A DNA stretch of 64,000 nucleotides from positions 11,805-75,804 of the forward strand of contig JAZSQE010000053.1 of the NCBI GenBank assembly GCA_045537795.1. The letters run 5' to 3'. Every line of letters starts with the position of its first letter. Positions within the stretch are counted from its first letter, which is position 1. The translations under genes and the position numbers were made by a program. Of this stretch, positions 1 through 64,000 are shown piece after piece. The notes under the pieces were generated by a model that searched no databases, was not told the DNA's origin, and saw nothing but the letters and a program-made list of their open reading frames with translations. The stretch is from Kiritimatiellia bacterium. Lineage in GTDB: Bacteria > Verrucomicrobiota > Kiritimatiellia > RFP12 > UBA1067.

Positions 1-8237: not shown

Positions 8238-9680
8238 TTATTTCACTTCGCCGATCTGCATCACCCAGATATCCCAAACGAGACCGCGGTTGGAGCGGAA
8301 GAACACCGTCTTACCATCCGGCGCGAAAACAGGCTTGTCGTCGCAAGAACCGTTGGTGGTGAGCTGCGTAAGGCCGTCGCCGTCAGCGCCCATCACCCAA
8401 ATATCATAATTCTTTTTACCTTTAATCGTGCCGCGATTCGAGGCGAAAACGATCTTCTTGCCGTCGACCGACCAACGCGCATCAATGTCGTTAAATTCCC
8501 CCGCGCCCATCGAAAGCTGGGTCGGATTGCCGCCGTCCGCATCACACACCCATATTTTGGCCTGATTCTTGTCTCGATTTCCCTTGATGAAAAGAAGCTT
8601 CTTTCCGTCAGGGCTCCACTGGGGTGCATACCCTTCGCGCAACTGACTGGGAAGTCCGCGTTCTTTGATGGGAAGCGACCAGAGATATGCCGGATTGGGC
8701 GTTCCCGGAAGCACAGCCGCAAACAGAAGATCGTTTCCGTTCGGATGCAAAGCGGGAGAATAATCTGCGGTGTTCGCCTGATTGACTGTCGCGATGCCGC
8801 TCTTCTTCTCCATGTTCAAACGGCAAACGGAAAGTTTCCCGTTGCGCGTTGTGCCGAAATAAAGCATCTTTCCGTCAAATGCGGCATTCGGTGTGATATC
8901 ATGGAAATTGCCTGTCGTCACCGCCGCTCGCGGCGCGCCCGCGATTGAAGTATTCATCTTCCAGATATTGGATCGATATTCCAGCTTGGCACCATCCATA
9001 TATTCTTCGATAATCGACACAACCATGGTTTTCCCGTCAGGCAACAAGCTGAAATCCTGAATGTATTCAGTCTGCGGCGCAGAGGTAACTCGCTTGACCG
9101 AAGAAACGTTCGGAGAGTTTTCGCCAACTTCCGTATCGGAGAAGATAGGCGTCGTACGGATACTCACGCCGTTCTGTGTCGGCATCAGTTCAAGAAGTCG
9201 GCGTCCGGAACCGTCCTGATCCATAACAAGATTGATATCTGTGGGCGTTTCAGGATTCGGAGTCATCTTTGCTTCGAGCCAACCTTGTTTCTTGACCGAC
9301 ACGACCGAACTGCCGCTGTCATTGACTGCAACGCCTTTGAGCGGCGTCTTGCCTTTTGCTTCACCATCGACATAAACTGTCGCACCCTGTTCGTTGGCCG
9401 TGACATTAAACTTTCTATCAAGATTTACATCAATCGTTGCGGGCGTTGCAAACGAGAGCCTGACAGACTTCTGCGCATAGCCATCCTTTGAAACAGTTAT
9501 GTTTTTACCGTTTGTAAACCACCAGTTCCAAAACCAGGTGTCAACTTGCGCAGGAGCAGAACTTGTTATTTGATCATGTTTAACACTGGCACCAGGGATA
9601 CTGGTTACAGTTGTCGTCTTGCAGCCCGCCACCGCCAATAGCAGAGATGCCGCGCCAATTCCGATTTTCATCGACTTCAT
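8238..9680 (-). CDS. Lipoprotein with an N-terminal PEGA domain and a TolB-like (PD40) beta-propeller
   Basis: Lipobox VAGC. VDVNLDRKFNVTANEQGATVYVDGEAKGKTP is PEGA-like. Repeated SPDGKKLLF / DGKKIVFASNR / FAPDGKTVFFRSNRG...IWVM units are PD40-like. Confidence 0.75.
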   Translation of the reverse strand: MKSMKIGIGAASLLLAVAGCKTTTVTSIPGASVKHDQITSSAPAQVDTWFWNWWFTNGKNITVSKDGYAQKSVRLSFATPATIDVNLDRKFNVTANEQGATVYVDGEAKGKTPLKGVAVNDSGSSVVSVKKQGWLEAKMTPNPETPTDINLVMDQDGSGRRLLELMPTQNGVSIRTTPIFSDTEVGENSPNVSSVKRVTSAPQTEYIQDFSLLPDGKTMVVSIIEEYMDGAKLEYRSNIWKMNTSIAGAPRAAVTTGNFHDITPNAAFDGKMLYFGTTRNGKLSVCRLNMEKKSGIATVNQANTADYSPALHPNGNDLLFAAVLPGTPNPAYLWSLPIKERGLPSQLREGYAPQWSPDGKKLLFIKGNRDKNQAKIWVCDADGGNPTQLSMGAGEFNDIDARWSVDGKKIVFASNRGTIKGKKNYDIWVMGADGDGLTQLTTNGSCDDKPVFAPDGKTVFFRSNRGLVWDIWVMQIGEVK

Positions 9681-9870
9681 CTTTTATCTCCATTTCTTTT
9701 GGAGACAAAAGAGCGGGCGTGCCTCCTTCACCCGTGCTCTCTGATGAGGCCGACCAAAGCCCTTAGGGAAAGCATGAGTGCAAGATGACACGCCCGGCAC
9801 ATGTGTGTGCCATACAGCGCGCCCCTCGCAAGACATGTCGTTCCCTGATAAATTTTGGTCGTTTCATCAG

Positions 9871-10012
9871 AACGAGCAAGTCCGCGTGGTTACGCGATCT
9901 TTATATCTGTCCGCTCAGGGGGTGGCGAGAGCTTCTTTCAAGATCGCCGCAGTCCTTCGCTTGACGTCAAGTATTATAGCAAAATTATATTGTTTTGTGT
10001 CGCCACCTTCTC
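9871..10012 (+). repeat. 142-bp repeat copy A (97% identical to 30553..30694)
   Basis: Direct alignment by eye gives 4 mismatches in 142 bp. Contains a cgcg-tggtta-cgcg hairpin, the inverted 8-mers ggtggcga/tcgccacc, and the 12-bp palindrome cttgacgtcaag. Confidence 0.85.
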
Positions 10013-10182
10013 GGAGCGACTTATAAACCTCTGCGTATTTGAGCCTCTGTGTTAAAAACAAAAATTTGCCAAAAATTATAGAATCGACTTGCAGTAACTT
10101 TCAGAACTTGCGTTTAGTTTTGGACATAACGAAATAAATTTGGAAAGTTCTACAATGTCGTGAGTCAAACCGGAAAGCAAGA

Positions 10183-10838
10183 TTATCGCGGTAGAGAGAG
10201 GGATCGGGCGACATCCGGCACCGCCGCAAGCAGAAGTTTTGTGTATTCGGATTTCGGATTGCCGAACACTTCCGCCGGAACACCGGTTTCCACAAACTCG
10301 CCGCGACGCATTACACATACGTGGTCGCACACATTCTTCACCACCGCCAGATCGTGCGCTATGAGCAGAATAGCAAGACCCAATTCATGGCGCAGATCGC
10401 GAAGCAGGGTGAGAATACGGACCTGCACACTGACATCGAGCACGCTGACCGGTTCGTCCGCTATCAACGCTTCCGGTTCGCAGGCCAAGGCTCTGGCTAT
10501 GCTTACCCGCTGACACTGCCCCCCCCCGACATCTCACGCGGATACTGGTCCAGCACCGATTTGCTCAACCCCACCAGATCCATGAGCTCTTCAAGACTAC
10601 GGCGGCATTCCGCGCCCATTCTCCGCCGGATTGCGCACACCTCATTCACCGCTTGCCTCACGGTCTTGCGGGGATTGAGCGAACCGGCAGCATCCTGAAA
10701 CACCATCTGCACCGACCGCGCTCTCGCGACGGCATGATCATCCACCACCAGCGCCTCAACAACACCTGTTGGCGACCAGCAATACATTTGACGAGTGCGT
10801 TCCATTTTCTTGACTATGAAATTCACCTCGCGAACCAT
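10183..10838 (-). pseudogene. Oligopeptide/dipeptide-type ABC transporter ATP-binding protein (OppF/DppF-like), 5'-truncated and frameshifted
   Basis: Fragments [27 protein letters not shown] and [14 protein letters not shown]...LIAHDLAVV are typical of this family. There is no Walker A. The frame breaks in a C9 run (10519-10527), and the N-terminal end is replaced by AT-rich island sequence. Confidence 0.75.
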
Positions 10839-13132
10839 TTATGCACACGCTTTCCCATCCTATAGCACATCTTCTTCAGCATTACTTTAAAAGCATAAAA
10901 GTAACCATGAGGAGCTAAGACTTTAGATGTCGCAAAAATCAAAACATCATGAACATTAGCGACACCCAAAAACTTAATTCTGTCTTCAAATGTCAGTTGA
11001 TTAAATGTGCAGTCTTTTGCCAACGAGTGTCCTTCCGAGTTCAGACAGTTAAGATCAACCCCACGACCTTCATATCGTTTTTTATCAGCATCATCCAGCA
11101 AAACCCGACCCAATAATTTATGAAAGAAGCACCCATTTTCATCAACAACCCAACCCCTTTTCGAAAAATCAGAAATTATCCCCTCAAAGCTTCTAAGCCA
11201 AGTTACCGAATGTGTCATCACGGGGATAAAATCATTTAACATTGATTCGTCCATTTTCTTTACCGCATGCTTAAAGTCCTCCATAATACCATATTCAATA
11301 TCATAGTCATGTTGCGTCAGATATCGCCGCTTCGGCAAATACGAGCAGAAAACAGCATCACAACTATCAACCACATGATGTGCGACAACAAACATCAAAT
11401 GATTTAAATCAACTTCCTCTATCTTAGTCCGAAGCTCAAAAACTGCAATTTCTGGATCTTGGCTATTAAGCTGTCCCTGCTCTATCAATTCCGCATACCT
11501 ATCTCTACGATTTGCATCATCATTTTCAAAACGCTGTTTCAATGACTCCAACACGAGTCTTCGGGGAGAATCATAGTTCCATGATTCGGTTCCTGTGAGA
11601 TATCGAACTGCAGGTGTGATTGTCACCAAACACTGCCCTTTCCCTCGAACCATAGGATCCCATTCATTAATTTCCAACCCTGTATTCGCTATAAGGTACA
11701 ACGAGTGTAAACAATCACTCTTATATTGTAATTCAAGCACACCATACCATGTTGACGAATCCCCACAGGTTACACGTGTTTGTGTGACACATTTAACATC
11801 ATTTATCTTATAACGAAACTGCTTGCGATCTTCTTTCTCATGATATTCAGACTCAATCAAGAGTCGTGAAATTGGTTGTCGCTGATTCCACTGCAAATAC
11901 TGGCAAACTACCCCAGCTGGATTTTTATAAAACACATCTTGATTCACAATAAACTTCTTTGGATACCCAGATGACAAAACTGATACATGCTCATCAAAGC
12001 CACGAAGTGGTTCATAGGATATCCGTTCTCTAACTCCCATTTTCGACATTGACTCCACCTCTACCGTAATCGTTCTTCTCTGAATAGCCAACCTCGGCTC
12101 ATTATGAACAGGCCGTTCCTGAGATAATAATGTGGCACGAAGTGGCATACACCCTTCGCAAACATATTCATCAATGGAATATGAACGTGAAAGTGCCGAA
12201 AGCCACACAACCATTCCGTCATCAACAACATTTAATGGCATTCGTTTATAATGAGTCAGTTCATGATGTTGATAATAATGAGTCGCAATGGCAACATCAT
12301 ATTTTGGTTGTCTATCCTGTTCTCGTTGTAAAACAATCTTATTAGCATTCCCACTTCGGTCATCTTTTCCATATCGCAACCTTAAATGCAATTCATTTTC
12401 ATCGGAAGTTCCTACTATAAACAATTGAAGTCCTCGACATTCACGAACCTTTCGCATACCATCCAAAATCAATTCGGATAATTTTTGATCATTCGCTCCT
12501 ACAAAAAGGACTGACACCCAATCCCCATTAACACGATGCGTTGAGAACCATCTTGAAAATTTGTCGCTAATTCGTTTGGCGATTTCTTCCTTTATTAATG
12601 AATCAATGTTAGCATCTATACCTCTACCAGGAGTGCATTTCCCCATCCCAGACATCCTCCATCCATGGAGATCACCAAGGAACTCAACCGTATTCCATAA
12701 AATAAATGAATTCCCCAGTGCCTCTTTTAGCCCAATTTCAGCACTATCACTTATTTCCCAGGGCACACGTAAGGACAATGCTGCACACAACTTACTGTTA
12801 AACCACTTGTTCGGCCATCGGCCTAACATATCGGCCAATATGAAACGAAAATCATCTAATTTTCTATCCCACTCATATCCCGATGGATCAAAGGCTTCTG
12901 CCTTTTGTTTAACTTTCTCCACAAGTTTAATAATCGACACAAGCTGTTTACCAAAAATAACGACTCCATGTCGTCGCAAAAGTAGTAGAATAAGGTACAT
13001 TAATCCCAAAGAGCCTATCAATAATACTCCGCACTTCGCGAATAGCGAAGATAGTTGAATAATGGTAAGTGGAGTCTGCAATGCAGATACAACACTGGCC
13101 CAAAATAGAACTGCTTCTTTGTTGATTCTCAT
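10823..13132 (-). CDS. Hypothetical membrane-anchored protein (769 aa; 2 N-terminal TM helices, large soluble domain)
   Basis: Last gene of the island II operon. VSVLFVGANDQKLSELILDGMRKVRECRGLQLFIVGTSDE faintly resembles a GT-B Rossmann half, but this is not established. Confidence 0.5.
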   Translation of the reverse strand: MRINKEAVLFWASVVSALQTPLTIIQLSSLFAKCGVLLIGSLGLMYLILLLLRRHGVVIFGKQLVSIIKLVEKVKQKAEAFDPSGYEWDRKLDDFRFILADMLGRWPNKWFNSKLCAALSLRVPWEISDSAEIGLKEALGNSFILWNTVEFLGDLHGWRMSGMGKCTPGRGIDANIDSLIKEEIAKRISDKFSRWFSTHRVNGDWVSVLFVGANDQKLSELILDGMRKVRECRGLQLFIVGTSDENELHLRLRYGKDDRSGNANKIVLQREQDRQPKYDVAIATHYYQHHELTHYKRMPLNVVDDGMVVWLSALSRSYSIDEYVCEGCMPLRATLLSQERPVHNEPRLAIQRRTITVEVESMSKMGVRERISYEPLRGFDEHVSVLSSGYPKKFIVNQDVFYKNPAGVVCQYLQWNQRQPISRLLIESEYHEKEDRKQFRYKINDVKCVTQTRVTCGDSSTWYGVLELQYKSDCLHSLYLIANTGLEINEWDPMVRGKGQCLVTITPAVRYLTGTESWNYDSPRRLVLESLKQRFENDDANRRDRYAELIEQGQLNSQDPEIAVFELRTKIEEVDLNHLMFVVAHHVVDSCDAVFCSYLPKRRYLTQHDYDIEYGIMEDFKHAVKKMDESMLNDFIPVMTHSVTWLRSFEGIISDFSKRGWVVDENGCFFHKLLGRVLLDDADKKRYEGRGVDLNCLNSEGHSLAKDCTFNQLTFEDRIKFLGVANVHDVLIFATSKVLAPHGYFYAFKVMLKKMCYRMGKRVHKWFAR

Positions 13133-14347
13133 TTACTCTCCCATCAAGAACGTCAACACATGCTCCACTTCATGATACGCGCTTTTCCAACAGTTGGCTT
13201 TACATGCGATGTTGTCATCATTCGACAATACATATCCATCCGGCGAAAGCCCCTCGCGGATTCCGTGGCAAGCACGGGTACGATCTATATAATCGCAAGA
13301 GAACCACGCCGCAACGCCCTGTTTCAGCAATGGAATCAGCTCTGGATAATCATGCGCATAAAGATATATGGTTTGATCAATCAAGACATGCCGCCACCAC
13401 TGAAGATTCTGTTTCTGGAAAGTCGTGGGAGAATGGTCAAAATCAGTAAGCCAACCGATTCCGGGACGTGCAGCGGCTTTTACTATTTCCGGATAACCAG
13501 CTGTTACGGTCTCATACATCGTCGGCATTCCCCATGAGCAAAACAAGTCATTTGCCTTGTAGAGGATACCGTATGCCTTGGATGTATGACCTAAATCCGT
13601 ATGCTTCGCCTGCCAATCCGAACGATTTCCTTTCTCGTTCCAGAATATTCCATTTCCATAAAACTCATCGACCAAGAGTTTTACCCACTTCACAAGGAGA
13701 TTTTTCCGTTCAATCGTCAGTTCGTCAGACGGCGTCACGCGCAACGCAGGGATTAGAATGGCATTGAGAAAATCCAATACGGACACGATGTTCATTGTCT
13801 TGGTTTCAAAGCAAACCTCATTCTTCAAATCTGATGCAAGCGAATCCGTGTAAACATTCTCTCCTTTCAAATACGGACCAGCGTCAATAAAAGAAATGAA
13901 CGACCATATCTTATTGAAATATTCCCTATTGCCAGTCACCCGATACGCCATGACATACGGGAAAGCCGAATAGCATTGATCCTGTATTGAGATTGGCGTA
14001 TCTCTTGGCTTGCCGTCAAAGGAGAACGTTGAGAAATATCCCCCCAAAGGGTTCTCGTAGGCCTCTAACCTTTTCAGTCCAGACAAACCATACGACAACA
14101 GATCTTCTCTTCGAAGCATCAAATATGCAGCGAGATAACCATAAGTCTGCCGCCCATGCATACGGACATAAATTGGCTCGGAATAATCGGGCACTCCCGA
14201 TTGCGAAGCATACGTCGGGAACAATCCAATTGGATTCCCCAACATAGATGGCTGCATCCAGAACAGCAGAATATCGTTGGTGAGATGTTCTCTCATCAAC
14301 GGTTCTATCCATGCCTTAAATTCGTTCATCGGTGAATTGTTTTTCAT
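13133..14347 (-). CDS. AGE (N-acylglucosamine 2-epimerase)-like (alpha/alpha)6-barrel protein, cytoplasmic (404 aa)
   Basis: HTDLGHTSKAYGIL resembles the AGE HxEPGHxxE motif; YRVTGNREYFNKI resembles the LYxxTGDxxYL motif. No signal peptide. Assignment is tentative. Confidence 0.4.
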   Translation of the reverse strand: MKNNSPMNEFKAWIEPLMREHLTNDILLFWMQPSMLGNPIGLFPTYASQSGVPDYSEPIYVRMHGRQTYGYLAAYLMLRREDLLSYGLSGLKRLEAYENPLGGYFSTFSFDGKPRDTPISIQDQCYSAFPYVMAYRVTGNREYFNKIWSFISFIDAGPYLKGENVYTDSLASDLKNEVCFETKTMNIVSVLDFLNAILIPALRVTPSDELTIERKNLLVKWVKLLVDEFYGNGIFWNEKGNRSDWQAKHTDLGHTSKAYGILYKANDLFCSWGMPTMYETVTAGYPEIVKAAARPGIGWLTDFDHSPTTFQKQNLQWWRHVLIDQTIYLYAHDYPELIPLLKQGVAAWFSCDYIDRTRACHGIREGLSPDGYVLSNDDNIACKANCWKSAYHEVEHVLTFLMGE

Positions 14348-14400
14348 CTATTTCCTTTGCATGAATGTCATGAAGCTCTCGCCAAAGCATAGAGGAACCA

Positions 14401-15525
14401 CTATGAGTTCTTTCGACCTTCACATTCAACAAGTTTCTCCTCTACGCCCTTAAACCTCGCGGTAGATAAATCAAAAGAAAAAGTGACGAGTGGTTTCCCA
14501 TTCTCAAGACGGACAAATTTTCGCTTGCCCTTCTTTACTAGTTGTTTAAGCATCTCATCATTATACGTCTGTTTTGTTATGGCCTTATAGAGGTTCTTAA
14601 ACGTAGTAACATGCAAAATTTCATCATGGTCTTTTGCAAACATCTTGCCATCGCCAACAGAGAAGACTCGTTCCAATACTGCACGATCCATCTTTCCATC
14701 CTTGGCGAAATGAAGATCATTATACCGCGCAAAGAATATGTAAAAGAGATAATAACAAGAACCTTGTTTAGACAGTGCCGTCCCATATTCATCAATCGAT
14801 GTCGGAGCAAGGGGGACTTCTCGTTGATAGCAATCAAGTTTATCAAACTTGGCTTCATAGTGGCGTGGCACAGGGCTAAAAGAAACAAATGTGAATCTTG
14901 GTTCATCCTTGCCAGCCGACGAATGTTGGTCAGGCATTCTCAAAATAACCGGGACGTTCCCATCTGCATCAATCGGAACATAAAGAACTTGTAATATACA
15001 CTTGTCCTTTTTATTCTCATTTTTGAGTGGGACACACTCGAAACTAGACATGATACTTGCGTCAGCGAAAAACTGCTCAGCAGATAAATAGTTCCCATCC
15101 TGGGCTGCATGAATAACAACAGGATCCGATGAACTCAAGTTCTTGATGTCTATGTTATAACGACTACACAATAAGTTTTGAATACCTGGAGCAGCAATAT
15201 CTGAGCAATACTTGTAATCCACCTGGGTGGCCCTTTTTGCCGCGCTGTCTAACACATCTTTCTGTTTCCGTGCCATATAACGAGATATCGCATAAATAAC
15301 TAATGTTGACAGACCAACAATCCCCCCAACATATAGAATCAGCAACGAGAGCGAAATATGTCCTTGCCAATATGACTTTATTAATCTACAAGCCTCAAAC
15401 AAGAGGGCGAATATAGACACTAGATTTGCAAATCGAGAAAGCGATATGTCAAATTGCTTAACAGTCATAAGACTCTCCTTATTTTCTGTGCATGAAGTCG
15501 TAGAACAACGCGGCAAGGAAACCAA
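14401..15525 (-). CDS. Hypothetical protein with 2 N-terminal TM helices (about 355-374 aa; the start is probably the internal Met of MTVKQFD at 15468)
   Basis: ORF in the island II operon; the soluble C-terminal domain has no recognised motifs. Confidence 0.45.
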   Translation of the reverse strand: MVSLPRCSTTSCTENKESLMTVKQFDISLSRFANLVSIFALLFEACRLIKSYWQGHISLSLLILYVGGIVGLSTLVIYAISRYMARKQKDVLDSAAKRATQVDYKYCSDIAAPGIQNLLCSRYNIDIKNLSSSDPVVIHAAQDGNYLSAEQFFADASIMSSFECVPLKNENKKDKCILQVLYVPIDADGNVPVILRMPDQHSSAGKDEPRFTFVSFSPVPRHYEAKFDKLDCYQREVPLAPTSIDEYGTALSKQGSCYYLFYIFFARYNDLHFAKDGKMDRAVLERVFSVGDGKMFAKDHDEILHVTTFKNLYKAITKQTYNDEMLKQLVKKGKRKFVRLENGKPLVTFSFDLSTARFKGVEEKLVECEGRKNS

Positions 15526-17782
15526 TATGGATCAATGCCAATTGGCGCATCGCTTGAACCACAGTGGTTACTAACTGCACTGCCTCTTTAGGATCAAAGC
15601 CTTGCCCCCAAATCTTCGGCACCGTACCATTCCATGTACGCGATAGAAGTTTCTCAATGCCCATATCTGGCTGCGTAGAAAACAGTAATTCATACATCTT
15701 AGACAAAACAAAACTATATTCGGCCTTGGGATCAATTATGGCGTGATAATACCAAACAAAAACCCCAACAAACAAAGCAAAACTAAGACAGAAGTTAAGT
15801 TTGCCGCGTACAGCCCACTCGGGGAAAGCCAACAAATTACGCGGAACTGGGGACAACAATAATCGATGCATATACCTTGACTGGCGCGATAAAAAAGCAG
15901 CCTCTTCATTTCGACCGCGCGACCTCAAAAGTTCAGAAAGGGTACCACATATAGCCGACATTCCACTCTCAAACATCTCTTCTCTTACTGCGCCATTCGA
16001 CGACCGGCAAATCTGCCACAAGGAATTATGGAGATCCACCCACCGATCTTCCATGTCCAATCGCGCTCGGACGCCCGGAAACTCACATTCTGCCAACACT
16101 TCGCAATAATGGCGCAACCCCAACGCTTCAATGGACAATGCAGGCGTTTTGTGCCCAAGCAACTCGTAAGCACATGTGGACAACACCGCTGCACGAATGG
16201 CATCTTCTATACTTTTACCTCTATCCTTAATCGTACGAGCACGGTCAATCAAATCTGTCGCTACATCCAACGTCATACCATATGCAGAATGATTCGAATC
16301 AGGAACTTCTGTTCCTGTTATGGTCGGCATCATTCCTTTTAGCGCATTATGAAAGATATGCGAAATCATTTGAGCATTTAATTGCCCGTCGAAATGGCAA
16401 CCATTAGGTAATCCACATTGGTTTCGCAATCCAAATATTCCTCCGAGCGGCTTGCCAACAAGACACCAGTAACGTGTTTTGCTTGATTGAATCTGATGTT
16501 GCGGAAAGTGATTTGTGTACAGTTTTGGACAAAATCGCCACTGAGAACGAATTTTAAAAAATGTCTGAACACGAGAATGATGACCAAACAAAAACAACAT
16601 TCCCTTTACAATTATGTTACGACACAATCCAAATGCGCCAAAAATTAGGAACAACGATGGTATAAACATTATTGGCATGTAAATCAGAAGCCACACCAAA
16701 GCCCACACAATAAATGCGCATTTAACTATATTCCAGACCCAAACATCAGCTAATCCACCAGCGAAAAGGTTAAAAGCCTGCCGACGTGCCTTTTCAACCG
16801 CACTTTGGATAGGCTTCATCTTTGTTTGCCTAAGGTCTTTAACATCTGCTCCACGAAACCACGAATCCGCAGTAATGGATATTTGCGCTTTGCGACTTGA
16901 ATCAGGTGCGCCTTTATCATGTTTCCGAGCAATCTTCTCTTCTGAACCTGCCGCTGTCGCCAATACGCGCAAATTGGCACTCTTCAGTAAAGGCCAGACA
17001 TTATCACGCCCATCACCCAAGAGATGCGCCTTGTTCTGCCTTTGAGTCAAATCAGGAAATTCAATATATCCATCCTCAAAAACAATCAACGATGAATCGG
17101 AAGACACTGTTGCTCTCGCAAACGATGGCAACTTCGTCTTATCACTGACAGATAACACTTGTTCCGCCAATCGTGCCGTAGAAACGGGATACACTCGATA
17201 GCCAAAGCGAAACGCCGTATAGGCAGCTAACTCTGCGAAGTGCTTTTCCTCATCAATCGATACCGCAACATCATCTCGATTATAAGGGTAAGCGCTATTT
17301 GTTTTGTGGGTTCTAATTAATTTACTACGAACACCCATCCCATCAAATATTGGATTAAAACCACCTAATGCCAATTCCACTGCGAGTTTTACATGTTCCC
17401 TAGAAATCTGATCTTCTCCCTTAAACACTGGTACCCAAAGGACATCGGGGAATGCCAAAATCAAAAGTCCCTGCACAGATTGCAAAGATGGCATTTCACT
17501 AAGATCATTCCAAAGCCGTGCATCTAGAATCGCAACAAATCGATCAGAAGGATTGACATCCCCTATTGCCGCACCTAAAATCTCAGCAATTTCATGAAAC
17601 GATTCCCGAACATCCCCCATAAACCTTGTAGGTGTCAACGACAGCTGGGGAATGATTCTCTGTTCAATTGACACAGAAGGGATGCTCTCCTTCAAACAAT
17701 TATATTGAGCATCAATCCATTGCCGACACAGTTCATTAGTGCCGCATGATTCCCTATCTGCTATCACCCAGCAATGCACCAT
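15479..17782 (-). CDS. Hypothetical large membrane protein (767 aa; about 340-aa N-terminal soluble domain, central TM bundle, alpha-rich C-terminal domain)
   Basis: Long ORF in the island II operon. Hydrophobic segment VWVWNIVKCAFIVWALVWLLIYMPIMFIPSLFLIFGAFGL. Confidence 0.5.
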   Translation of the reverse strand: MVHCWVIADRESCGTNELCRQWIDAQYNCLKESIPSVSIEQRIIPQLSLTPTRFMGDVRESFHEIAEILGAAIGDVNPSDRFVAILDARLWNDLSEMPSLQSVQGLLILAFPDVLWVPVFKGEDQISREHVKLAVELALGGFNPIFDGMGVRSKLIRTHKTNSAYPYNRDDVAVSIDEEKHFAELAAYTAFRFGYRVYPVSTARLAEQVLSVSDKTKLPSFARATVSSDSSLIVFEDGYIEFPDLTQRQNKAHLLGDGRDNVWPLLKSANLRVLATAAGSEEKIARKHDKGAPDSSRKAQISITADSWFRGADVKDLRQTKMKPIQSAVEKARRQAFNLFAGGLADVWVWNIVKCAFIVWALVWLLIYMPIMFIPSLFLIFGAFGLCRNIIVKGMLFLFGHHSRVQTFFKIRSQWRFCPKLYTNHFPQHQIQSSKTRYWCLVGKPLGGIFGLRNQCGLPNGCHFDGQLNAQMISHIFHNALKGMMPTITGTEVPDSNHSAYGMTLDVATDLIDRARTIKDRGKSIEDAIRAAVLSTCAYELLGHKTPALSIEALGLRHYCEVLAECEFPGVRARLDMEDRWVDLHNSLWQICRSSNGAVREEMFESGMSAICGTLSELLRSRGRNEEAAFLSRQSRYMHRLLLSPVPRNLLAFPEWAVRGKLNFCLSFALFVGVFVWYYHAIIDPKAEYSFVLSKMYELLFSTQPDMGIEKLLSRTWNGTVPKIWGQGFDPKEAVQLVTTVVQAMRQLALIHIGFLAALFYDFMHRK

Positions 17783-17803
17783 TGCCTCACCTCAACTTTC
17801 TAC

Positions 17804-18799
17804 TCAATCCGTATCAGAATCACTCGCCCTAGAATGATTCATCGTGTGATCCCCACTTCCCGTTCCTTCTTCATGGAATGAGAATAAGATACCAAATTGA
17901 ATCACAACAAACACAAGCCCCAGAACTCCAAAACCTAATTCTGTCGCAAAAGAACGACCCTGAAAGCTCTTCATCCAAGCTAATACAAAACCACATACCA
18001 ATTCCAATAATACGATTAACTCAAGGACATGCTTAATCCTTAATGGCAATGTGGCAAACTTACTTCCATTCGATGCGGATTGCGTAGCTGTGTCGGCAGA
18101 AGAGATGGTATTACCAGTGGTAGATTCGACAAGATGAACAACATTACCTACGGAACTCCTATTTGTGCCAAACGTAGATGTTGCAAGTTTAGCTGTCTTG
18201 AAAGATTCGGGAACTTCAACACACCAACCCTTACACCCCTCTTCCAAGACGTCAAGAACCTCTTGCAGGCTACTTGGCAACAACAGGATATTACCACCAA
18301 CATTCTTCCTTGCCAGTAGCCATGACTGATTAATACTAGTACCATTGCGGGAAATGGCCATGCATAAGAAATTTTGTTTAGCTCTGTTGTCAAGAGCTTT
18401 CCATGCCAGCCCCAATCGTTCGTTCGCCTGTTTATAACTATTATCACCAAAATGGATAAAAACACAAATTGGCGCATCCTTGAATTGTGCTAACTCGTCA
18501 CAAATTTCGATTTTACGTCGCAATGCAAGGTTAAAAGCATGCATCTTAGAGACACGAGATTCAAAATCCTCGTTACCGCAAGTGATGGAATCGATGAATG
18601 GAGAGACATCAACATCATCTGGCGACAAAACAATTGAGGGAATAGGAGACTTACGCACATAGGCAATGAACTTGGGATCTGAGTTCAGCAGATATTTTTT
18701 CGGCTCAGAGCCAAAATCGCTCTCATCATCCGAATTTACTTTCCAGCGCCAATTCTGGATGTCGCCAGGATCAGCAGAATGAACAAATACACTAATCAT
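17804..18799 (-). CDS. Hypothetical protein (331 aa): about 220-aa soluble domain, S/T-rich linker, C-terminal 2-TM anchor
   Basis: 8-bp overlap with the upstream 1613-aa gene; no recognised motifs. Confidence 0.5.
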   Translation of the reverse strand: MISVFVHSADPGDIQNWRWKVNSDDESDFGSEPKKYLLNSDPKFIAYVRKSPIPSIVLSPDDVDVSPFIDSITCGNEDFESRVSKMHAFNLALRRKIEICDELAQFKDAPICVFIHFGDNSYKQANERLGLAWKALDNRAKQNFLCMAISRNGTSINQSWLLARKNVGGNILLLPSSLQEVLDVLEEGCKGWCVEVPESFKTAKLATSTFGTNRSSVGNVVHLVESTTGNTISSADTATQSASNGSKFATLPLRIKHVLELIVLLELVCGFVLAWMKSFQGRSFATELGFGVLGLVFVVIQFGILFSFHEEGTGSGDHTMNHSRASDSDTD

Positions 18800-21700
18800 T
18801 GCTATTATTCCTTTCCGGTGATCCCGGCAGAATGCTCATAAGGGAATTCACCAAGTTCAGTTTTTCTGGATATCGTTTAAAGAGGAATGCCTCTATAGAG
18901 GAAAATGCCAACACCTTCTCGTTGTCCGGAATATTATCAGGACGACCACGACCTGTGGTCACTACGACAAAGCGACCATACCCGTGCCCGTCAGAATGTC
19001 GCAAATGATCAAGGATAACCTTGACATTCTTCTTGCTATGTCCTTTCCACCACTTGTCGATGATGCCCTGATGAATGACCACAAGATCAAAATCGAAATC
19101 TGTTTCATTAGAATGTTCAGATTTGAACAACGTACCATCCACATATTTCAGGCTCTTGAAGTCAAGGGAATCTGCCACGACTTTCGGCTTTTCCTGTGTA
19201 TCAACGACCGCAATGCGCATTGATGCATATGTCTTTTGTATCTCTTCGCCGTGATCGGCAACAAAAGCACGAACACGTTCATCAATAATTACGATTCGCA
19301 GCAAGCCATTTTCAGCCAGTCTCATCGCCCATTGCACGTCCTGACGCGATAAGTTCGCAAGTGCATTCAAATAAGTCTGAGAACCGCTAAGTGGTTCGCT
19401 GTACAGCATGGCACCATCCGTAGCGTGGCGATTATATGAAATAACAGCATCTTTACCATTTCCCCCATAGAAGATTTCCAGACCTAGATTACCAGTAAAG
19501 TCAAGTTTACCGCTCACATCAGATCCTACACCCTTATATTGTCGTGGCAAAGTTACTATACGCTCCTCATACTTTCTTAAGAATACATCACCTGTTGTAC
19601 GAGCGACATCTAAGGCTTCTGCCGCCCGTTTGATAATCAAAGACTCTACGGGTGTAGTGGCCATCGTATCCAATTCCTGCAATAACATAGAGTCCCTACC
19701 GCCTCTATCAATGGAAGATAGTTCATCAAGAAGCGACTTGGCAATAACTGGCGGATATTTCATGGTCTCTGTCGCCCGTTCAAGCCCTGCTTGATATGCA
19801 CAAACAAGCCGTTTCCACTTATCACATTCTTTTTCTTCGTGCACACATGGCAATGACGTCCAAAATAGACTAACTTTTTCGGCAATTCTCCCAAGGATAC
19901 TCTCTATCTTCAGTCGATGATTACCTGTGAACTTTTCTTGCACGGATTCAAACAATTTATCATTTTCATCCAAAGGATAAAGCGACAGAAGGAGGAGTGC
20001 CTTGCGCTGCGTCGGCGTCATTTTCAGACAGTCATCAACTATTGGCTCCAAGACAGAATGCAAACACTCACGAAAGAGCACCTTATAAATATCCCTATCA
20101 CTGACGAGACCTTTTTCGCATCCTTGGGTGTCATAGATATTCAATTTAATCGTCAATTCGCTATCTTCTACCCCTCGGCGACGTTTAAGATATTCCAGCC
20201 ATGCTCTATATACAACTGACACCAACTCATTGTGGTCAATATTTTTCAGCGATGCCCCTGAGATGTAAGGCGCAACCTTGTTTCCTTCACCTGTATAATC
20301 AACAAACAACGTACGGAACGGCAACTTCAACGCCTCGTCTGAAATCATCTTTTTGTCATGGTCAATGACAATAAACTCATAGTCGGACATCAAGCCAACG
20401 TCACCCTTTTTGTCATGAGTCCCGAAGATACGCGCATACGATTCCACTCCAAAACCATTTGTTTCTTTGAACAAATTCCATTTCGAGATGTCATCCGCTA
20501 CAATTAAAATACTTCTAGGGAGTTTAATCCAAAATCGGTATGCTAAACGTAATTCCTTATAATCCAGTTTGCCATTTTGCTCATTTCGTGGAATCCCAAC
20601 AGGGACAATAAGCGGATGTTTGCCCACTTCATCCGCAATTCCTCCTATCACGGATATCTCCGCCCGTCGAAGATATCCAGCAGAAATCTTCATCTCTGAC
20701 AAGCCCCAAGAGGCCTGCCGCAATCGTTTTGTTTCTGAATCAATAAACGGCTTCGCTAATTCAATTTCCTGACGATGATGCAAAGGAAGAGGAAGCCTAT
20801 GACCCAATGGGGCGTCATCACTTGCAACAGACACATCGCCACTCAACAAAGAACGGAAGGTCCCATCTCCTCTCAACGACTCCCAGTTCGCGCTAACATA
20901 ATCATAAAGAACCCTGTAGAACCACGGTAATGAATTTCGCTCGCCTTTTCCTCTTAAGAACTGTTCTATGGCGTATCGCCTGGAAATCTCCGTGCCGGAA
21001 GATTCCTTTGAAGTCTTTGGCAAAACCAATTCCCCATCCAAAGGTGAAGCAAATACAGAAACCAAATCTTCATACTTGTGGTCTTCGGGTAACTTGGCAT
21101 TCGCAAAGAACATTGGCCAGAAGGTTCCTGCAAACAACCTAGACATGTTATCCCCTATCGCAAAACAGACCATCCCTTCTTCCTGGCGTGTATCGAAATC
21201 AACATATATCTCTAAATTGCCCGCTGCTTCCCGTTCACCAGCGCTCTTCCCTGCCCATGAATGCTTCGCTGCATTACGCAAAATATTCTCAATGACATTG
21301 TAAAATGCTTGCTGCCCCAAAATTCCACCGGGGATGGACATGACCTCATCATTCTTCCAAATCACAGACTGCTCTGGGGCATGGAAAAATTCATATGCAT
21401 CAACGCAACGCTTGTTCGGAAGATTCTTTCGCGACCATCCCTCTGGCGGCACGTCGGGAACCTTCTCTCCATCTTTGTACCGCCTAATTCGCCGAACGAC
21501 AATCTTCACACAATTCTCCTGCAAATCACCAGACACCGTTCCTTTCCCTTGGTACTGGTAAGCATGCAACCCATCACTCTCCGCAATATGGTCCAGTAGA
21601 TGCCTCTGAGAATAGAAAGTCTTCATCACACTTCCAACAAAAGGAGTCGGAACAGACCAGTCTGGAGCTCCCATTGTTGCAGAAGCGATGTAGTCCATTC

Positions 21701-23633
21701 GATGCTGGATGTATTGATACAAAATCCGATCGTCAGGCATCGTTCCAACATTGTGCGATAATGCCGACAGTACATGACTACCAATATTGTGGGAACCATT
21801 GCGAGACATAATGGCGCCGATTGCAGACTTACTATTGGCAATTCTTAACGCCTCGCTCTTTCGCCCGTTAAAATATATTGATAGCAATTGCCTTGTCGCA
21901 GTAGAAAGTACCTGTATGATTGGAGAGGAAAGCCGCCTCCCCACAACTACCACCAACATGCCTGTATCATCATCCGCCACATAAGGCACACAATATATGT
22001 AATTATGCTTCTTCGCCACGGCAGCAATGAACGCGGTTCTTAGCCCCTCAAAGTCTTTTTGTCTCCAATCAATGCGAGAAAAGCGATTTTGAAAAATAAC
22101 TTCCCTCGTTTCAGTCACAGAAACCCCAATCGGTGTACATGAGTCCGAGACAAGCCATTCCGGAACTGTTACATGACGATTACGACAATCCAACCACAAC
22201 CTTTTAACCGTATTGTCAGGAAAATCTTCTGACGAAAGATTGATTTGCAATGCTGCGTTTGAGTGCCCGAAGCCTTTTACGAATGACTCCATAAAATCCA
22301 ACAAGCAATTATTTAAATAATTTGCATCATCATTATCATTTTCATCGATTCTATTCAACTTTTTTATAGCGCCATTTTCAAAAGAACAGAACACTGCCGC
22401 AACACTATCTTCCCCCGAATCAGGGCTTACCAACTTTCCGACATGAGAACTCGCATTGTGAAACGTATTTGCAACGTCACTCAGACCATCATCATCATCC
22501 AACTCTTTCACAAAATCAGCTGAAATGCAATTTATATCATGTAGAAACCTTGCAATCTCAGTTAATCCAACGGATTGAGATGTCACGTCAACGATATTTT
22601 GAATCCACTTATCTGCTTTAGAATCATAAGACATTTTCCAAAGAGATAGTGGCATGGCCATGTTCCCACTATCAGCAATATTCAACACTCCAAATGGAGA
22701 TACATAGGTTCTTACCAAATGCCAGTCGAGTTTATTTGCCTTAATGAGATATCCCAAATATCCAAAGATAGTCTTTATAAGATTACGGTAAAATAATGCG
22801 ACATCGGACAATCCTATTCCTGTATAAAATATTGCCTTATCTCTAAACGGGAACTCCTTCAAGCCTTTTAGATGAGGCACCAAGCCTTCAATCCCTTCCC
22901 CAATTGACAACGCTACATTCGTAAATACATACCCATTATAATTATGTTTAGCAAGAAACTCAATAAGAGACTTATGTCCGTGATCCGCATATCCAGAAAT
23001 GAATATGGCGTCTGTATGGAGCAATTGCGCCATATCTTCATCAGTAAGTTTGCCATTAAATTCCCATTTTTTGAACAGAGCAACCTTGTAAAGACCATAT
23101 TGCCTGCAAAGCAGACTCTCAAATATATTGCAATGCTCCAATGGAGCCTTTGCATCTAGCGCCGCCAACCCAACCGTTGGGACATCACCTTTATTGGCAA
23201 TCGTAATTCTCTTTTTAAACAACCAGTTAAACAATATAAACGTCTCATACTCTTGTGTAAACCAGAACTTTAAATGCTTATTTTTTTCACCACGATCAAC
23301 ATCAATACCTGTTATAACGGTGGCTGTGCCGACAATTTCATTTGCTGGAGGGATCTTGAATGCATCAAAAAGTTTAACAGAGGCATCATCTCCAAAAACC
23401 AAAACAAACTTCGCCCCACCACAAACCAACTCATTATATGCAGATAAAACATTATCGTTAGTTATATCTTTAGGAGTTTTCCATTTGTCTGCCTCTTTTG
23501 AAAAAATGGGGACGAGACCACCACCACTCACCTCATTTGCTAAATCATTGATGAAATCAGCAACATTCCCGTTGGCGATTATGATTTCCCTCATATAAGA
23601 TGGCAACAAGAATCCTATCTGCGTTTCTGTCAT
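18792..23633 (-). CDS. Giant (1613 aa) cytoplasmic multidomain protein: LivK-like type I binding fold, HisKA-like H-box, GHKL (histidine-kinase-type) ATPase, receiver-like segments
   Basis: No TM helix. aa 60-240 resemble the LivK fold (SAYNELVCGGAKFVLVFGDDASV...; HTDAIFISGYADHGHKSLIEFLAKHNYNG). aa ~610-625 SHNIGSHVLSAL resembles a HisKA H-box (SHELRTPLTAI). aa ~775-792 FYNVIENILRNAAKHS is a GHKL N-box. aa ~824-834 FAIGDNMSRLF is a G1 box. aa ~1040-1095 SILIVADD...YEFIVIDHD and aa ~1446-1525 RIVIIDE...DLVVIHQGI are receiver-like. Confidence 0.6.
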   Translation of the reverse strand: MTETQIGFLLPSYMREIIIANGNVADFINDLANEVSGGGLVPIFSKEADKWKTPKDITNDNVLSAYNELVCGGAKFVLVFGDDASVKLFDAFKIPPANEIVGTATVITGIDVDRGEKNKHLKFWFTQEYETFILFNWLFKKRITIANKGDVPTVGLAALDAKAPLEHCNIFESLLCRQYGLYKVALFKKWEFNGKLTDEDMAQLLHTDAIFISGYADHGHKSLIEFLAKHNYNGYVFTNVALSIGEGIEGLVPHLKGLKEFPFRDKAIFYTGIGLSDVALFYRNLIKTIFGYLGYLIKANKLDWHLVRTYVSPFGVLNIADSGNMAMPLSLWKMSYDSKADKWIQNIVDVTSQSVGLTEIARFLHDINCISADFVKELDDDDGLSDVANTFHNASSHVGKLVSPDSGEDSVAAVFCSFENGAIKKLNRIDENDNDDANYLNNCLLDFMESFVKGFGHSNAALQINLSSEDFPDNTVKRLWLDCRNRHVTVPEWLVSDSCTPIGVSVTETREVIFQNRFSRIDWRQKDFEGLRTAFIAAVAKKHNYIYCVPYVADDDTGMLVVVVGRRLSSPIIQVLSTATRQLLSIYFNGRKSEALRIANSKSAIGAIMSRNGSHNIGSHVLSALSHNVGTMPDDRILYQYIQHRMDYIASATMGAPDWSVPTPFVGSVMKTFYSQRHLLDHIAESDGLHAYQYQGKGTVSGDLQENCVKIVVRRIRRYKDGEKVPDVPPEGWSRKNLPNKRCVDAYEFFHAPEQSVIWKNDEVMSIPGGILGQQAFYNVIENILRNAAKHSWAGKSAGEREAAGNLEIYVDFDTRQEEGMVCFAIGDNMSRLFAGTFWPMFFANAKLPEDHKYEDLVSVFASPLDGELVLPKTSKESSGTEISRRYAIEQFLRGKGERNSLPWFYRVLYDYVSANWESLRGDGTFRSLLSGDVSVASDDAPLGHRLPLPLHHRQEIELAKPFIDSETKRLRQASWGLSEMKISAGYLRRAEISVIGGIADEVGKHPLIVPVGIPRNEQNGKLDYKELRLAYRFWIKLPRSILIVADDISKWNLFKETNGFGVESYARIFGTHDKKGDVGLMSDYEFIVIDHDKKMISDEALKLPFRTLFVDYTGEGNKVAPYISGASLKNIDHNELVSVVYRAWLEYLKRRRGVEDSELTIKLNIYDTQGCEKGLVSDRDIYKVLFRECLHSVLEPIVDDCLKMTPTQRKALLLLSLYPLDENDKLFESVQEKFTGNHRLKIESILGRIAEKVSLFWTSLPCVHEEKECDKWKRLVCAYQAGLERATETMKYPPVIAKSLLDELSSIDRGGRDSMLLQELDTMATTPVESLIIKRAAEALDVARTTGDVFLRKYEERIVTLPRQYKGVGSDVSGKLDFTGNLGLEIFYGGNGKDAVISYNRHATDGAMLYSEPLSGSQTYLNALANLSRQDVQWAMRLAENGLLRIVIIDERVRAFVADHGEEIQKTYASMRIAVVDTQEKPKVVADSLDFKSLKYVDGTLFKSEHSNETDFDFDLVVIHQGIIDKWWKGHSKKNVKVILDHLRHSDGHGYGRFVVVTTGRGRPDNIPDNEKVLAFSSIEAFLFKRYPEKLNLVNSLMSILPGSPERNNSND

Positions 23634-23705
23634 TTTGTATACTCCACTGTCTTCAATTCATGGTACCATGTTCAGCTGTGCGTATCTGCCTTAGATAGAA
23701 AAAGA

Positions 23706-24815
23706 CTATTTTCTCCGAATATATATCTTTGTAATCAACTCTCCAGATTGGTCAAACTTGGCCCTCCCGATGACACTTGAAACTTCGCCCATAGCTATCA
23801 ATGAATCTTCAATATCGACACCGTCCTTAGCGGACAAATCAATGGCACGGCACAGCACATCAACAGAAAAATACGCAAAAGCAGAATGTGCATTAGGCTG
23901 ACCAGTAAATCTGGTTTCAAATGAACGCACAAATTGCAAATAATATGAGGACTCTTTATCATCTGGGTCAAATGCTGTAGAACAGTAATATACTCCCTTC
24001 GCACCATCAGAAATTTTTTCAGCGTATCCAGGAATTGTCACAACCTCATCAGTTAAAATCGCGCCCGAATACCTTGCTTCCTTAAGTTGATTAAATACCG
24101 TTATATAACCAGGGCCAAATCCAAAAACAAAAACTGAATCTGGATGGGCAGTCAAAATCTTACTAATCTGACCACGCACATCCTGAGCGCCAATTTCAAA
24201 TGTCTCTGATAAAATATCAACACCATTTTTTTGCGCAAATGCACGAACAGTTTTTTCTGCCTCATCGCCAAAGTTGTTATTTATAGCCAAGACAGCAAAC
24301 TTTGACGATCCCAAATCCGAGTGCGCAAATTCGGCCAGTCGCATACAAGAATCTCGAGTCGTAGTCCAAGCACGAAAATAATGAGGCGATAACGATGGTA
24401 TGTTTTCGGCAGCAGCAGAGAGTGCTATTGTCGGACAAGGATGCGCATTAACGGTAGCTGCAAGATTATAGCATTGCACATCACCAAATACGATACATGC
24501 AGTAATATTATCACGAATCAACTTTTGATACGCAGAAATCGTTGCCGCCGACGTCGACTTCCCATCTTCAAACAAGATTTTAATTTTTTTCTGTTCCAAA
24601 GTACGAGTTCTATTAGCTTCGTCTTCTGCTATCTTCATCGCGCACATCATTGGCGCTGCAAGATCTGACGATACTCCTGTCAAAGGGAGAATTGCTCCAA
24701 TTCGAATAACAGTATCATCATTCCCTCGCTGAAAGTTCTTAAATACCCCAATAACTACAATAACCGCAACCACAATTGCACTAATGATTATCAACAACTT
24801 TTTATTCTTCTTCAT
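23706..24815 (-). CDS. Membrane-anchored LivJ/LivK-like (Peripla_BP_6 type I) ligand-binding protein, 369 aa
   Basis: N-terminal TM anchor (LLIIISAIVVAVIVVIGVF). Blocks IRIGAILPLTGVSSDLA, ACIVFGDVQCYN, SKFAVLAINNNFGDEAEKTVRAFAQKNGVDI and PDSVFVFGFGPGYITVFNQLKEA align with LivK. First gene of the island II operon; AT-rich. Confidence 0.7.
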   Translation of the reverse strand: MKKNKKLLIIISAIVVAVIVVIGVFKNFQRGNDDTVIRIGAILPLTGVSSDLAAPMMCAMKIAEDEANRTRTLEQKKIKILFEDGKSTSAATISAYQKLIRDNITACIVFGDVQCYNLAATVNAHPCPTIALSAAAENIPSLSPHYFRAWTTTRDSCMRLAEFAHSDLGSSKFAVLAINNNFGDEAEKTVRAFAQKNGVDILSETFEIGAQDVRGQISKILTAHPDSVFVFGFGPGYITVFNQLKEARYSGAILTDEVVTIPGYAEKISDGAKGVYYCSTAFDPDDKESSYYLQFVRSFETRFTGQPNAHSAFAYFSVDVLCRAIDLSAKDGVDIEDSLIAMGEVSSVIGRAKFDQSGELITKIYIRRK

Positions 24816-24866
24816 TTCTTTATTCCTTTCTTATTCTAAATTACTTCAATCGCCTTTGCCCACTAC

Positions 24867-25103
24867 TTACGGGCTTTGACAAAATCCTGTGAGACCTCCA
24901 TGTCTGCTTTCGCAGTACGAAGCAAACTGGAGCATGCAGTTCGCGTTTCCCAATTGCGCACCACGCATGAAGCACTCGATGGCTTTCTGTACGTCGCCGA
25001 CATTCTCGTTGGCATCGTCAAACAGGTATCGATCGCATACCTTCGGCCCATTCAGCATCTCCATCGGCTTTAGGCGTGAAGTTCTTAACCCAGTTCGTAT
25101 CAC
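24867..25103 (-). pseudogene. Sel1-repeat protein fragment (78 aa ORF)
   Basis: AIECFMRGAQLGNANCMLQFASYCESRHGG is Sel1/TPR-like; it is too short to be a full gene and sits at the island junction. Confidence 0.3.
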
Positions 25104-25588
25104 CCATTAAAGTCCTCCTTGCCCTTGCTTGCGGTGCCGCGCTTGGGCGTAATTTCCGACTCCATGAATGTTTCATCAACCACGACCTCCAACTTATCTA
25201 CCGCTTTCTTGATTTTCGGAATTATATGATGCCCCCAAGGTACTTTCATCAAATCAATCATGCTGTTATCTTCCACAACTTGTGGAAGATAACGGTATAG
25301 TTCGTAAAACCGCAACGCATACCGTATGTTCGATGGCGAAAGTCCAATGGGATTGGGAATGTCAAGGCAAAGGTCGTTGCTGAGATTCTCGAAGAAATGC
25401 GCATTCCGCTGCTTGCCGGGGTACATTGCCGCAATGTCTCGTCCAAGATCCCAATAGAACTCCAGCATTGCAGAGTTGACTGCTACCGCCGCCTTTATCT
25501 GCGTAGCGCGATAGCGAACCTTGAGTTCTGCAATCCACTTGCGGTACTCCTTTGCCGAGGATAAATCTATATTACTGCGCCGTTTCAT
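25100..25588 (-). pseudogene. YhcG/DUF1016 (PDDEXK nuclease family) N-terminal fragment; the C-terminal nuclease domain is missing
   Basis: EYRKWIAELKVRYRATQIKAAVAVNSAMLEFYWDLGRDI and KVPWGHHIIPKIK match the YhcG N-domain (the IPWGHNILLL block). The ORF stops after 162 aa. Confidence 0.5.
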
Positions 25589-25598
25589 ATTGGTAATT

Positions 25599-25748
25599 AT
25601 ACCATTTCCTATTTACGTCCACCATTCTCTCTAAACATTAATAAAAATTCCACAACTTGTGGAAGATTTACCACCCCGATCTGTAGCTGCCTATAATACG
25701 CCTTTAAGTCCCTGATCCAAGCGTGATATGCCAGATCATTTACCTTTA
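25599..25748 (-). CDS. Small ORF (49 aa, MAELKVNDLAYHAWIRDLKAYYRQLQIGVVNLPQVVEFLLMF...) of doubtful reality
   Basis: Shares the LPQVVE-encoding palindrome with the YhcG fragment; it may be a degraded duplicate. Confidence 0.15.
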
Positions 25749-25770
25749 ATTCAGCCATATTGTGTTTTCC

Positions 25771-26484
25771 TCACTCAAAATAATTCTTTGCGAGCCAGTC
25801 GGCGTCAAGGAACTGCCCGGCGTCAGAAGTCTCGGATCTGACCTTGCCCTGCGACAGGAATACGGCACGGTCGATCCAAGCGAGAAGATCGAGACGATGC
25901 TCCACCATCAAAACCGCGCGTTTCGCGTCCTCCTTCGCGAAACAGCGGACGCGCTCAATAATATCCTTTGCCGCCTTGGGTGAAAGCCCCGCCGATGGTT
26001 CGTCGAGAAGATAGAGTTTCTGCGGACGCATGAACACCATCGCGAGAGCAAGCGCCTGGCGTTGTCCGCCGGAGAGCGAACCCGCGCGCTGGCCGAGCTT
26101 CGGCACGAGGAAGTCGAAGAGCACAAGCATCTCTTCACGCGCGGCGGCGTATGCCGTCTTCGTAAGCGACATCCCGGCAAGCTGCAAGTTCTCCTCGACG
26201 GTCTGCCCGGGAAAGATGTTGTCTGTCTGGCGCAGATAGCCAAGCCCAAGGCGCACACGCTCCTCGACTGACTTGCCCGCCAACGTTTCTCCGCCGAACG
26301 CGATATCGCCCGCCGTGAGCGGCAACGCACCAACCGTCGCCTTGAGGAGCGTCGACTTCCCGCAACCGTTGGGCCCGGCGACAAGAACCGACTCCCCTTC
26401 CGCGACAGAGAGACTCACTCCGTTCAACACAGGCCTCTCGCCATATCCGCAGAAGAGATGATCAACAGACAGAATCACACTCAT
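25771..26484 (-). CDS. livF: Branched-chain amino acid ABC transporter ATP-binding protein LivF
   Basis: Walker A GPNGCGKST, LSGGQRQ, Walker B LYLLDEP, H-loop MVEHRL; last gene of the livHMGF order. Confidence 0.85.
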   Translation of the reverse strand: MSVILSVDHLFCGYGERPVLNGVSLSVAEGESVLVAGPNGCGKSTLLKATVGALPLTAGDIAFGGETLAGKSVEERVRLGLGYLRQTDNIFPGQTVEENLQLAGMSLTKTAYAAAREEMLVLFDFLVPKLGQRAGSLSGGQRQALALAMVFMRPQKLYLLDEPSAGLSPKAAKDIIERVRCFAKEDAKRAVLMVEHRLDLLAWIDRAVFLSQGKVRSETSDAGQFLDADWLAKNYFE

Positions 26485-27968
26485 ACAAGCACCACCCACT
26501 TGCCACCGCGATCCGCGCCTTCGCGCTTAATAATTCCATTTAGTCGAAGCATTCTAATTGCGTTTTTAACCGATCCATTAGAAAGTTTTGCAATTGACTC
26601 AAGCGTTTCAATAGAGACGCTACTATCTCTTTGCAAAGCATTGAAAACCGCGATTGCATTATTGATAGCGTCTATACGCCCCTTTCCATTCAATTTCTGG
26701 GCAACTTCCGCACTTTTCTGGGCAACTTCTATGCCTTTCAGGGCAACTTCCGCGCCTTTCTGGGCAACTTCCGAGCCTTTCGGAGCAACTTCCAGAGATT
26801 GAATAAATATTTCTGTTCGGAAAATATCCCCATCAGCCAGCCGGGGGTCTAAGCCGCCATAAGCCCTTGCATATTTAAAAAGATTGCGTATACCGGATCC
26901 CAATTGATCGGCATAGCCGATAACTCTAAAGAAGTTCGCTATTATCGGATTTCTCGGATTCGGCATAAAATTGTCGGGCGTCAAAACATCTCCGCTTGAT
27001 GCCCGGCAGGCGTTTTCCACAAACATACGGTCTCGCTCGATGACAAACCTTGCCGGACGCGAACTCGTGAATTCACGATGGATAAGGGTGTTCGCAATAA
27101 TCTCGCGAACGATGATTTCGCGCAGACTTTTACGGACATCCCCCTCCAGAAAGAACGGATCGGGAAGATGCTTGCTCGCAAATTCCACGAGGCGGTCGTA
27201 GGCAGATATCAGATTGACACTGACTATATCGCGGTCATCGTAGCGGTCGATGTTCCTGACTCGCAAAATGGCATCTGTAACGTAAGCAGGGCAAATGTCC
27301 TTAATGACATCTTCCGTCCCGAGCAGCATGACGGCGGCAAGGTTGAAACCGCTCTTACCGGACTCGCGGTCTATCCCGATCAGTTTTGCGCTACGCAGAA
27401 GCTGTTCATCGTCCATATCCATCCACGGATGACGGCGTTCATCACGACTGTTGTTCTGCGCACGGATACGAAGTCTCTTGAGATCTGAAAGATCCAAGTC
27501 CGCCTTCTTCACATATGGATATATTTTCTGTTCGGTAAAAATGCCTTGCTTGCGCAAGATCATCATTCCTTTCGCCGCCGTCGAACGCACACGCACGTCC
27601 GCATCCCCGTTGCGGTCGAAAACGACACCTTTATAGGAGTGAACTTCGCCGCTCACGGGAACGCGAACTCGAATGATCGTCTTCCCGTCGTACTCCACAA
27701 TTTCCGGTGCAATGTAGGCAACGGGATCAAACAAATTGCCGTCGTTCGCGACATTCATGATGTTGTTGCGCAAGGCAACGGCATCGCCCTTGATGCCGAC
27801 AACCGTTCCGTCATCCTCCACACCAAGCAGCACTTCACCACCGAACCTGTTCAAGAACGCGCAAATCGACTCAAACACGTCGGATTCAACGCCGCCGGAG
27901 CAACGCTTGAACTCGGCAGTGAGACCCTCGCCACTTTTCAACAATTCCAACAGCCGCGTATCAGTCAT
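26481..27968 (-). CDS. AlbA_2 (Schlafen-like) plus HATPase_c_4 ATP-binding domain protein with a C-terminal wHTH (putative regulator), 495 aa
   Basis: N-terminal LLELLKSGEGLTAEFKRCSGGVESDVFESICAFLNRFGGEVLLGVEDDGTVVGI matches AlbA_2. Contains an in-frame 7-aa x5 repeat. The start overlaps the livG stop (ATGA) and the end overlaps the livF start. Confidence 0.7.
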   Translation of the reverse strand: MTDTRLLELLKSGEGLTAEFKRCSGGVESDVFESICAFLNRFGGEVLLGVEDDGTVVGIKGDAVALRNNIMNVANDGNLFDPVAYIAPEIVEYDGKTIIRVRVPVSGEVHSYKGVVFDRNGDADVRVRSTAAKGMMILRKQGIFTEQKIYPYVKKADLDLSDLKRLRIRAQNNSRDERRHPWMDMDDEQLLRSAKLIGIDRESGKSGFNLAAVMLLGTEDVIKDICPAYVTDAILRVRNIDRYDDRDIVSVNLISAYDRLVEFASKHLPDPFFLEGDVRKSLREIIVREIIANTLIHREFTSSRPARFVIERDRMFVENACRASSGDVLTPDNFMPNPRNPIIANFFRVIGYADQLGSGIRNLFKYARAYGGLDPRLADGDIFRTEIFIQSLEVAPKGSEVAQKGAEVALKGIEVAQKSAEVAQKLNGKGRIDAINNAIAVFNALQRDSSVSIETLESIAKLSNGSVKNAIRMLRLNGIIKREGADRGGKWVVLV

Positions 27969-28780
27969 ATCGCCATACCTCCCGAAAGCCCCATGTAGAG
28001 TTCGCGGACAGCGGGATTCTCCAGAACGTCCTTCTGAGTACCATGAGTATGAACAGTTCCCTCGTGCAGAAAATAGATGTAATCCGCAAGTTCTCGCACC
28101 ACACCCATATTGTGCTCGATAAGCGCGATTGTGAGTTTCCGCTCGGCAACAAGCCTGCGGATCAGCCCGACCATCTTCTTCGTCATCGCAGGCGAAAGCG
28201 CGGCCGTCGGCTCGTCGAGGAGCAGAAGCGCCGGACGCAACGCGACAATCCGCGCAAGCGCGAGAAGCTTCTGCTGTCCATACGAAAGTTCACCCGCCGG
28301 AATATCCGCCTTGTCCGCCAGACCGACAAATTCGAGCCACTTCATCGCGCGTTCGCGCCGGTCTTTCTCGCGCGCTTCGCGCAGCCACCAGGCAAGCGTC
28401 GTGAAAAGCGAATAATCGCTGCGATGCAGGAAGGAAACCGCGATATTCTCGGCGGCCGTAAGCTCAGGGAACACGCGCACATCCTGAAAGAGCCGTCCGA
28501 CATGGCACCGCGCAATCTTGTACGGCGGAAGGCCCGTGACATCCTTCCCGTCAAGAATCACCCTCCCTGAATCAGGCGTCAGATTGCCGCCGATCAGATG
28601 AAAGAGCGTCGTCTTGCCTGCCCCGTTCGGCCCGACAAGCGCCGTGACCTTGCCGAGCGCAACGGTCAAACTCACGTCCTGAAGCGCCTTGAACGCGCCG
28701 AAGCTTTTCGAAATCCCTTCAACGCGAAGCTCAACCGGATTGATAACGCGCGGATCGCTCTTACTTGACTGCATACGCAC
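27965..28780 (-). CDS. livG: Branched-chain amino acid ABC transporter ATP-binding protein LivG
   Basis: GPNGAGKTT, LSYGQQKLLALAR, LLLLDEP, IEHNM, C-terminal LYMG. Confidence 0.85.
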   Translation of the reverse strand: MRMQSSKSDPRVINPVELRVEGISKSFGAFKALQDVSLTVALGKVTALVGPNGAGKTTLFHLIGGNLTPDSGRVILDGKDVTGLPPYKIARCHVGRLFQDVRVFPELTAAENIAVSFLHRSDYSLFTTLAWWLREAREKDRRERAMKWLEFVGLADKADIPAGELSYGQQKLLALARIVALRPALLLLDEPTAALSPAMTKKMVGLIRRLVAERKLTIALIEHNMGVVRELADYIYFLHEGTVHTHGTQKDVLENPAVRELYMGLSGGMAI

Positions 28781-29630
28781 CTGCCAATCCTTTGGGTTTC
28801 ATGTACACAAGAACGATCAGCAACACGCCGTAGATTATCTCGCGCAGATTCGCCGCGACCGCATCCGGAAGGCCGACAAACCTCAAAAGTTCAGGAAGAA
28901 CAATCATGAACACAACGCCGGACATAGGGCCTGCGATATTGCCCGATCCGCCGACAAGCAGAATGCAGGCTATGAAAATCGACTCTGAAAGCGTGAAACT
29001 TGTCGGATCGATGTAGGTAATGTAACTTGCGAAACATACGCCCGGCACCGCGGCGACCGCAGACGAAAAAACCATGGCCTTGATATACTGCCCCTTGGGA
29101 CAGATGCCCAAGGTCTGCGCCGCGGCCTCGTCGTCGCGCAGGGCTTTGAGCGAAAGCGCGAACGGACTTTGGACGACAAGATGCATAAAAGCGAGAACGA
29201 GGGCAAAGAGAACGAGAGTGAACACGAAATATGCAGGCACGGATTCTATACCCATACCGAAGAATTCAGGACGCGGGATCCCCGAGATTCCATACGGTCC
29301 GCGCGTCAGATCGGTCCAGTTGTAAAGAACGACATAGACGATCATCTGAAATCCTATCGTCGCCAGAACGAATGCTTCATTGCGGAATCTGAGCGCGGCA
29401 TGTCCGAACAGCCAGCCGACGAGCGCGCAAAGCGCGACAGCAGCGGGAAGCGTCACATAGAACGGAAGCCCCAATTTAAGCGACAAAAGCGCGTATGCGT
29501 AAGCACCAAGTCCGTAAAAGACGGCCTGCGCCATCGTAAGAAGCCCGCCGAACCCGATCAGCAGATTGGTCGAAAGAGCCAACATCCCGTAGATGCCCAG
29601 CATCACGCCGATATGAAGAAGATAATTCAT
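28761..29630 (-). CDS. livM: Branched-chain amino acid ABC transporter permease LivM
   Basis: Multi-TM permease; the start was reset to MNYLLHIG (an ATGA overlap with the livH stop); the upstream ORF extension is spurious. Confidence 0.75.
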   Translation of the reverse strand: MNYLLHIGVMLGIYGMLALSTNLLIGFGGLLTMAQAVFYGLGAYAYALLSLKLGLPFYVTLPAAVALCALVGWLFGHAALRFRNEAFVLATIGFQMIVYVVLYNWTDLTRGPYGISGIPRPEFFGMGIESVPAYFVFTLVLFALVLAFMHLVVQSPFALSLKALRDDEAAAQTLGICPKGQYIKAMVFSSAVAAVPGVCFASYITYIDPTSFTLSESIFIACILLVGGSGNIAGPMSGVVFMIVLPELLRFVGLPDAVAANLREIIYGVLLIVLVYMKPKGLAGAYAVK

Positions 29631-30519
29631 TTGGACTCCTCCAGTCGTTTGCTCACGCCGAAAAGCCCCTGCGGACGGAACATCAGAACGAAAATCAAGA
29701 CGCCGAACGTCACAAGATCGGTCCACCGTGCCGAAAGCTGCCAAACGGCAAGGCTTTGCAACGCAGAGAGGAGCAACGCACCCGCGCCCCAGGCCCAATA
29801 TCTGTCGGCACCCCCGAAAAACACCGCTACCGAACCGAGCAGAAGATAGTGCATACCGACATGCGGATCCATTCCGATATCCCATGAAATCAACATCGCC
29901 GGAATCGCCACCAGCACACCGCCAAGCATCATAACACCAAGACGCAACCGACGCACAGGCAGCCCAAGGACGGCCAAGAGTTCAGGCTGGTCGCCCATTG
30001 CCCACAACGCCTTGAACCATTTGCCGTAGCGCACCGCCATACCGACGGAGGCGAACACACCGAACCCGACAAGGAACTGAAGAACCTGAATGCGGGTAAA
30101 GCGGAGTCCTGCAAACACGACGGACGGCTCCAATTGATTTGAAATCGTTTTCACCTCATTCCCGTAAATGAGCGCGATGACATTTTCAACAACAATCATG
30201 ATACCGAGCGAAGCGATCATCATCACGCCGGACGAGCAGCGCTTCCGGGCAAACGGATGATAGACGGCACATTCGATCAGCACGGCGAAAACAGCCGACA
30301 GCGCCAGCACCGCCGGCACCGAAACCGTCAGCGGAAGTTTACACACCGCTGCGCACGTGTAGAACGCATAGCACGAAAACACAAACTGCGCTCCCATCGC
30401 TATGTGAAACACGCGAAATGACCTGTAGACAATGCCAAAACCGGCCGCGTACAGCATCGCGACCGCACCTTGCACAAGGCCGTTACCGAGAAGCTGAGCA
30501 AATAGCGAACTTACAAACA
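29627..30519 (-). CDS. livH: Branched-chain amino acid ABC transporter permease LivH
   Basis: Multi-TM permease. The likely start is the ATG at 30517-30519 (MFVSSLF); the ORF-track start is a TTG further upstream. Confidence 0.75.
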
Positions 30520-30552
30520 TTTTACATTTCAAATCATTTGGTCGGTTCAACC

Positions 30553-30694
30553 GAACGAGCAAGTCCGCGTGGTTACGCGATCTTTATATCTGTCCGCTTA
30601 GGGGGTGGCGAGAGCTCCTTTCAAGATCGCCGCATTCCTTCGCTTGACGCCAAGTATTATAGCAAAATTATATTGTTTTGTGTCGCCACCTTCT
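30553..30694 (+). repeat. 142-bp repeat copy B
   Basis: Aligns to 9871..10012 with 4 mismatches; lies 33 bp upstream of the livH ATG and abuts the hcp fragment. Confidence 0.85.
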
Positions 30695-30903
30695 CTTTTG
30701 CGCTGAAACTGAAGGAAGCTTTGGGGCTTGCCGACATCAATGAGCTGCCCGTTTCCTACAACATCGCCTGGTACGAACCAAAAGCGATCATCGTGCTCTT
30801 AGCGCTGCTGCATCTCGGCGTCAAGAACATCCGCTTAGGTCCAACACTACCCGCGTTCCTTTCGCCAAACGTCACGCCGACCGTAAAACATCGATGCCAT
30901 TAA
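30695..30903 (+). pseudogene. hcp: 3'-terminal fragment (about 69 codons) of a hybrid-cluster protein / hydroxylamine reductase gene
   Basis: [55 protein letters not shown] matches the Hcp C-terminus. Upstream of 30695 it is replaced by repeat copy B. Confidence 0.6.
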
Positions 30904-31000
30904 CCTAATCTTTTCTGCAGGAGAAGATTTCATCGTAACTATACACCCATAATCGTTGTAATTGTCTTTCATATCAATCTCCTTCACTTACCGCATAGCA

Positions 31001-31026
31001 TTACCTTCACATTTTTAAAAATGTGA
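31001..31026. other. Perfect 26-bp AT-rich palindrome ccttcacatttttaaaaatgtgaagg
   Basis: Read directly from the sequence; 18 bp downstream of the ModF-like gene stop (minus strand). Possible terminator or operator. Confidence 0.5.
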
Positions 31027-31043
31027 AGGTAGACTTAATATGC

Positions 31044-32075
31044 CTATCGCCCAAGATTAAGGACATGATCAAATCCGGCGGGAACATGCGAAGCTGAATG
31101 TGCGACACAAACAACAGTCACCGATGGATGCTTTTTTATCCACCGTTCAATACGCGCAACAACTCTATTAGCATCCTTTGAATTGAGATTATAGCAAGGC
31201 TCATCAAGTAAAAGAAGATCTGGTTCTTTCGCCAATGCTTGATCTATCAGCACCTCAGGTGTAAGTCCAAGATAAGCCTGCATTTCGGGACTTACCATCG
31301 CTATTCGACGACGCACTTTAGAAAGGTTGTTTCCGATTGCTCTCGGGACACCAAAGAGACTAATATCGTACGCGTAAGCTAAGGGGCTGTCACCAGTCAT
31401 AAATGCGAGAAGCGTCGTCTTACCACTTCCGTTAGGTCCGCAAAGTAGCCACCTCTCGCCCTCACGAATAATCCATGAAAAATTTTCAAAAAGTGTCCGC
31501 CGTCCGAAGCGCAATGTAAGATCTCGCATTTCTACGACGACTTTTCGATTAGAATCACTCTCGTTGTTTTTAACGGCATCTATGGGATTAACAGTCTCTT
31601 CATCATCAACTACCGATATATCAACGCCTTGATTCTTGAGCATATCTATAACGCTTTTAAACATCGTTACATGGGACACATCAAGGCCGGCCATAGGCGA
31701 CACCAAAATGAACTTCTTAGGATTTTTTAAAATAGCACGTGCGAAAAGCACTCGGCGCATCTCACCGTTCGAAAGGCTTTGAAAATTCTGCGGCAGAAGA
31801 CGGGTTAATTCCAAGGCCTCGACAACCTCTTGAAATTTGGCGCGATAAGCTTTTCGCTCTACGCGACGATTCTTACCAACTTCAAACGGATTAATTTCAA
31901 AAACTGAATTGAACGAAAGAAAATCCCGCACCCGATCGCCGTCGTCGCAATAATAGCGAGACTGCATCCATTTACCATTGCAAATATCAGCCTGTTCGCA
32001 CTGCAGATCAAGAACGATTACCACCTCGCCATTTTCGTTTTCCGGAGAATAATTCATAAATTGCTCATCTCTCAC
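31044..32075 (-). CDS. ModF-like tandem-NBD ABC ATPase, AT-rich, with degenerate motifs
   Basis: NBD2 has GPNGSGKTT, LLLLDEP and CVAHS but no LSGGQ. NBD1 has LSNGEMRR and ILVSPMAGLD but no Walker A. The start is probably the ATG at 32057 (MNYSPE), with AGGTGAGAG and TGGTATAAT upstream. Confidence 0.55.
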   Translation of the reverse strand: MRDEQFMNYSPENENGEVVIVLDLQCEQADICNGKWMQSRYYCDDGDRVRDFLSFNSVFEINPFEVGKNRRVERKAYRAKFQEVVEALELTRLLPQNFQSLSNGEMRRVLFARAILKNPKKFILVSPMAGLDVSHVTMFKSVIDMLKNQGVDISVVDDEETVNPIDAVKNNESDSNRKVVVEMRDLTLRFGRRTLFENFSWIIREGERWLLCGPNGSGKTTLLAFMTGDSPLAYAYDISLFGVPRAIGNNLSKVRRRIAMVSPEMQAYLGLTPEVLIDQALAKEPDLLLLDEPCYNLNSKDANRVVARIERWIKKHPSVTVVCVAHSASHVPAGFDHVLNLGR

Positions 32076-32271
32076 CTTTGCAAAATTTCACCATATTATA
32101 CCAAATTCTTAAAATGTAAGTATAACTAAGGATGGCGCACGCTCCGTCACTCCCGAAACGCTCCTGCTCGTCGATCCTACTGAAATCCGCAAAGAGTTTT
32201 CGTACAAAATGCAGTACGTCACCCGTGTTCGGGATGCCAGTCGTTCCTCAAAGAAAAACTGCGAAATCCAC

Positions 32272-32310
32272 TTCTTAAAATACACTTCACCCTTTATTTA
32301 TCGGGGTGAA
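32272..32310 (-). terminator. Candidate rho-independent terminator of the esterase gene
   Basis: Hairpin ttcaccc-(10 nt)-ggggtgaa at 32285-32309, followed on the minus strand by GUGUAUUUU. Confidence 0.4.
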
Positions 32311-32365
32311 ATCCACTTTCGCGTTCAAAAAATGGGTAAACTCCAGGAGGTAAGCGGGTGGGGCA

Positions 32366-33493
32366 TTACTTGAAATCTGCCGGCAGCGGCCTCGTTCTGA
32401 CGTTGCGGAAGCTGACTGCCGAATCGGCGGGAGACGAGAGAATCCAAACGCCCTTCGCGCACTTGAATTGGTATACGGGAGCATCGACGACGCGATCATC
32501 AACAAGCTTGAGATCGAAGCCGGGAACTTTGCGCACGAGACCGCGGCTCCACGACGCGCCTTTATCGCATGAGAATTCGAAGGCGACATCGAAATAACTC
32601 GACGTTGCGGGGAGACCTTCAGGCGTGAGATTCACGTTTTTCCAGGTGTCGGTAACGGGACGCTTTTTGGAAAACATCCACTCAAGATTCGCTTCATCGC
32701 CGTATGCGGGATGCCAGCTGGCATGCCCGCAGCCGGGATACTCCGTATATCTCGCAACGCACGACCCCGCTTCACGCAGAGCCGCGATCATGCTGCGCCC
32801 GCGCCAGACGGGAACGGCACCGTCGAAGTCGCCGTGATGGATGAAGATCGGCAGATCGCGAAGCTTCACGGCCTGCTCGACATCGCCGCCTCCGCAGACA
32901 GGCATGGCCGCCGCGAACCATTCCGTCTTGCGCGAGATGAGATCCCATGTGCCGTATCCGCCCATAGAAACGCCGGTAACGTAGATTCTATCAAGATCGA
33001 TCGCCTTTTCGGTATTGCGCAATTTATCCAATAACTCAATCAACTGCGCCATCGTTACAGAAGGCTTTTTACGCATACGAAGATCCATCGTCGTCCAATC
33101 AATGTCAGCCCAAAGCTGTCCATTCGGAACCTGTCCGGCAACGAAGAAGAACTCCTCGCCGCGTTTCTTCATGTAATTGAATATGGGCTGTGCCCCCCAA
33201 ACGAGCTGACTAACGTTATTTGTGCCGCGCTCACCGGCTCCGTGAAGAAGAACGACGAAAGGATATTTCCGGCCTGGAGTCTTCACGGACGGCTCATGCC
33301 AACGGTAGCGAAACACGGAATTATCCTTGGCGACATACTGCTTCGGCACAGTAGCGGTCGGAGACGACCCTTTGAAAAGCTCGACCCAGCTCCTATACGT
33401 GCGCACAGGCGATATATCCTTCGCGGCAGGCGCCGCGAGCGCGGCCGAAACCGCGAGAACGAATAGCGACAAGAATACGAATGTTTTTTTCAT
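32366..33493 (-). CDS. Secreted alpha/beta hydrolase (COG4099-type predicted esterase/peptidase) with a C-terminal extra domain
   Basis: Signal peptide; LLHGAGERGTNN; nucleophile elbow GVSMGGYGTW; HHGDFDG. Confidence 0.7.
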   Translation of the reverse strand: MKKTFVFLSLFVLAVSAALAAPAAKDISPVRTYRSWVELFKGSSPTATVPKQYVAKDNSVFRYRWHEPSVKTPGRKYPFVVLLHGAGERGTNNVSQLVWGAQPIFNYMKKRGEEFFFVAGQVPNGQLWADIDWTTMDLRMRKKPSVTMAQLIELLDKLRNTEKAIDLDRIYVTGVSMGGYGTWDLISRKTEWFAAAMPVCGGGDVEQAVKLRDLPIFIHHGDFDGAVPVWRGRSMIAALREAGSCVARYTEYPGCGHASWHPAYGDEANLEWMFSKKRPVTDTWKNVNLTPEGLPATSSYFDVAFEFSCDKGASWSRGLVRKVPGFDLKLVDDRVVDAPVYQFKCAKGVWILSSPADSAVSFRNVRTRPLPADFK

Positions 33494-33509
33494 CTATATT
33501 ATTCCTTTT

Positions 33510-34418
33510 TTATGAGATCAGAGCGAGAGGATTGTCGTGACCGACCGCTTTGCATTCGTCGTCGGTGTAGCCGATGCGCTCCTTGAGCAGCGTCATCATT
33601 TTCGCCATGGGCGTCGTGGCGCCGACGAGGCAGTTTCTCGCCGGATTCCACAAAAGCCCCGACGGTTCGAGCCTCGCATCCGCGCCGCAGACCTTGTATT
33701 CCCCCGGCGCCATCCCCGCGGGATACTGCGCGTCCGAAACGGCGACAAGTCGCTTCAGCGGCACCGCCTGCCGGTAGAGCCGAAGCATCGTATCCGGGAG
33801 ATGATGCCCGTCGGGAATGAACATCACCGTCGCCCTCTGCTCGACGAGGGCGGTGTAGACGATATTGTCGTGGCGGCCGATCATGTTCGGAATGCCGTTG
33901 CCCAGATGAGTGAACGCTTTCGCTCCGGCGCTGATGCACTTTTCCACGTCCGAAGGCGAAGAAGCGAGCTGGTGCCCGAGCGAAACCGTGACTCCGCTGC
34001 CGGAGAGATAAGCGACGAACTCGTCCATGCCCGGTATCTCCGCGGCGACGTTCACCATTTTTATCATGCCTTCGGCGGCATCCTGAAAGCGTTCGAAAAG
34101 AGCCTTGTCTGGTTCATGCACCCATTCTACGGGATGAGTGCCCACGGCTCCGGGCTCCTTCGAGATGAACGGCCCCTCGAGAAAAAAGCCGAGGATGTTC
34201 TTTTCGCAGACGGAGTATTTCTTTCGCGCGGCGACCACGGTGCGGATGGTCTGCATCACGACTTCGGGGTCTCCCGTGACGAGTGTCGGCAGATAACCCG
34301 CCGTCCCGTCGGCCTCGAGCTTCTCGGTAATGGCTCTCACCTTTTCGACATCAAGCCCCGGAGCGTTGAAATCGATTCCGCCGTAGCCGTTTATCTGAAG
34401 ATCTATCCATCCTTTCAT
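33510..34418 (-). CDS. Amidohydrolase, N-acetylglucosamine-6-phosphate deacetylase (NagA)-like
   Basis: MKGWIDLQINGYGGIDF is a NagA-like metal-binding start; the ORF-track N-terminal extension (to 34538) is discarded as R-rich and spurious. Confidence 0.55.
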   Translation of the reverse strand: MKGWIDLQINGYGGIDFNAPGLDVEKVRAITEKLEADGTAGYLPTLVTGDPEVVMQTIRTVVAARKKYSVCEKNILGFFLEGPFISKEPGAVGTHPVEWVHEPDKALFERFQDAAEGMIKMVNVAAEIPGMDEFVAYLSGSGVTVSLGHQLASSPSDVEKCISAGAKAFTHLGNGIPNMIGRHDNIVYTALVEQRATVMFIPDGHHLPDTMLRLYRQAVPLKRLVAVSDAQYPAGMAPGEYKVCGADARLEPSGLLWNPARNCLVGATTPMAKMMTLLKERIGYTDDECKAVGHDNPLALIS

Positions 34419-34432
34419 ATCAAGCCTTATCC

Positions 34433-34864
34433 TTATAGGCCGGACGGCGAAAAACCGTCCGGCGGCTCTTCTACACCTATCGGTTTTTCGATAGGATCGA
34501 TACCGCGTTCCGCAAGGCGCGCGTTGACGCCCTTCCAAACGTGATAGCGGTACGCCTCGGGCGCGTTGAAAACCGCCTGCTCCGCGCGCATGCGAAGTTC
34601 CTCAGCCTCCTCCGGCGGAACATCCGCCGCCGGCCGGGATTCCCTGATGTTGAGCCACAGAAGAACGGCGAGCGCCGCCACGAGAACGGCGTACCCCGCG
34701 CCTATCGTCCAGGGCCTCCAGTTCCACGGATCGTCGCCGATCACCCGATAAGGACGAATACCCTGCTTTCTCAGCAGGGTATACGCTTCGTCCCGGGACC
34801 TGGCTTTTATCTCGCCTTCCCGGTTTTCATTGTCCTTGGTCTGGTATAGGTATCGGTACGTCAT
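34433..34864 (-). CDS. Hypothetical single-TM protein (143 aa)
   Basis: ORF positioned between the OMF and nagA-like genes; the N-terminal YRY.Y..KD..G...EGEI.A.S.DEA...LR..GI.P motif resembles a GspF-N-like fold. Confidence 0.35.
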   Translation of the reverse strand: MTYRYLYQTKDNENREGEIKARSRDEAYTLLRKQGIRPYRVIGDDPWNWRPWTIGAGYAVLVAALAVLLWLNIRESRPAADVPPEEAEELRMRAEQAVFNAPEAYRYHVWKGVNARLAERGIDPIEKPIGVEEPPDGFSPSGL

Positions 34865-36354
34865 TTAACCGGATCGGCAGCGAGACCACCGCCGAGCGAT
34901 TCGTAGAGATTTATGAGCGAGAGCGTGATCTGCCCGCGCGATATCGCCAGCTCCTCTTCAAGCTGCAGACGGCTGCGCTGCGCATCGAGGACGTTGTTGA
35001 AATCCTTAAGACCGTTCTTGTAGAGGTCGTTCGAAATCGTGACCGCGTCGGTCGCCGCCTTGACGGCGCCCTTGAGCGCCTGATAGCGGTGATACTCCTG
35101 CGTATAGGCGGCATACGCGTCTCGCACCTCGGCGTAGGCGCTCTGCACGGTAAGCTCATATTGGAGCGCGAGTTCCTTCGCCCTCGCTTCCGTCGCCTTG
35201 ATGTTCGCGTGGATCGCGCCGCCCTGAAAGATCGGCCAGCTGATCGCGGGACCGAGAGAAGCCATGAACGACTCGCGCTGGAAGAGACGCGACTTCTTCC
35301 TGTTTTCGAAGCCGACGGTGCCCGAGATGTAGAGTTTGGGGAACCAGTCGGCCTTCGCGACGCCGATTCTCGCCACCTGAGCGGCGAGTTCGCGCTCCGC
35401 CGCCTTGACGTCGGGACGCGAGCGGATCATGTCGAGCCTGAGATTGGCGACCTTCTGAGGCTGGAGAAGCCAGTCGCGTCTGACGGCGAGAGGCTTGAGG
35501 AAAGCGTGCATGCTGCCGGGGTATTCACCCGCGAGAATCGCGATGGCGTTTTTATATTTTTCTTCGGCGACGAGAAGCTCCGGTATGCGCGCGCGCGTCT
35601 GCTCTACGATATAGGCGCACTGGTTGACGGCGAGTTCATCGCCGATGCCGGACTCGAGACGCGACTTCAGGATTTCGTACGTTTCAGACTGAAGAACGAG
35701 GTTGGTTCTCGCGACGCTTATTAGCTCCTGCGCCGTTCTGAGGCTGATGTATTCGCGGCCGATTCTCGTCGTAAGCTCCACCCACGCGTCGGCGACCGTC
35801 CAGCCGGCGGCCTCGGCGGCGGCGAACGCGGCCTCGGTCTGACGACGGTTGCCTCCGAAGATGTCGATCTCCCAGTTGCCGTCGAGCGCGGCGTCGCGCA
35901 CGTTGTACTGGCTCTTGCCGGAGCGCGTTTTCGATTTGTTCCAGTAACGGTGCCATCCGCCGCCGAGAGAGAACTGCGGCAGAAACGCCGCGTACGACCC
36001 GAGCAGTTCCCAGTTGGCGCGCTCAAGTCTGCGCTGCGCCATCAGGAAGTTTATGTTGTTCGTGACGGCTCCGCCGACAAGCGTCTCAAGGACGGGATCG
36101 TTGAAGCGCTCCCACCATTTCGCGAGCCTGTCGCCTGTTATGACGATGCGCTCGTCGGCGTTCGACAGCGCGGCCCTGTACTCGCACGTCGCCGTGAGAT
36201 TGCTCGTCGGAAATCCCGCGTCGGGCAAAGCGTTCTCAGGAACGCCGAGTTCGAGCTCCCTGTAATCGGGCCCCACGGAGGGAAGAGATTCGCAGCCGAG
36301 CGCCGCAAGAGCGATGACCGCGCAGACATGATTCAACCTGATATCGATTTTCAT
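34861..36354 (-). CDS. RND efflux outer membrane factor lipoprotein (NodT/TolC family)
   Basis: Lipobox AALGC; two OEP repeats; last gene of the RND operon. Confidence 0.85.
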   Translation of the reverse strand: MKIDIRLNHVCAVIALAALGCESLPSVGPDYRELELGVPENALPDAGFPTSNLTATCEYRAALSNADERIVITGDRLAKWWERFNDPVLETLVGGAVTNNINFLMAQRRLERANWELLGSYAAFLPQFSLGGGWHRYWNKSKTRSGKSQYNVRDAALDGNWEIDIFGGNRRQTEAAFAAAEAAGWTVADAWVELTTRIGREYISLRTAQELISVARTNLVLQSETYEILKSRLESGIGDELAVNQCAYIVEQTRARIPELLVAEEKYKNAIAILAGEYPGSMHAFLKPLAVRRDWLLQPQKVANLRLDMIRSRPDVKAAERELAAQVARIGVAKADWFPKLYISGTVGFENRKKSRLFQRESFMASLGPAISWPIFQGGAIHANIKATEARAKELALQYELTVQSAYAEVRDAYAAYTQEYHRYQALKGAVKAATDAVTISNDLYKNGLKDFNNVLDAQRSRLQLEEELAISRGQITLSLINLYESLGGGLAADPVK

Positions 36355-36389
36355 TTGTTTTTTCCTTGAAGCGTTCCTGTTTTACGTTC

Positions 36390-39300
36390 TCAACCGACAT
36401 TCTTCAGACGCCTCGAACGCAGCGATTTCGCGCTGATGTACGAGAAGAACCGTTTCACCCGCTCGCGCCAAGTCTGGAAGAGAGCATAAAGCCCGGGAAC
36501 GAGTAGTATACCAAAAACGACGGAGAAAAGCATACCGAAGAACTCGGTCGTGCCGAGATGGTTGCGGCTCGCGGCGCCCGCGCCGGTGGCGATCATCATC
36601 GGGAGGGTTCCCAGAAGCGTCGTGAGAGCCGTCATGAGAAGCGCGCGCAGACGCTCGCCGGCGGCCGAACCCGCCGCGTCGACGATCGAGTACCCCTCCT
36701 GCTCGCGCTTGTCCTTGGCGAACTCCACGATGAGAATCGCATTCTTGGAGGCGAGCCCCACGAGCAGCACGAGACCGAGCTGGGCGTAGATCGAAAGCGG
36801 ATACGGAGAGCCGGTCGCGAAAATCCCCCAGTATTTGAGCCCTACGAGCGCTCCGAGAACCGCGACGAAAATCGACAGCATCACCGGCAGAGGAATCGTC
36901 CACGATTCGTACTGCGCGACGAGGAAGAGGTAGCCGAAAAGGATCGCGAGCAGTATGAGCGGCGCGGCCGCGCCTTCGTTGCGCGCCTCCTGATAGGAAA
37001 GCGCCGCCCAGCTGTAGCCGTAGCCCTCGGGAAGTTCCGCATCGAGAAGCTCGCGCACTTCGTTCATCACCGTGCCGGAGGCGACGCCCGGAGCAGGCAG
37101 GATGTTGAGACCCGCGGTCACGTATTTGTCGCGTGTGTAGATCGTGCGCGGGCCGAGCTCGCGGGTAATCGTCCCGAGAGAGCCGATCGGCACCATCGCG
37201 CCCTTGTCGGAACGGACGTAAAGGCGCTCCACATCTTCCGGCTTGGCGCGACTCTTGGCCTCGGAGGCCACCGTGACGCGGTTCACCTGGGTGCCGAGGT
37301 TGACGTCGTTGACATAGCGAGAACCCAGATAGTTCTGCAAGGTCGCGTACACCGTCGCCACCGGCACGTGGAACATCTCGGCCTTGGTGCGGTCGAGGTT
37401 GAACCTGAGTTTCGGCGTTTCGGCGTTGTAGCCGGCGAAAGCCGCGAGGATGTTGGGGTTCGCGTTGAGTTTCGCGAGCATGACCTTCTTGACCTCGTCG
37501 AGTTTGACCGGATCCGTGCCCACCTTGTCCTGGATGTGAACCGAAATGCCGTTCGCGTTGCCGAGGCCGGGGATCGACGGCGGAGCGAACACCTGCCACT
37601 TCGGCTCCGGCACGGCCATGAGAAGGCCCTGTATCTTGCCGATCATCTTGGAGACGTGCTGCTCGGGGTTCGGGCGCTCGTCCCAACGCTTAAGGTCGAC
37701 GACGAGCGTCGTCTGGTTTTCGCCGCGCCCGCCGATCATGCCCCAGCCGGTGATCGAGATGACCGACTGCACTTCGGGAACGGCGCGCAAAAGTTCAACC
37801 GCGCGAAGCGCCGTCTCGCGGCTGCGGTCGCGGGCCGTGCCCTCAGGCATCTCCATCGAGCAGAACACGACGCTCTGGTCTTCTTCGGGGAGAAACGCCG
37901 TCTCGGTCTTCGAAAACATCTGAACCGTCAAGAGCACGACGAGCAAGAGCAGAACGAGCGTAAGGAAGATACGGCTCGCGAGCCACTTCGCAACCGTCAC
38001 GAAAAAGCCCTTGAACGCGTCAAGCCCTTTGTTGAACCATGCGAACGGACCGCGCTTGTAAGGCTGCGCCTCATGGAGCAGAAGCGAGCAGAGGGCGGGC
38101 GCGAGAGTAAGCGCGCACACCGTGGAGAAGCACACCGCCGCCGAGAGCGTGACCGAGAACTGCTGGTAGATGCGCCCGGTGATGCCGCTCATGAAGCCCA
38201 CGGGCACGAAGATGCCCAGAAGAACGAGCGTAGTCGCGATGACCGCGCTCGTGACGTCTTTCATCGCCTGGATCGCGGCTTCCTTCGAGTTGAGCCCGCG
38301 CGTTTCGATCAGGAACTGCACGCGCTCCACGACGACGATACAGTCGTCGACCACGACGCCGATCGAAAGAACGAGACCGAAAAGCGTAAGGATGTTTATC
38401 GAATATCCGAGCGCCGCCATCAGGATGAAGGTCGAACAGATTGAAACGGGAATCGTAAGACATGGAATAAGCGTAGCGCGCCAGTCCTGCAGAAAGAGGT
38501 AGCAGACGAAGACGACGAGAAGGAATGTAAGCACGAGCGTGGCGACGATTTCCTCGATACACACGCGCACATATTCCGTGGCGTCGTAGGGCGTGACCCA
38601 CTCGAGATCTTCGGGAAACGTCTTTTCCATCTCGCGGAATGCATCGTAGATCGCGTCCATCGTTTCGATGGCGTTCGCGCCCGGCTTCTGCTGAAGCGCG
38701 ATCATCACCGCGTTTTCACCGTTGAACTGGCCGGAGAACATGTAGTTCTCTTCGCCGATCTCCGTGCGGGCGATATCCTTGAGCCGCACTATGCCGCCCT
38801 TGTCGTCGCGGCGGACGATGATCTCGTTGAACTCGGCAGGCTTCATGAGGCGCCCCTTGGCCGTCAGCGTGTAGACGCGCGCGCCGTGCCTCGGAATCGG
38901 GGACGCGCCGACGGAACCGATCGAAGCCTGCACGTTCTGCTTGGTGACCGCGGCGATCACCTCCTCGGTGTTGAGACCCTGCGCCGCCATACGATCGGGA
39001 TCGAGCCAGACGCGCATCGCAAGACGCGGCCCGTAGACCATGGCGTCGCCCACGCCGGGGATTCTCAGAAGGACCGGCTGGATGTTGCCGTAGATGTAGT
39101 CTGAAATCTGCAGACGCGACATCTTGCCCGTCTTCGACCTGAGCGCCATGAACCCGAGCATATCCTCCGACTGGGCGCGGATCGTGCCGCCTAACTGCTG
39201 AACTTCCATCGGCAGCTTCGCCTCGGCCTGCGAGACGCGGTTTTGAACCTTGACCATGTCCATGTCGCGGTCGGACTCGACCTCGAAGGAAAGCGTGAGG

Positions 39301-39608
39301 TTGTACGAGCCATCGTCGGAACAGCTGCCGACCATGTAGAGCATGTCGTCGACGCCGTTGACCTTGTCCTCGATGGGCATGGCGACGGTGTTGAGCACCT
39401 CCTGGGCGCTGGCGCCGGGATAGCTGTACGTCACCTGGATGGACGGCGGAGTCAGGCGGGGATACTGCGAAACCGGCAGCTCCAGAATAGCCATCACGCC
39501 GGCGAGCGAGAGCACGATCGCGATAACCATGGCGAAGCGCGGCCGTTCGATGAACGTGCGCGAAAACGTCTTGATCTGGTCGATCGATTTTCGTATCGAT
39601 ATTTTCAT
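36390..39608 (-). CDS. RND efflux pump inner-membrane transporter (AcrB/AcrD/MexB, HAE1 family), 1072 aa
   Basis: 12-TM RND architecture and length; the ATG at 39606-39608 was verified. Confidence 0.9.
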   Translation of the reverse strand: MKISIRKSIDQIKTFSRTFIERPRFAMVIAIVLSLAGVMAILELPVSQYPRLTPPSIQVTYSYPGASAQEVLNTVAMPIEDKVNGVDDMLYMVGSCSDDGSYNLTLSFEVESDRDMDMVKVQNRVSQAEAKLPMEVQQLGGTIRAQSEDMLGFMALRSKTGKMSRLQISDYIYGNIQPVLLRIPGVGDAMVYGPRLAMRVWLDPDRMAAQGLNTEEVIAAVTKQNVQASIGSVGASPIPRHGARVYTLTAKGRLMKPAEFNEIIVRRDDKGGIVRLKDIARTEIGEENYMFSGQFNGENAVMIALQQKPGANAIETMDAIYDAFREMEKTFPEDLEWVTPYDATEYVRVCIEEIVATLVLTFLLVVFVCYLFLQDWRATLIPCLTIPVSICSTFILMAALGYSINILTLFGLVLSIGVVVDDCIVVVERVQFLIETRGLNSKEAAIQAMKDVTSAVIATTLVLLGIFVPVGFMSGITGRIYQQFSVTLSAAVCFSTVCALTLAPALCSLLLHEAQPYKRGPFAWFNKGLDAFKGFFVTVAKWLASRIFLTLVLLLLVVLLTVQMFSKTETAFLPEEDQSVVFCSMEMPEGTARDRSRETALRAVELLRAVPEVQSVISITGWGMIGGRGENQTTLVVDLKRWDERPNPEQHVSKMIGKIQGLLMAVPEPKWQVFAPPSIPGLGNANGISVHIQDKVGTDPVKLDEVKKVMLAKLNANPNILAAFAGYNAETPKLRFNLDRTKAEMFHVPVATVYATLQNYLGSRYVNDVNLGTQVNRVTVASEAKSRAKPEDVERLYVRSDKGAMVPIGSLGTITRELGPRTIYTRDKYVTAGLNILPAPGVASGTVMNEVRELLDAELPEGYGYSWAALSYQEARNEGAAAPLILLAILFGYLFLVAQYESWTIPLPVMLSIFVAVLGALVGLKYWGIFATGSPYPLSIYAQLGLVLLVGLASKNAILIVEFAKDKREQEGYSIVDAAGSAAGERLRALLMTALTTLLGTLPMMIATGAGAASRNHLGTTEFFGMLFSVVFGILLVPGLYALFQTWRERVKRFFSYISAKSLRSRRLKNVG

Positions 39609-39626
39609 TTATCTATCTCCCATTCC

Positions 39627-39674
39627 AACATTCGAACATTCAAACATTCAAACATTAAAACATTCAAACATTAA
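39627..39674. repeat. 8-bp tandem repeat (AACATTCA)x6 in the acrA-acrB intergenic region
   Basis: Units aacattcg/aacattca/aacattca/aacattaa/aacattca/aacattaa, read directly from the sequence. Confidence 0.8.
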
Positions 39675-39676
39675 AC

Positions 39677-40879
39677 TCACTCCTTGATCCTCGGCTTGAA
39701 ATTCCTGTCGAGATCTTCGTTGCCGGTCGCCTCGACGAGCGTGACCTTCATACCCGGAGCGAGTTTTGAAACACCGGCGACAACCACTTTCTCGCCGGCC
39801 TTGAGCGCCCCTTCTACCGGCACCCAGCCTTCATTGGCCTCCTTGGTCTCGACGACACGCTGTTCGACGGTCATGTCGTCCTTGAGCACCCACACCGCGC
39901 GGCTGCCGGACGAAAGGTCCACCACCGCCTGCTGCGGCACGCTGACGAATTTCGGCGGCTTGCGGTAATCGACGAGGAGCGTCACGTAGCTGTTCGGGAT
40001 GAGCATGCGGTCGGGATTGGGGAATTTGAGGCGCATGATGATCGTCGCGGTCTCCTTGCTCATGGTGTTGTCGTCGAACGCCCATTCGCCGAGTCCCTTG
40101 TATTCGCTGCCGTCCGGCAGAAGAAGCCGCAGACGGTAATCGGGAGCCTCGCCCTTGAGTTGAGCGGCGCGCCAGGCCACATACGCGCGGTCGGTAAGAG
40201 GAAACGACACGCGGATGGGATCGATCTGCACGATATGCGAGAGAGACCCCTTGCTCGGAGAGACATAATCGCCCACGTGCGCGTATGTTTTGCCGATCTG
40301 TCCGGAGATAGGAGCGATCACGCAGGTCTTCTTCAAATCGTATTCGGCAACCACCAGATTCGCCTTGGCCTGAAGCACCGCGGCTTTGGCGCTGTCGGCG
40401 GCCGCCTCGGCATTGTCGCGCTCGAGCTGGGTGATGCCACGCTCGTCAGCCTTCTCCATGCGCTCGAAATAACGGTCGGCGCGGCGCTGCTCGGCTTTTG
40501 CGGCTTCAAGATCAGCCTTGCGCTGGTTGACTATCGCCTGATAGCGCTCTCCGTCAAGCACATAGAGAACGTCACCGGTTTTGACGATATCGCCTTCTTT
40601 GAAACGTATCTCCTTGACGTAACCGTCCACCTGCGGAAGAAGATCGACTTCCTGCACGGCTTCGGCGTGGGCGACGAAACGCTCGGGGAGATTATATTCG
40701 CGCAGCTCGGCCGGGCGCACGGCCACCGTCGCCGTCATCTGCGGCATCGTCATTTTGGACGCCTTGGGCTTAGGCCAAAGTTCACATGCCACCCATCCGC
40801 CGGTAACCGAAGCGGCGACAAGCACGACGACACCGATCGCAGAGCCGATCGAGGACTTCTGATTTATTGCTTCTTTCAT
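39677..40879 (-). CDS. RND efflux membrane fusion (periplasmic adaptor) protein, AcrA-like
   Basis: 400 aa; single N-terminal TM; coiled-coil; lipoyl and beta-barrel blocks typical of MFPs. Confidence 0.85.
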   Translation of the reverse strand: MKEAINQKSSIGSAIGVVVLVAASVTGGWVACELWPKPKASKMTMPQMTATVAVRPAELREYNLPERFVAHAEAVQEVDLLPQVDGYVKEIRFKEGDIVKTGDVLYVLDGERYQAIVNQRKADLEAAKAEQRRADRYFERMEKADERGITQLERDNAEAAADSAKAAVLQAKANLVVAEYDLKKTCVIAPISGQIGKTYAHVGDYVSPSKGSLSHIVQIDPIRVSFPLTDRAYVAWRAAQLKGEAPDYRLRLLLPDGSEYKGLGEWAFDDNTMSKETATIIMRLKFPNPDRMLIPNSYVTLLVDYRKPPKFVSVPQQAVVDLSSGSRAVWVLKDDMTVEQRVVETKEANEGWVPVEGALKAGEKVVVAGVSKLAPGMKVTLVEATGNEDLDRNFKPRIKE

Positions 40880-40916
40880 CTTTTTCTCCTGTTTTTATAT
40901 CTTTGACAAATTGAAA

Positions 40917-41534
40917 TCACGCGATTTTTATTCCGTTCCAGACCAGTCTGAACGCGTTATTGAGCGTATATGCGACATCCGACATCATGAACCCTTCGAT
41001 TTTACGGCGGATGACGCCGTCCCAGATCGACATGACCGTGGTCGCCAGCGACTGGACATCCGCCGATGCGCACACCCTGCCGGATTCAATGTCAGCCGTA
41101 AGCGCGTCGATCACCGCATGATAAGGGCCCGAGCGCTCATCGATGAGTTTGCGCGCCAGTTGCGCGAGACGCGCGTCCGACCACTTGACGCCCGTCAGCA
41201 TCAGCATGAAGAAATCGGCACGGCTGCGGTCTGAGATTATCTGCTTGGCCATTTCGACGAGCATTTCCGCCACCGCCGGAAATGTCATCTCGCGACCTTC
41301 CATGTGTTCGCGCAACGCCGATGAAAAATGCGCCGTCGCTTCTTCGATAAGCGCGGCGAGCAGATCTGATTTCCTCTCGAAATGCCAGTAAACCGCCCCT
41401 TTCGTCATCTTGAGCCGCGCGGCTATATCGATGAACGTGGTGTTTTCGTAGCCCTTTTTGACAAAGAGCGAAAGCGCGTTCGCCATAATGCGCGAACGTG
41501 TTTTTTCTGCTTCTTCTTTCGTCTTCCTCGGCAT
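40917..41534 (-). CDS. TetR/AcrR family transcriptional regulator
   Basis: N-terminal HTH RIMANALSLFVKKGYENTTFIDIAARLKMTKGAVYWHF. Confidence 0.9.
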   Translation of the reverse strand: MPRKTKEEAEKTRSRIMANALSLFVKKGYENTTFIDIAARLKMTKGAVYWHFERKSDLLAALIEEATAHFSSALREHMEGREMTFPAVAEMLVEMAKQIISDRSRADFFMLMLTGVKWSDARLAQLARKLIDERSGPYHAVIDALTADIESGRVCASADVQSLATTVMSIWDGVIRRKIEGFMMSDVAYTLNNAFRLVWNGIKIA

Positions 41535-41545
41535 GATCGGCGCGT

Positions 41546-41575
41546 ATTATACATACTTTCCGGTAGGTATGTCAA
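41546..41575 (-). promoter_or_regulatory. Near-consensus sigma70 promoter of the tetR gene with an embedded palindromic operator
   Basis: Minus strand: TTGACA (41570-41575), 18-bp spacer, TATAAT (41546-41551), ATG at 41534. The inverted repeat ACATAC-N10-GTATGT (41551-41572) overlaps the spacer and the -35. Confidence 0.6.
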
Positions 41576-41663
41576 CACCCCCGGCATTCAAGCCGGAAGA
41601 GGAAGACCGCGCCCCACAGGGACGCGGTCAGGCGTAAGACAAACATAAAACGGTTTTTAAGTC

Positions 41664-42509
41664 TTACCGCGCGCGGTATCCCTCCAGAATATATTTCGCG
41701 CGGTTGGTCGTCACGGTCAAAGCTCCGTTGTTGAACGCTTGAATCGCGTTGTCGAGATCGTCGATCGTCCAGACATGCAGCTCGAAGCCGGCGGCTTTAA
41801 TCTCCTTGACGAACGCTTCGGTGACGATCGCGGGATCGAACGAGATGTCGACGCCGTCCGCTCCGACGCGTCTGAGCGTCTCGATGGTTTCTGCGGCTGT
41901 ACGGGGAACGCGCGGCACGTTCTCGCCCATCCACTTCTTCGCCGAACACAACCAATAAACCTTGAATTCCGGCATCTGCTTTTTCAGTTCGGTGCAGACG
42001 TTCGTGCCAAAGCTGATGAAGAGGGTCTTGTCGGGCGAGGCGCCCGACTTTTTGAACGTATCCTTTATGTAAGGCACCCACTCGGGGTTGTCGCCCTTGA
42101 CCTCGACGTATATCTTGCGCCCGGGGCGCTGGAGAGCGAGCACTTCCTCGAGAAGCGCGGGACGCTCGCCGTCGAACTTTGACCCCTTCCAATCGCCCCA
42201 GCCTCCGACGTTGAGTTTTGAAATTTCCGACCAGTTGACGTCTATGCACGCGTTCGTGTTCGCGCCTGCGGTGGTACGATCAAGCGTCCGGTCGTGAAAA
42301 GTGAAAAGACGCTTGTCCTTCGAAAGATAAATGTCGCACTCGAAACCGAACCCGCGCTCGACCGCCGTTTTGAACGCCGAAAGAGTGTTCTCGGGCGCGT
42401 CAATCGATTCACCGCGATGAGAAATGAGAGTTGCGTAATCGGGCTCGCTTTTCATCTGACAGCCGACAAGAAGAGATGCGGCTGAGAACGCCAGGAGTAG
42501 TTTGTGCAT
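41664..42509 (-). CDS. Glycerophosphodiester phosphodiesterase (GDPD) lipoprotein
   Basis: Lipobox LLVGCQ; HRGESIDAPENTLSAF...ECDIYLSKDKRLFTFHD. Confidence 0.85.
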   Translation of the reverse strand: MHKLLLAFSAASLLVGCQMKSEPDYATLISHRGESIDAPENTLSAFKTAVERGFGFECDIYLSKDKRLFTFHDRTLDRTTAGANTNACIDVNWSEISKLNVGGWGDWKGSKFDGERPALLEEVLALQRPGRKIYVEVKGDNPEWVPYIKDTFKKSGASPDKTLFISFGTNVCTELKKQMPEFKVYWLCSAKKWMGENVPRVPRTAAETIETLRRVGADGVDISFDPAIVTEAFVKEIKAAGFELHVWTIDDLDNAIQAFNNGALTVTTNRAKYILEGYRAR

Positions 42510-42577
42510 TTTTTCGTTTTCCTTGTTTTTCGTTTCGTATGTCGTTGCGCGCCCGATGCTTCAGGCGTGTTTTCCGT

Positions 42578-43639
42578 TCATTTTTGCGGGGCGCCACGGG
42601 GAGGAAGCGCAAATCTGCGCTCCGTGCGCTTGGCTTTGCCGCCCTCGAAAAACGGCCACTTGTCGGCGTCCCACTTTAGTTCCTGCAGAAACGTCGGGCG
42701 CTGCGAAGGCTTGAACGCGGTGTCATGCGCATGGAAGAACATCCAGTCGCTTCCGTCCGCCGCCGTGAACACTTCGCCGTTGTGCCCCGGCCCGTATATA
42801 TCTTCGCCCTTGACGGATGAAAGAATCGGTTTCGCCAGTCCCTTGAGCATCGAATTGCCCTCACGGTCCACAAACTCGCCGTCGAGCGTGCGACTGCGCC
42901 CTACGGTCAGATAATACGTGTGATCGGTGAACAGTCCGGCCGAGACGAAAAGATACCACCACCCGTGGCGTTTGATGAGATAGCTGCCTTCGTACGCGCC
43001 GAACTTACCCCAGATGCTCGGCTCGTCGGCTTTGCGGTGAAGCCCCGCCACACGCACGGGCTTGCACCCCGGCTTTACCGCGAGAGCGTCTGAGGTGAGT
43101 TCCGCGCGGTGTATGCCGCCCTGACAGCTGCCGAAAAACATCCAAACCTTGCCGCCGTCCGTGAAGACGTACGGATCGATCGCGTTGAGAACGCCCATTT
43201 TCTTGCCGTTGACGACTTCAGCCGCGTACTCGTAAGGCCCCGTGACCTTATCGGAGACGAGCGCGATGATGCGGTTGTCAACGGACGAACCGATGAAAAG
43301 AGAGATGTAGATGATCCATTTTCCGCCGATTCTCGCGAAGCTCGGAGCCCATACGCAATGCGTCAGATTCGTCAACGTGAATCGGGCGGACGGAGAAAGC
43401 GGGTCTATGCCGGTTTCCTGCCAGTCTATAAGGTTCGCGCTGCGGCGTATCGTTTTGAGCGGCGTGGCCGTCGAATAGAAGAAACCGTCGCCGCCGTCGA
43501 TGACGGTAGGATCGGGCCAATCTGCTCTGATTACGGGATTGGTGAAAGTCCCTGCTTCCCCGTCTTCGGCAAAAGCGCCGACACAAAGAAAAGAAGAGAC
43601 CAAAACGGCCGCAAAAACGCAAAGCGCTCGAATATGCAT
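42578..43639 (-). CDS. Glycoside hydrolase family 43 (beta-xylosidase / alpha-L-arabinofuranosidase-like), secreted
   Basis: Signal peptide; FTNPVIRADWPDPTVIDGGDGFFYSTAT is a classic GH43 start; start set at the internal Met MHIRAL. Confidence 0.85.
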   Translation of the reverse strand: MHIRALCVFAAVLVSSFLCVGAFAEDGEAGTFTNPVIRADWPDPTVIDGGDGFFYSTATPLKTIRRSANLIDWQETGIDPLSPSARFTLTNLTHCVWAPSFARIGGKWIIYISLFIGSSVDNRIIALVSDKVTGPYEYAAEVVNGKKMGVLNAIDPYVFTDGGKVWMFFGSCQGGIHRAELTSDALAVKPGCKPVRVAGLHRKADEPSIWGKFGAYEGSYLIKRHGWWYLFVSAGLFTDHTYYLTVGRSRTLDGEFVDREGNSMLKGLAKPILSSVKGEDIYGPGHNGEVFTAADGSDWMFFHAHDTAFKPSQRPTFLQELKWDADKWPFFEGGKAKRTERRFALPPRGAPQK

Positions 43640-43817
43640 TATAAATACCTTTCGTGTTGGAATTATTCGAATGGCGCACATTATACTATCAACAGCGCTT
43701 CATCGTCAATCCTGCCTGACGCCTGACGGTGTAACCACCCGCGGCGTATCGCTTCGCGGCCGTTTTGCCGGGCTTACGATCTTGTCTAAAGCGCAATATC
43801 GTTTTCCGCAAAGCCAT

Positions 43818-45515
43818 TCATTCCGCGGGGGCGGCGTGGATGATGATTCGCGACATGTCCGCATATACCGTATTCGTGGCGACACGCGGCTTTTTAACCG
43901 CGAACGCGCCGCCGGCCACGTTCGGGTGCGGGGCGAACTGCGAATTCGCGCTTGCGACGTCCACACGCAGGCGATCGCCCTTGTTCAGCCTGAAGGCGTG
44001 ATCGGCGAAACGGAATTTCAACACTCTCCGCTCGCCCGGTTTATACGGCGAATCATACGCCATCGATTTGATGTCGTCACGCAAAACGAGCCATTTCCCG
44101 TCGCCCTTGTCGACGCTGAGACGGATGTAGAAACAAGTGTCTTCGCAATCGCTCGAAACCGAAAGCTCCGCCTCCATTCTGCCGCGCACGTCGATTCGAC
44201 CGGTTATCTCGGGCAGAACAAACGAAACGACGTCATCCCTGAACGACGGCGGCGGCTGAACCTGCATGCCGCCGAAACAGATGCCTCCCGATCCCGGGAA
44301 CCCGGGGAGCGGACGCGTCGGGTCGTACCTGTAGGAACGCGCGCCCTCTCCCAGACAGAAACAAATCTCGCGCGGCCCGTCTTCAAGAGAGATGTTCTCG
44401 TGCCACGCGTTCTCCCATGCCGCGTAATATTTCGTCTTGCCGAGAGCGGAATTTTTCGACAGCGTTTTATCGCGTATAGAGTCAAACCAGTCCAGATCGC
44501 TCATGCCGCCGTCGGCGCGGGAGCCTTCAGGAAAAACCATAAACGGGCTTTGGGGATCGCGGGGCGGATTGCCGCCGTGGTCGTACGCGTCGACGATCAG
44601 CGAGCAGTTGGCTCTGCGTTCGGCGGGCAATTCCCTCCACATCGCGAAAATCCCGTCGGTGTAAATGTCGTAAAAGCCCGTTTTAAGCAGAATCGGCATC
44701 GTCGACTTCAAGAGCGCGTCGCGGCAGCACGCCCCGCTGCCTGGTCTGTCGGAGCGCCAGAACGGAGCGTCGGGTCTCGGATTGCATATTTTATTGAACA
44801 TCGTCGGAACCTCCTCGCCCCAGTATCGCCGCGGAAAATCGCAAAGCGGAAACTGATAAAGAGAAACCGATTTGTCGCGTTTCAAATTCAAATTTTTCTT
44901 TTTGTACCCTTTCACATACCAGTTTCCGTGAAGGCCGATTTTGAAAAACCCGTTGCGCATGCAGATATTGTACCTGTCGACGTCCTGAACAAAAAGAGCT
45001 GCTCCCTTCACATCGGCGGGATCGCTGTTCAGGTACGACCAATGGACGGTCGCGCCGTAACTGCCGCCCGAAAGAAAAATCTCGCCGTTGTACCACGGCA
45101 GTCCGCGCACATGTCCCAGAAGATTAAGCCCGTCCGCGCGCTCGACCTCGTACGGGATCCACTCGCCCCCGCTCGAGCCGGTCCCGCGGCAGTGCTGAAA
45201 TATCACGCCATATCCCCTGTCGGCGTATTTGCGCAGATCCTTCACCCAGCGGGCCGTGTCCACCCTGTTCGTCGGAACGTAAGGATTGCGCATGACGATC
45301 GTGGGGCACTTCACGCCCGCGGGCGCGACGCCGAGAGTATAAAGAGCGGTGCCGTCGTCGGCCGGCAGAAATTCTTCGAACCACACGACGCCCGGACCGG
45401 CGCCGTCCTTCTGAACGTGCAGCGTCACCGGCGCGGCCGACACGTTCAAGACTTCGAATGCGGCAGCAACCGCGACTATAATTTTCATGTTCATAAATCG
45501 CCTCCCGACAATCAC
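43818..45515 (-). CDS. CocE/NonD family hydrolase (S15 X-Pro dipeptidyl-peptidase-like), secreted
   Basis: Signal peptide; RNPYVP; nucleophile elbow GGSYGA; C-terminal PepX_C-like beta domain. Confidence 0.7.
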   Translation of the reverse strand: MIVGRRFMNMKIIVAVAAAFEVLNVSAAPVTLHVQKDGAGPGVVWFEEFLPADDGTALYTLGVAPAGVKCPTIVMRNPYVPTNRVDTARWVKDLRKYADRGYGVIFQHCRGTGSSGGEWIPYEVERADGLNLLGHVRGLPWYNGEIFLSGGSYGATVHWSYLNSDPADVKGAALFVQDVDRYNICMRNGFFKIGLHGNWYVKGYKKKNLNLKRDKSVSLYQFPLCDFPRRYWGEEVPTMFNKICNPRPDAPFWRSDRPGSGACCRDALLKSTMPILLKTGFYDIYTDGIFAMWRELPAERRANCSLIVDAYDHGGNPPRDPQSPFMVFPEGSRADGGMSDLDWFDSIRDKTLSKNSALGKTKYYAAWENAWHENISLEDGPREICFCLGEGARSYRYDPTRPLPGFPGSGGICFGGMQVQPPPSFRDDVVSFVLPEITGRIDVRGRMEAELSVSSDCEDTCFYIRLSVDKGDGKWLVLRDDIKSMAYDSPYKPGERRVLKFRFADHAFRLNKGDRLRVDVASANSQFAPHPNVAGGAFAVKKPRVATNTVYADMSRIIIHAAPAE

Positions 45516-45698
45516 GACGTTCCAAACGGCAGATCACTTTTTCTTCAGAAGTTCGCCGCCCTCTCGCATAAGCTTGACGAACTCGGTGATCTTGTTTATC
45601 ATTGCAAATATGGCAGATACGTTCCGATCGAGACCTTACAAGCCACGCGAGAAAGTATATCAAAACCACAGAAAAGAAAGCAAGTCTTCCGATGCCCT

Positions 45699-45707
45699 GG
45701 GGGGGGG
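45699..45707. repeat. G9 homopolymer tract in the intergenic region upstream of the CocE/NonD gene
   Basis: ctgggggggggcaatg, read directly from the sequence. Confidence 0.8.
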
Positions 45708-45736
45708 CAATGAGATTTCATGCGCGCGGGCGCATG

Positions 45737-46090
45737 TCAGTTGAAAGGACCTTTGAAAATGAAGTAAACCGCCCCGAAAATGCAACAGGCGGCCGCGGCG
45801 TAATTCCATGAGACGGACTCTTTCATTATGAGAACCGAGAACGGAACAAACACAAGAAGAGCGACCGCTTCCTGAACGATTTTCAGCTGTTCGAGCGACA
45901 TTGTTCTGGAGCCTATCCTGTTGGCGGGCACCATAAGACAATATTCACCGAGCGCGATCGCCCATGAGATCAGAATTACGAGCCACACGGGCGCTTTCGA
46001 AAGACTTTTCAGATGCCCGTACCATGCGTATAGCATCACGAGATTCGAAAGCGCCAAAAGTCCTACGGTTGTCCAGTTGATGTTCGCCAT
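45737..46090 (-). CDS. Small 4-TM membrane protein (DMT superfamily / DUF486-like), 117 aa
   Basis: MANINWTTVGLLALSNLVMLYAWYGHLK...; the 487-aa ORF-track extension upstream is spurious. Confidence 0.55.
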   Translation of the reverse strand: MANINWTTVGLLALSNLVMLYAWYGHLKSLSKAPVWLVILISWAIALGEYCLMVPANRIGSRTMSLEQLKIVQEAVALLVFVPFSVLIMKESVSWNYAAAACCIFGAVYFIFKGPFN

Positions 46091-46156
46091 GCGGATATTA
46101 TACCATTTGTTCCGTGCCGAAATGCGATACGCGGCAAGTATGGTATAATACCCGCC

Positions 46157-47182
46157 ATGAAACCCGCTTGGAGCATATTGCCGGACGAGTGGAAGCCCAT
46201 TCTCGCCGAAAAAGGCCTGCGCCCGTTCAGAGCCGACCAGATACTGCAGTCGCTGTACCGCGACTACATAACATCGTGGGACGAAGCGACCACGCTGCCG
46301 AAGGATTTCCGCGAAACGCTCAAGAAGGAATTCCCGATAACGCGGGCCGACGCGCTCGACGCCAGCCATTCGGCCGACGGCACGAAAAAACTTCTTGTCG
46401 GTTTCGCCGACGGCAACAGCGTCGAAACGGTCCTCATCCCCGCGACGGGCCGCTTCACCCAGTGCATTTCCACGCAGGTCGGATGCGCGATGGGTTGCGC
46501 CTTCTGCGCCTCCGGCTCGCAGGGAATCGTCAGAAGCCTTTCCTCCGACGAAATCGTGGCGCAATACATGCTCGCGAGACGCTGCGGAGAAATAACGAAC
46601 ATCGTGGTCATGGGGATGGGCGAACCCTTCGCCAACTACGACGAGACGATGCGCGCCCTGAAACTCATAAACGCCGGGCGCGGTCCCAACCTCGGCGCGC
46701 GCCACATCACGATTTCCACGTGCGGCGTAGTCCCCGGCTTCGAACGGCTCGCCTCCGAAGGAATCCAGTTCGAACTTTCCGTCTCGCTCCATGCGGCGAA
46801 CGACGCCTTGCGCGACGAACTGATGCCCGTCAACAGAAAATGGCCGCTCGACGAACTCATCGCGGCGTGCGCCGCGTACACGAAGAGAACGAAGCGCATC
46901 ATCACTTTCGAGTATACGATGATAAAAGGCGTAAACGATTCGCGTGAGGACGCGGAAAATCTCGCGAAGACGGTCAAGCGCGTGCCGATGGCGAAGGTGA
47001 ATCTCATTCCCCTTTCCCCCGTCGGCCACAGACCCGACTTCAGGACGCCGGACGAAAAAACGATGCTGATGTTTCTCGATGTCCTTATGAAGGCGAAAGT
47101 CCAGACGATGCTCAGACGCTCGCGCGGCAAGGACGCCGACGCCGCCTGCGGGCAGCTTCGCCTCAGAAATCTGAAGCGATGA
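46157..47182 (+). CDS. rlmN: 23S rRNA (adenine2503-C2)-methyltransferase, radical SAM
   Basis: CxxxCxxC motif GCAMGCAFCASG; MGMGEP; conserved C-terminal block. Confidence 0.9.
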   Translation: MKPAWSILPDEWKPILAEKGLRPFRADQILQSLYRDYITSWDEATTLPKDFRETLKKEFPITRADALDASHSADGTKKLLVGFADGNSVETVLIPATGRFTQCISTQVGCAMGCAFCASGSQGIVRSLSSDEIVAQYMLARRCGEITNIVVMGMGEPFANYDETMRALKLINAGRGPNLGARHITISTCGVVPGFERLASEGIQFELSVSLHAANDALRDELMPVNRKWPLDELIAACAAYTKRTKRIITFEYTMIKGVNDSREDAENLAKTVKRVPMAKVNLIPLSPVGHRPDFRTPDEKTMLMFLDVLMKAKVQTMLRRSRGKDADAACGQLRLRNLKR

Positions 47183-49716
47183 TAACATCGGGAATAACAC
47201 AGGAGGAGATAATCGGCTGGGGCGGACAGGAAGTCTTCAGTCAGGCGCTGGCCTTGTGCAATTCGGGAGACGTCGTTTCGGCTTCCTACGACGACGACAA
47301 TCTCGTTATTTCCGGCAAAATCCTGCAGCCTGACGGGTTTGAAATGCCCGTCTCGCTGAAACTCATGCCGGCCGGGCGGATAAAATCGATGTGCCCGTGC
47401 GCCACCAACGTCAAATACGGCCAGGTCTGCCCGCATGTGGTCGCGCTCGGCATCAAGGTGATGATCGACGAAATGCCCGAGGACGCGCAAGAGGACGCCC
47501 GCGAAGAGAACATCTCGCCGCAGGCGCCCGCCGAAGAAGAATCTTTCATCGAAGTTCCCGTGAAGCCGCGCTTTTTCGCCCGTCTGAGGGGCTCGCGCGC
47601 ATCGCTTTCAATAGCGCTCGACGCACGATACTCTAAAGAAACGGGCTTTCCGGCGTGCTCCGTGCAGAAAGAGCGAGCCGTATGGCTCGTCGACGAGGAC
47701 GACCCGCTCGTCAGGCGCACGCGCTCGATGAAAACGGAACGCGAAGCCGTGAAAAAACTCGCGGCATGGGGGTTCGAGCCCGGCTACAGCGAAAGCGACG
47801 TGAAACACTATATCACCGACCCGCAGAAGGTCCTGAACTTTCTCGGCGCCGGACTCCCCGCCCTGAGACGCTGCGGCTGGAGAATCGATCTCGACGAAAA
47901 ACTGATGGCGCTTACGGACTCGATGCCCTCGGTCGTGCCCGTCGTCTCGGTGCAGGACGCTCCCGGCGGCGCGTTCGACGTCAGGTACACCTTCGACGCG
48001 ATGGGCGAAACCATCCCCCCCGCCGAAATACAGGCGGCGCTCAACAGGGGCGACGGATATCTCATGCGCGAAAGCGGCATTGTCCTTCTCGACCGGGAAG
48101 GCGTTGAATCGCTCCACGACGTCTTCGCGGACTGCTCGAGCCCGTCGGACGACGCGCCGCGCGGATGGTTCCGCGTCAAGGGCGTCTACGCCTCTTACGT
48201 CAAGAGCTCGCTGGACATCCTCGACTGCATCGACGTGAACGACTCTCGCGCGAAATACTGGAAGAGCGTGTCGGCGGCCGCGCGCGCGGGCGACGCCTTC
48301 GCCAGATACGAGCCTGTGGCGCTCGGCGCGCTCGAAAACGTCTTGAGACCCTACCAGAAGCAGGGCGTGTACTGGATGCGCTTTCTCGAAAAGGCGGGGC
48401 ACTCGGGGCTTCTCGCCGACGAAATGGGTCTCGGGAAAACGCTCCAGACGCTCGCCTGGCTCGCTCTGCCCAGATGCGACCCGAGGGCTCACGGCTCCGC
48501 TTCGCGAAATCTCCCCGCTCTCATCGTCTGCCCGACGTCGCTCGTGAGAAACTGGGAGGCCGAAGCCGCGAAATTCACCCCGCACCTGAAGACGCTCGTC
48601 ATATCCGGCCCGGAACGATCGCGCGATTTCGCCGGAATCCCCGACGCCGATATCGTCATAACCTCGTACGCGCTTTTGCAGCGCGATTTCGAAGAAGCGT
48701 ATATCGGGAGGGAGTTTTCGGTCGTCGTCATCGACGAGGCCCAGCACATCAAAAACAGGCAGACCAAAAACGCTTTGGCGGTGAAGGCTCTGCGCTCCGT
48801 CCGGCGCCTCGCCCTCACCGGCACGCCGATAGAAAACTCCGTCTCAGACGCGTGGAGCATATTCGATTTTCTGATGACCGATTATCTCGGCGATTACGAA
48901 ACGTTCAAGGAGAACTACGAGCAGCCGATTCTCGACGGCAACAGCTCCGACGCCGTCCTCGCGAGACTGAAGCGCAAGATATCGCCCTTCATAATGCGGC
49001 GGCTCAAAAAAACCGTCGCAAAGGACCTCCCCGACAAGATCGTGAAGGTTTCGTACTGTCCGATGAGCGAAGACGCGCAGAGGGAATACTCGGCGGCGCT
49101 CGCGAAAACGCGCCGCGAAGCCGGAGGCATCATAAAGGCGAAAGGTTTCGCCAAATCTAAATTCGAACTTCTGGCGATGCTGATGAGACTCAGGCAGATC
49201 GCCTCGCGCGCGAAGATCGAACCGTTCATGGAGCAGCTCGTCTCGGCGATCGAAGGCGGCCACAAAATCCTCGTCTTCTCGCAGTTCGTGAAAATGCTGA
49301 CCGCCATCAGGGAACGTCTCGAGGAAGAAGGCATCGCCTACGCATACCTCGACGGCTCGACGAAAGACAGGCTCGAGCGCTGCAACGCCTTCAACCGCTC
49401 GAAAGACATCCCCGTTTTCCTCATCTCGCTCATGGCCGGCGGAACAGGTCTCAACCTTACCGGCGCCGACATGGTCATGCACTACGACCCGTGGTGGAAC
49501 CCGGCCGTCGAAGACCAGGCGACCGACCGCGCGCACCGCATAGGCCAGAAAAAGAACGTCTACGTGATGAAAATGATAGCCGCCGGCTCGATAGAGGAAA
49601 AAGTCCTCGCGATGCAGCGGCGCAAGCAGGCGATAATAAACGCCACCGTCGACACAACGGACGCGGCGGTGATGGAAAGCATCACCGCCGCAGACCTCAA
49701 CGAATTGCTGAGTTGA
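47179..49716 (+). CDS. SNF2-family helicase with an N-terminal SWIM zinc finger
   Basis: SWIM finger CPCATNVKYGQVCPHVVAL; motif I LADEMGLGKTLQ; motif II DEAQHIKN; helicase C-terminal DRAHRIGQKKNVYV. ATGA overlap with rlmN. Confidence 0.85.
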   Translation: MITSGITQEEIIGWGGQEVFSQALALCNSGDVVSASYDDDNLVISGKILQPDGFEMPVSLKLMPAGRIKSMCPCATNVKYGQVCPHVVALGIKVMIDEMPEDAQEDAREENISPQAPAEEESFIEVPVKPRFFARLRGSRASLSIALDARYSKETGFPACSVQKERAVWLVDEDDPLVRRTRSMKTEREAVKKLAAWGFEPGYSESDVKHYITDPQKVLNFLGAGLPALRRCGWRIDLDEKLMALTDSMPSVVPVVSVQDAPGGAFDVRYTFDAMGETIPPAEIQAALNRGDGYLMRESGIVLLDREGVESLHDVFADCSSPSDDAPRGWFRVKGVYASYVKSSLDILDCIDVNDSRAKYWKSVSAAARAGDAFARYEPVALGALENVLRPYQKQGVYWMRFLEKAGHSGLLADEMGLGKTLQTLAWLALPRCDPRAHGSASRNLPALIVCPTSLVRNWEAEAAKFTPHLKTLVISGPERSRDFAGIPDADIVITSYALLQRDFEEAYIGREFSVVVIDEAQHIKNRQTKNALAVKALRSVRRLALTGTPIENSVSDAWSIFDFLMTDYLGDYETFKENYEQPILDGNSSDAVLARLKRKISPFIMRRLKKTVAKDLPDKIVKVSYCPMSEDAQREYSAALAKTRREAGGIIKAKGFAKSKFELLAMLMRLRQIASRAKIEPFMEQLVSAIEGGHKILVFSQFVKMLTAIRERLEEEGIAYAYLDGSTKDRLERCNAFNRSKDIPVFLISLMAGGTGLNLTGADMVMHYDPWWNPAVEDQATDRAHRIGQKKNVYVMKMIAAGSIEEKVLAMQRRKQAIINATVDTTDAAVMESITAADLNELLS

Positions 49717-49731
49717 AACGCTCTTCGCCGC

Positions 49732-51258
49732 TCAGAGCGGCTTGATGAAGATGTTGCGCCACTCGAGAGGATCGCCGTGGCACTGGAGCTCGATCTGCTC
49801 CGAGGAAGGAATCGGCTTGCCCTGCTGCCAGAGATTTTCAAGCGTGACGTTGTCGACGACGAGTTCTCCGTTGAGTTTGACGGTCACCTTGTCGCCGACC
49901 ATCTTGACATAGAAACGGTTCCAGTCACCGACCTGCTTGTCTGCGATCTTGAGGGCCTTGGAAATGTTGCCGGTCTTTTTGTACTTGTTGTTGTAAAGAC
50001 CGCCCGAACCGATCTTCCACTGGTTGTGCGCATCCCAGATCTGAACCTGGGGAAGGCCGCGCAGATAAAGGCCGGAGTCGCCCGTGATCGACATGATGCG
50101 CCAGTCTGCCCACAATTCGAAATCGCCGAAGTCCTTCTTGGTGGCGAGCGAGTATCCGCCCCTGTAGCCGTCGAAGAAGAGGTTGCCGTTACGCACGTGC
50201 CAGTGCTTAAGCATGAGAGCGTCGGCCTTTTTCTGCATCTCGGCGCGCTTCTGGGGCGTCGCGGCGCGGCGGACGTGGGGATAATCGAACTGCTCTTCGG
50301 TCGTCACGCCCTTCCAGTTGGCGGCGAGCTGTTCGGCCTTGCCGTTGAAGAACGTCTCGAAACCGCAGGGAGCCTGCATGGCCTGCTTCGGGCAGACCTG
50401 CCCCATCTTCGCGCAGTCGGGGAGCTCCTTGATGCGGATGTTCTTCCACTTGACATTGCAACCGTGACCGAGCCAGCCGATGTGCCCCTTCTTGTTGTGA
50501 AGACCGGGGTGCTTGCGCTTATCGGGGGTATCGCCGTCGCCCTTGTACTTCGACACGTCGGCCTTGAGGATCAGATACCCGTTGAGGTAATACTCGATCT
50601 CGCTGCCGATGACCTTGACTTCGGCGAAGTTCCACATGCCGGGCTTGCGCACGTAGCTGCCGCCGCCTGTGAAGTTCTTCTCCTTGCCCCAGATCTGCTT
50701 GTCGATGTTGTCGCGGCGCGCGGGGAAGATGCCGTAGACGCTGCCCGTGTACTGATAAGGCGCGAGCTTGTCCTTCTTGGCGACCTTGTCGTAGTACGCG
50801 CTGCCGCCGTCATCGAGGAGCTGAAGTTCGCACATGCCGGCGTACGCCGCGTCGACTTCGGGCGAAGGCGTGCGGATGCCAAGGCCGTTGTTGCCGTTCT
50901 CGGGCATCATGAACTCAAAGCGGAGAATGAAGTTGGAATACTGCTTGGCGGTGAGCAGATTGCCGGGCTGACCCTTGACCTGACGGTCGGGGAAGCACTG
51001 AAGAACGCCGGGTTCATTCTTGTCGACACCGTACATGTCGATCGCGCCGATCCAGCCTTCGAGGTCGACGCCGTTGAAGAGGCTTACGAACCCTTCGTCG
51101 ATCGTCGCGGGATAACAGGCGGTCTCCTTGGCGCACGGCGCCTTGCACGCGGCAGGCGAGGCCTTGCAGGCCGCATTCTTTTCACATTCCGGGGCGGTGC
51201 AGCATCCGGCCGCGGCCAACCCTGCGGCGAGAGCCGCAAACACATTTTTCAGGTTCAT
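49732..51258 (-). CDS. Lipoprotein with two DUF1080 (3-keto-disaccharide hydrolase-like) domains
   Basis: Lipobox AAAGCC, then a Cys-rich linker. Two copies of the LFNG..L.GW ... GDFEL ... QIWD pattern. The start is at the internal Met (51258); the upstream part of the ORF is a spurious R-rich extension. Confidence 0.75.
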   Translation of the reverse strand: MNLKNVFAALAAGLAAAGCCTAPECEKNAACKASPAACKAPCAKETACYPATIDEGFVSLFNGVDLEGWIGAIDMYGVDKNEPGVLQCFPDRQVKGQPGNLLTAKQYSNFILRFEFMMPENGNNGLGIRTPSPEVDAAYAGMCELQLLDDGGSAYYDKVAKKDKLAPYQYTGSVYGIFPARRDNIDKQIWGKEKNFTGGGSYVRKPGMWNFAEVKVIGSEIEYYLNGYLILKADVSKYKGDGDTPDKRKHPGLHNKKGHIGWLGHGCNVKWKNIRIKELPDCAKMGQVCPKQAMQAPCGFETFFNGKAEQLAANWKGVTTEEQFDYPHVRRAATPQKRAEMQKKADALMLKHWHVRNGNLFFDGYRGGYSLATKKDFGDFELWADWRIMSITGDSGLYLRGLPQVQIWDAHNQWKIGSGGLYNNKYKKTGNISKALKIADKQVGDWNRFYVKMVGDKVTVKLNGELVVDNVTLENLWQQGKPIPSSEQIELQCHGDPLEWRNIFIKPL

Positions 51259-52154
51259 ATTTCCCTCCATTCCAATGTTAGATCGACCGAACCGGCCGAA
51301 TGAGTGAGACATCCGAGAGAAATCGCCGTGACACCTGTCTCGGCGACCTCTTTCGCGCGATCGAGCGTTATCCCGCCCGACGCCTCGGTTTTCGAAATTC
51401 CTTTGCAGAGTCTGACGCACTTCTTCATGTCGGCGCAGCTCATGTTGTCGAGCATTATCCACTCTGGTTTCGCCTTCAGCGCGCTTTTGCACTCGGCGAC
51501 GCTTTCGACCTCCACTTCCACCTCGAGGCGTTTGAACGCCTTTCGCGCGGCGAGAACCGCCTGATCGAGACGCGTGCCGTCGCCGCCCTTCCAGAGACGG
51601 CGGTGGTTGTCCTTCATGAGAACGCGGTCGTACATGCCGAAACGGTGGTTGGAGCCCCCGCCGCAGAGAACGGCGTATTTTTCGAAGACGCGCAGCCCCG
51701 GCGTCGTCTTTCGCGTGTCGAGAATCAGCGTCCCGCGACGCTTGACGGCGTCGACAAACTTTTTCGTCAGCGTCGCGGTCGCGCACATGCGCTGCATGAA
51801 ATTGAGCGCCGTTCTTTCGGCGGCGAGAATCGAGCGGGCCTTTCCTCGGAAAACGAGAATAGGCTCGCCGGGCTTGACGAACGAGCCGTCCTTCTTCAGT
51901 ATCTTCACCTTTATCGAAGGGTCGACGGCCTTGAGGACGGCGCGCGCCACGCTCGCGCCCGAGACAACGCACGCGGTGCCCTTCGCGTATATTTCACCCG
52001 TCGCGAAAACACCGGGGTCGACGAGCGCTTCGCTCGTCGCGTCGCATCTGCGCGACTTCACCGCGCGCACGGCATCGACGAGATCTTCTTCAAGCGCCAA
52101 GGCGACTGCCGCCTTGGCGCGAGACGAAAGCATGACATCTTTGATTTTGCTCAT
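51255..52154 (-). CDS. nadC: Nicotinate-nucleotide pyrophosphorylase (quinolinate phosphoribosyltransferase)
   Basis: LDTRKTTPGLRVFEKYAVLCGGGSNHRFGMYDRVLMKDNH and C-terminal GGITLDRAKEVAETGVTAISLG. Confidence 0.85.
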   Translation of the reverse strand: MSKIKDVMLSSRAKAAVALALEEDLVDAVRAVKSRRCDATSEALVDPGVFATGEIYAKGTACVVSGASVARAVLKAVDPSIKVKILKKDGSFVKPGEPILVFRGKARSILAAERTALNFMQRMCATATLTKKFVDAVKRRGTLILDTRKTTPGLRVFEKYAVLCGGGSNHRFGMYDRVLMKDNHRRLWKGGDGTRLDQAVLAARKAFKRLEVEVEVESVAECKSALKAKPEWIMLDNMSCADMKKCVRLCKGISKTEASGGITLDRAKEVAETGVTAISLGCLTHSAGSVDLTLEWREI

Positions 52155-52156
52155 GA

Positions 52157-52381
52157 TCAGGCAGGCATCAGGAATTCCCAATGCTTGTACAGCATGAACG
52201 TCAGCACGCCGGCGACGCCGAGGGCGACAAGCGCCGTGAAGAAAGCGGCCGCCGTCGACTTGGGGGCGGGAGCCGTCTTTTTCGCGCCGATGTCGTCGTC
52301 GAGCTTGAAACGGTCGGCGATGGCCGCGCCGCCGGAAACGGCGGGAGCCTTTATCGTCTTGGCAGTCTTTTTGATTTTCAT
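52157..52381 (-). CDS. Possible small single-TM protein (74 aa)
   Basis: ORF with a C-terminal TM helix, abutting the nadC start. Weak evidence. Confidence 0.25.
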   Translation of the reverse strand: MKIKKTAKTIKAPAVSGGAAIADRFKLDDDIGAKKTAPAPKSTAAAFFTALVALGVAGVLTFMLYKHWEFLMPA

Positions 52382-52525
52382 GCCCTCAATTATACCAATT
52401 ATCGCACATTCAAATCAAGTGCGCGGAACGATTTCTTGCCGATCGGTCCGATTGACTTGCCGACAAGACAAAGTGTATAATTCGGCAAGACATACTCTCA
52501 CGGAACCGCAATTGGAGAAACCGAT

Positions 52526-53523
52526 TTGAAACCCGCGAACACACGTCTTTGCGCCGCCCTTCCTATCGCCGCCGCCGAACGGAAAGCGTCAGGAGTCTTC
52601 GACATCGTCGTGCCGTTCGACACGCGAAGCGCCGGCATCGGCAAAACGGCTGCCGAACTCAAAGCCATCAGGGAAAAAACGGGCTTCAGACGCTTTTTCA
52701 TCATCGGCCCCGGATTCAACCGCGTCATGTACGCGCCCTTCGGCGACGACGTCTACGCGTCCATCGGCGACGACATCACGAAGATCGCCGAGGATATCAA
52801 AGGGACCGACATCAGACTTTCATGGTGGTGTTCGCCGTCGATCCGCTACGTATCGGACTTTTCCCCCGTCGAAGACGCTCTCAGCAACAAGAGCGCAGAC
52901 AACAAGAAATGCCCTCGTGACGAGAAATTCGCCGCGGACTGGGCGGCGAAAATCCGCTCCGTGATCGAGCGCGCGAAACGGCAGAATACGCGAAGAGCTT
53001 CGGCAAAAAGCACCTCTTCATCCTCAACCACCCCATCTGGACCTGGTACGACGTCGGCCCCGAGGCGTTCATCGACAACCCCGAGGTTATCTTCTTCGAA
53101 CTGTGCAACAACGGTAGCCCCTTCGCGCCAGGCAAGGGCCTGCCGACCGACGGCTTCGACAAGACCGAACGCCGCCTCGATGTCTCGGTCGACGCGAAGA
53201 GCACCGTGTCGCGCACCGTGAAATTCATCGTAACGAAAAAGGACTTTTCCGAAAAGCCCGTCAAGACGCTCACGGTCAGACCCGACGGCAAGAACGCCTC
53301 CTCGACGCGTTTCGAGCGCACGATCAACGTCTACGACGAAAAGATCGGCATGGTCGTCAAGACGGTCAAGGGCGGCGTCGGCGAAGCTTTGAGCGCGTCA
53401 TACGTCATGCAGAGCGACGATCTCTACGTGCGCGCACGAATCGAGGAATCGGGGCAGCCGCTGTGCACCGCGAATCTCCACCCGCAGGGCAAGCACGTCG
53501 CCTGGACGCAGCCGTACCTTTAA
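52526..53523 (+). CDS. Hypothetical protein, apparently frameshifted near 52975
   Basis: Three collinear coding segments in different frames (52526.., about 52975-53220 AEYAKSFGKKHLFILNHPIWTWYDVGPEAF..., and 53206..53523). No recognised motifs. Confidence 0.4.
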
Positions 53524-53555
53524 TCGGGAGATTTCGAAAGTTGCAAAATACCCCC

Positions 53556-53585
53556 TTGTGCGAGTGACGGAAAATTTGATATAAT
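53556..53585 (+). promoter_or_regulatory. Promoter of tRNA-Asn
   Basis: TTGTGC (53556-53561), 18-bp spacer, extended -10 TGaTATAAT (53577-53585), 17 nt before the tRNA 5' end. Confidence 0.45.
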
Positions 53586-53602
53586 ATGCGCCAACACGAC
53601 GT

Positions 53603-53677
53603 TCGGGCGTGGCGCAGCGGTAGCGCAGTTGACTGTTAATCAATTGGTCGCTGGTTCGAATCCAGCCGCCCGAGCCA
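53603..53677 (+). tRNA. tRNA-Asn (anticodon GTT), CCA encoded
   Basis: Folded by hand: acceptor tcgggcg/cgcccga; anticodon stem gttga/tcaat with loop cuGUUaa; T-arm gctgg-ttcgaat-ccagc; discriminator G; CCA. Confidence 0.85.
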
Positions 53678-53685
53678 ATAAAAAA

Positions 53686-53717
53686 GAAAACCCCTTGAAA
53701 CGGGGTTTTTCTTTTTT
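53686..53717 (+). terminator. Rho-independent terminator after tRNA-Asn
   Basis: aaaacccc-ttgaaac-ggggtttt followed by a T-run (tcttttttt). Confidence 0.7.
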
Positions 53718-53747
53718 TCAGGGAAACATTCGCTTCGCCGGAGCGTT

Positions 53748-64000: not shown

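Follow-up and report, generated by a model that had tools for sequence, protein, structure and literature searches.

The window analysed here, a 64-kb stretch of DNA from a Kiritimatiellia bacterium, contains a direct repeat of 159 nt. Its two copies, A at 9854-10012 and B at 30537-30695, each lie 5' of minus-strand genes, as a preliminary description of this DNA had stated. Copy A precedes a gene for a PEGA/PD40 (TolB-like) lipoprotein, and copy B precedes the liv operon (23706-30520), which consists of livH, livM, livG, an inserted AlbA_2/Schlafen gene, livF, a DUF1016 fragment and livK. Between about 2 and 26 kb the window has a G+C content of 39-45%, and between 34 and 64 kb one of 56-61%. 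A repeat search and an alignment with 100-nt flanks showed the two copies to be 96% identical without gaps, with seven mismatches (9862, 9867, 9869, 9916, 9934, 9952 and 9967), and the 30 nt on either side to be unrelated (23 and 22 mismatches). A match of this length and identity within 64 kb cannot be due to chance. The repeat had been described as 142 bp long with four mismatches; those 142 nt do contain four (9916, 9934, 9952 and 9967), but the true length is 159 nt. The position given for copy B, 30553-30694, was off by one, the offset between the copies being 20683 and not 20682 (which yields 105 mismatches), and copy B lies 16 nt from the livH ATG at 30520 rather than 33 bp. An nhmmer profile search found no third copy in the window.

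Copy A is only the 5' half of a module of about 335 nt, because the block of sequence that it shares with other loci runs from about 45 nt upstream of TATAAT to the start codon. This module consists of a predicted extended -10 promoter, TGCTATAAT, followed by a leader of about 287 nt that reaches the ATG of the PEGA/PD40 gene. What had been taken for a 190-bp gap between copy A and this gene is the other half of the module and holds most of the leader 9660-9968, namely the second strand of the rod, the hairpin with the SD-mimic loop and the hairpin that masks the SD. Nor are the two copies equivalent, as had been assumed: B is a shortened form, and the 142-mer covers only the 5' half of the module at A. 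The features of the two sites are as follows.

9681-10012, minus strand: complete promoter and leader module, the block of homology with L001-L006, L009, L010, L012, L014-L018 and L034, from about 10012 to the start codon
9854-10012, minus strand: repeat copy A, spanning about -45 (promoter) to about +113 (leader)
9996-10001, minus strand: putative -35-like hexamer GACACA, which resembles TTGACA weakly and precedes the -10 by 17 nt
9973-9981, minus strand: extended -10 element TGCTATAAT, with TATAAT at 9978-9973; the copy-B equivalent is at 30656-30664
9964-9968, minus strand: transcription start as predicted from promoter geometry only, some 7 nt past the -10
9922-9950, minus strand: 5' hairpin P0 (GCGGCGA...UCGCCAC), RNAalifold helices 1-2, with compensatory changes at three pairs
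9878-9901, minus strand: invariant hairpin AAGAU-CGCG-UAACCA-CGCG-GACUU, then UGCUCGUUC (helix 3)
9736-9877, minus strand: rod-like domain of 142 nt, RNAalifold helices 4-9; copy B retains only its 5' strand, 9854-9877
9867-9869 with 9742-9744, minus strand: hypervariable 3-bp box of the rod, 5' side UGA, partner UCA
9714-9734, minus strand: hairpin P4 (RNAalifold), whose loop AAGGAGGCA (9720-9728) is a perfect SD mimic
9681-9713, minus strand: 13-bp hairpin in the MFE folds, CUCUUUUGUCUCC paired with GGAGAUAAAAG, which encloses the SD GGAG (9688-9691) and extends to the base preceding the ATG
8238-9680, minus strand: PEGA/PD40 (TolB-like) lipoprotein gene, served by copy A (Pfam PD40 and PEGA)
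30537-30695, minus strand: repeat copy B, the short form, fused 16 nt upstream of the livH ATG
29627-30520, minus strand: livH, which opens the liv operon and is served by copy B (Pfam BPD_transp_2)
30697-30885, plus strand: internal fragment of hcp (hybrid-cluster protein), about 60 residues (Pfam Prismane positions 433-494 of 513, E 6e-21)

Sixteen full-length copies of the module were found, all in ruminant-gut Kiritimatiellia MAGs and metagenome contigs (15 were aligned; L034 is the sixteenth). The exact 20-mer of the CGCG hairpin occurs at 11 loci in species-representative genomes, nine of them in ruminant-gut Kiritimatiellia MAGs and two of them chance matches, and a second pattern, taken from between copy A and the gene, gave six further real loci in metagenomes. 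Five candidates (L008, L011, L013, L019 and L020) were discarded as copies, since they match over only 20-29 nt, as chance does at the expected rate. In blastn comparisons the block 9676-10012 is the sole part of the window common to these loci, and the downstream proteins are unmatched; L001, L002, L003, L006, L009 and L010 have no other similarity to the window, and what follows the block there encodes a protein other than PEGA.

In related genomes the module is 83-92% identical and heads at least 10 unrelated operons (about 10-11 distinct contexts). A PEGA/PD40 lipoprotein is encoded downstream in L004, L005 and L034, as at copy A in the window; a giant S8 subtilase in L002 and L006; an ECF-like sigma factor with a zf-HC2 protein in L017, and something similar in L010 as judged by N-terminal sequence, with no Pfam match; PP2C with a Ser/Thr kinase in L014; radical SAM/SPASM proteins with ABC exporters in L001; TIR, metallophosphoesterase and RyR-domain proteins in L015; and secreted or membrane proteins without assigned function in L003/L016, L009 and L018. 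These genes are functionally heterogeneous, with no common function, and their operons have a G+C content of 34-50%, against 56-61% for the backbone. The absence of a shared downstream function would be unusual for a ligand-sensing riboswitch.

The arrangement of the copies is strict. Every full copy that has a downstream gene is co-oriented with that gene, and almost all abut the operon, the homology including the RBS and ending at the start codon. The genes begin 10-80 nt past the conserved core (about 230-385 nt in L015), and each locus of 3-11 kb has a single module followed by a multi-gene operon, with no arrays. The invariant 20-mer occurs once or twice per species-representative MAG, a count that may be too low since MAGs can under-count repeats; MAG JAFXEA carries two, which differ in context. 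Among the 15 full copies of the alignment, six (L002, L003, L009, L010, L012 and L018) are cut by a contig end or lie within about 150 nt of one, as is expected of a repeat. Dozens of randomly oriented copies, which the preliminary description would have read as a generic repeat, are thus not what these MAGs show. Its exclusion of terminal inverted repeats, of a tRNA-like fold and of an att site was upheld. The ends of the module, GAGAAGGTG... and ...GGAGATAAAAG, are not complementary, and there is no target-site duplication: the 5' flanks of 13 copies share nothing, and the 3' edge is the start codon. Unrelated terminator-like palindromes aside, no common motif emerged upstream of the modules. 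Two exact-pattern scans of viral contigs and a blastn comparison with plasmid and phage collections gave no match that would indicate carriage on a mobile element.

The putative promoter is well conserved at its core. The motif TGnTA(T/A)AAT is retained in 18 of the 19 aligned copies, amid diverged surroundings, and the nineteenth copy (L002) is cut by a contig end. A TATAAT in the minus orientation had been reported before; it is present, at 9978-9973 instead of 9974-9979, and is preceded by TG (9981-9980). Further upstream, the trimer ACA recurs at -32 to -30 in most copies (TGCACA, TTACACA and CGACACA, as read from the alignments). With so weak a -35, the TGnTATAAT promoter escaped a scan for consensus promoters. 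From this geometry, transcription would start near 9966 in copy A and near 30649 in copy B. Two symmetrical features reported for this region exist in one subfamily only: the 12-bp palindrome, which is CTTGACGTCAAG at 9960-9971 (CTTGACGCCAAG in copy B) and is not conserved across copies, and the inverted 8-mers ggtggcga/tcgccacc, which lie at 9921-9928 and 10000-10007 and are internal. We also considered an FNR/CRP/HcpR operator at CTTGACGTCAAG and rejected it, as the site is limited to one subfamily, is mutated in B and has the wrong spacing for TTGAT-N4-ATCAA.

The sense strand of the leader 9660-9968 folds with -128.5 kcal/mol, against -95.2 ± 5.6 for shuffled sequences (z -5.96), and the antisense strand with -111.6 (z -3.62), an asymmetry of 17 kcal/mol. 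Structure had been attributed to the repeat itself; it belongs to the full leader, as the 159-mer folded alone is not significantly more stable than shuffles (z -0.71 sense, -1.73 antisense). For the 15 aligned full copies (mean column identity 75%, with a nearly invariant core), RNAalifold gave a consensus of 77 pairs, 10 of them with double changes. In these pairs 98.4% of the cells are paired, compared with at most 51% when the partners are slid by 1-3 columns. Double-change cells number 38, against 8.9 ± 2.6 in shuffles, of which 0 of 500 reached as many, and at most 5 in the slid-partner controls. The other side of this picture is that 49 of the 77 pairs never vary across copies. Since the copies all belong to a single narrow clade, with identities of 83-96%, much of the invariance may reflect recent spread and gene conversion rather than constraint.

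The individual elements differ in what they contribute. The cgcg-tggtta-cgcg hairpin of the preliminary description is present (9883-9896), and the larger stretch of which it is part, the hairpin 9878-9901 with the following UGCUCGUUC, is identical in all 19 copies except for one U/A position; helix 3 is uninformative for covariation because it never varies. In the rod, the pairs 184-186/312-314 and 208-209/290-291 each occur as several pair types. The hypervariable box has six variants (UGA, GGU, GAG, UAC, ACC and CUG), each perfectly complementary to its partner box, and its three pairs show double changes in 7, 4 and 8 sequences; this box could define sub-types of the module. The P4 loop AAGGAGGCA is invariant in 15 of 15 copies, save for G/A at one loop position, and is complementary to a downstream GUCUCC, as read from the sequence. 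Besides the compensatory changes, the helices are supported by many invariant G.U pairs, which work on the minus-strand RNA only and would be C.A mismatches on the other strand, in keeping with the less stable antisense fold. In a long quasi-palindrome, compensatory changes might in principle also arise by template-switch correction at the DNA level, an origin against which the many conserved G.U pairs argue. The mRNA strand of the leader has conserved secondary structure with covariation support, as an SD-sequestering leader should. Overall, the comparison of loci shows a dispersed, co-oriented cassette of promoter, leader and RBS, with a covariation-supported RNA and with long and short forms.

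At the 3' end of the leader, the predicted folds contain an SD-occluding expression platform. For 9 of 14 copies, before four different genes, they show every base of the SD in pairs, and masking is absent or unclear in four to five of the 14 (L001, L014, L017 and L018; L010 is partly paired). A minus-strand scan of 9500-10600 found no sense-strand intrinsic terminator. The UUUU after P4 lies 3 nt from the stem and is paired within the SD hairpin, unlike a terminator-type U-tract.

Folding with covariation, which the preliminary description had proposed, gave the compensatory changes reported above; the Rfam comparison proposed with it matched no known family. At the gathering threshold, cmscan over the whole window gave a tRNA (53603-53674) as its sole match. 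At E<=10, the intervals 9640-10040 and 9700-10200 gave chance-level scores only (<=16 bits, against thresholds of 34-90). The module fits no family of Rfam 15, which includes riboswitches, leaders, 6S, ribozymes and T-box, at the gathering threshold, and L034, L036, L038 and L041 gave only a tRNA. In the literature we found no paper linking Kiritimatiellia to a riboswitch. Three further identities were tried and rejected. Copy A has the CUGAUGA...GAAAC look of a hammerhead, but CUGAUGA lies in the hypervariable box and other copies have CGGUUGA, CACCUGA and the like. An ATG-initiated frame of 49 codons in the rod of copy A is not coding, as the copies differ by scattered 1- and 2-nt indels and by compensatory substitutions in helices. 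The mismatches between A and B lack the adenine bias of a DGR template/variable repeat pair.

Copy B matches the nhmmer profile at positions 2-130 only. It holds the promoter, P0, the CGCG hairpin and the 5' strand of the rod, after which ...CGACCAAA is joined to UGAUUUGAAAUGUAAAAUG and runs into livH, and the stability of its leader is ordinary (z -0.15). The junction is as in the window upstream of a LivH that is 99% identical (L021) and of one that is 100% identical over the first 61 residues (L007). Where LivH is 89% identical (L022-L025), the junction falls a few nt earlier and is followed by a real SD; at 83-87% (L026-L032) the upstream region lacks the module, and at 78% (L033) there is only a TTTTTGGTAAAAT promoter with a 35-nt leader sharing GATTTGAAAGGATAAATG. 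The short form is thus found upstream of livH in the window, L007, L021 and L022-L025 and is missing in L026-L033; judged by this distribution, it is a conserved liv promoter and leader in one subclade and not fresh debris. The DNA upstream of it changes from one close relative to the next: the window has the hcp fragment, L021 has an rve transposase gene, and in L022 a gene for a rhamnosidase is found. The hcp fragment that adjoins the 5' edge of copy B is a rearrangement scar.

The promoter segments of orthologous loci match those of non-orthologous copies. Copy B of the window has the promoter segment of copy A, from which its orthologues differ; the short form in L007 is closest to L034 and next to the L015/L022 type, and that in L021 carries the L004 type. 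Likewise, the variable boxes of copy A agree with L006, L017 and L018 and differ from its orthologues L004 and L005. This mosaic pattern points to gene conversion among copies, which would account for the 96% identity of A and B and for their sharp common 5' edge. As for the age of the family, the module is present before PEGA/PD40 orthologues that are 89-99% identical (L004, L005 and L034), and orthologues at 67-69% (L036 and L038) have a different, mutually homologous leader of about 320 nt, whose similarity to the module is not above that of shuffled controls. The module family is accordingly young, and its range is a narrow clade. The PEGA protein of the window has no exact database record.

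What is seen as a two-copy repeat is only part of a larger conserved element; it does not mark the boundary of an island, and it is not a MITE. The preliminary description had suggested a dispersed promoter/leader module, a cis-regulatory RNA prone to recombination, which essentially agrees with the comparative data. The explanation that we favour, and consider probable, is that A and B are the promoter-proximal part of a portable module, specific to this clade, of a promoter and a structured 5' leader, which exerts translational control in cis in its long form, lacks the switch in its short form and is subject to gene conversion between loci. The module appears to be an uncatalogued family of structured leaders with an unusual, cassette-like spread.

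A scheme for its action can be drawn from the predicted promoter, the predicted start site and the predicted switching. According to this scheme, the long-form leader would control the downstream gene in cis, mainly at the initiation of translation. The terminal hairpin would lock the SD by pairing an anti-SD, GUCUCC, with the gene's own GGAG. The anti-SD strand could pair instead with the invariant SD-mimic loop of P4 (GGAGGC or GGAGAC) or with the 3' strand of the helix closing the rod, and CUCUU, the 5' neighbour of the anti-SD, could pair with the GAGAG that otherwise closes the rod. Because of these competing pairings, rod closure, P4 extension and SD masking would form a chain of mutually exclusive helices, and the folding state of the rod, set by a ligand, a protein or temperature, would decide whether the SD is exposed. 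We put forward this specific translational switch in the long form only tentatively. The short form, which would have no switch, may serve the liv operon as a plain promoter with a stabilising 5'-hairpin leader. It is also conceivable, though rather doubtful, that the module represents an undescribed class of large (about 290 nt) regulatory leader RNAs, with which a gut Kiritimatiellia clade expresses low-GC operons that it has newly acquired. Promoter, sensor rod, SD-mimic loop and RBS would then form a plug-in cassette that moves as one unit, is kept uniform by gene conversion, and subjects otherwise unrelated accessory genes to a common signal or protects them against Rho or silencing.

The leader might instead act on transcript elongation, by processive antitermination or an anti-Rho effect, the hairpin and UGCUCGUUC loading a Nus-type complex or a NusG paralogue so that long, low-GC acquired operons are transcribed to their end. 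The invariant hairpin and the adjacent UUGCUCGUUC are indeed the only leader parts common to both forms. In rrn leaders a boxB hairpin is followed by boxA, an order which these two parts resemble. The low G+C content of the operons after full copies fits such a role, as does the length of several of them, and boxA-type control of genes other than rRNA genes is documented (PMC5725501). However, GCTCGTTCnnn agrees with the boxA consensus GYTCTTTAANA (PMC5725501) at only about 6 of the 10 specified positions, although this consensus is gamma-proteobacterial and may not be that of a PVC host; one of the mismatches, at T5, falls inside the conserved core. Antitermination would also leave the rod, the SD-mimic loop and the SD-masking hairpin unexplained, and we regard it as improbable.

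We consider it quite improbable that the module is a selfish or neutral dispersed repeat of the MITE, Correia or ERIC-like kind, carrying an outward promoter by chance and a hairpin that is at most an RNase III or stability determinant. Such a repeat would be multi-copy, as the module is in the window and in MAG JAFXEA (two copies each), and would lie at or near contig ends, as 6 of the 15 aligned full copies do. The quasi-palindromic rod, the narrow and young distribution and the rearranged upstream flanks also fit, and a promoter together with an RNase III site is what Correia elements likewise provide (PMC2649163). Against this, neither terminal inverted repeats nor target-site duplications are present at the ends of the module, each copy has the orientation of the gene that follows, and homology extends through the RBS to the start codon. 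Its copy number looks low, with one or two 20-mer matches per MAG, nothing like it is found in the plasmid, phage and viral collections, and the compensatory changes and strand-specific G.U pairs indicate selection on RNA.

Two other readings are contradicted by the data. An independent small-RNA gene that merely lies upstream of genes, trans-acting or protein-sequestering like 6S or CsrB, could account for the module's own promoter, a rod fold reminiscent of 6S RNA and the GGA-containing loops; it is very improbable, given that the sense strand has no intrinsic terminator (the U-tract after P4 belongs to the SD-masking stem), that homology extends through the RBS to the ATG, that the about 10-11 distinct contexts are all co-oriented, and that the Rfam 6S and Csr families are unmatched. 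That A and B are attL/attR-like direct repeats bounding a 20.7-kb mobile island (10013-30536), a bracket which the preliminary description had drawn and which does enclose low-GC genes without Pfam domains, is extremely improbable, because the same sequence heads unrelated operons singly elsewhere, the copy-B/livH junction recurs in several relatives, the bracket includes the liv operon, whose 26-30 kb part is near the backbone at 53-56% G+C, none of the 20 main ORFs scanned (6.7-36.4 kb) is an integrase, no tRNA lies near either copy, and the low-GC block continues past copy A to about 2 kb. The bracket has no support as a mobile unit, and its two edges are the promoters of two consecutive, co-directional transcription units.

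A functional leader in this portable module would add a new family of structured RNA, with covariation of unusual clarity, from a phylum that is uncultured and little studied. Joint spread of a promoter, a regulatory leader and an RBS before unrelated, probably horizontally acquired operons has rarely been documented, and the module, if its leader functions, would be such a case and would show how new genes get wired into host regulation. The long and short forms and the mosaic promoters amount to a natural experiment that bears on the question of which parts are necessary. For this gut clade the module is, in addition, of practical use as a marker and offers a candidate expression part.

Among known systems, integron attC sites and Vibrio cholerae repeats are likewise highly similar, imperfect palindromes of about 130 nt beside accessory genes. 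The module is unlike attC in that it does not form arrays and occurs once per multi-gene operon, at the 5' end, with a promoter and an RBS and with no integrase nearby, and its G.U pairs argue for folding at the RNA level and not at the level of ssDNA. With the rrn and lambda nut-type leaders (PMC5725501, PMC7819879, PMC12691694) it shares an invariant, promoter-proximal hairpin followed by the U/C-rich, single-stranded UGCUCGUUC and a place before long, low-GC operons, but its boxA match is poor, and the rod, P4 and the SD hairpin have no counterpart there. As a short, dispersed, multi-copy element that equips the 5' ends of unrelated genes with a promoter and a long RNA hairpin and breaks assemblies, it resembles the Correia, ERIC and IRU repeats (PMC2649163, PMC2229807, PMC10969869). 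It differs from these in having no terminal inverted repeats or target-site duplication, in its low copy number and strict orientation and position, and in the compensatory evolution and strand-specific G.U pairs of its helices. Translational riboswitches, RNA thermometers and SD-sequestering leaders are structured 5' UTRs that act in cis, and the module has, as they do, covariation, a terminal hairpin that masks the SD and upstream competitors for the anti-SD. Unlike riboswitches and thermometers, it has no Rfam match, and a long rod takes the place of a multi-helix junction as its sensor part; its genes are functionally unrelated, and its leader travels together with promoter and RBS and is homogenised between loci.

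Within the liv operon that follows copy B, the short-form module before livH, an AlbA_2/Schlafen plus HATPase_c_4 gene (26481-27968, minus strand) separates livG from livF, and livF is separated from livK by a truncated DUF1016 gene (25100-25588, minus strand). L022, a relative with the short form before livH (LivH 89% identical), shares the AlbA_2 insertion, but L026 and L027, whose livH genes lack the module, do not; the insertion therefore marks the same subclade as the short-form module. The AlbA_2 gene carries in its 3' portion a tandem repeat (26694-26793; 4.8 copies of a 21-nt unit, TTTCTGGGCAACTTCCGCGCC), which is in phase and gives a 7-residue repeat. In L007, a close relative with 95% DNA identity, codon 61 of livH is joined to codon 212 of livF (5912-6303); deletion has removed the liv operon downstream of the short form there.

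An internal piece, of about 60 residues, of a hybrid-cluster protein (Prismane) gene, hcp (30697-30885, plus strand), lies right against copy B on its promoter side, with neither the 5' nor the 3' rest of the gene present. At the same position, immediately upstream of the short form, in L021 (LivH 99% identical) there is instead a gene for a protein with an rve domain, the integrase/transposase core (247-1635, minus strand). A perfect 30-bp palindrome, TACCTTCACATTTTT/AAAAATGTGAAGGTA, occurs at 31002-31031 in the window, just 3' of the gene at 31044-32075. Several modules of related loci have long terminator-like palindromes just upstream:

L003, 1-130: terminator-like palindrome upstream of the module
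L009, 1-45: terminator-like palindrome upstream of the module
L017, ~1790-1885: terminator-like palindrome, some 140-235 nt upstream of the module
L005, ~4940-4965: terminator-like palindrome just 5' of the module

In this palindrome area a 16-nt stretch is common to L003 and L009, and contig ends tend to fall here.

Between ~2000 and 26000 the window has a G+C content of 39-45%, compared with 56-61% in the backbone. This low-GC block includes the following, with no Pfam domain found in any of the six:

10823-23633, minus strand: six large co-directional ORFs of 769, 404, 374, 767, 331 and 1613 aa

A tRNA gene (53603-53674, plus strand) gives the window's sole Rfam match. In L036 (2140-2500) and L038 (2080-2500), the PEGA/PD40 orthologues (67-69% identity) are preceded by rod-like leaders of ~320 nt that are homologous to each other and have a TGnTATAAT promoter of their own. 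This leader does not resemble the module and has no Rfam match at the gathering threshold. It may represent a second uncatalogued leader RNA.

What the first reader, a model, noticed from the sequence alone, without database searches (positions are those of the whole stretch)
10823..25600. AT-rich 14.8-kb island carrying a 7-gene operon of unknown function, inserted into an ABC-ATPase gene: candidate undescribed sensor-kinase-like membrane system
The stretch 10823-25600 is visibly AT-rich (about 40% GC) against about 60% GC flanks. Its left end replaces the N-terminal part of an OppF/DppF-like gene (the remnant at 10183-10838 lacks Walker A). Its right end is littered with gene remnants (Sel1 and YhcG fragments).

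It contains seven tightly packed co-directional genes with small gaps or overlaps. They are, in order: a membrane-anchored LivK-like binding protein; a 1613-aa PBP-like/HisKA-like/GHKL-ATPase/REC-like giant; a 331-aa protein with a C-terminal 2-TM anchor; a 767-aa membrane protein; a 374-aa protein with an N-terminal 2-TM anchor; an AGE-like (alpha/alpha)6 protein; and a 769-aa protein with an N-terminal 2-TM anchor.

I cannot match this gene set to any described transport, two-component or defense system. No integrase, transposase or flanking tRNA explains its mobility. The combination of a giant cytoplasmic kinase-like ATPase with two LivK-fold ligand-binding modules and five unknown membrane or enzyme partners looks like a self-contained signalling/effector module acquired horizontally.
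Basis: partly seen in the sequence, partly recalled or inferred. Interest (0 to 1): 0.8.

Follow-up and report, generated by a model that had tools for sequence, protein, structure and literature searches.

The report
Transporter-linked giant sensor kinase cassette, truncated
The AT-rich stretch is a swapped-in, partly deleted copy of a widespread but undescribed bacterial signalling system, in which an amino-acid-type ABC importer is coupled to a giant, very divergent histidine-kinase-like protein and to variable membrane partners.

Summary
Seven tightly packed minus-strand genes (10823-24815) lie in DNA of 40-45% GC, against about 60% in the host core.

- a cytoplasmic LivK-type binding domain (hhalign 98%);
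- a possibly receiver-like C-terminal domain.

The boundaries and the "self-contained island" reading are wrong:
- The unit includes the LivH/M/G/F transporter at 25771-30562. In 57 related loci with enough upstream DNA, 46 carry an ABC ATPase gene and 42 a Liv-type binding protein.
- The left end is a deletion joint at 10709/10710. It fuses the first 42 codons of a receiver + TCAD9 kinase-like gene to an Opp-type ATPase pseudogene. At least three system genes are lost.
- The kinase core family is large: 2232 clusters at 50% identity. It has no Pfam, NCBIfam or PADLOC model, and I found no paper on it.
- Close relatives keep the transporter genes but carry a different downstream cassette, so this is a cassette-exchange site. 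No integrase was found.

The mechanism (import-coupled sensing with a membrane, possibly channel-like, output) is inferred, not shown.

The parts
29627..30562 (-). LivH-type permease, part of the resident transporter
   Evidence: Pfam BPD_transp_2, E 2e-21. 95% aa identity to Kiritimatiellia locus L005. GC 0.55.
28761..29885 (-). LivM-type permease
   Evidence: Pfam BPD_transp_2, E 9e-41. 98% aa identity to L005.
27965..28780 (-). LivG-type ABC ATPase
   Evidence: Pfam ABC_tran, E 7e-36. 72-87% aa identity to L005, L008 and L012.
26481..27968 (-). AlbA_2/Schlafen + HATPase_c_4 protein lying between LivG and LivF
   Evidence: Pfam SLFN_AlbA_2 1.3e-14 and HATPase_c_4 1.3e-6. Same position in L005 (73% aa). 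A C-terminal fragment sits just before LivF in L001.
25771..26499 (-). LivF-type ABC ATPase
   Evidence: Pfam ABC_tran, E 7e-30. An ABC ATPase directly precedes the binding protein and giant in L001 and L002.
25100..25588 (-). DUF1016_N (YhcG-type) gene remnant at a syntenic position
   Evidence: Pfam DUF1016_N 2.4e-15. Longer ORFs of the same cluster lie between the ABC genes and the binding-protein gene in L008 and L011. 91% aa identity to the remnant in L085.
24867..25103 (-). Sel1-like ORF fragment; right-hand recombination zone
   Evidence: Translation; the Sel1 assignment is by eye. Window 24790-25118 is 80% nt identical to L008 just upstream of its binding-protein gene.
23706..24815 (-). 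Membrane-anchored LivK-type solute-binding protein; first gene of the low-GC cassette
   Evidence: Pfam Peripla_BP_6, E 1e-42. One N-terminal hydrophobic segment. 75% aa identity to L001 but only 27% to L005.
18792..23633 (-). 1613-aa cytoplasmic giant: PBP1-like sensor domain, DHp-like helices, histidine-kinase CA domain, middle region and a possibly receiver-like C-terminal domain
22614..23456 (-). Giant aa 60-340: cytoplasmic type-1 periplasmic-binding-protein fold
   Evidence: hhalign against the profile of the loci's Liv-type binding proteins: probability 98%, E 1.5e-13. This N-domain is shared only with P0002 and weakly with P0108.
20484..22001 (-). Giant aa 545-1050: atypical histidine-kinase core
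18819..19316 (-). Giant aa 1440-1605: conserved C-terminal domain, possibly receiver-like
17804..18799 (-). 331-aa protein with C-terminal membrane segments; partner of the 767-aa protein
   Evidence: Homologues follow the giant in L001, L083, L084 and L085. Fused to the 767-aa homologue in L085 (1019 aa); P0124, P0129 and P0137 have lengths that suggest the same fusion.
15479..17782 (-). 767-aa membrane protein: cytoplasmic flavodoxin/receiver-like domains, membrane hairpin, helical domain and a possible channel-pore-like C-terminus
14401..15468 (-). 355-aa protein (374 aa from the upstream TTG) with an N-terminal membrane anchor
   Evidence: Called as 355 aa in other assemblies. Present in L086 and L087 (this stretch is about 99.5% nt identical) and at 33% aa identity in L085.
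13133..14347 (-). 404-aa protein weakly like AGE/cellobiose 2-epimerases; optional insert module
   Evidence: PDB 6f04 E 4e-5 and NCBIfam AGE E 1e-3, both over aa 15-150 only. Absent from L086 and L087; present in L085 (89% aa) and L089.
10823..13132 (-). 769-aa protein with an N-terminal membrane anchor; optional insert module, function unknown
   Evidence: No family hit. 98.6% nt identity to L088 and 23% aa identity to the L085 counterpart. hhalign finds no relation to the other downstream proteins.
10710..10838 (-). First 42 codons of the receiver + TCAD9 kinase-like gene, truncated
   Evidence: The remnant translates 'MVREVNFIVKKMERTRQMYCWSPTGVVEALVVDDHAVARARS'. It differs from the N-terminus of the intact 672-aa TCAD9 protein of L088 at one residue (R3 for H3); the last 22 residues match L086 exactly. 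Nucleotide identity to L088 stops exactly at 10710.
10183..10709 (-). Opp/Dpp-type ABC ATPase pseudogene: 5'-truncated and frameshifted, fused to the remnant above
   Evidence: Translation continues 'VQMVFQDAAGSLNP...'. Walker B, H-loop and oligo_HPY (E 2.8e-4) are in a second frame. GC 0.57.

Best explanation
The locus is one copy of a widespread, so far unnamed signalling system that is tied to a binding-protein-dependent ABC importer.

**Proposed working (inferred)**
1. The membrane-anchored LivK-type binding protein captures an external small ligand.
2. LivH/M/G/F import it.
3. The giant cytoplasmic protein reads the ligand, or the transporter's activity, through its own internal LivK-fold domain. 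This switches its very divergent histidine-kinase core.
4. The signal passes to partner proteins encoded downstream. In this subfamily these are the membrane pair 331 aa + 767 aa and a receiver + TCAD9 kinase-like protein. The 767-aa protein has cytoplasmic receiver-like domains and a possible cation-channel-like pore.

**This copy**
- The low-GC part (binding protein through the 769-aa gene) is an exchangeable cassette. It replaced a different cassette behind the resident, higher-GC transporter genes of a Kiritimatiellia-like host.
- A later deletion at 10709/10710 removed the receiver-TCAD9 gene and at least two more genes. The copy is therefore incomplete and may be partly or wholly non-functional.

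**Shown versus inferred**
- Shown: the gene content, folds, synteny, cassette swap and deletion.
- Inferred: the ligand, any phosphotransfer, the channel activity and the biological role.
For: **Linkage to an ABC importer**
- ABC ATPase, Peripla_BP_6 protein and giant occur in that order in L001 and L002.
- Of 57 GTDB loci with at least 5 kb upstream, 46 have an ABC ATPase, 42 a Liv-type binding protein and 38 Liv-type permeases. Five have an Opp-type importer instead.

**Kinase nature of the giant**
- H-box-like, N-box-like and G2-like residues are invariant in 54 sequences.

**Internal sensor domain**
- hhalign of the N-terminal domain against Liv-type binding proteins: probability 98%.

**Two-component context in relatives**
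- Neighbours include stand-alone receivers, NtrC-type activators, receiver + adenosine deaminase, and receiver + TCAD9/APH-like proteins.
- The receiver-TCAD9 proteins of L005, L008, L011 and L012 keep a canonical acceptor Asp.

**Membrane partners**
- The 331-aa and 767-aa proteins follow the giant in L001 and L083-L087, and they are fused in L085.

**Cassette swap**
- Against L005, LivH/M are 95-98% identical (89% at nucleotide level), while the binding protein and giant are 27-33% identical.
- L085 keeps remnants of the window-type LivH, LivF and DUF1016 genes next to a different, complete cassette.
- GC steps from 0.54-0.60 in the transporter genes to 0.40-0.45 in the cassette.

**Deletion**
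- L088 is 98.6% identical down to window position 10710, then continues with intact TCAD9, 819-aa and 73-aa genes.
Against: - No experiment exists for any family member.
- Pfam HisKA and HATPase_c models do not match the giant, and a PDB profile search found nothing.
- The H-box region of the model has low confidence (pLDDT below 50 at model residues 62-87).
- No canonical receiver is encoded in the window.
- In the closest lineage (L085-L087) the TCAD9 protein has Gly at the acceptor position, so classical His-to-Asp transfer may not operate there.
- Only 20 of 51 complete loci show a recognisable receiver protein.
- Whether transcription runs from LivH through the cassette is unknown. The promoter/terminator scan found 46 promoter-like sites against 33.9 ± 6.3 in shuffles and no excess of terminators, which localises nothing.
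Confidence: 0.55

Rival explanations
1. It is an anti-phage or other conflict (abortive-infection-type) system. The giant kinase senses an infection-related cue and triggers toxic effectors, here the possible channel protein of 767 aa and elsewhere adenosine deaminase or TCAD9 kinase-like proteins. The transporter acts as a regulator or scaffold.
For: - The downstream cargo is hypervariable and mutually unrelated.
- The cassette is swapped between close relatives and has low GC.
- The family is scattered across many bacterial phyla and archaea.
- Relatives carry receiver + adenosine deaminase and TCAD9 proteins, a domain named from conflict systems.
- An AlbA_2/Schlafen gene and a DUF1016-family gene sit inside the locus.
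- Some relatives carry an N-terminal DNA-methylase or SAM-methyltransferase fusion.
Against: - PADLOC gives no hit for any of the seven proteins.
- No relative was found in 2.9 million viral contigs or in plasmids.
- To my knowledge, no described defence system is built on an importer with an extracellular binding protein.
- Neighbouring genes in relatives are housekeeping genes such as FolD and FtsH.
Confidence: 0.22
2. It is an ordinary nutrient-uptake operon. A Liv-type amino-acid or amide importer is regulated by its own atypical two-component sensor. The downstream genes are unrelated metabolic or membrane genes that merely sit nearby.
For: - A complete LivHMGF plus LivK-type gene set is present.
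- NtrC-type sigma-54 activators and stand-alone receivers occur in many loci.
- The locus sits at a fixed chromosomal site with housekeeping neighbours.
- A weakly AGE-like enzyme gene is present.
Against: - The binding protein diverges together with the giant (27% identity) while the permeases stay at 95-98%. A conserved nutrient specificity would not predict this.
- The 331/767 pair and the TCAD9 proteins keep their order after the giant across loci, and 331 and 767 occur fused.
- Effector-type receiver fusions such as adenosine deaminase are not expected in uptake regulation.
Confidence: 0.15
3. One reading: a self-contained, complete seven-gene island that integrated into, and thereby disrupted, an OppF/DppF-like gene.
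For: - The compositional step is real and the seven ORFs are intact.
- A truncated Opp-type ATPase abuts the last gene.
Against: - The 129 nt between the 769-aa gene's stop region and the ATPase remnant are the 5' end of a further system gene that is intact in L088.
- The transporter upstream is part of the conserved unit.
- No integrase was found.
Confidence: 0.05

Closest known systems
Classical two-component systems and hybrid histidine kinases (HisKA/DHp + HATPase_c CA domain, receiver partners)
   Same: - A long helical hairpin carries an invariant His-containing motif.
- N-box-like and G2-like residues are invariant.
- Receiver proteins are encoded nearby in many relatives.
   Different: - No Pfam HisKA or HATPase_c match.
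- The H-box reads SHNxGSH rather than the usual HExxxP type.
- About 130 residues are inserted between the G1-like and G2-like regions.
- The C-terminal, possibly receiver-like domain appears to carry an invariant His where the acceptor Asp should be.
- The protein is soluble and giant, with swappable N-terminal domains (PBP1-like, SAM methyltransferase, DNA methylase).
Liv/Bra (HAAT-family) branched-chain amino-acid / urea-type ABC importers
   Same: LivH, LivM, LivG, LivF and a Peripla_BP_6 binding protein are all present and recognised by Pfam and NCBIfam.
   Different: - The binding protein scores far below the equivalog cut-offs (31 bits against 477), so the substrate is unknown.
- It belongs compositionally and phylogenetically to the kinase cassette rather than to the permease genes.
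- An AlbA_2 gene and pseudogene remnants interrupt the operon.
Transporter-coupled sensing (BceAB-BceS) and import-dependent cytoplasmic signal receptors (Opp + RRNPP quorum sensing)
   Different: - BceAB is an exporter-type transporter with a membrane kinase.
- RRNPP receptors are TPR proteins, not kinases.
- No peptide precursor gene was identified here.
- The resemblance is functional analogy only.
Hailong HalA and other ligand-gated membrane effectors of defence systems
   Different: No sequence similarity, no HalB-like nucleotidyltransferase and no PADLOC hit. The channel assignment is tentative.
Ternary/NTP-dependent conflict systems of Kaur et al. 2020 (source of the TCAD9 domain; PMC7159879)
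   Same: The partner gene that is truncated here encodes a TCAD9/APH-like kinase-fold domain. The downstream cargo is diverse and variable.
   Different: No vWA, MoxR, STAND or GTPase core was found. [quoted passage not shown]

Membership tests
Histidine protein kinase superfamily | Bergerat-fold CA domain of the histidine-kinase type with N-box and G-box residues | tested here: met
Histidine protein kinase superfamily | DHp helical hairpin carrying the phospho-accepting His | tested here: inconclusive
   The model has helices at residues 26-82 and 89-110, with invariant H615 and H620 in the first. pLDDT is below 50 at model residues 62-87. Autophosphorylation cannot be tested here.
Histidine protein kinase superfamily | Match to the curated sequence models (Pfam HisKA / HATPase_c) | tested here: not met
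   No Pfam or NCBIfam hit at E <= 0.01-0.1. PDB profile search found nothing.
Two-component system (kinase + cognate receiver with acceptor Asp) | A receiver domain with a conserved acceptor Asp encoded with the kinase | tested here: not met
   - In the window the receiver-TCAD9 gene is cut after 42 codons.
- Its intact orthologues in L085-L087 have Gly at the acceptor position.
- The giant's own C-terminal domain appears to have an invariant His there.
- Relatives in L005, L008, L011, L012 and L026 do have canonical receivers.
HAAT-family (Liv-type) ABC importer | Two BPD_transp_2 permeases, two ABC_tran ATPases and a Peripla_BP_6 binding protein | tested here: met
   Pfam hits for all five components.
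HAAT-family (Liv-type) ABC importer | Branched-chain amino-acid or urea substrate (equivalog-level match of the binding protein) | tested here: not met
   NCBIfam PRK15404 scores 31 bits against a cut-off of 477. The urea binding-protein models score 23-25 bits against about 493.
Known anti-phage defence systems (PADLOC-DB 2.0) | A match of any component to a defence-system model | tested here: not met
   No hit for any of the seven proteins at E <= 0.1.
Integrative genomic island | Integrase or transposase, tRNA or attachment site, flanking direct repeats | tested here: not met
   - The only tRNA is at 53.6 kb.
- No integrase or transposase domain appeared in the larger ORFs of 1-34 kb.
- The right joint lies within sequence shared with relatives, and the left joint is a deletion.
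- Flanking repeats were not searched.
Tetrameric cation channel (2TM-P-loop pore) for the 767-aa protein | M1 - pore helix - filter - M2 architecture with a recognisable sequence signature | tested here: inconclusive
- KtrB is the only PDB sequence hit, E 0.17.
- No Pfam ion-channel hit even at E <= 10.
AGE / cellobiose 2-epimerase (alpha/alpha)6 enzymes for the 404-aa protein | Full-length match including the catalytic His residues | tested here: inconclusive
   Only aa 15-150 match (6f04 E 4e-5; NCBIfam 18 bits against a cut-off of 600). The catalytic residues were not examined.

The most novel reading that the evidence does not exclude
This is a previously unrecognised class of import-triggered signalling or conflict system, spread across many bacterial phyla and some archaea. 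A binding-protein-dependent ABC importer feeds an external, strain-specific cue to a giant atypical histidine kinase. The kinase then gates membrane channel-like or enzymatic effectors such as a TCAD9 kinase or an adenosine deaminase. The binding-protein + kinase + effector cassette is exchanged between strains like a pherotype or immunity locus.
Probability: 0.3. Interest if true: 0.85.

Novelty: new variant of a known kind. Interest (0 to 1): 0.62.

Why it matters
- The giant kinase core defines a large protein family: 2232 clusters at 50% identity, 308 of them at E <= 1e-30. It has no Pfam, NCBIfam or PADLOC model, and I found no paper on it. Yet it keeps a strikingly constant partnership with ABC importers from Bacteroidales to Asgard archaea.
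- If the coupling is functional, it would be a new way for cells to turn solute import into a kinase signal. The exchangeable sensor/effector cassettes hint at strain-level recognition or defence in gut and rumen PVC bacteria and Bacteroidales.
- The family is a good target for a curated domain model and for experiments.
- For this particular window the finding is tempered. The copy is truncated and has lost its receiver-TCAD9 partner.

Tried and rejected
**Searches that found nothing**
- Pfam, NCBIfam and PADLOC on the seven proteins gave only the Peripla_BP_6 hit and a weak AGE hit.
- The first whole-protein homologue search returned only three proteins, because the candidate list was swamped. 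An alignment of the conserved core was needed.
- PDB profile search of the kinase core found nothing.
- tblastn of the core against plasmids, and a scan of viral contigs, found no relative.
- Literature searches found no description of the system. One search was badly worded and wasted.

**Comparisons that were not significant**
- hhalign among the downstream large proteins found no relation. The proteins compared were the 769-aa and 767-aa proteins, the 'c5' and 'G2' families, the L086 819-aa and L083 989-aa proteins, and receiver-TCAD9.
- hhalign of the 767-aa family and of the giant's C-terminal domain against receiver domains was not significant.
- Pfam on the 767-aa C-termini at E <= 10 gave no ion-channel family.
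- The promoter/terminator scan gave no usable signal.

**Ideas rejected**
- A characterised exopolysaccharide locus: no glycosyltransferase, Wzx/Wzy or similar domain appeared in any Pfam scan.
- A classical integrative island: no integrase or nearby tRNA.

**Technical**
It was redone with 54 sequences.

Full report
**1. Checking the observation**

The window is compositionally mosaic. The host core from about 34 kb onward is 58-62% GC. The stretch 10.8-25 kb is 39-46% GC. Further low-GC patches lie at 1.4-8.2 kb and 31.0-32.1 kb.

Per-gene values:

| Genes | GC | GC3 |
|---|---|---|
| Seven cassette genes | 0.40-0.45 | 0.33-0.50 |
| LivH/M/G/F | 0.54-0.60 | 0.58-0.70 |
| Core genes beyond 34 kb | 0.59-0.61 | 0.74-0.82 |

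The seven minus-strand ORFs exist as described, with gaps or overlaps of at most 72 nt. Only the first one, a Peripla_BP_6 protein (E 1e-42), matches any Pfam, NCBIfam or PADLOC model. The 404-aa protein gives a weak AGE hit.

No integrase or transposase was found in the ORFs scanned. The only tRNA is at 53.6 kb.

**2. The unit is larger on the right**

Directly upstream lie five genes and two fragments:
- LivH (29627-30562), LivM (28761-29885) and LivG (27965-28780);
- an AlbA_2/Schlafen gene (26481-27968);
- LivF (25771-26499);
- a DUF1016_N fragment and a Sel1-like fragment.

The two metagenomic relatives found first both show the order ABC ATPase, Peripla_BP_6 protein, giant, a protein of about 330 aa, then a protein of 325 aa or more (cut by the contig end in L001) or 700 aa.

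Searching one genome per GTDB species with the conserved kinase motifs gave 93 relatives, of which 80 loci were kept. They come from Lentisphaerae, Kiritimatiellia, Calditrichia, Bacteroidales, Akkermansia, Acidobacteria, Chloroflexi, Deltaproteobacteria and several archaea.

With my own ORF calling and clustering, 57 loci have at least 5 kb upstream. Of these, 46 carry an ABC ATPase, 42 a Liv-type binding protein and 38 Liv permeases. Five carry an Opp-type importer with a radical-SAM/SPASM enzyme instead. The importer therefore belongs to the system.

**3. What the giant is**

Alignment of 28 and then 54 family members shows a variable N-terminus and a conserved core, aa 545-1605. Invariant residues include:
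- M609 and R611-H620, read as an H-box ('R-N-G-S-H-N-I-G-S-H');
- E782, N783, R786, N787, A789, K790 and H791, read as an N-box;
- W976, G977, E980, S984 and G986, read as a G2 box;
- D1451-E1452-R1453, H1521-Q-G, D1526-K1527 and G1561-R-G in the C-terminal domain.

The N-terminal domain (aa 65-340) matches the profile of the loci's Liv-type binding proteins at 98% probability, E 1.5e-13. Relatives instead carry SAM-methyltransferase or DNA-methylase domains there.

However, the C-terminal, possibly receiver-like domain seems to carry an invariant His where a receiver has its acceptor Asp. I read this from the model's secondary structure, and hhalign against receivers is not significant.

phmmer of the core against 1.84 billion cluster representatives finds 2232 proteins at E <= 1e-3, 1080 at <= 1e-10 and 308 at <= 1e-30. 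None of those listed carries a name or a core Pfam domain.

**4. Partners**

*The 331-aa and 767-aa proteins.* They follow the giant in L001 and L083-L087. They are fused in L085, and the lengths of several database proteins suggest the same fusion.

The 767-aa family extends to Calditrichia, Acidobacteria and Chloroflexi loci, with strongly conserved motifs. Its model (pLDDT 81) shows four parts:
- N-terminal alpha/beta domains;
- a membrane hairpin;
- a helical domain;
- a C-terminal helix / short helices / helix unit.

*Receiver-containing neighbours in other lineages*:
- stand-alone receivers;
- NtrC-type activators;
- receiver + adenosine deaminase proteins;
- receiver + TCAD9/APH-like kinase-fold proteins.

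*Variable cargo.* The large downstream proteins are mutually unrelated by hhalign.

**5. The left end is a deletion**

Contigs L086 and L087 are 99.4-99.5% identical to window 14351-19659. After the 355-aa gene they continue with a 660-aa receiver + TCAD9 gene instead of the 404-aa and 769-aa genes.

L088 is 98.6% identical to window 10710-13176. There the 769-aa gene is followed by an intact 672-aa TCAD9 gene, an 819-aa gene and a 73-aa gene.

In the window, identity stops exactly at 10710. ORF 10503-10838 reads 'MVREVNFIVKKMERTRQMYCWSPTGVVEALVVDDHAVARARS', then switches to 'VQMVFQDAAGSLNP...'. The first part matches the TCAD9 protein's N-terminus at all but one residue. The second part is an Opp-type ATPase from its Q-loop onward, and it is further frameshifted.

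So a deletion fused two truncated genes and removed at least three system genes. The 404-aa + 769-aa pair is an optional module. It is present in L085, L088 and L089 and absent in L086 and L087.

**6. Origin**

Window 27977-30496 (LivH/M/G) is 89% nucleotide-identical to Kiritimatiellia MAG L005. LivH and LivM are 95% and 98% identical at protein level, but LivG/LivF drop to 71-72% and the binding protein and giant to 27-33%.

The low-GC part is closest to L001 and L083-L085, at 53-75% protein identity. L085 retains remnants of the window-type LivH, LivF and DUF1016 genes (95%, 97% and 91% identity). These sit beside a different, complete cassette that has its own transporter.

This is a hot spot where sensor/effector cassettes are exchanged behind a resident transporter. 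It is not a classical integrase-driven island.

**7. Mechanism and rivals**

*Best reading (0.55): import-coupled sensing.* The external binding protein and the importer deliver a ligand. The giant's internal PBP1 domain reads it, and the atypical kinase core signals to the 331/767 membrane pair and to receiver-type partners. In this window the output arm is truncated.

*Rivals:*
- **A conflict or defence system (0.22).** Variable cargo, the deaminase and TCAD9 effectors, the AlbA_2 and DUF1016 genes, the HalA resemblance and the patchy phylogeny all favour it. The lack of PADLOC, viral or plasmid hits argues against it. So does the use of an importer with an extracellular binding protein.
- **Plain regulation of nutrient uptake (0.15).**

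**8. Novelty**

No curated family or paper was found. I class it as a new variant of a known kind: two-component-like signalling coupled to an ABC importer. I give about 0.3 probability that it is a distinct, undescribed class of import-triggered signalling or conflict system.

The family as a whole is of considerable interest. Interest in this particular copy is reduced by its truncation.

Noticed in passing
window 26481-27968 (-): An AlbA_2/Schlafen + HATPase_c_4 gene sits between LivG and LivF. It overlaps both by a few bases. It is kept at the same place in L005 (73% aa), and a fragment sits before LivF in L001. It may be a regulator belonging to the PVC versions of the system.
   Followed up: partly
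L085, L086, L087 (receiver-TCAD9 proteins) versus L005, L008, L011, L012: The receiver domain of the TCAD9 partner has a canonical acceptor Asp ('VLLDL') in four Kiritimatiellia loci. In the lineage closest to the window it has Gly ('FVLLGLRF'), suggesting a pseudo-receiver there.
   Followed up: partly
P0024, P0027, P0028, P0030, P0063, P0076, P0083, P0101 (relatives of the giant): In place of the PBP1-like N-terminal domain, some family members carry SAM-methyltransferase domains (PF13847, PF13489, PF08241). Others carry a DNA methylase domain (PF01555).
   Followed up: no
L034, L035, L038, L061, L064: These loci are a variant of the system. An Opp-type importer (SBP_bac_5, BPD_transp_1) and a radical-SAM/SPASM enzyme precede the kinase, and a receiver-containing protein follows. 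This hints at a modified-peptide signal.
   Followed up: partly
L026 15650-19081; also L016 and L082: A downstream protein of up to 1143 aa combines a receiver-like region with an adenosine deaminase domain (PF00962, E 3e-41).
   Followed up: no
Bacteroidales loci such as L073 9041-18234: About 35 loci, mostly Bacteroidales, share a very regular layout: two permeases, two ATPases, binding protein, kinase of about 1100-1300 aa, a protein of about 300 aa, a 550-800-aa paralogue of the kinase's C-terminal half, then a 600-900-aa protein. None of the last four has a Pfam hit.
   Followed up: partly
window 3622-5981 (-): Three tandem Peptidase_M48 genes (191, 284 and 309 aa) lie in another AT-rich patch (GC 0.40-0.48), with several unannotated ORFs at 1385-3543 and 6281-8185.
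   Followed up: no
window 30418-30903 (+) and 31044-32075 (-): More gene debris lies upstream of LivH. One piece is a C-terminal fragment of a prismane/hybrid-cluster protein. The other is a 343-aa ORF with only a partial ABC_tran domain, in a 44% GC patch.
   Followed up: no
window 13133-14347 (-): The 404-aa AGE-like protein is unusually conserved compared with its neighbours. It is 89% identical in L085, where the giant is only 53% identical. Its 90%-identity cluster has 45 members, including a Victivallales MAG protein.
   Followed up: partly
window 53603-53677 (+): tRNA-Asn (GTT) lies inside the coordinates of two long minus-strand ORFs (53398-54717 and 53748-54653). Those ORFs are therefore probably spurious.
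   Followed up: no

Follow-up and report, generated by a model that had tools for sequence, protein, structure and literature searches.

Some histidine kinases are tied to ABC transporters, as in the BceS-BceAB and PhoR-PstSCAB systems, where the kinase reads transport rather than an external ligand and is a membrane protein that contacts the permease. In Pseudomonas aeruginosa, amides are sensed in the cytoplasm by the LivJ-like AmiC, which works as a separate protein and sequesters the antiterminator AmiR. In LuxP-LuxQ and BasB-BasT, a solute-binding protein (SBP; members of Peripla_BP_6 are included) feeds an adjacent signalling protein, and in such SBP-dependent receptors the SBP docks on the sensor domain that a transmembrane receptor exposes outside the cytoplasm (PMC8050422).

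The window analysed here is a 64,000-nucleotide stretch of contig JAZSQE010000053.1 from a Kiritimatiellia bacterium. It contains the gene for a 1613-aa protein, hereafter BIG, which we somewhat favour reading as a soluble, highly divergent sensor histidine kinase, the central component of a signalling module that the operon encodes and that is tied to an ABC importer of the Liv type (hydrophobic amino acid/amide), with kinase activity, ligand and output all predicted. As in the BceS and PhoR systems, the kinase-like gene is linked to an ABC transporter, judged from gene context, and BceS (8g3a) is among the structural matches of the BIG core; BIG differs in being soluble, in the Liv/HAAT type of the importer, and in having long forms with an internal binding-protein fold. 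With AmiC (1pea; Foldseek E=5.7e-9) BIG shares an intracellular type I periplasmic-binding-protein (PBP) fold suited to small-molecule sensing, but in BIG this fold is joined to a kinase-like core, and the neighbouring genes encode an exported, paralogous PBP together with the ABC importer that this PBP serves. The adjacency of an SBP gene and a signalling gene recalls the SBP-dependent receptors; since BIG has no transmembrane (TM) segment, the docking route of LuxP-LuxQ and BasB-BasT is not available to it.

A soluble protein encoded beside a Liv-type importer

BIG is confirmed as a real 1613-codon ORF on the minus strand, and its last 8 nt, which include the stop, are also the first 8 of the next gene (features are collected in Table 1). 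A Kyte-Doolittle scan of the whole protein finds no hydrophobic segment, in agreement with an earlier sequence-only reading that had proposed a cytoplasmic protein without a TM segment. The motifs quoted in that reading all lie in the BIG translation at the residues it gave: VLSAYNELV... at aa 62-86 and HTDAIFISGY... at aa 206-234 in the N-terminal region, the H-box-like motif SHNIGSHVLSAL at aa 614-625, the N-box motif FYNVIENILRNAAKHS at aa 777-792, FAIGDNMSRLF at aa 824-834, and the spans from SILIVADD to YEFIVIDHD (aa 1041-1093) and from RIVIIDE to DLVVIHQGI (aa 1446-1524).

Searches of Pfam, NCBIfam, PADLOC and PDB sequences with BIG return nothing significant, and the N-terminus alone as a word-search query gives no matches. 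Orphan status was nevertheless rejected: a word-indexed search of BIG gave at least three matches, and an exhaustive profile search gave 2,936 cluster representatives, every named one of which is called "hypothetical". These representatives, together with a homolog at 59% identity that has the same neighbour genes, make BIG far more than a chance ORF. Family members have a variable N-terminus, with occasional methyltransferase or PF01555 fusions, and a conserved core of about 1,000 residues, and occur in gut- and rumen-relevant lineages that include Prevotella, Bacteroides, Akkermansia, Kiritimatiellia and Lentisphaeria. Short proteins of 550-830 aa found downstream in Bacteroidota-type loci had been joined to the family by single linkage only; they do not match the BIG core and are therefore a separate family.

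The gene order LivH-LivM-LivG-LivF-PBP followed by BIG is conserved across phyla, in most loci. Among the 36 loci with enough upstream DNA, a PBP gene lies no more than three genes upstream of BIG in 28, ABC ATPase genes are present in 29 and permease genes in 25. The PBP of the window was expected to be a membrane-anchored LivK-like protein directly upstream, and it does match Peripla_BP_6 and carries a single N-terminal hydrophobic segment; it can be assigned only generically to the HAAT family, which gives no clue to its ligand. Rfam detects no riboswitch in the window and only one tRNA, and sigma-54 promoter-like sites are not enriched there (16 against about 26 expected). We rejected the idea that a 20-kb block splits one ABC ATPase gene into 31044-32075 and 10183-10838: the former ends as a complete, different ABC gene, and the fragments at the latter are a separate DppF-like pseudogene fused to a regulator stump.

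Table 1. Features of BIG and its locus (positions within the window; aa, residues of BIG)
Feature	Position	Strand	Evidence
BIG, whole gene for 1613-aa soluble protein	18792..23633	-	ORF; hydrophobicity scan
Type I PBP-like domain, no signal peptide, aa ~1-350	22584..23633	-	hhalign, AF2, Foldseek
Two linker helices and alpha/beta domain (412-564), aa ~351-569	21927..22583	-	Model secondary structure; Foldseek 5ere
DHp-like helical hairpin with S-R-N-x-S-H615-N-x-G-S-H, aa ~570-655	21669..21926	-	Model helices; conservation
His615 codon, predicted phospho-acceptor	21789..21791	-	100% conserved, 193 relatives
Histidine-kinase-type ATP-binding (CA, Bergerat fold) domain with large insert, aa ~656-1010	20604..21668	-	
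Alpha/beta segment with degenerate acidic pocket ('REC1', SILIVADD...YEFIVIDHD), aa ~1011-1170	20124..20603	-	Model
All-helical bundle, aa ~1171-1360	19554..20123	-	Model helices 620-794 (aa ~1179-1353)
Beta segment and C-terminal alpha/beta domain, aa ~1361-1613	18795..19553	-	Model; conservation
Operon PBP: Peripla_BP_6, HAAT family, N-terminal hydrophobic anchor or signal	23706..24815	-	Peripla_BP_6 E=1e-42
Liv-type ABC importer gene block as a whole	25771..30562	-	
LivF	25771-26499	-	
Schlafen-AlbA_2 gene, inserted between LivG and LivF	26481-27968	-	
LivG	27965-28780	-	
LivM	28761-29885	-	
LivH	29627-30562	-	
g331, predicted TM segments	17804-18799	-	
g767, predicted TM segments	15479-17782	-	
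g374, predicted TM segments; true start probably 15468	14401-15525	-	
g404, distant AGE-superfamily epimerase-like	13133-14347	-	N-acetylglucosamine 2-epimerase 6f04, E=4e-5
g769, N-terminal TM segments	10823-13132	-	
22-codon stump of REC-TCAD9 response-regulator gene, fused to DppF-like ABC pseudogene	10710..10779	-	

The binding-protein-like domain and the kinase-like core

In an hhalign comparison with 36 operon PBPs, namely that of the window and 35 from related loci, aa 47-333 of BIG match at a probability of 98.1% (E=1e-13); Pfam itself gives no match to this domain. The AF2 model of the region (pLDDT 79.9) has 652 Foldseek matches at E<=1e-3, with LivJ/LivK SBPs, AmiC and the ANP receptor at E=1e-9 to 1e-14 and TM scores up to 0.68; the LivJ/LivK-type SBPs among them score E=1e-10 to 1e-11 and TM 0.62-0.68. 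A LivK/ANF-receptor-like fold had been proposed for aa 60-240, and the alignments and the model bear this out for a domain of about aa 1-350. The PBP profile also matches the N-termini of many BIG relatives (E down to 4e-12), and the module recurs in many long members of the family. The Kyte-Doolittle scan shows no N-terminal hydrophobic segment on this domain, and thus no export signal, which places it in the cytoplasm, as in AmiC. It has the fold of an SBP yet does not serve the transporter as one.

In the AF2 model the alpha/beta domain at 412-564 runs straight into the kinase helix, and from its modelled fold it is tentatively described as PAS/GAF-like. The top Foldseek match to aa 1-620 is 5ere (Dret_0059; E=8.7e-14, 647 aligned columns), which we take to join a solute-binding fold to sensor domains of the PAS-like type. 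Its annotation is that of an extracellular ligand-binding receptor, and no kinase is fused to it, whereas BIG is cytoplasmic and continues into a DHp-CA arrangement. This domain and the helical bundle at aa ~1179-1353 account for part of the approximately 700 residues in which no motif had been recognized.

The core is modelled with higher confidence (pLDDT 86.8, pTM 0.86). Helices 570-628 and 635-654 (model numbering 11-69 and 76-95) form a hairpin, with His615 on the first helix about 13 residues ahead of the loop, and R611, N612, S614, H615, N616, G618, S619 and H620 are each kept in 193/193 relatives, so that the H-box-like motif seen near aa 615 now sits in a DHp-like structure around an invariant His. 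The adjoining domain has a Bergerat fold that is structurally of the kinase type, with the boxes E782-N-x-x-R-N787-A-A-K-H (N-box), D828-N-M-S (G1-like) and W976-G-L-x-E-M-x-I-S-A-G (G2-like). In the same 193 relatives the N-box residues E782, N783, R786, N787, K790 and H791 and the G2 residues G977 and E980 are 100% conserved, and the N-box call at aa ~775-792 stands with both of its Asn residues. The G1 call at 824-834 fares less evenly: D828 is present in BIG, but the family never has DxGxG and keeps the Asp in only 48%, so canonical ATP binding is not assured.

Profile searches do not recover this resemblance. HATPase_c scores 13.9 bits on BIG against a cutoff of 26.4, below significance, Pfam HisKA does not match it, neither model matches any of 30 relatives, and the family profile run against PDB sequences returns only low-complexity helical designs and no kinase; the H-box His is conserved throughout the 193 relatives. 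Like the sensor histidine kinases SrrB (6paj), CpxA (4biz), HK853 and ThkA, BIG has a His hairpin that precedes a Bergerat-fold domain, where the N-box contains two Asn residues and the G2 glycine is present, and many BIG loci encode receiver-domain partners nearby. It differs from canonical kinases in the missing Pfam matches, a unique H-box (SRNxSHNxGSHV), the non-canonical G1, about 140 residues inserted after the G1-like motif and before the G2-like one, the lack of a membrane anchor, and a conserved C-terminal extension of about 600 residues that is not known from any described kinase. On the model and the conservation, aa ~570-1010 probably comprise a DHp hairpin and a histidine-kinase-type ATP-binding domain with putative kinase activity.

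Downstream partners and the C-terminal region

The three membrane partners g331, g767 and g374 are 99-100% identical in a near-identical locus, L003; g331 and g767 are a single fused protein in L061 (a 53% relative) and in L063, and the g767 family is present in 13 loci. Homologs of g404 and g769 lie in the same order in L061 (89% and 23% identity), and both genes belong to the operon in this BIG subfamily. Co-occurrence of BIG with its downstream genes, which the sequence-only reading had put forward as a check, is seen in L003 and L061; it does not extend to the Bacteroidota-type loci, whose partners have no detectable homology to the five of the window. In L003 and L061 the operon closes with a REC-TCAD9 gene, and the stump in the window matches, at 97% identity, the 5′ end of the complete L003 gene (660 aa). 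With the regulator gene truncated, the signalling pathway is probably incomplete here. Genuine REC proteins are encoded in 12 of the 36 loci, either as REC with Sigma54_activat and HTH_8 (NtrC-type) or as REC with TCAD9; the other two thirds, including all Bacteroidota-type loci examined, have no receiver gene nearby.

Two segments of BIG itself had been called degenerate REC domains. At most, a resemblance of fold supports this, and the sequence comparisons do not bear out REC homology for either: Response_reg gives no Pfam match on either segment or in 30 relatives, hhalign against the genuine REC domains of related loci gives 2.6% for aa 1041-1165 and 1.0% for aa 1433-1613, and there is no conserved acidic pocket. 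In the first segment D1091 is conserved in 39% of 193 sequences and D1047/D1048 in 25-29%, compared with 96% for R1107; in the second, His1521 (98%) takes the place of Asp at the position read as the end of beta3. Calditrichota and Acidobacteria carry the gene in split form, with the break near residue ~1065.

The C-terminal alpha/beta domain of about 250 residues matches no Pfam family (aa ~1361-1613), is a separate gene in some relatives, and equals the kinase motifs in conservation, with R-H1403, E1413-x-L-S-G-x-Q, D1451-E-R, H1521-Q-G-x-x-D-K and T1559-T-G-R-G-x-P-x-N-x-P kept in 91-98% of the 193 sequences. Reading LSGSQ...IIDER...H as an ABC/SMC signature, Walker B and H-loop was rejected, as hhalign against 55 LivG/LivF ATPases found nothing. 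A speculative suggestion, to which we give limited credence, is that this domain is of a new kind, either a phospho-acceptor or a catalytic output, such as a receiver-like fold in which His replaces the acceptor Asp; this would explain the two thirds of loci that have no conventional response regulator.

Proposed mechanism, competing explanations and significance

Direct contact with the external PBP is impossible for a protein without a TM segment. In the mechanism we propose, the importer would bring a small ligand into the cell, where the PBP-like domain of BIG would bind it; in family members that have no such domain, the kinase may read transporter activity instead. Ligand or transport state would then control autophosphorylation on His615, and a receiver protein would take over the phosphoryl group: in the subfamily of BIG this would be REC-TCAD9 (with a kinase-like output), in other subfamilies a sigma-54 activator of the NtrC type. 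Additional output or docking modules may be provided by the conserved C-terminal domain and by the membrane partners g331, g767 and g374.

The residue that follows His615 is Asn, where HisKA kinases have an acidic residue, a point against the kinase reading. It is conceivable, if rather unlikely, that BIG retains the histidine-kinase fold without classical ATP hydrolysis or autophosphorylation. It would then bring together the transporter, the membrane partners and the C-terminal domain, either as an adaptor that binds ATP or a ligand or, like ChpT, as a His phosphotransfer protein. The invariance in 193/193 relatives of the Mg-binding N-box Asn, the adjacent K-H and the G2 glycine is difficult to account for if no nucleotide is bound, BIG itself keeps the G1 Asp, and a third of the loci encode genuine receiver partners, all of which speaks against such a scaffold. 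A GHKL ATPase of the MutL/Hsp90/MORC type that acts on DNA or proteins, already disfavoured, is very improbable: it has in its favour a generic Bergerat-fold resemblance and the occasional methyltransferase and PF01555 fusions, whereas comparison with the MutL, Hsp90, GyrB and MORC ATPases found neither structural similarity nor a transducer domain.

We also think it improbable, slightly more so than the scaffold, that the operon is a mobile system for biological conflict (defence or competition) in which BIG senses or switches and the effectors are the kinase-like TCAD9 protein and the variable membrane proteins encoded downstream. The block is low in GC (~43% against ~59%) and flanked on both sides by 159-nt direct repeats, downstream cassettes vary by lineage without detectable homology, g404 reaches 89% identity between loci with only 53% in the kinase, N-termini are highly variable (methyltransferase fusions among them), and the defence candidates PDC-S02/DUF1016 and Schlafen-AlbA_2 sit inside the transporter operon. 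According to its Pfam description, TCAD9 is named for association with 'ternary' systems, which are treated as conflict systems (Kaur et al. 2020). Against this, the 2020 eLife survey of ternary systems does not describe the BIG family and reports no histidine kinases there; no PADLOC model matches BIG, its five downstream partners, REC-TCAD9 or the Bacteroidota-type partners; and no BIG relatives are found on viral contigs. Defence systems do not usually include an entire, conserved ABC importer of the amino-acid type and its PBP, and NtrC-type transcription activators as partners fit regulation better.

On the sensor-kinase reading, the near-constant linkage of the BIG family to an amino-acid/amide-type ABC importer points to an undescribed coupling of nutrient import to two-component signalling and, with the reused binding-protein fold, provides a testable model in which uptake is coupled to signalling without a membrane-spanning sensor. 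The strongly conserved C-terminal domain joins the candidate signalling or enzymatic modules, and were it the acceptor, the BIG family would be a self-contained signalling device that reads Liv-type importer flux. Two-component systems are well catalogued, yet this family of some 3,000 clusters escapes every Pfam and NCBIfam model; if its kinase activity is confirmed, censuses based on HisKA and HATPase_c would undercount the signalling repertoire of these organisms.

The kinase-like core and the C-terminal half

BIG, a 1,613-aa soluble protein, is encoded by a 1613-codon open reading frame in a region of low GC content (about 43%; the window's right half has about 59%). Pfam returned a sub-threshold HATPase_c match (residues 775-829; 13.9 bits, cutoff 26.4) and no match to Peripla_BP, HisKA or Response_reg, and searches of BIG against NCBIfam, PADLOC and PDB sequences were without a match. 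The five genes downstream (g331, g767, g374, g404 and g769) likewise had no match in Pfam, PADLOC or NCBIfam. Every BIG motif quoted in the sequence-only reading is present at the residues assigned to it, and hydropathy scans bear out the lack of a transmembrane segment in BIG. In the LivK-like neighbour upstream, a Peripla_BP_6 protein, they show one N-terminal hydrophobic segment, an anchor or a signal.

For BIG residues 560-1613, AlphaFold2 gave a confident model from 56 sequences of the family (mean pLDDT 86.8, pTM 0.86). Its first element is a long hairpin of helices (residues 570-628 and 635-654), in which His615 lies ~13 residues ahead of the loop, and an alpha/beta domain comes next. 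Conservation was scored over 193 aligned relatives, and 100% of them retain R611, N612, S614, H615, N616, G618, S619 and H620 of the H-box, which is unique to the BIG family, E782, N783, R786, N787, K790 and H791 of the N-box, and G977 and E980 of G2. Taken together, the modeled fold, the conserved His and the elements that bind Mg and phosphate point to a module of the histidine-kinase type, as had largely been anticipated from the sequence. The adenine-binding motif is atypical, and BIG falls outside formal kinase profile membership. The proposed G1 box, FAIGDNMSRLF, is found where it was placed, but its D828 (D-N-M-S in BIG) is conserved in only 48% of the 193 relatives, and DxGxG occurs in none.

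Past the kinase domain, the model consists of an alpha/beta segment (~1011-1170), a helical bundle (~1179-1353), a small beta unit and a second alpha/beta domain (~1433-1613). Receiver-like segments had been proposed at ~1040-1095 and ~1446-1525, and neither could be established. In the first segment (~1011-1170) the would-be acceptor Asp is 39% conserved and the acidic pair of beta1 25-29% among the 193 relatives. The C-terminal domain that holds the second ranks among the family's most conserved parts in the same alignment, with the motifs D1451-E-R (93-94%), H1521-Q-G-x-x-D-K (96-98%) and T1559-T-G-R-G-x-P-x-N-x-P (91-98%); R-H1403 and E1413-x-L-S-G-x-Q are 92-94% conserved. A resemblance of the C-terminal motifs to an ABC signature and Walker B was tested and rejected. 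The BIG protein of Calditrichota and Acidobacteria is encoded by two genes, with the break near residue ~1065; in loci L024, L025, L027, L029 and L030 these are adjacent, specifying an N-part (~650-750 aa) that includes the H-box and ATPase, and a C-part of ~542 aa. This split shows the C-terminal half to be a separable module. In L025, L027 and L030 two different conserved genes, of clusters c18 and c19, take the place of the Liv genes upstream.

The N-terminal domain and the extent of the family

The LivK/ANF-receptor-like fold proposed for the N-terminus of BIG was recovered by sequence and structure comparison. With hhalign, residues 1-575 of BIG (three sequences) were aligned to 36 PBPs (35 from related loci and the window's own), placing BIG 47-333 on PBP 83-368 (probability 98.1%, E=1e-13), and MAFFT independently placed the PBPs on the same region. 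A Foldseek search with an AlphaFold2 model of residues 1-620 (pLDDT 79.9, pTM 0.74) gave 652 matches at E<=1e-3. The leading ones were binding proteins of the LivJ/LivK type (TM up to 0.68, E=1e-10 to 1e-11), together with AmiC, the ANP receptor and domains of the mGluR type. The best match, spanning 647 columns, was 5ere, in which PAS-like domains are joined to a binding-protein fold. This layout agrees with a second alpha/beta domain of the model (residues 412-564) that runs straight into the kinase helix and that we infer to be PAS/GAF-like.

A word-indexed search with BIG returned, among the matches listed, BIG itself, one 59% relative and one distant protein. When 1.84 billion cluster representatives were searched exhaustively by HMMER, using a profile built from residues 560-1613, 2,936 proteins reached E<=1e-3 and 960 reached E<=1e-30, which rules out BIG as an orphan. 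Family members are mostly 1,000-1,900 residues long, all carry the source name 'hypothetical protein', and in all members examined a conserved core of ~1,000 residues reaches the C-terminus, behind an N-terminal extension that varies (0-780 residues). Genomic relatives occur in Lentisphaerota, Kiritimatiellia, Verrucomicrobiota (including Akkermansia), Bacteroidota (including Prevotella and Bacteroides), Calditrichota, Ignavibacteria, Elusimicrobia and Acidobacteria; none were found on viral contigs. The operon-PBP profile matches the N-termini of many long members (E 4e-12 to 1e-3), and the cytoplasmic PBP-like module is therefore a recurrent family variant and no peculiarity of the BIG gene. 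Some relatives (P0018, P0061, P0096 and others) have a class I SAM-dependent methyltransferase fused to the N-terminus, a few have PF01555 in its place, and in locus L037 and nine others the methyltransferase is a separate gene beside the PBP gene.

Operon organization and the window copy

Gene maps of 55 genomic loci reveal a recurring order of LivH-LivM-LivG-LivF-PBP, an optional gene (in many cases for a SAM methyltransferase), BIG, and another two or three genes. Counted over the 36 loci that have 6 kb or more of upstream sequence, a PBP is encoded within three genes upstream of BIG in 28, ABC ATPases are present in 29 and permeases in 25. The operon PBP belongs to the hydrophobic amino acid/amide (HAAT) family, its best solved relative being LivK TM1135 (E=8e-14). 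Receiver proteins are encoded in 12 of the 36 loci and are of two kinds: NtrC-type (REC, Sigma54_activat and HTH_8), and REC fused to TCAD9, with weak matches also to APH/EcKL/Kdo kinase-like families. Downstream partners vary with lineage, and no homology was detectable between those of the window type (membrane proteins g331 and g767) and those of the Bacteroidota type (a soluble ~600-aa protein and a protein with 6-9 TM segments). Two further genes lie within the window's transporter block. A Schlafen AlbA_2 insertion as in the window is also present in L001, L008 and L015, and longer DUF1016 genes occupy comparable places near transporter genes in L011, L014 and L061.

Coordinates of features in the window and in related loci
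Feature	Locus	Position	Strand	Remark
Low-GC stretch	window	2000-10000		second such stretch, 40-50% GC
M48-peptidase paralogs	window	3622-5981		three in tandem, in the low-GC stretch
483-aa protein	window	6734-8185		no Pfam match; lipoprotein-like signal sequence at start
PEGA + PD40 protein	window	8238-9680		beta-propeller
Direct repeats, 159 nt	window	9854-10012; 30537-30695		96% identical, 20,683 bp apart
DppF/OppF-like ABC ATPase pseudogene fragments	window	10183-10838	-	frameshift at G-run
Match to start of L003 REC-TCAD9 gene	window	10779-10710	-	70 nt
g404	window	13133-14347	-	
Match to L003	window	19659 to 14351		99.5% identical
BIG	window	18792..23633	-	
PBP	window	23706-24815		
DUF1016_N fragment	window	25100-25588	-	162 aa, between LivF and PBP genes; matches defence-candidate PDC-S02, E=3e-29
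Schlafen AlbA_2 + HATPase_c_4	window	26481-27968	-	495 aa, between LivG and LivF; partial match to pAgo-associated PADLOC models, E=1e-8
Repeats in Schlafen AlbA_2 gene	window	26694-26798		four overlapping in-register 42-nt copies, 21-nt spacing (7-aa repeat)
g404 counterpart	L061	19586-20800		
g331-g767 fusion	L061	14811-17870		1019 aa
g331-g767 fusion	L063	13962-17057		1031 aa
SAM methyltransferase	L037	7586-8215		separate gene

The metagenomic contig L003 and the window are near-identical over a stretch that reaches from within the BIG gene to g374. On L003, g404 and g769 are then missing, and an intact REC-TCAD9 gene (660 aa) comes next. Only the start of that gene matches the window, where the frame then enters the DppF-like pseudogene; the first pseudogene fragment is a chimera whose 5' end is a 22-codon REC-TCAD9 stump. 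Locus L061, whose kinase-like protein is a 53% relative, has the order LivH-LivM-LivGF-PBP-BIG, a g331-g767 fusion, homologs of g374, g404 and g769, a pentapeptide-repeat protein and REC-TCAD9. The receiver gene thus stands last in the operon, and the window copy has lost it. The fuller L061 order also makes g404 and g769 parts of the system. The g404 product is a distant relative of the AGE superfamily (N-acylglucosamine/cellobiose 2-epimerases, E=4e-5) and shares 89% identity with its counterpart in L061, against only 53% for the neighbouring kinase-like proteins, which suggests that the g404 cassette was recently exchanged between operons. The fusions in L061 and L063 suggest that the membrane proteins g331 and g767 work together. 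The direct repeats bracket the block from LivH to the stump and suggest that this unit of ~20.7 kb came in, or was rearranged, as one mobile block; neither an integrase nor a tRNA adjoins them.

A proposed transporter-coupled sensor and its alternatives

The domain make-up, residue conservation and synteny of the BIG family are direct observations, and we classify BIG as a histidine-kinase-like two-component sensor. The best-supported reading, which we give somewhat better than an even chance, takes BIG for a sensor histidine kinase that is soluble, has diverged very far and is coupled to the Liv-type ABC importer. The imported compound would be bound by the cytoplasmic PBP-like domain, by analogy with AmiC; in short family forms the kinase might read transporter activity, as BceS or PhoR. 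Autophosphorylation would occur on His615, and the phosphoryl group would pass to the REC-TCAD9 or NtrC-type regulators. In the LuxP-LuxQ system the exported binding protein stimulates LuxQ (PMC8050422). Stimulation of this type by the exported PBP is impossible for BIG because it has no membrane segment.

A kinase-dead scaffold or a phosphotransferase would also fit the degeneracy of the G1 box and the finding that most loci encode no receiver, but we consider this interpretation unlikely. The island context, the variability of the cassettes, TCAD9 and the nearby defence-candidate genes would suit a mobile conflict system, but this has no PADLOC support at all and seems quite improbable. Least credible is a core of the MutL/MORC-type ATPase kind, against which the structure searches speak and to which we assign hardly any weight. 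Beyond one odd fusion, the analysis of the putative sensor kinase exposes a large, unannotated family that is linked to transporters, is marked by a unique H-box and, of further interest, carries a highly conserved C-terminal domain.
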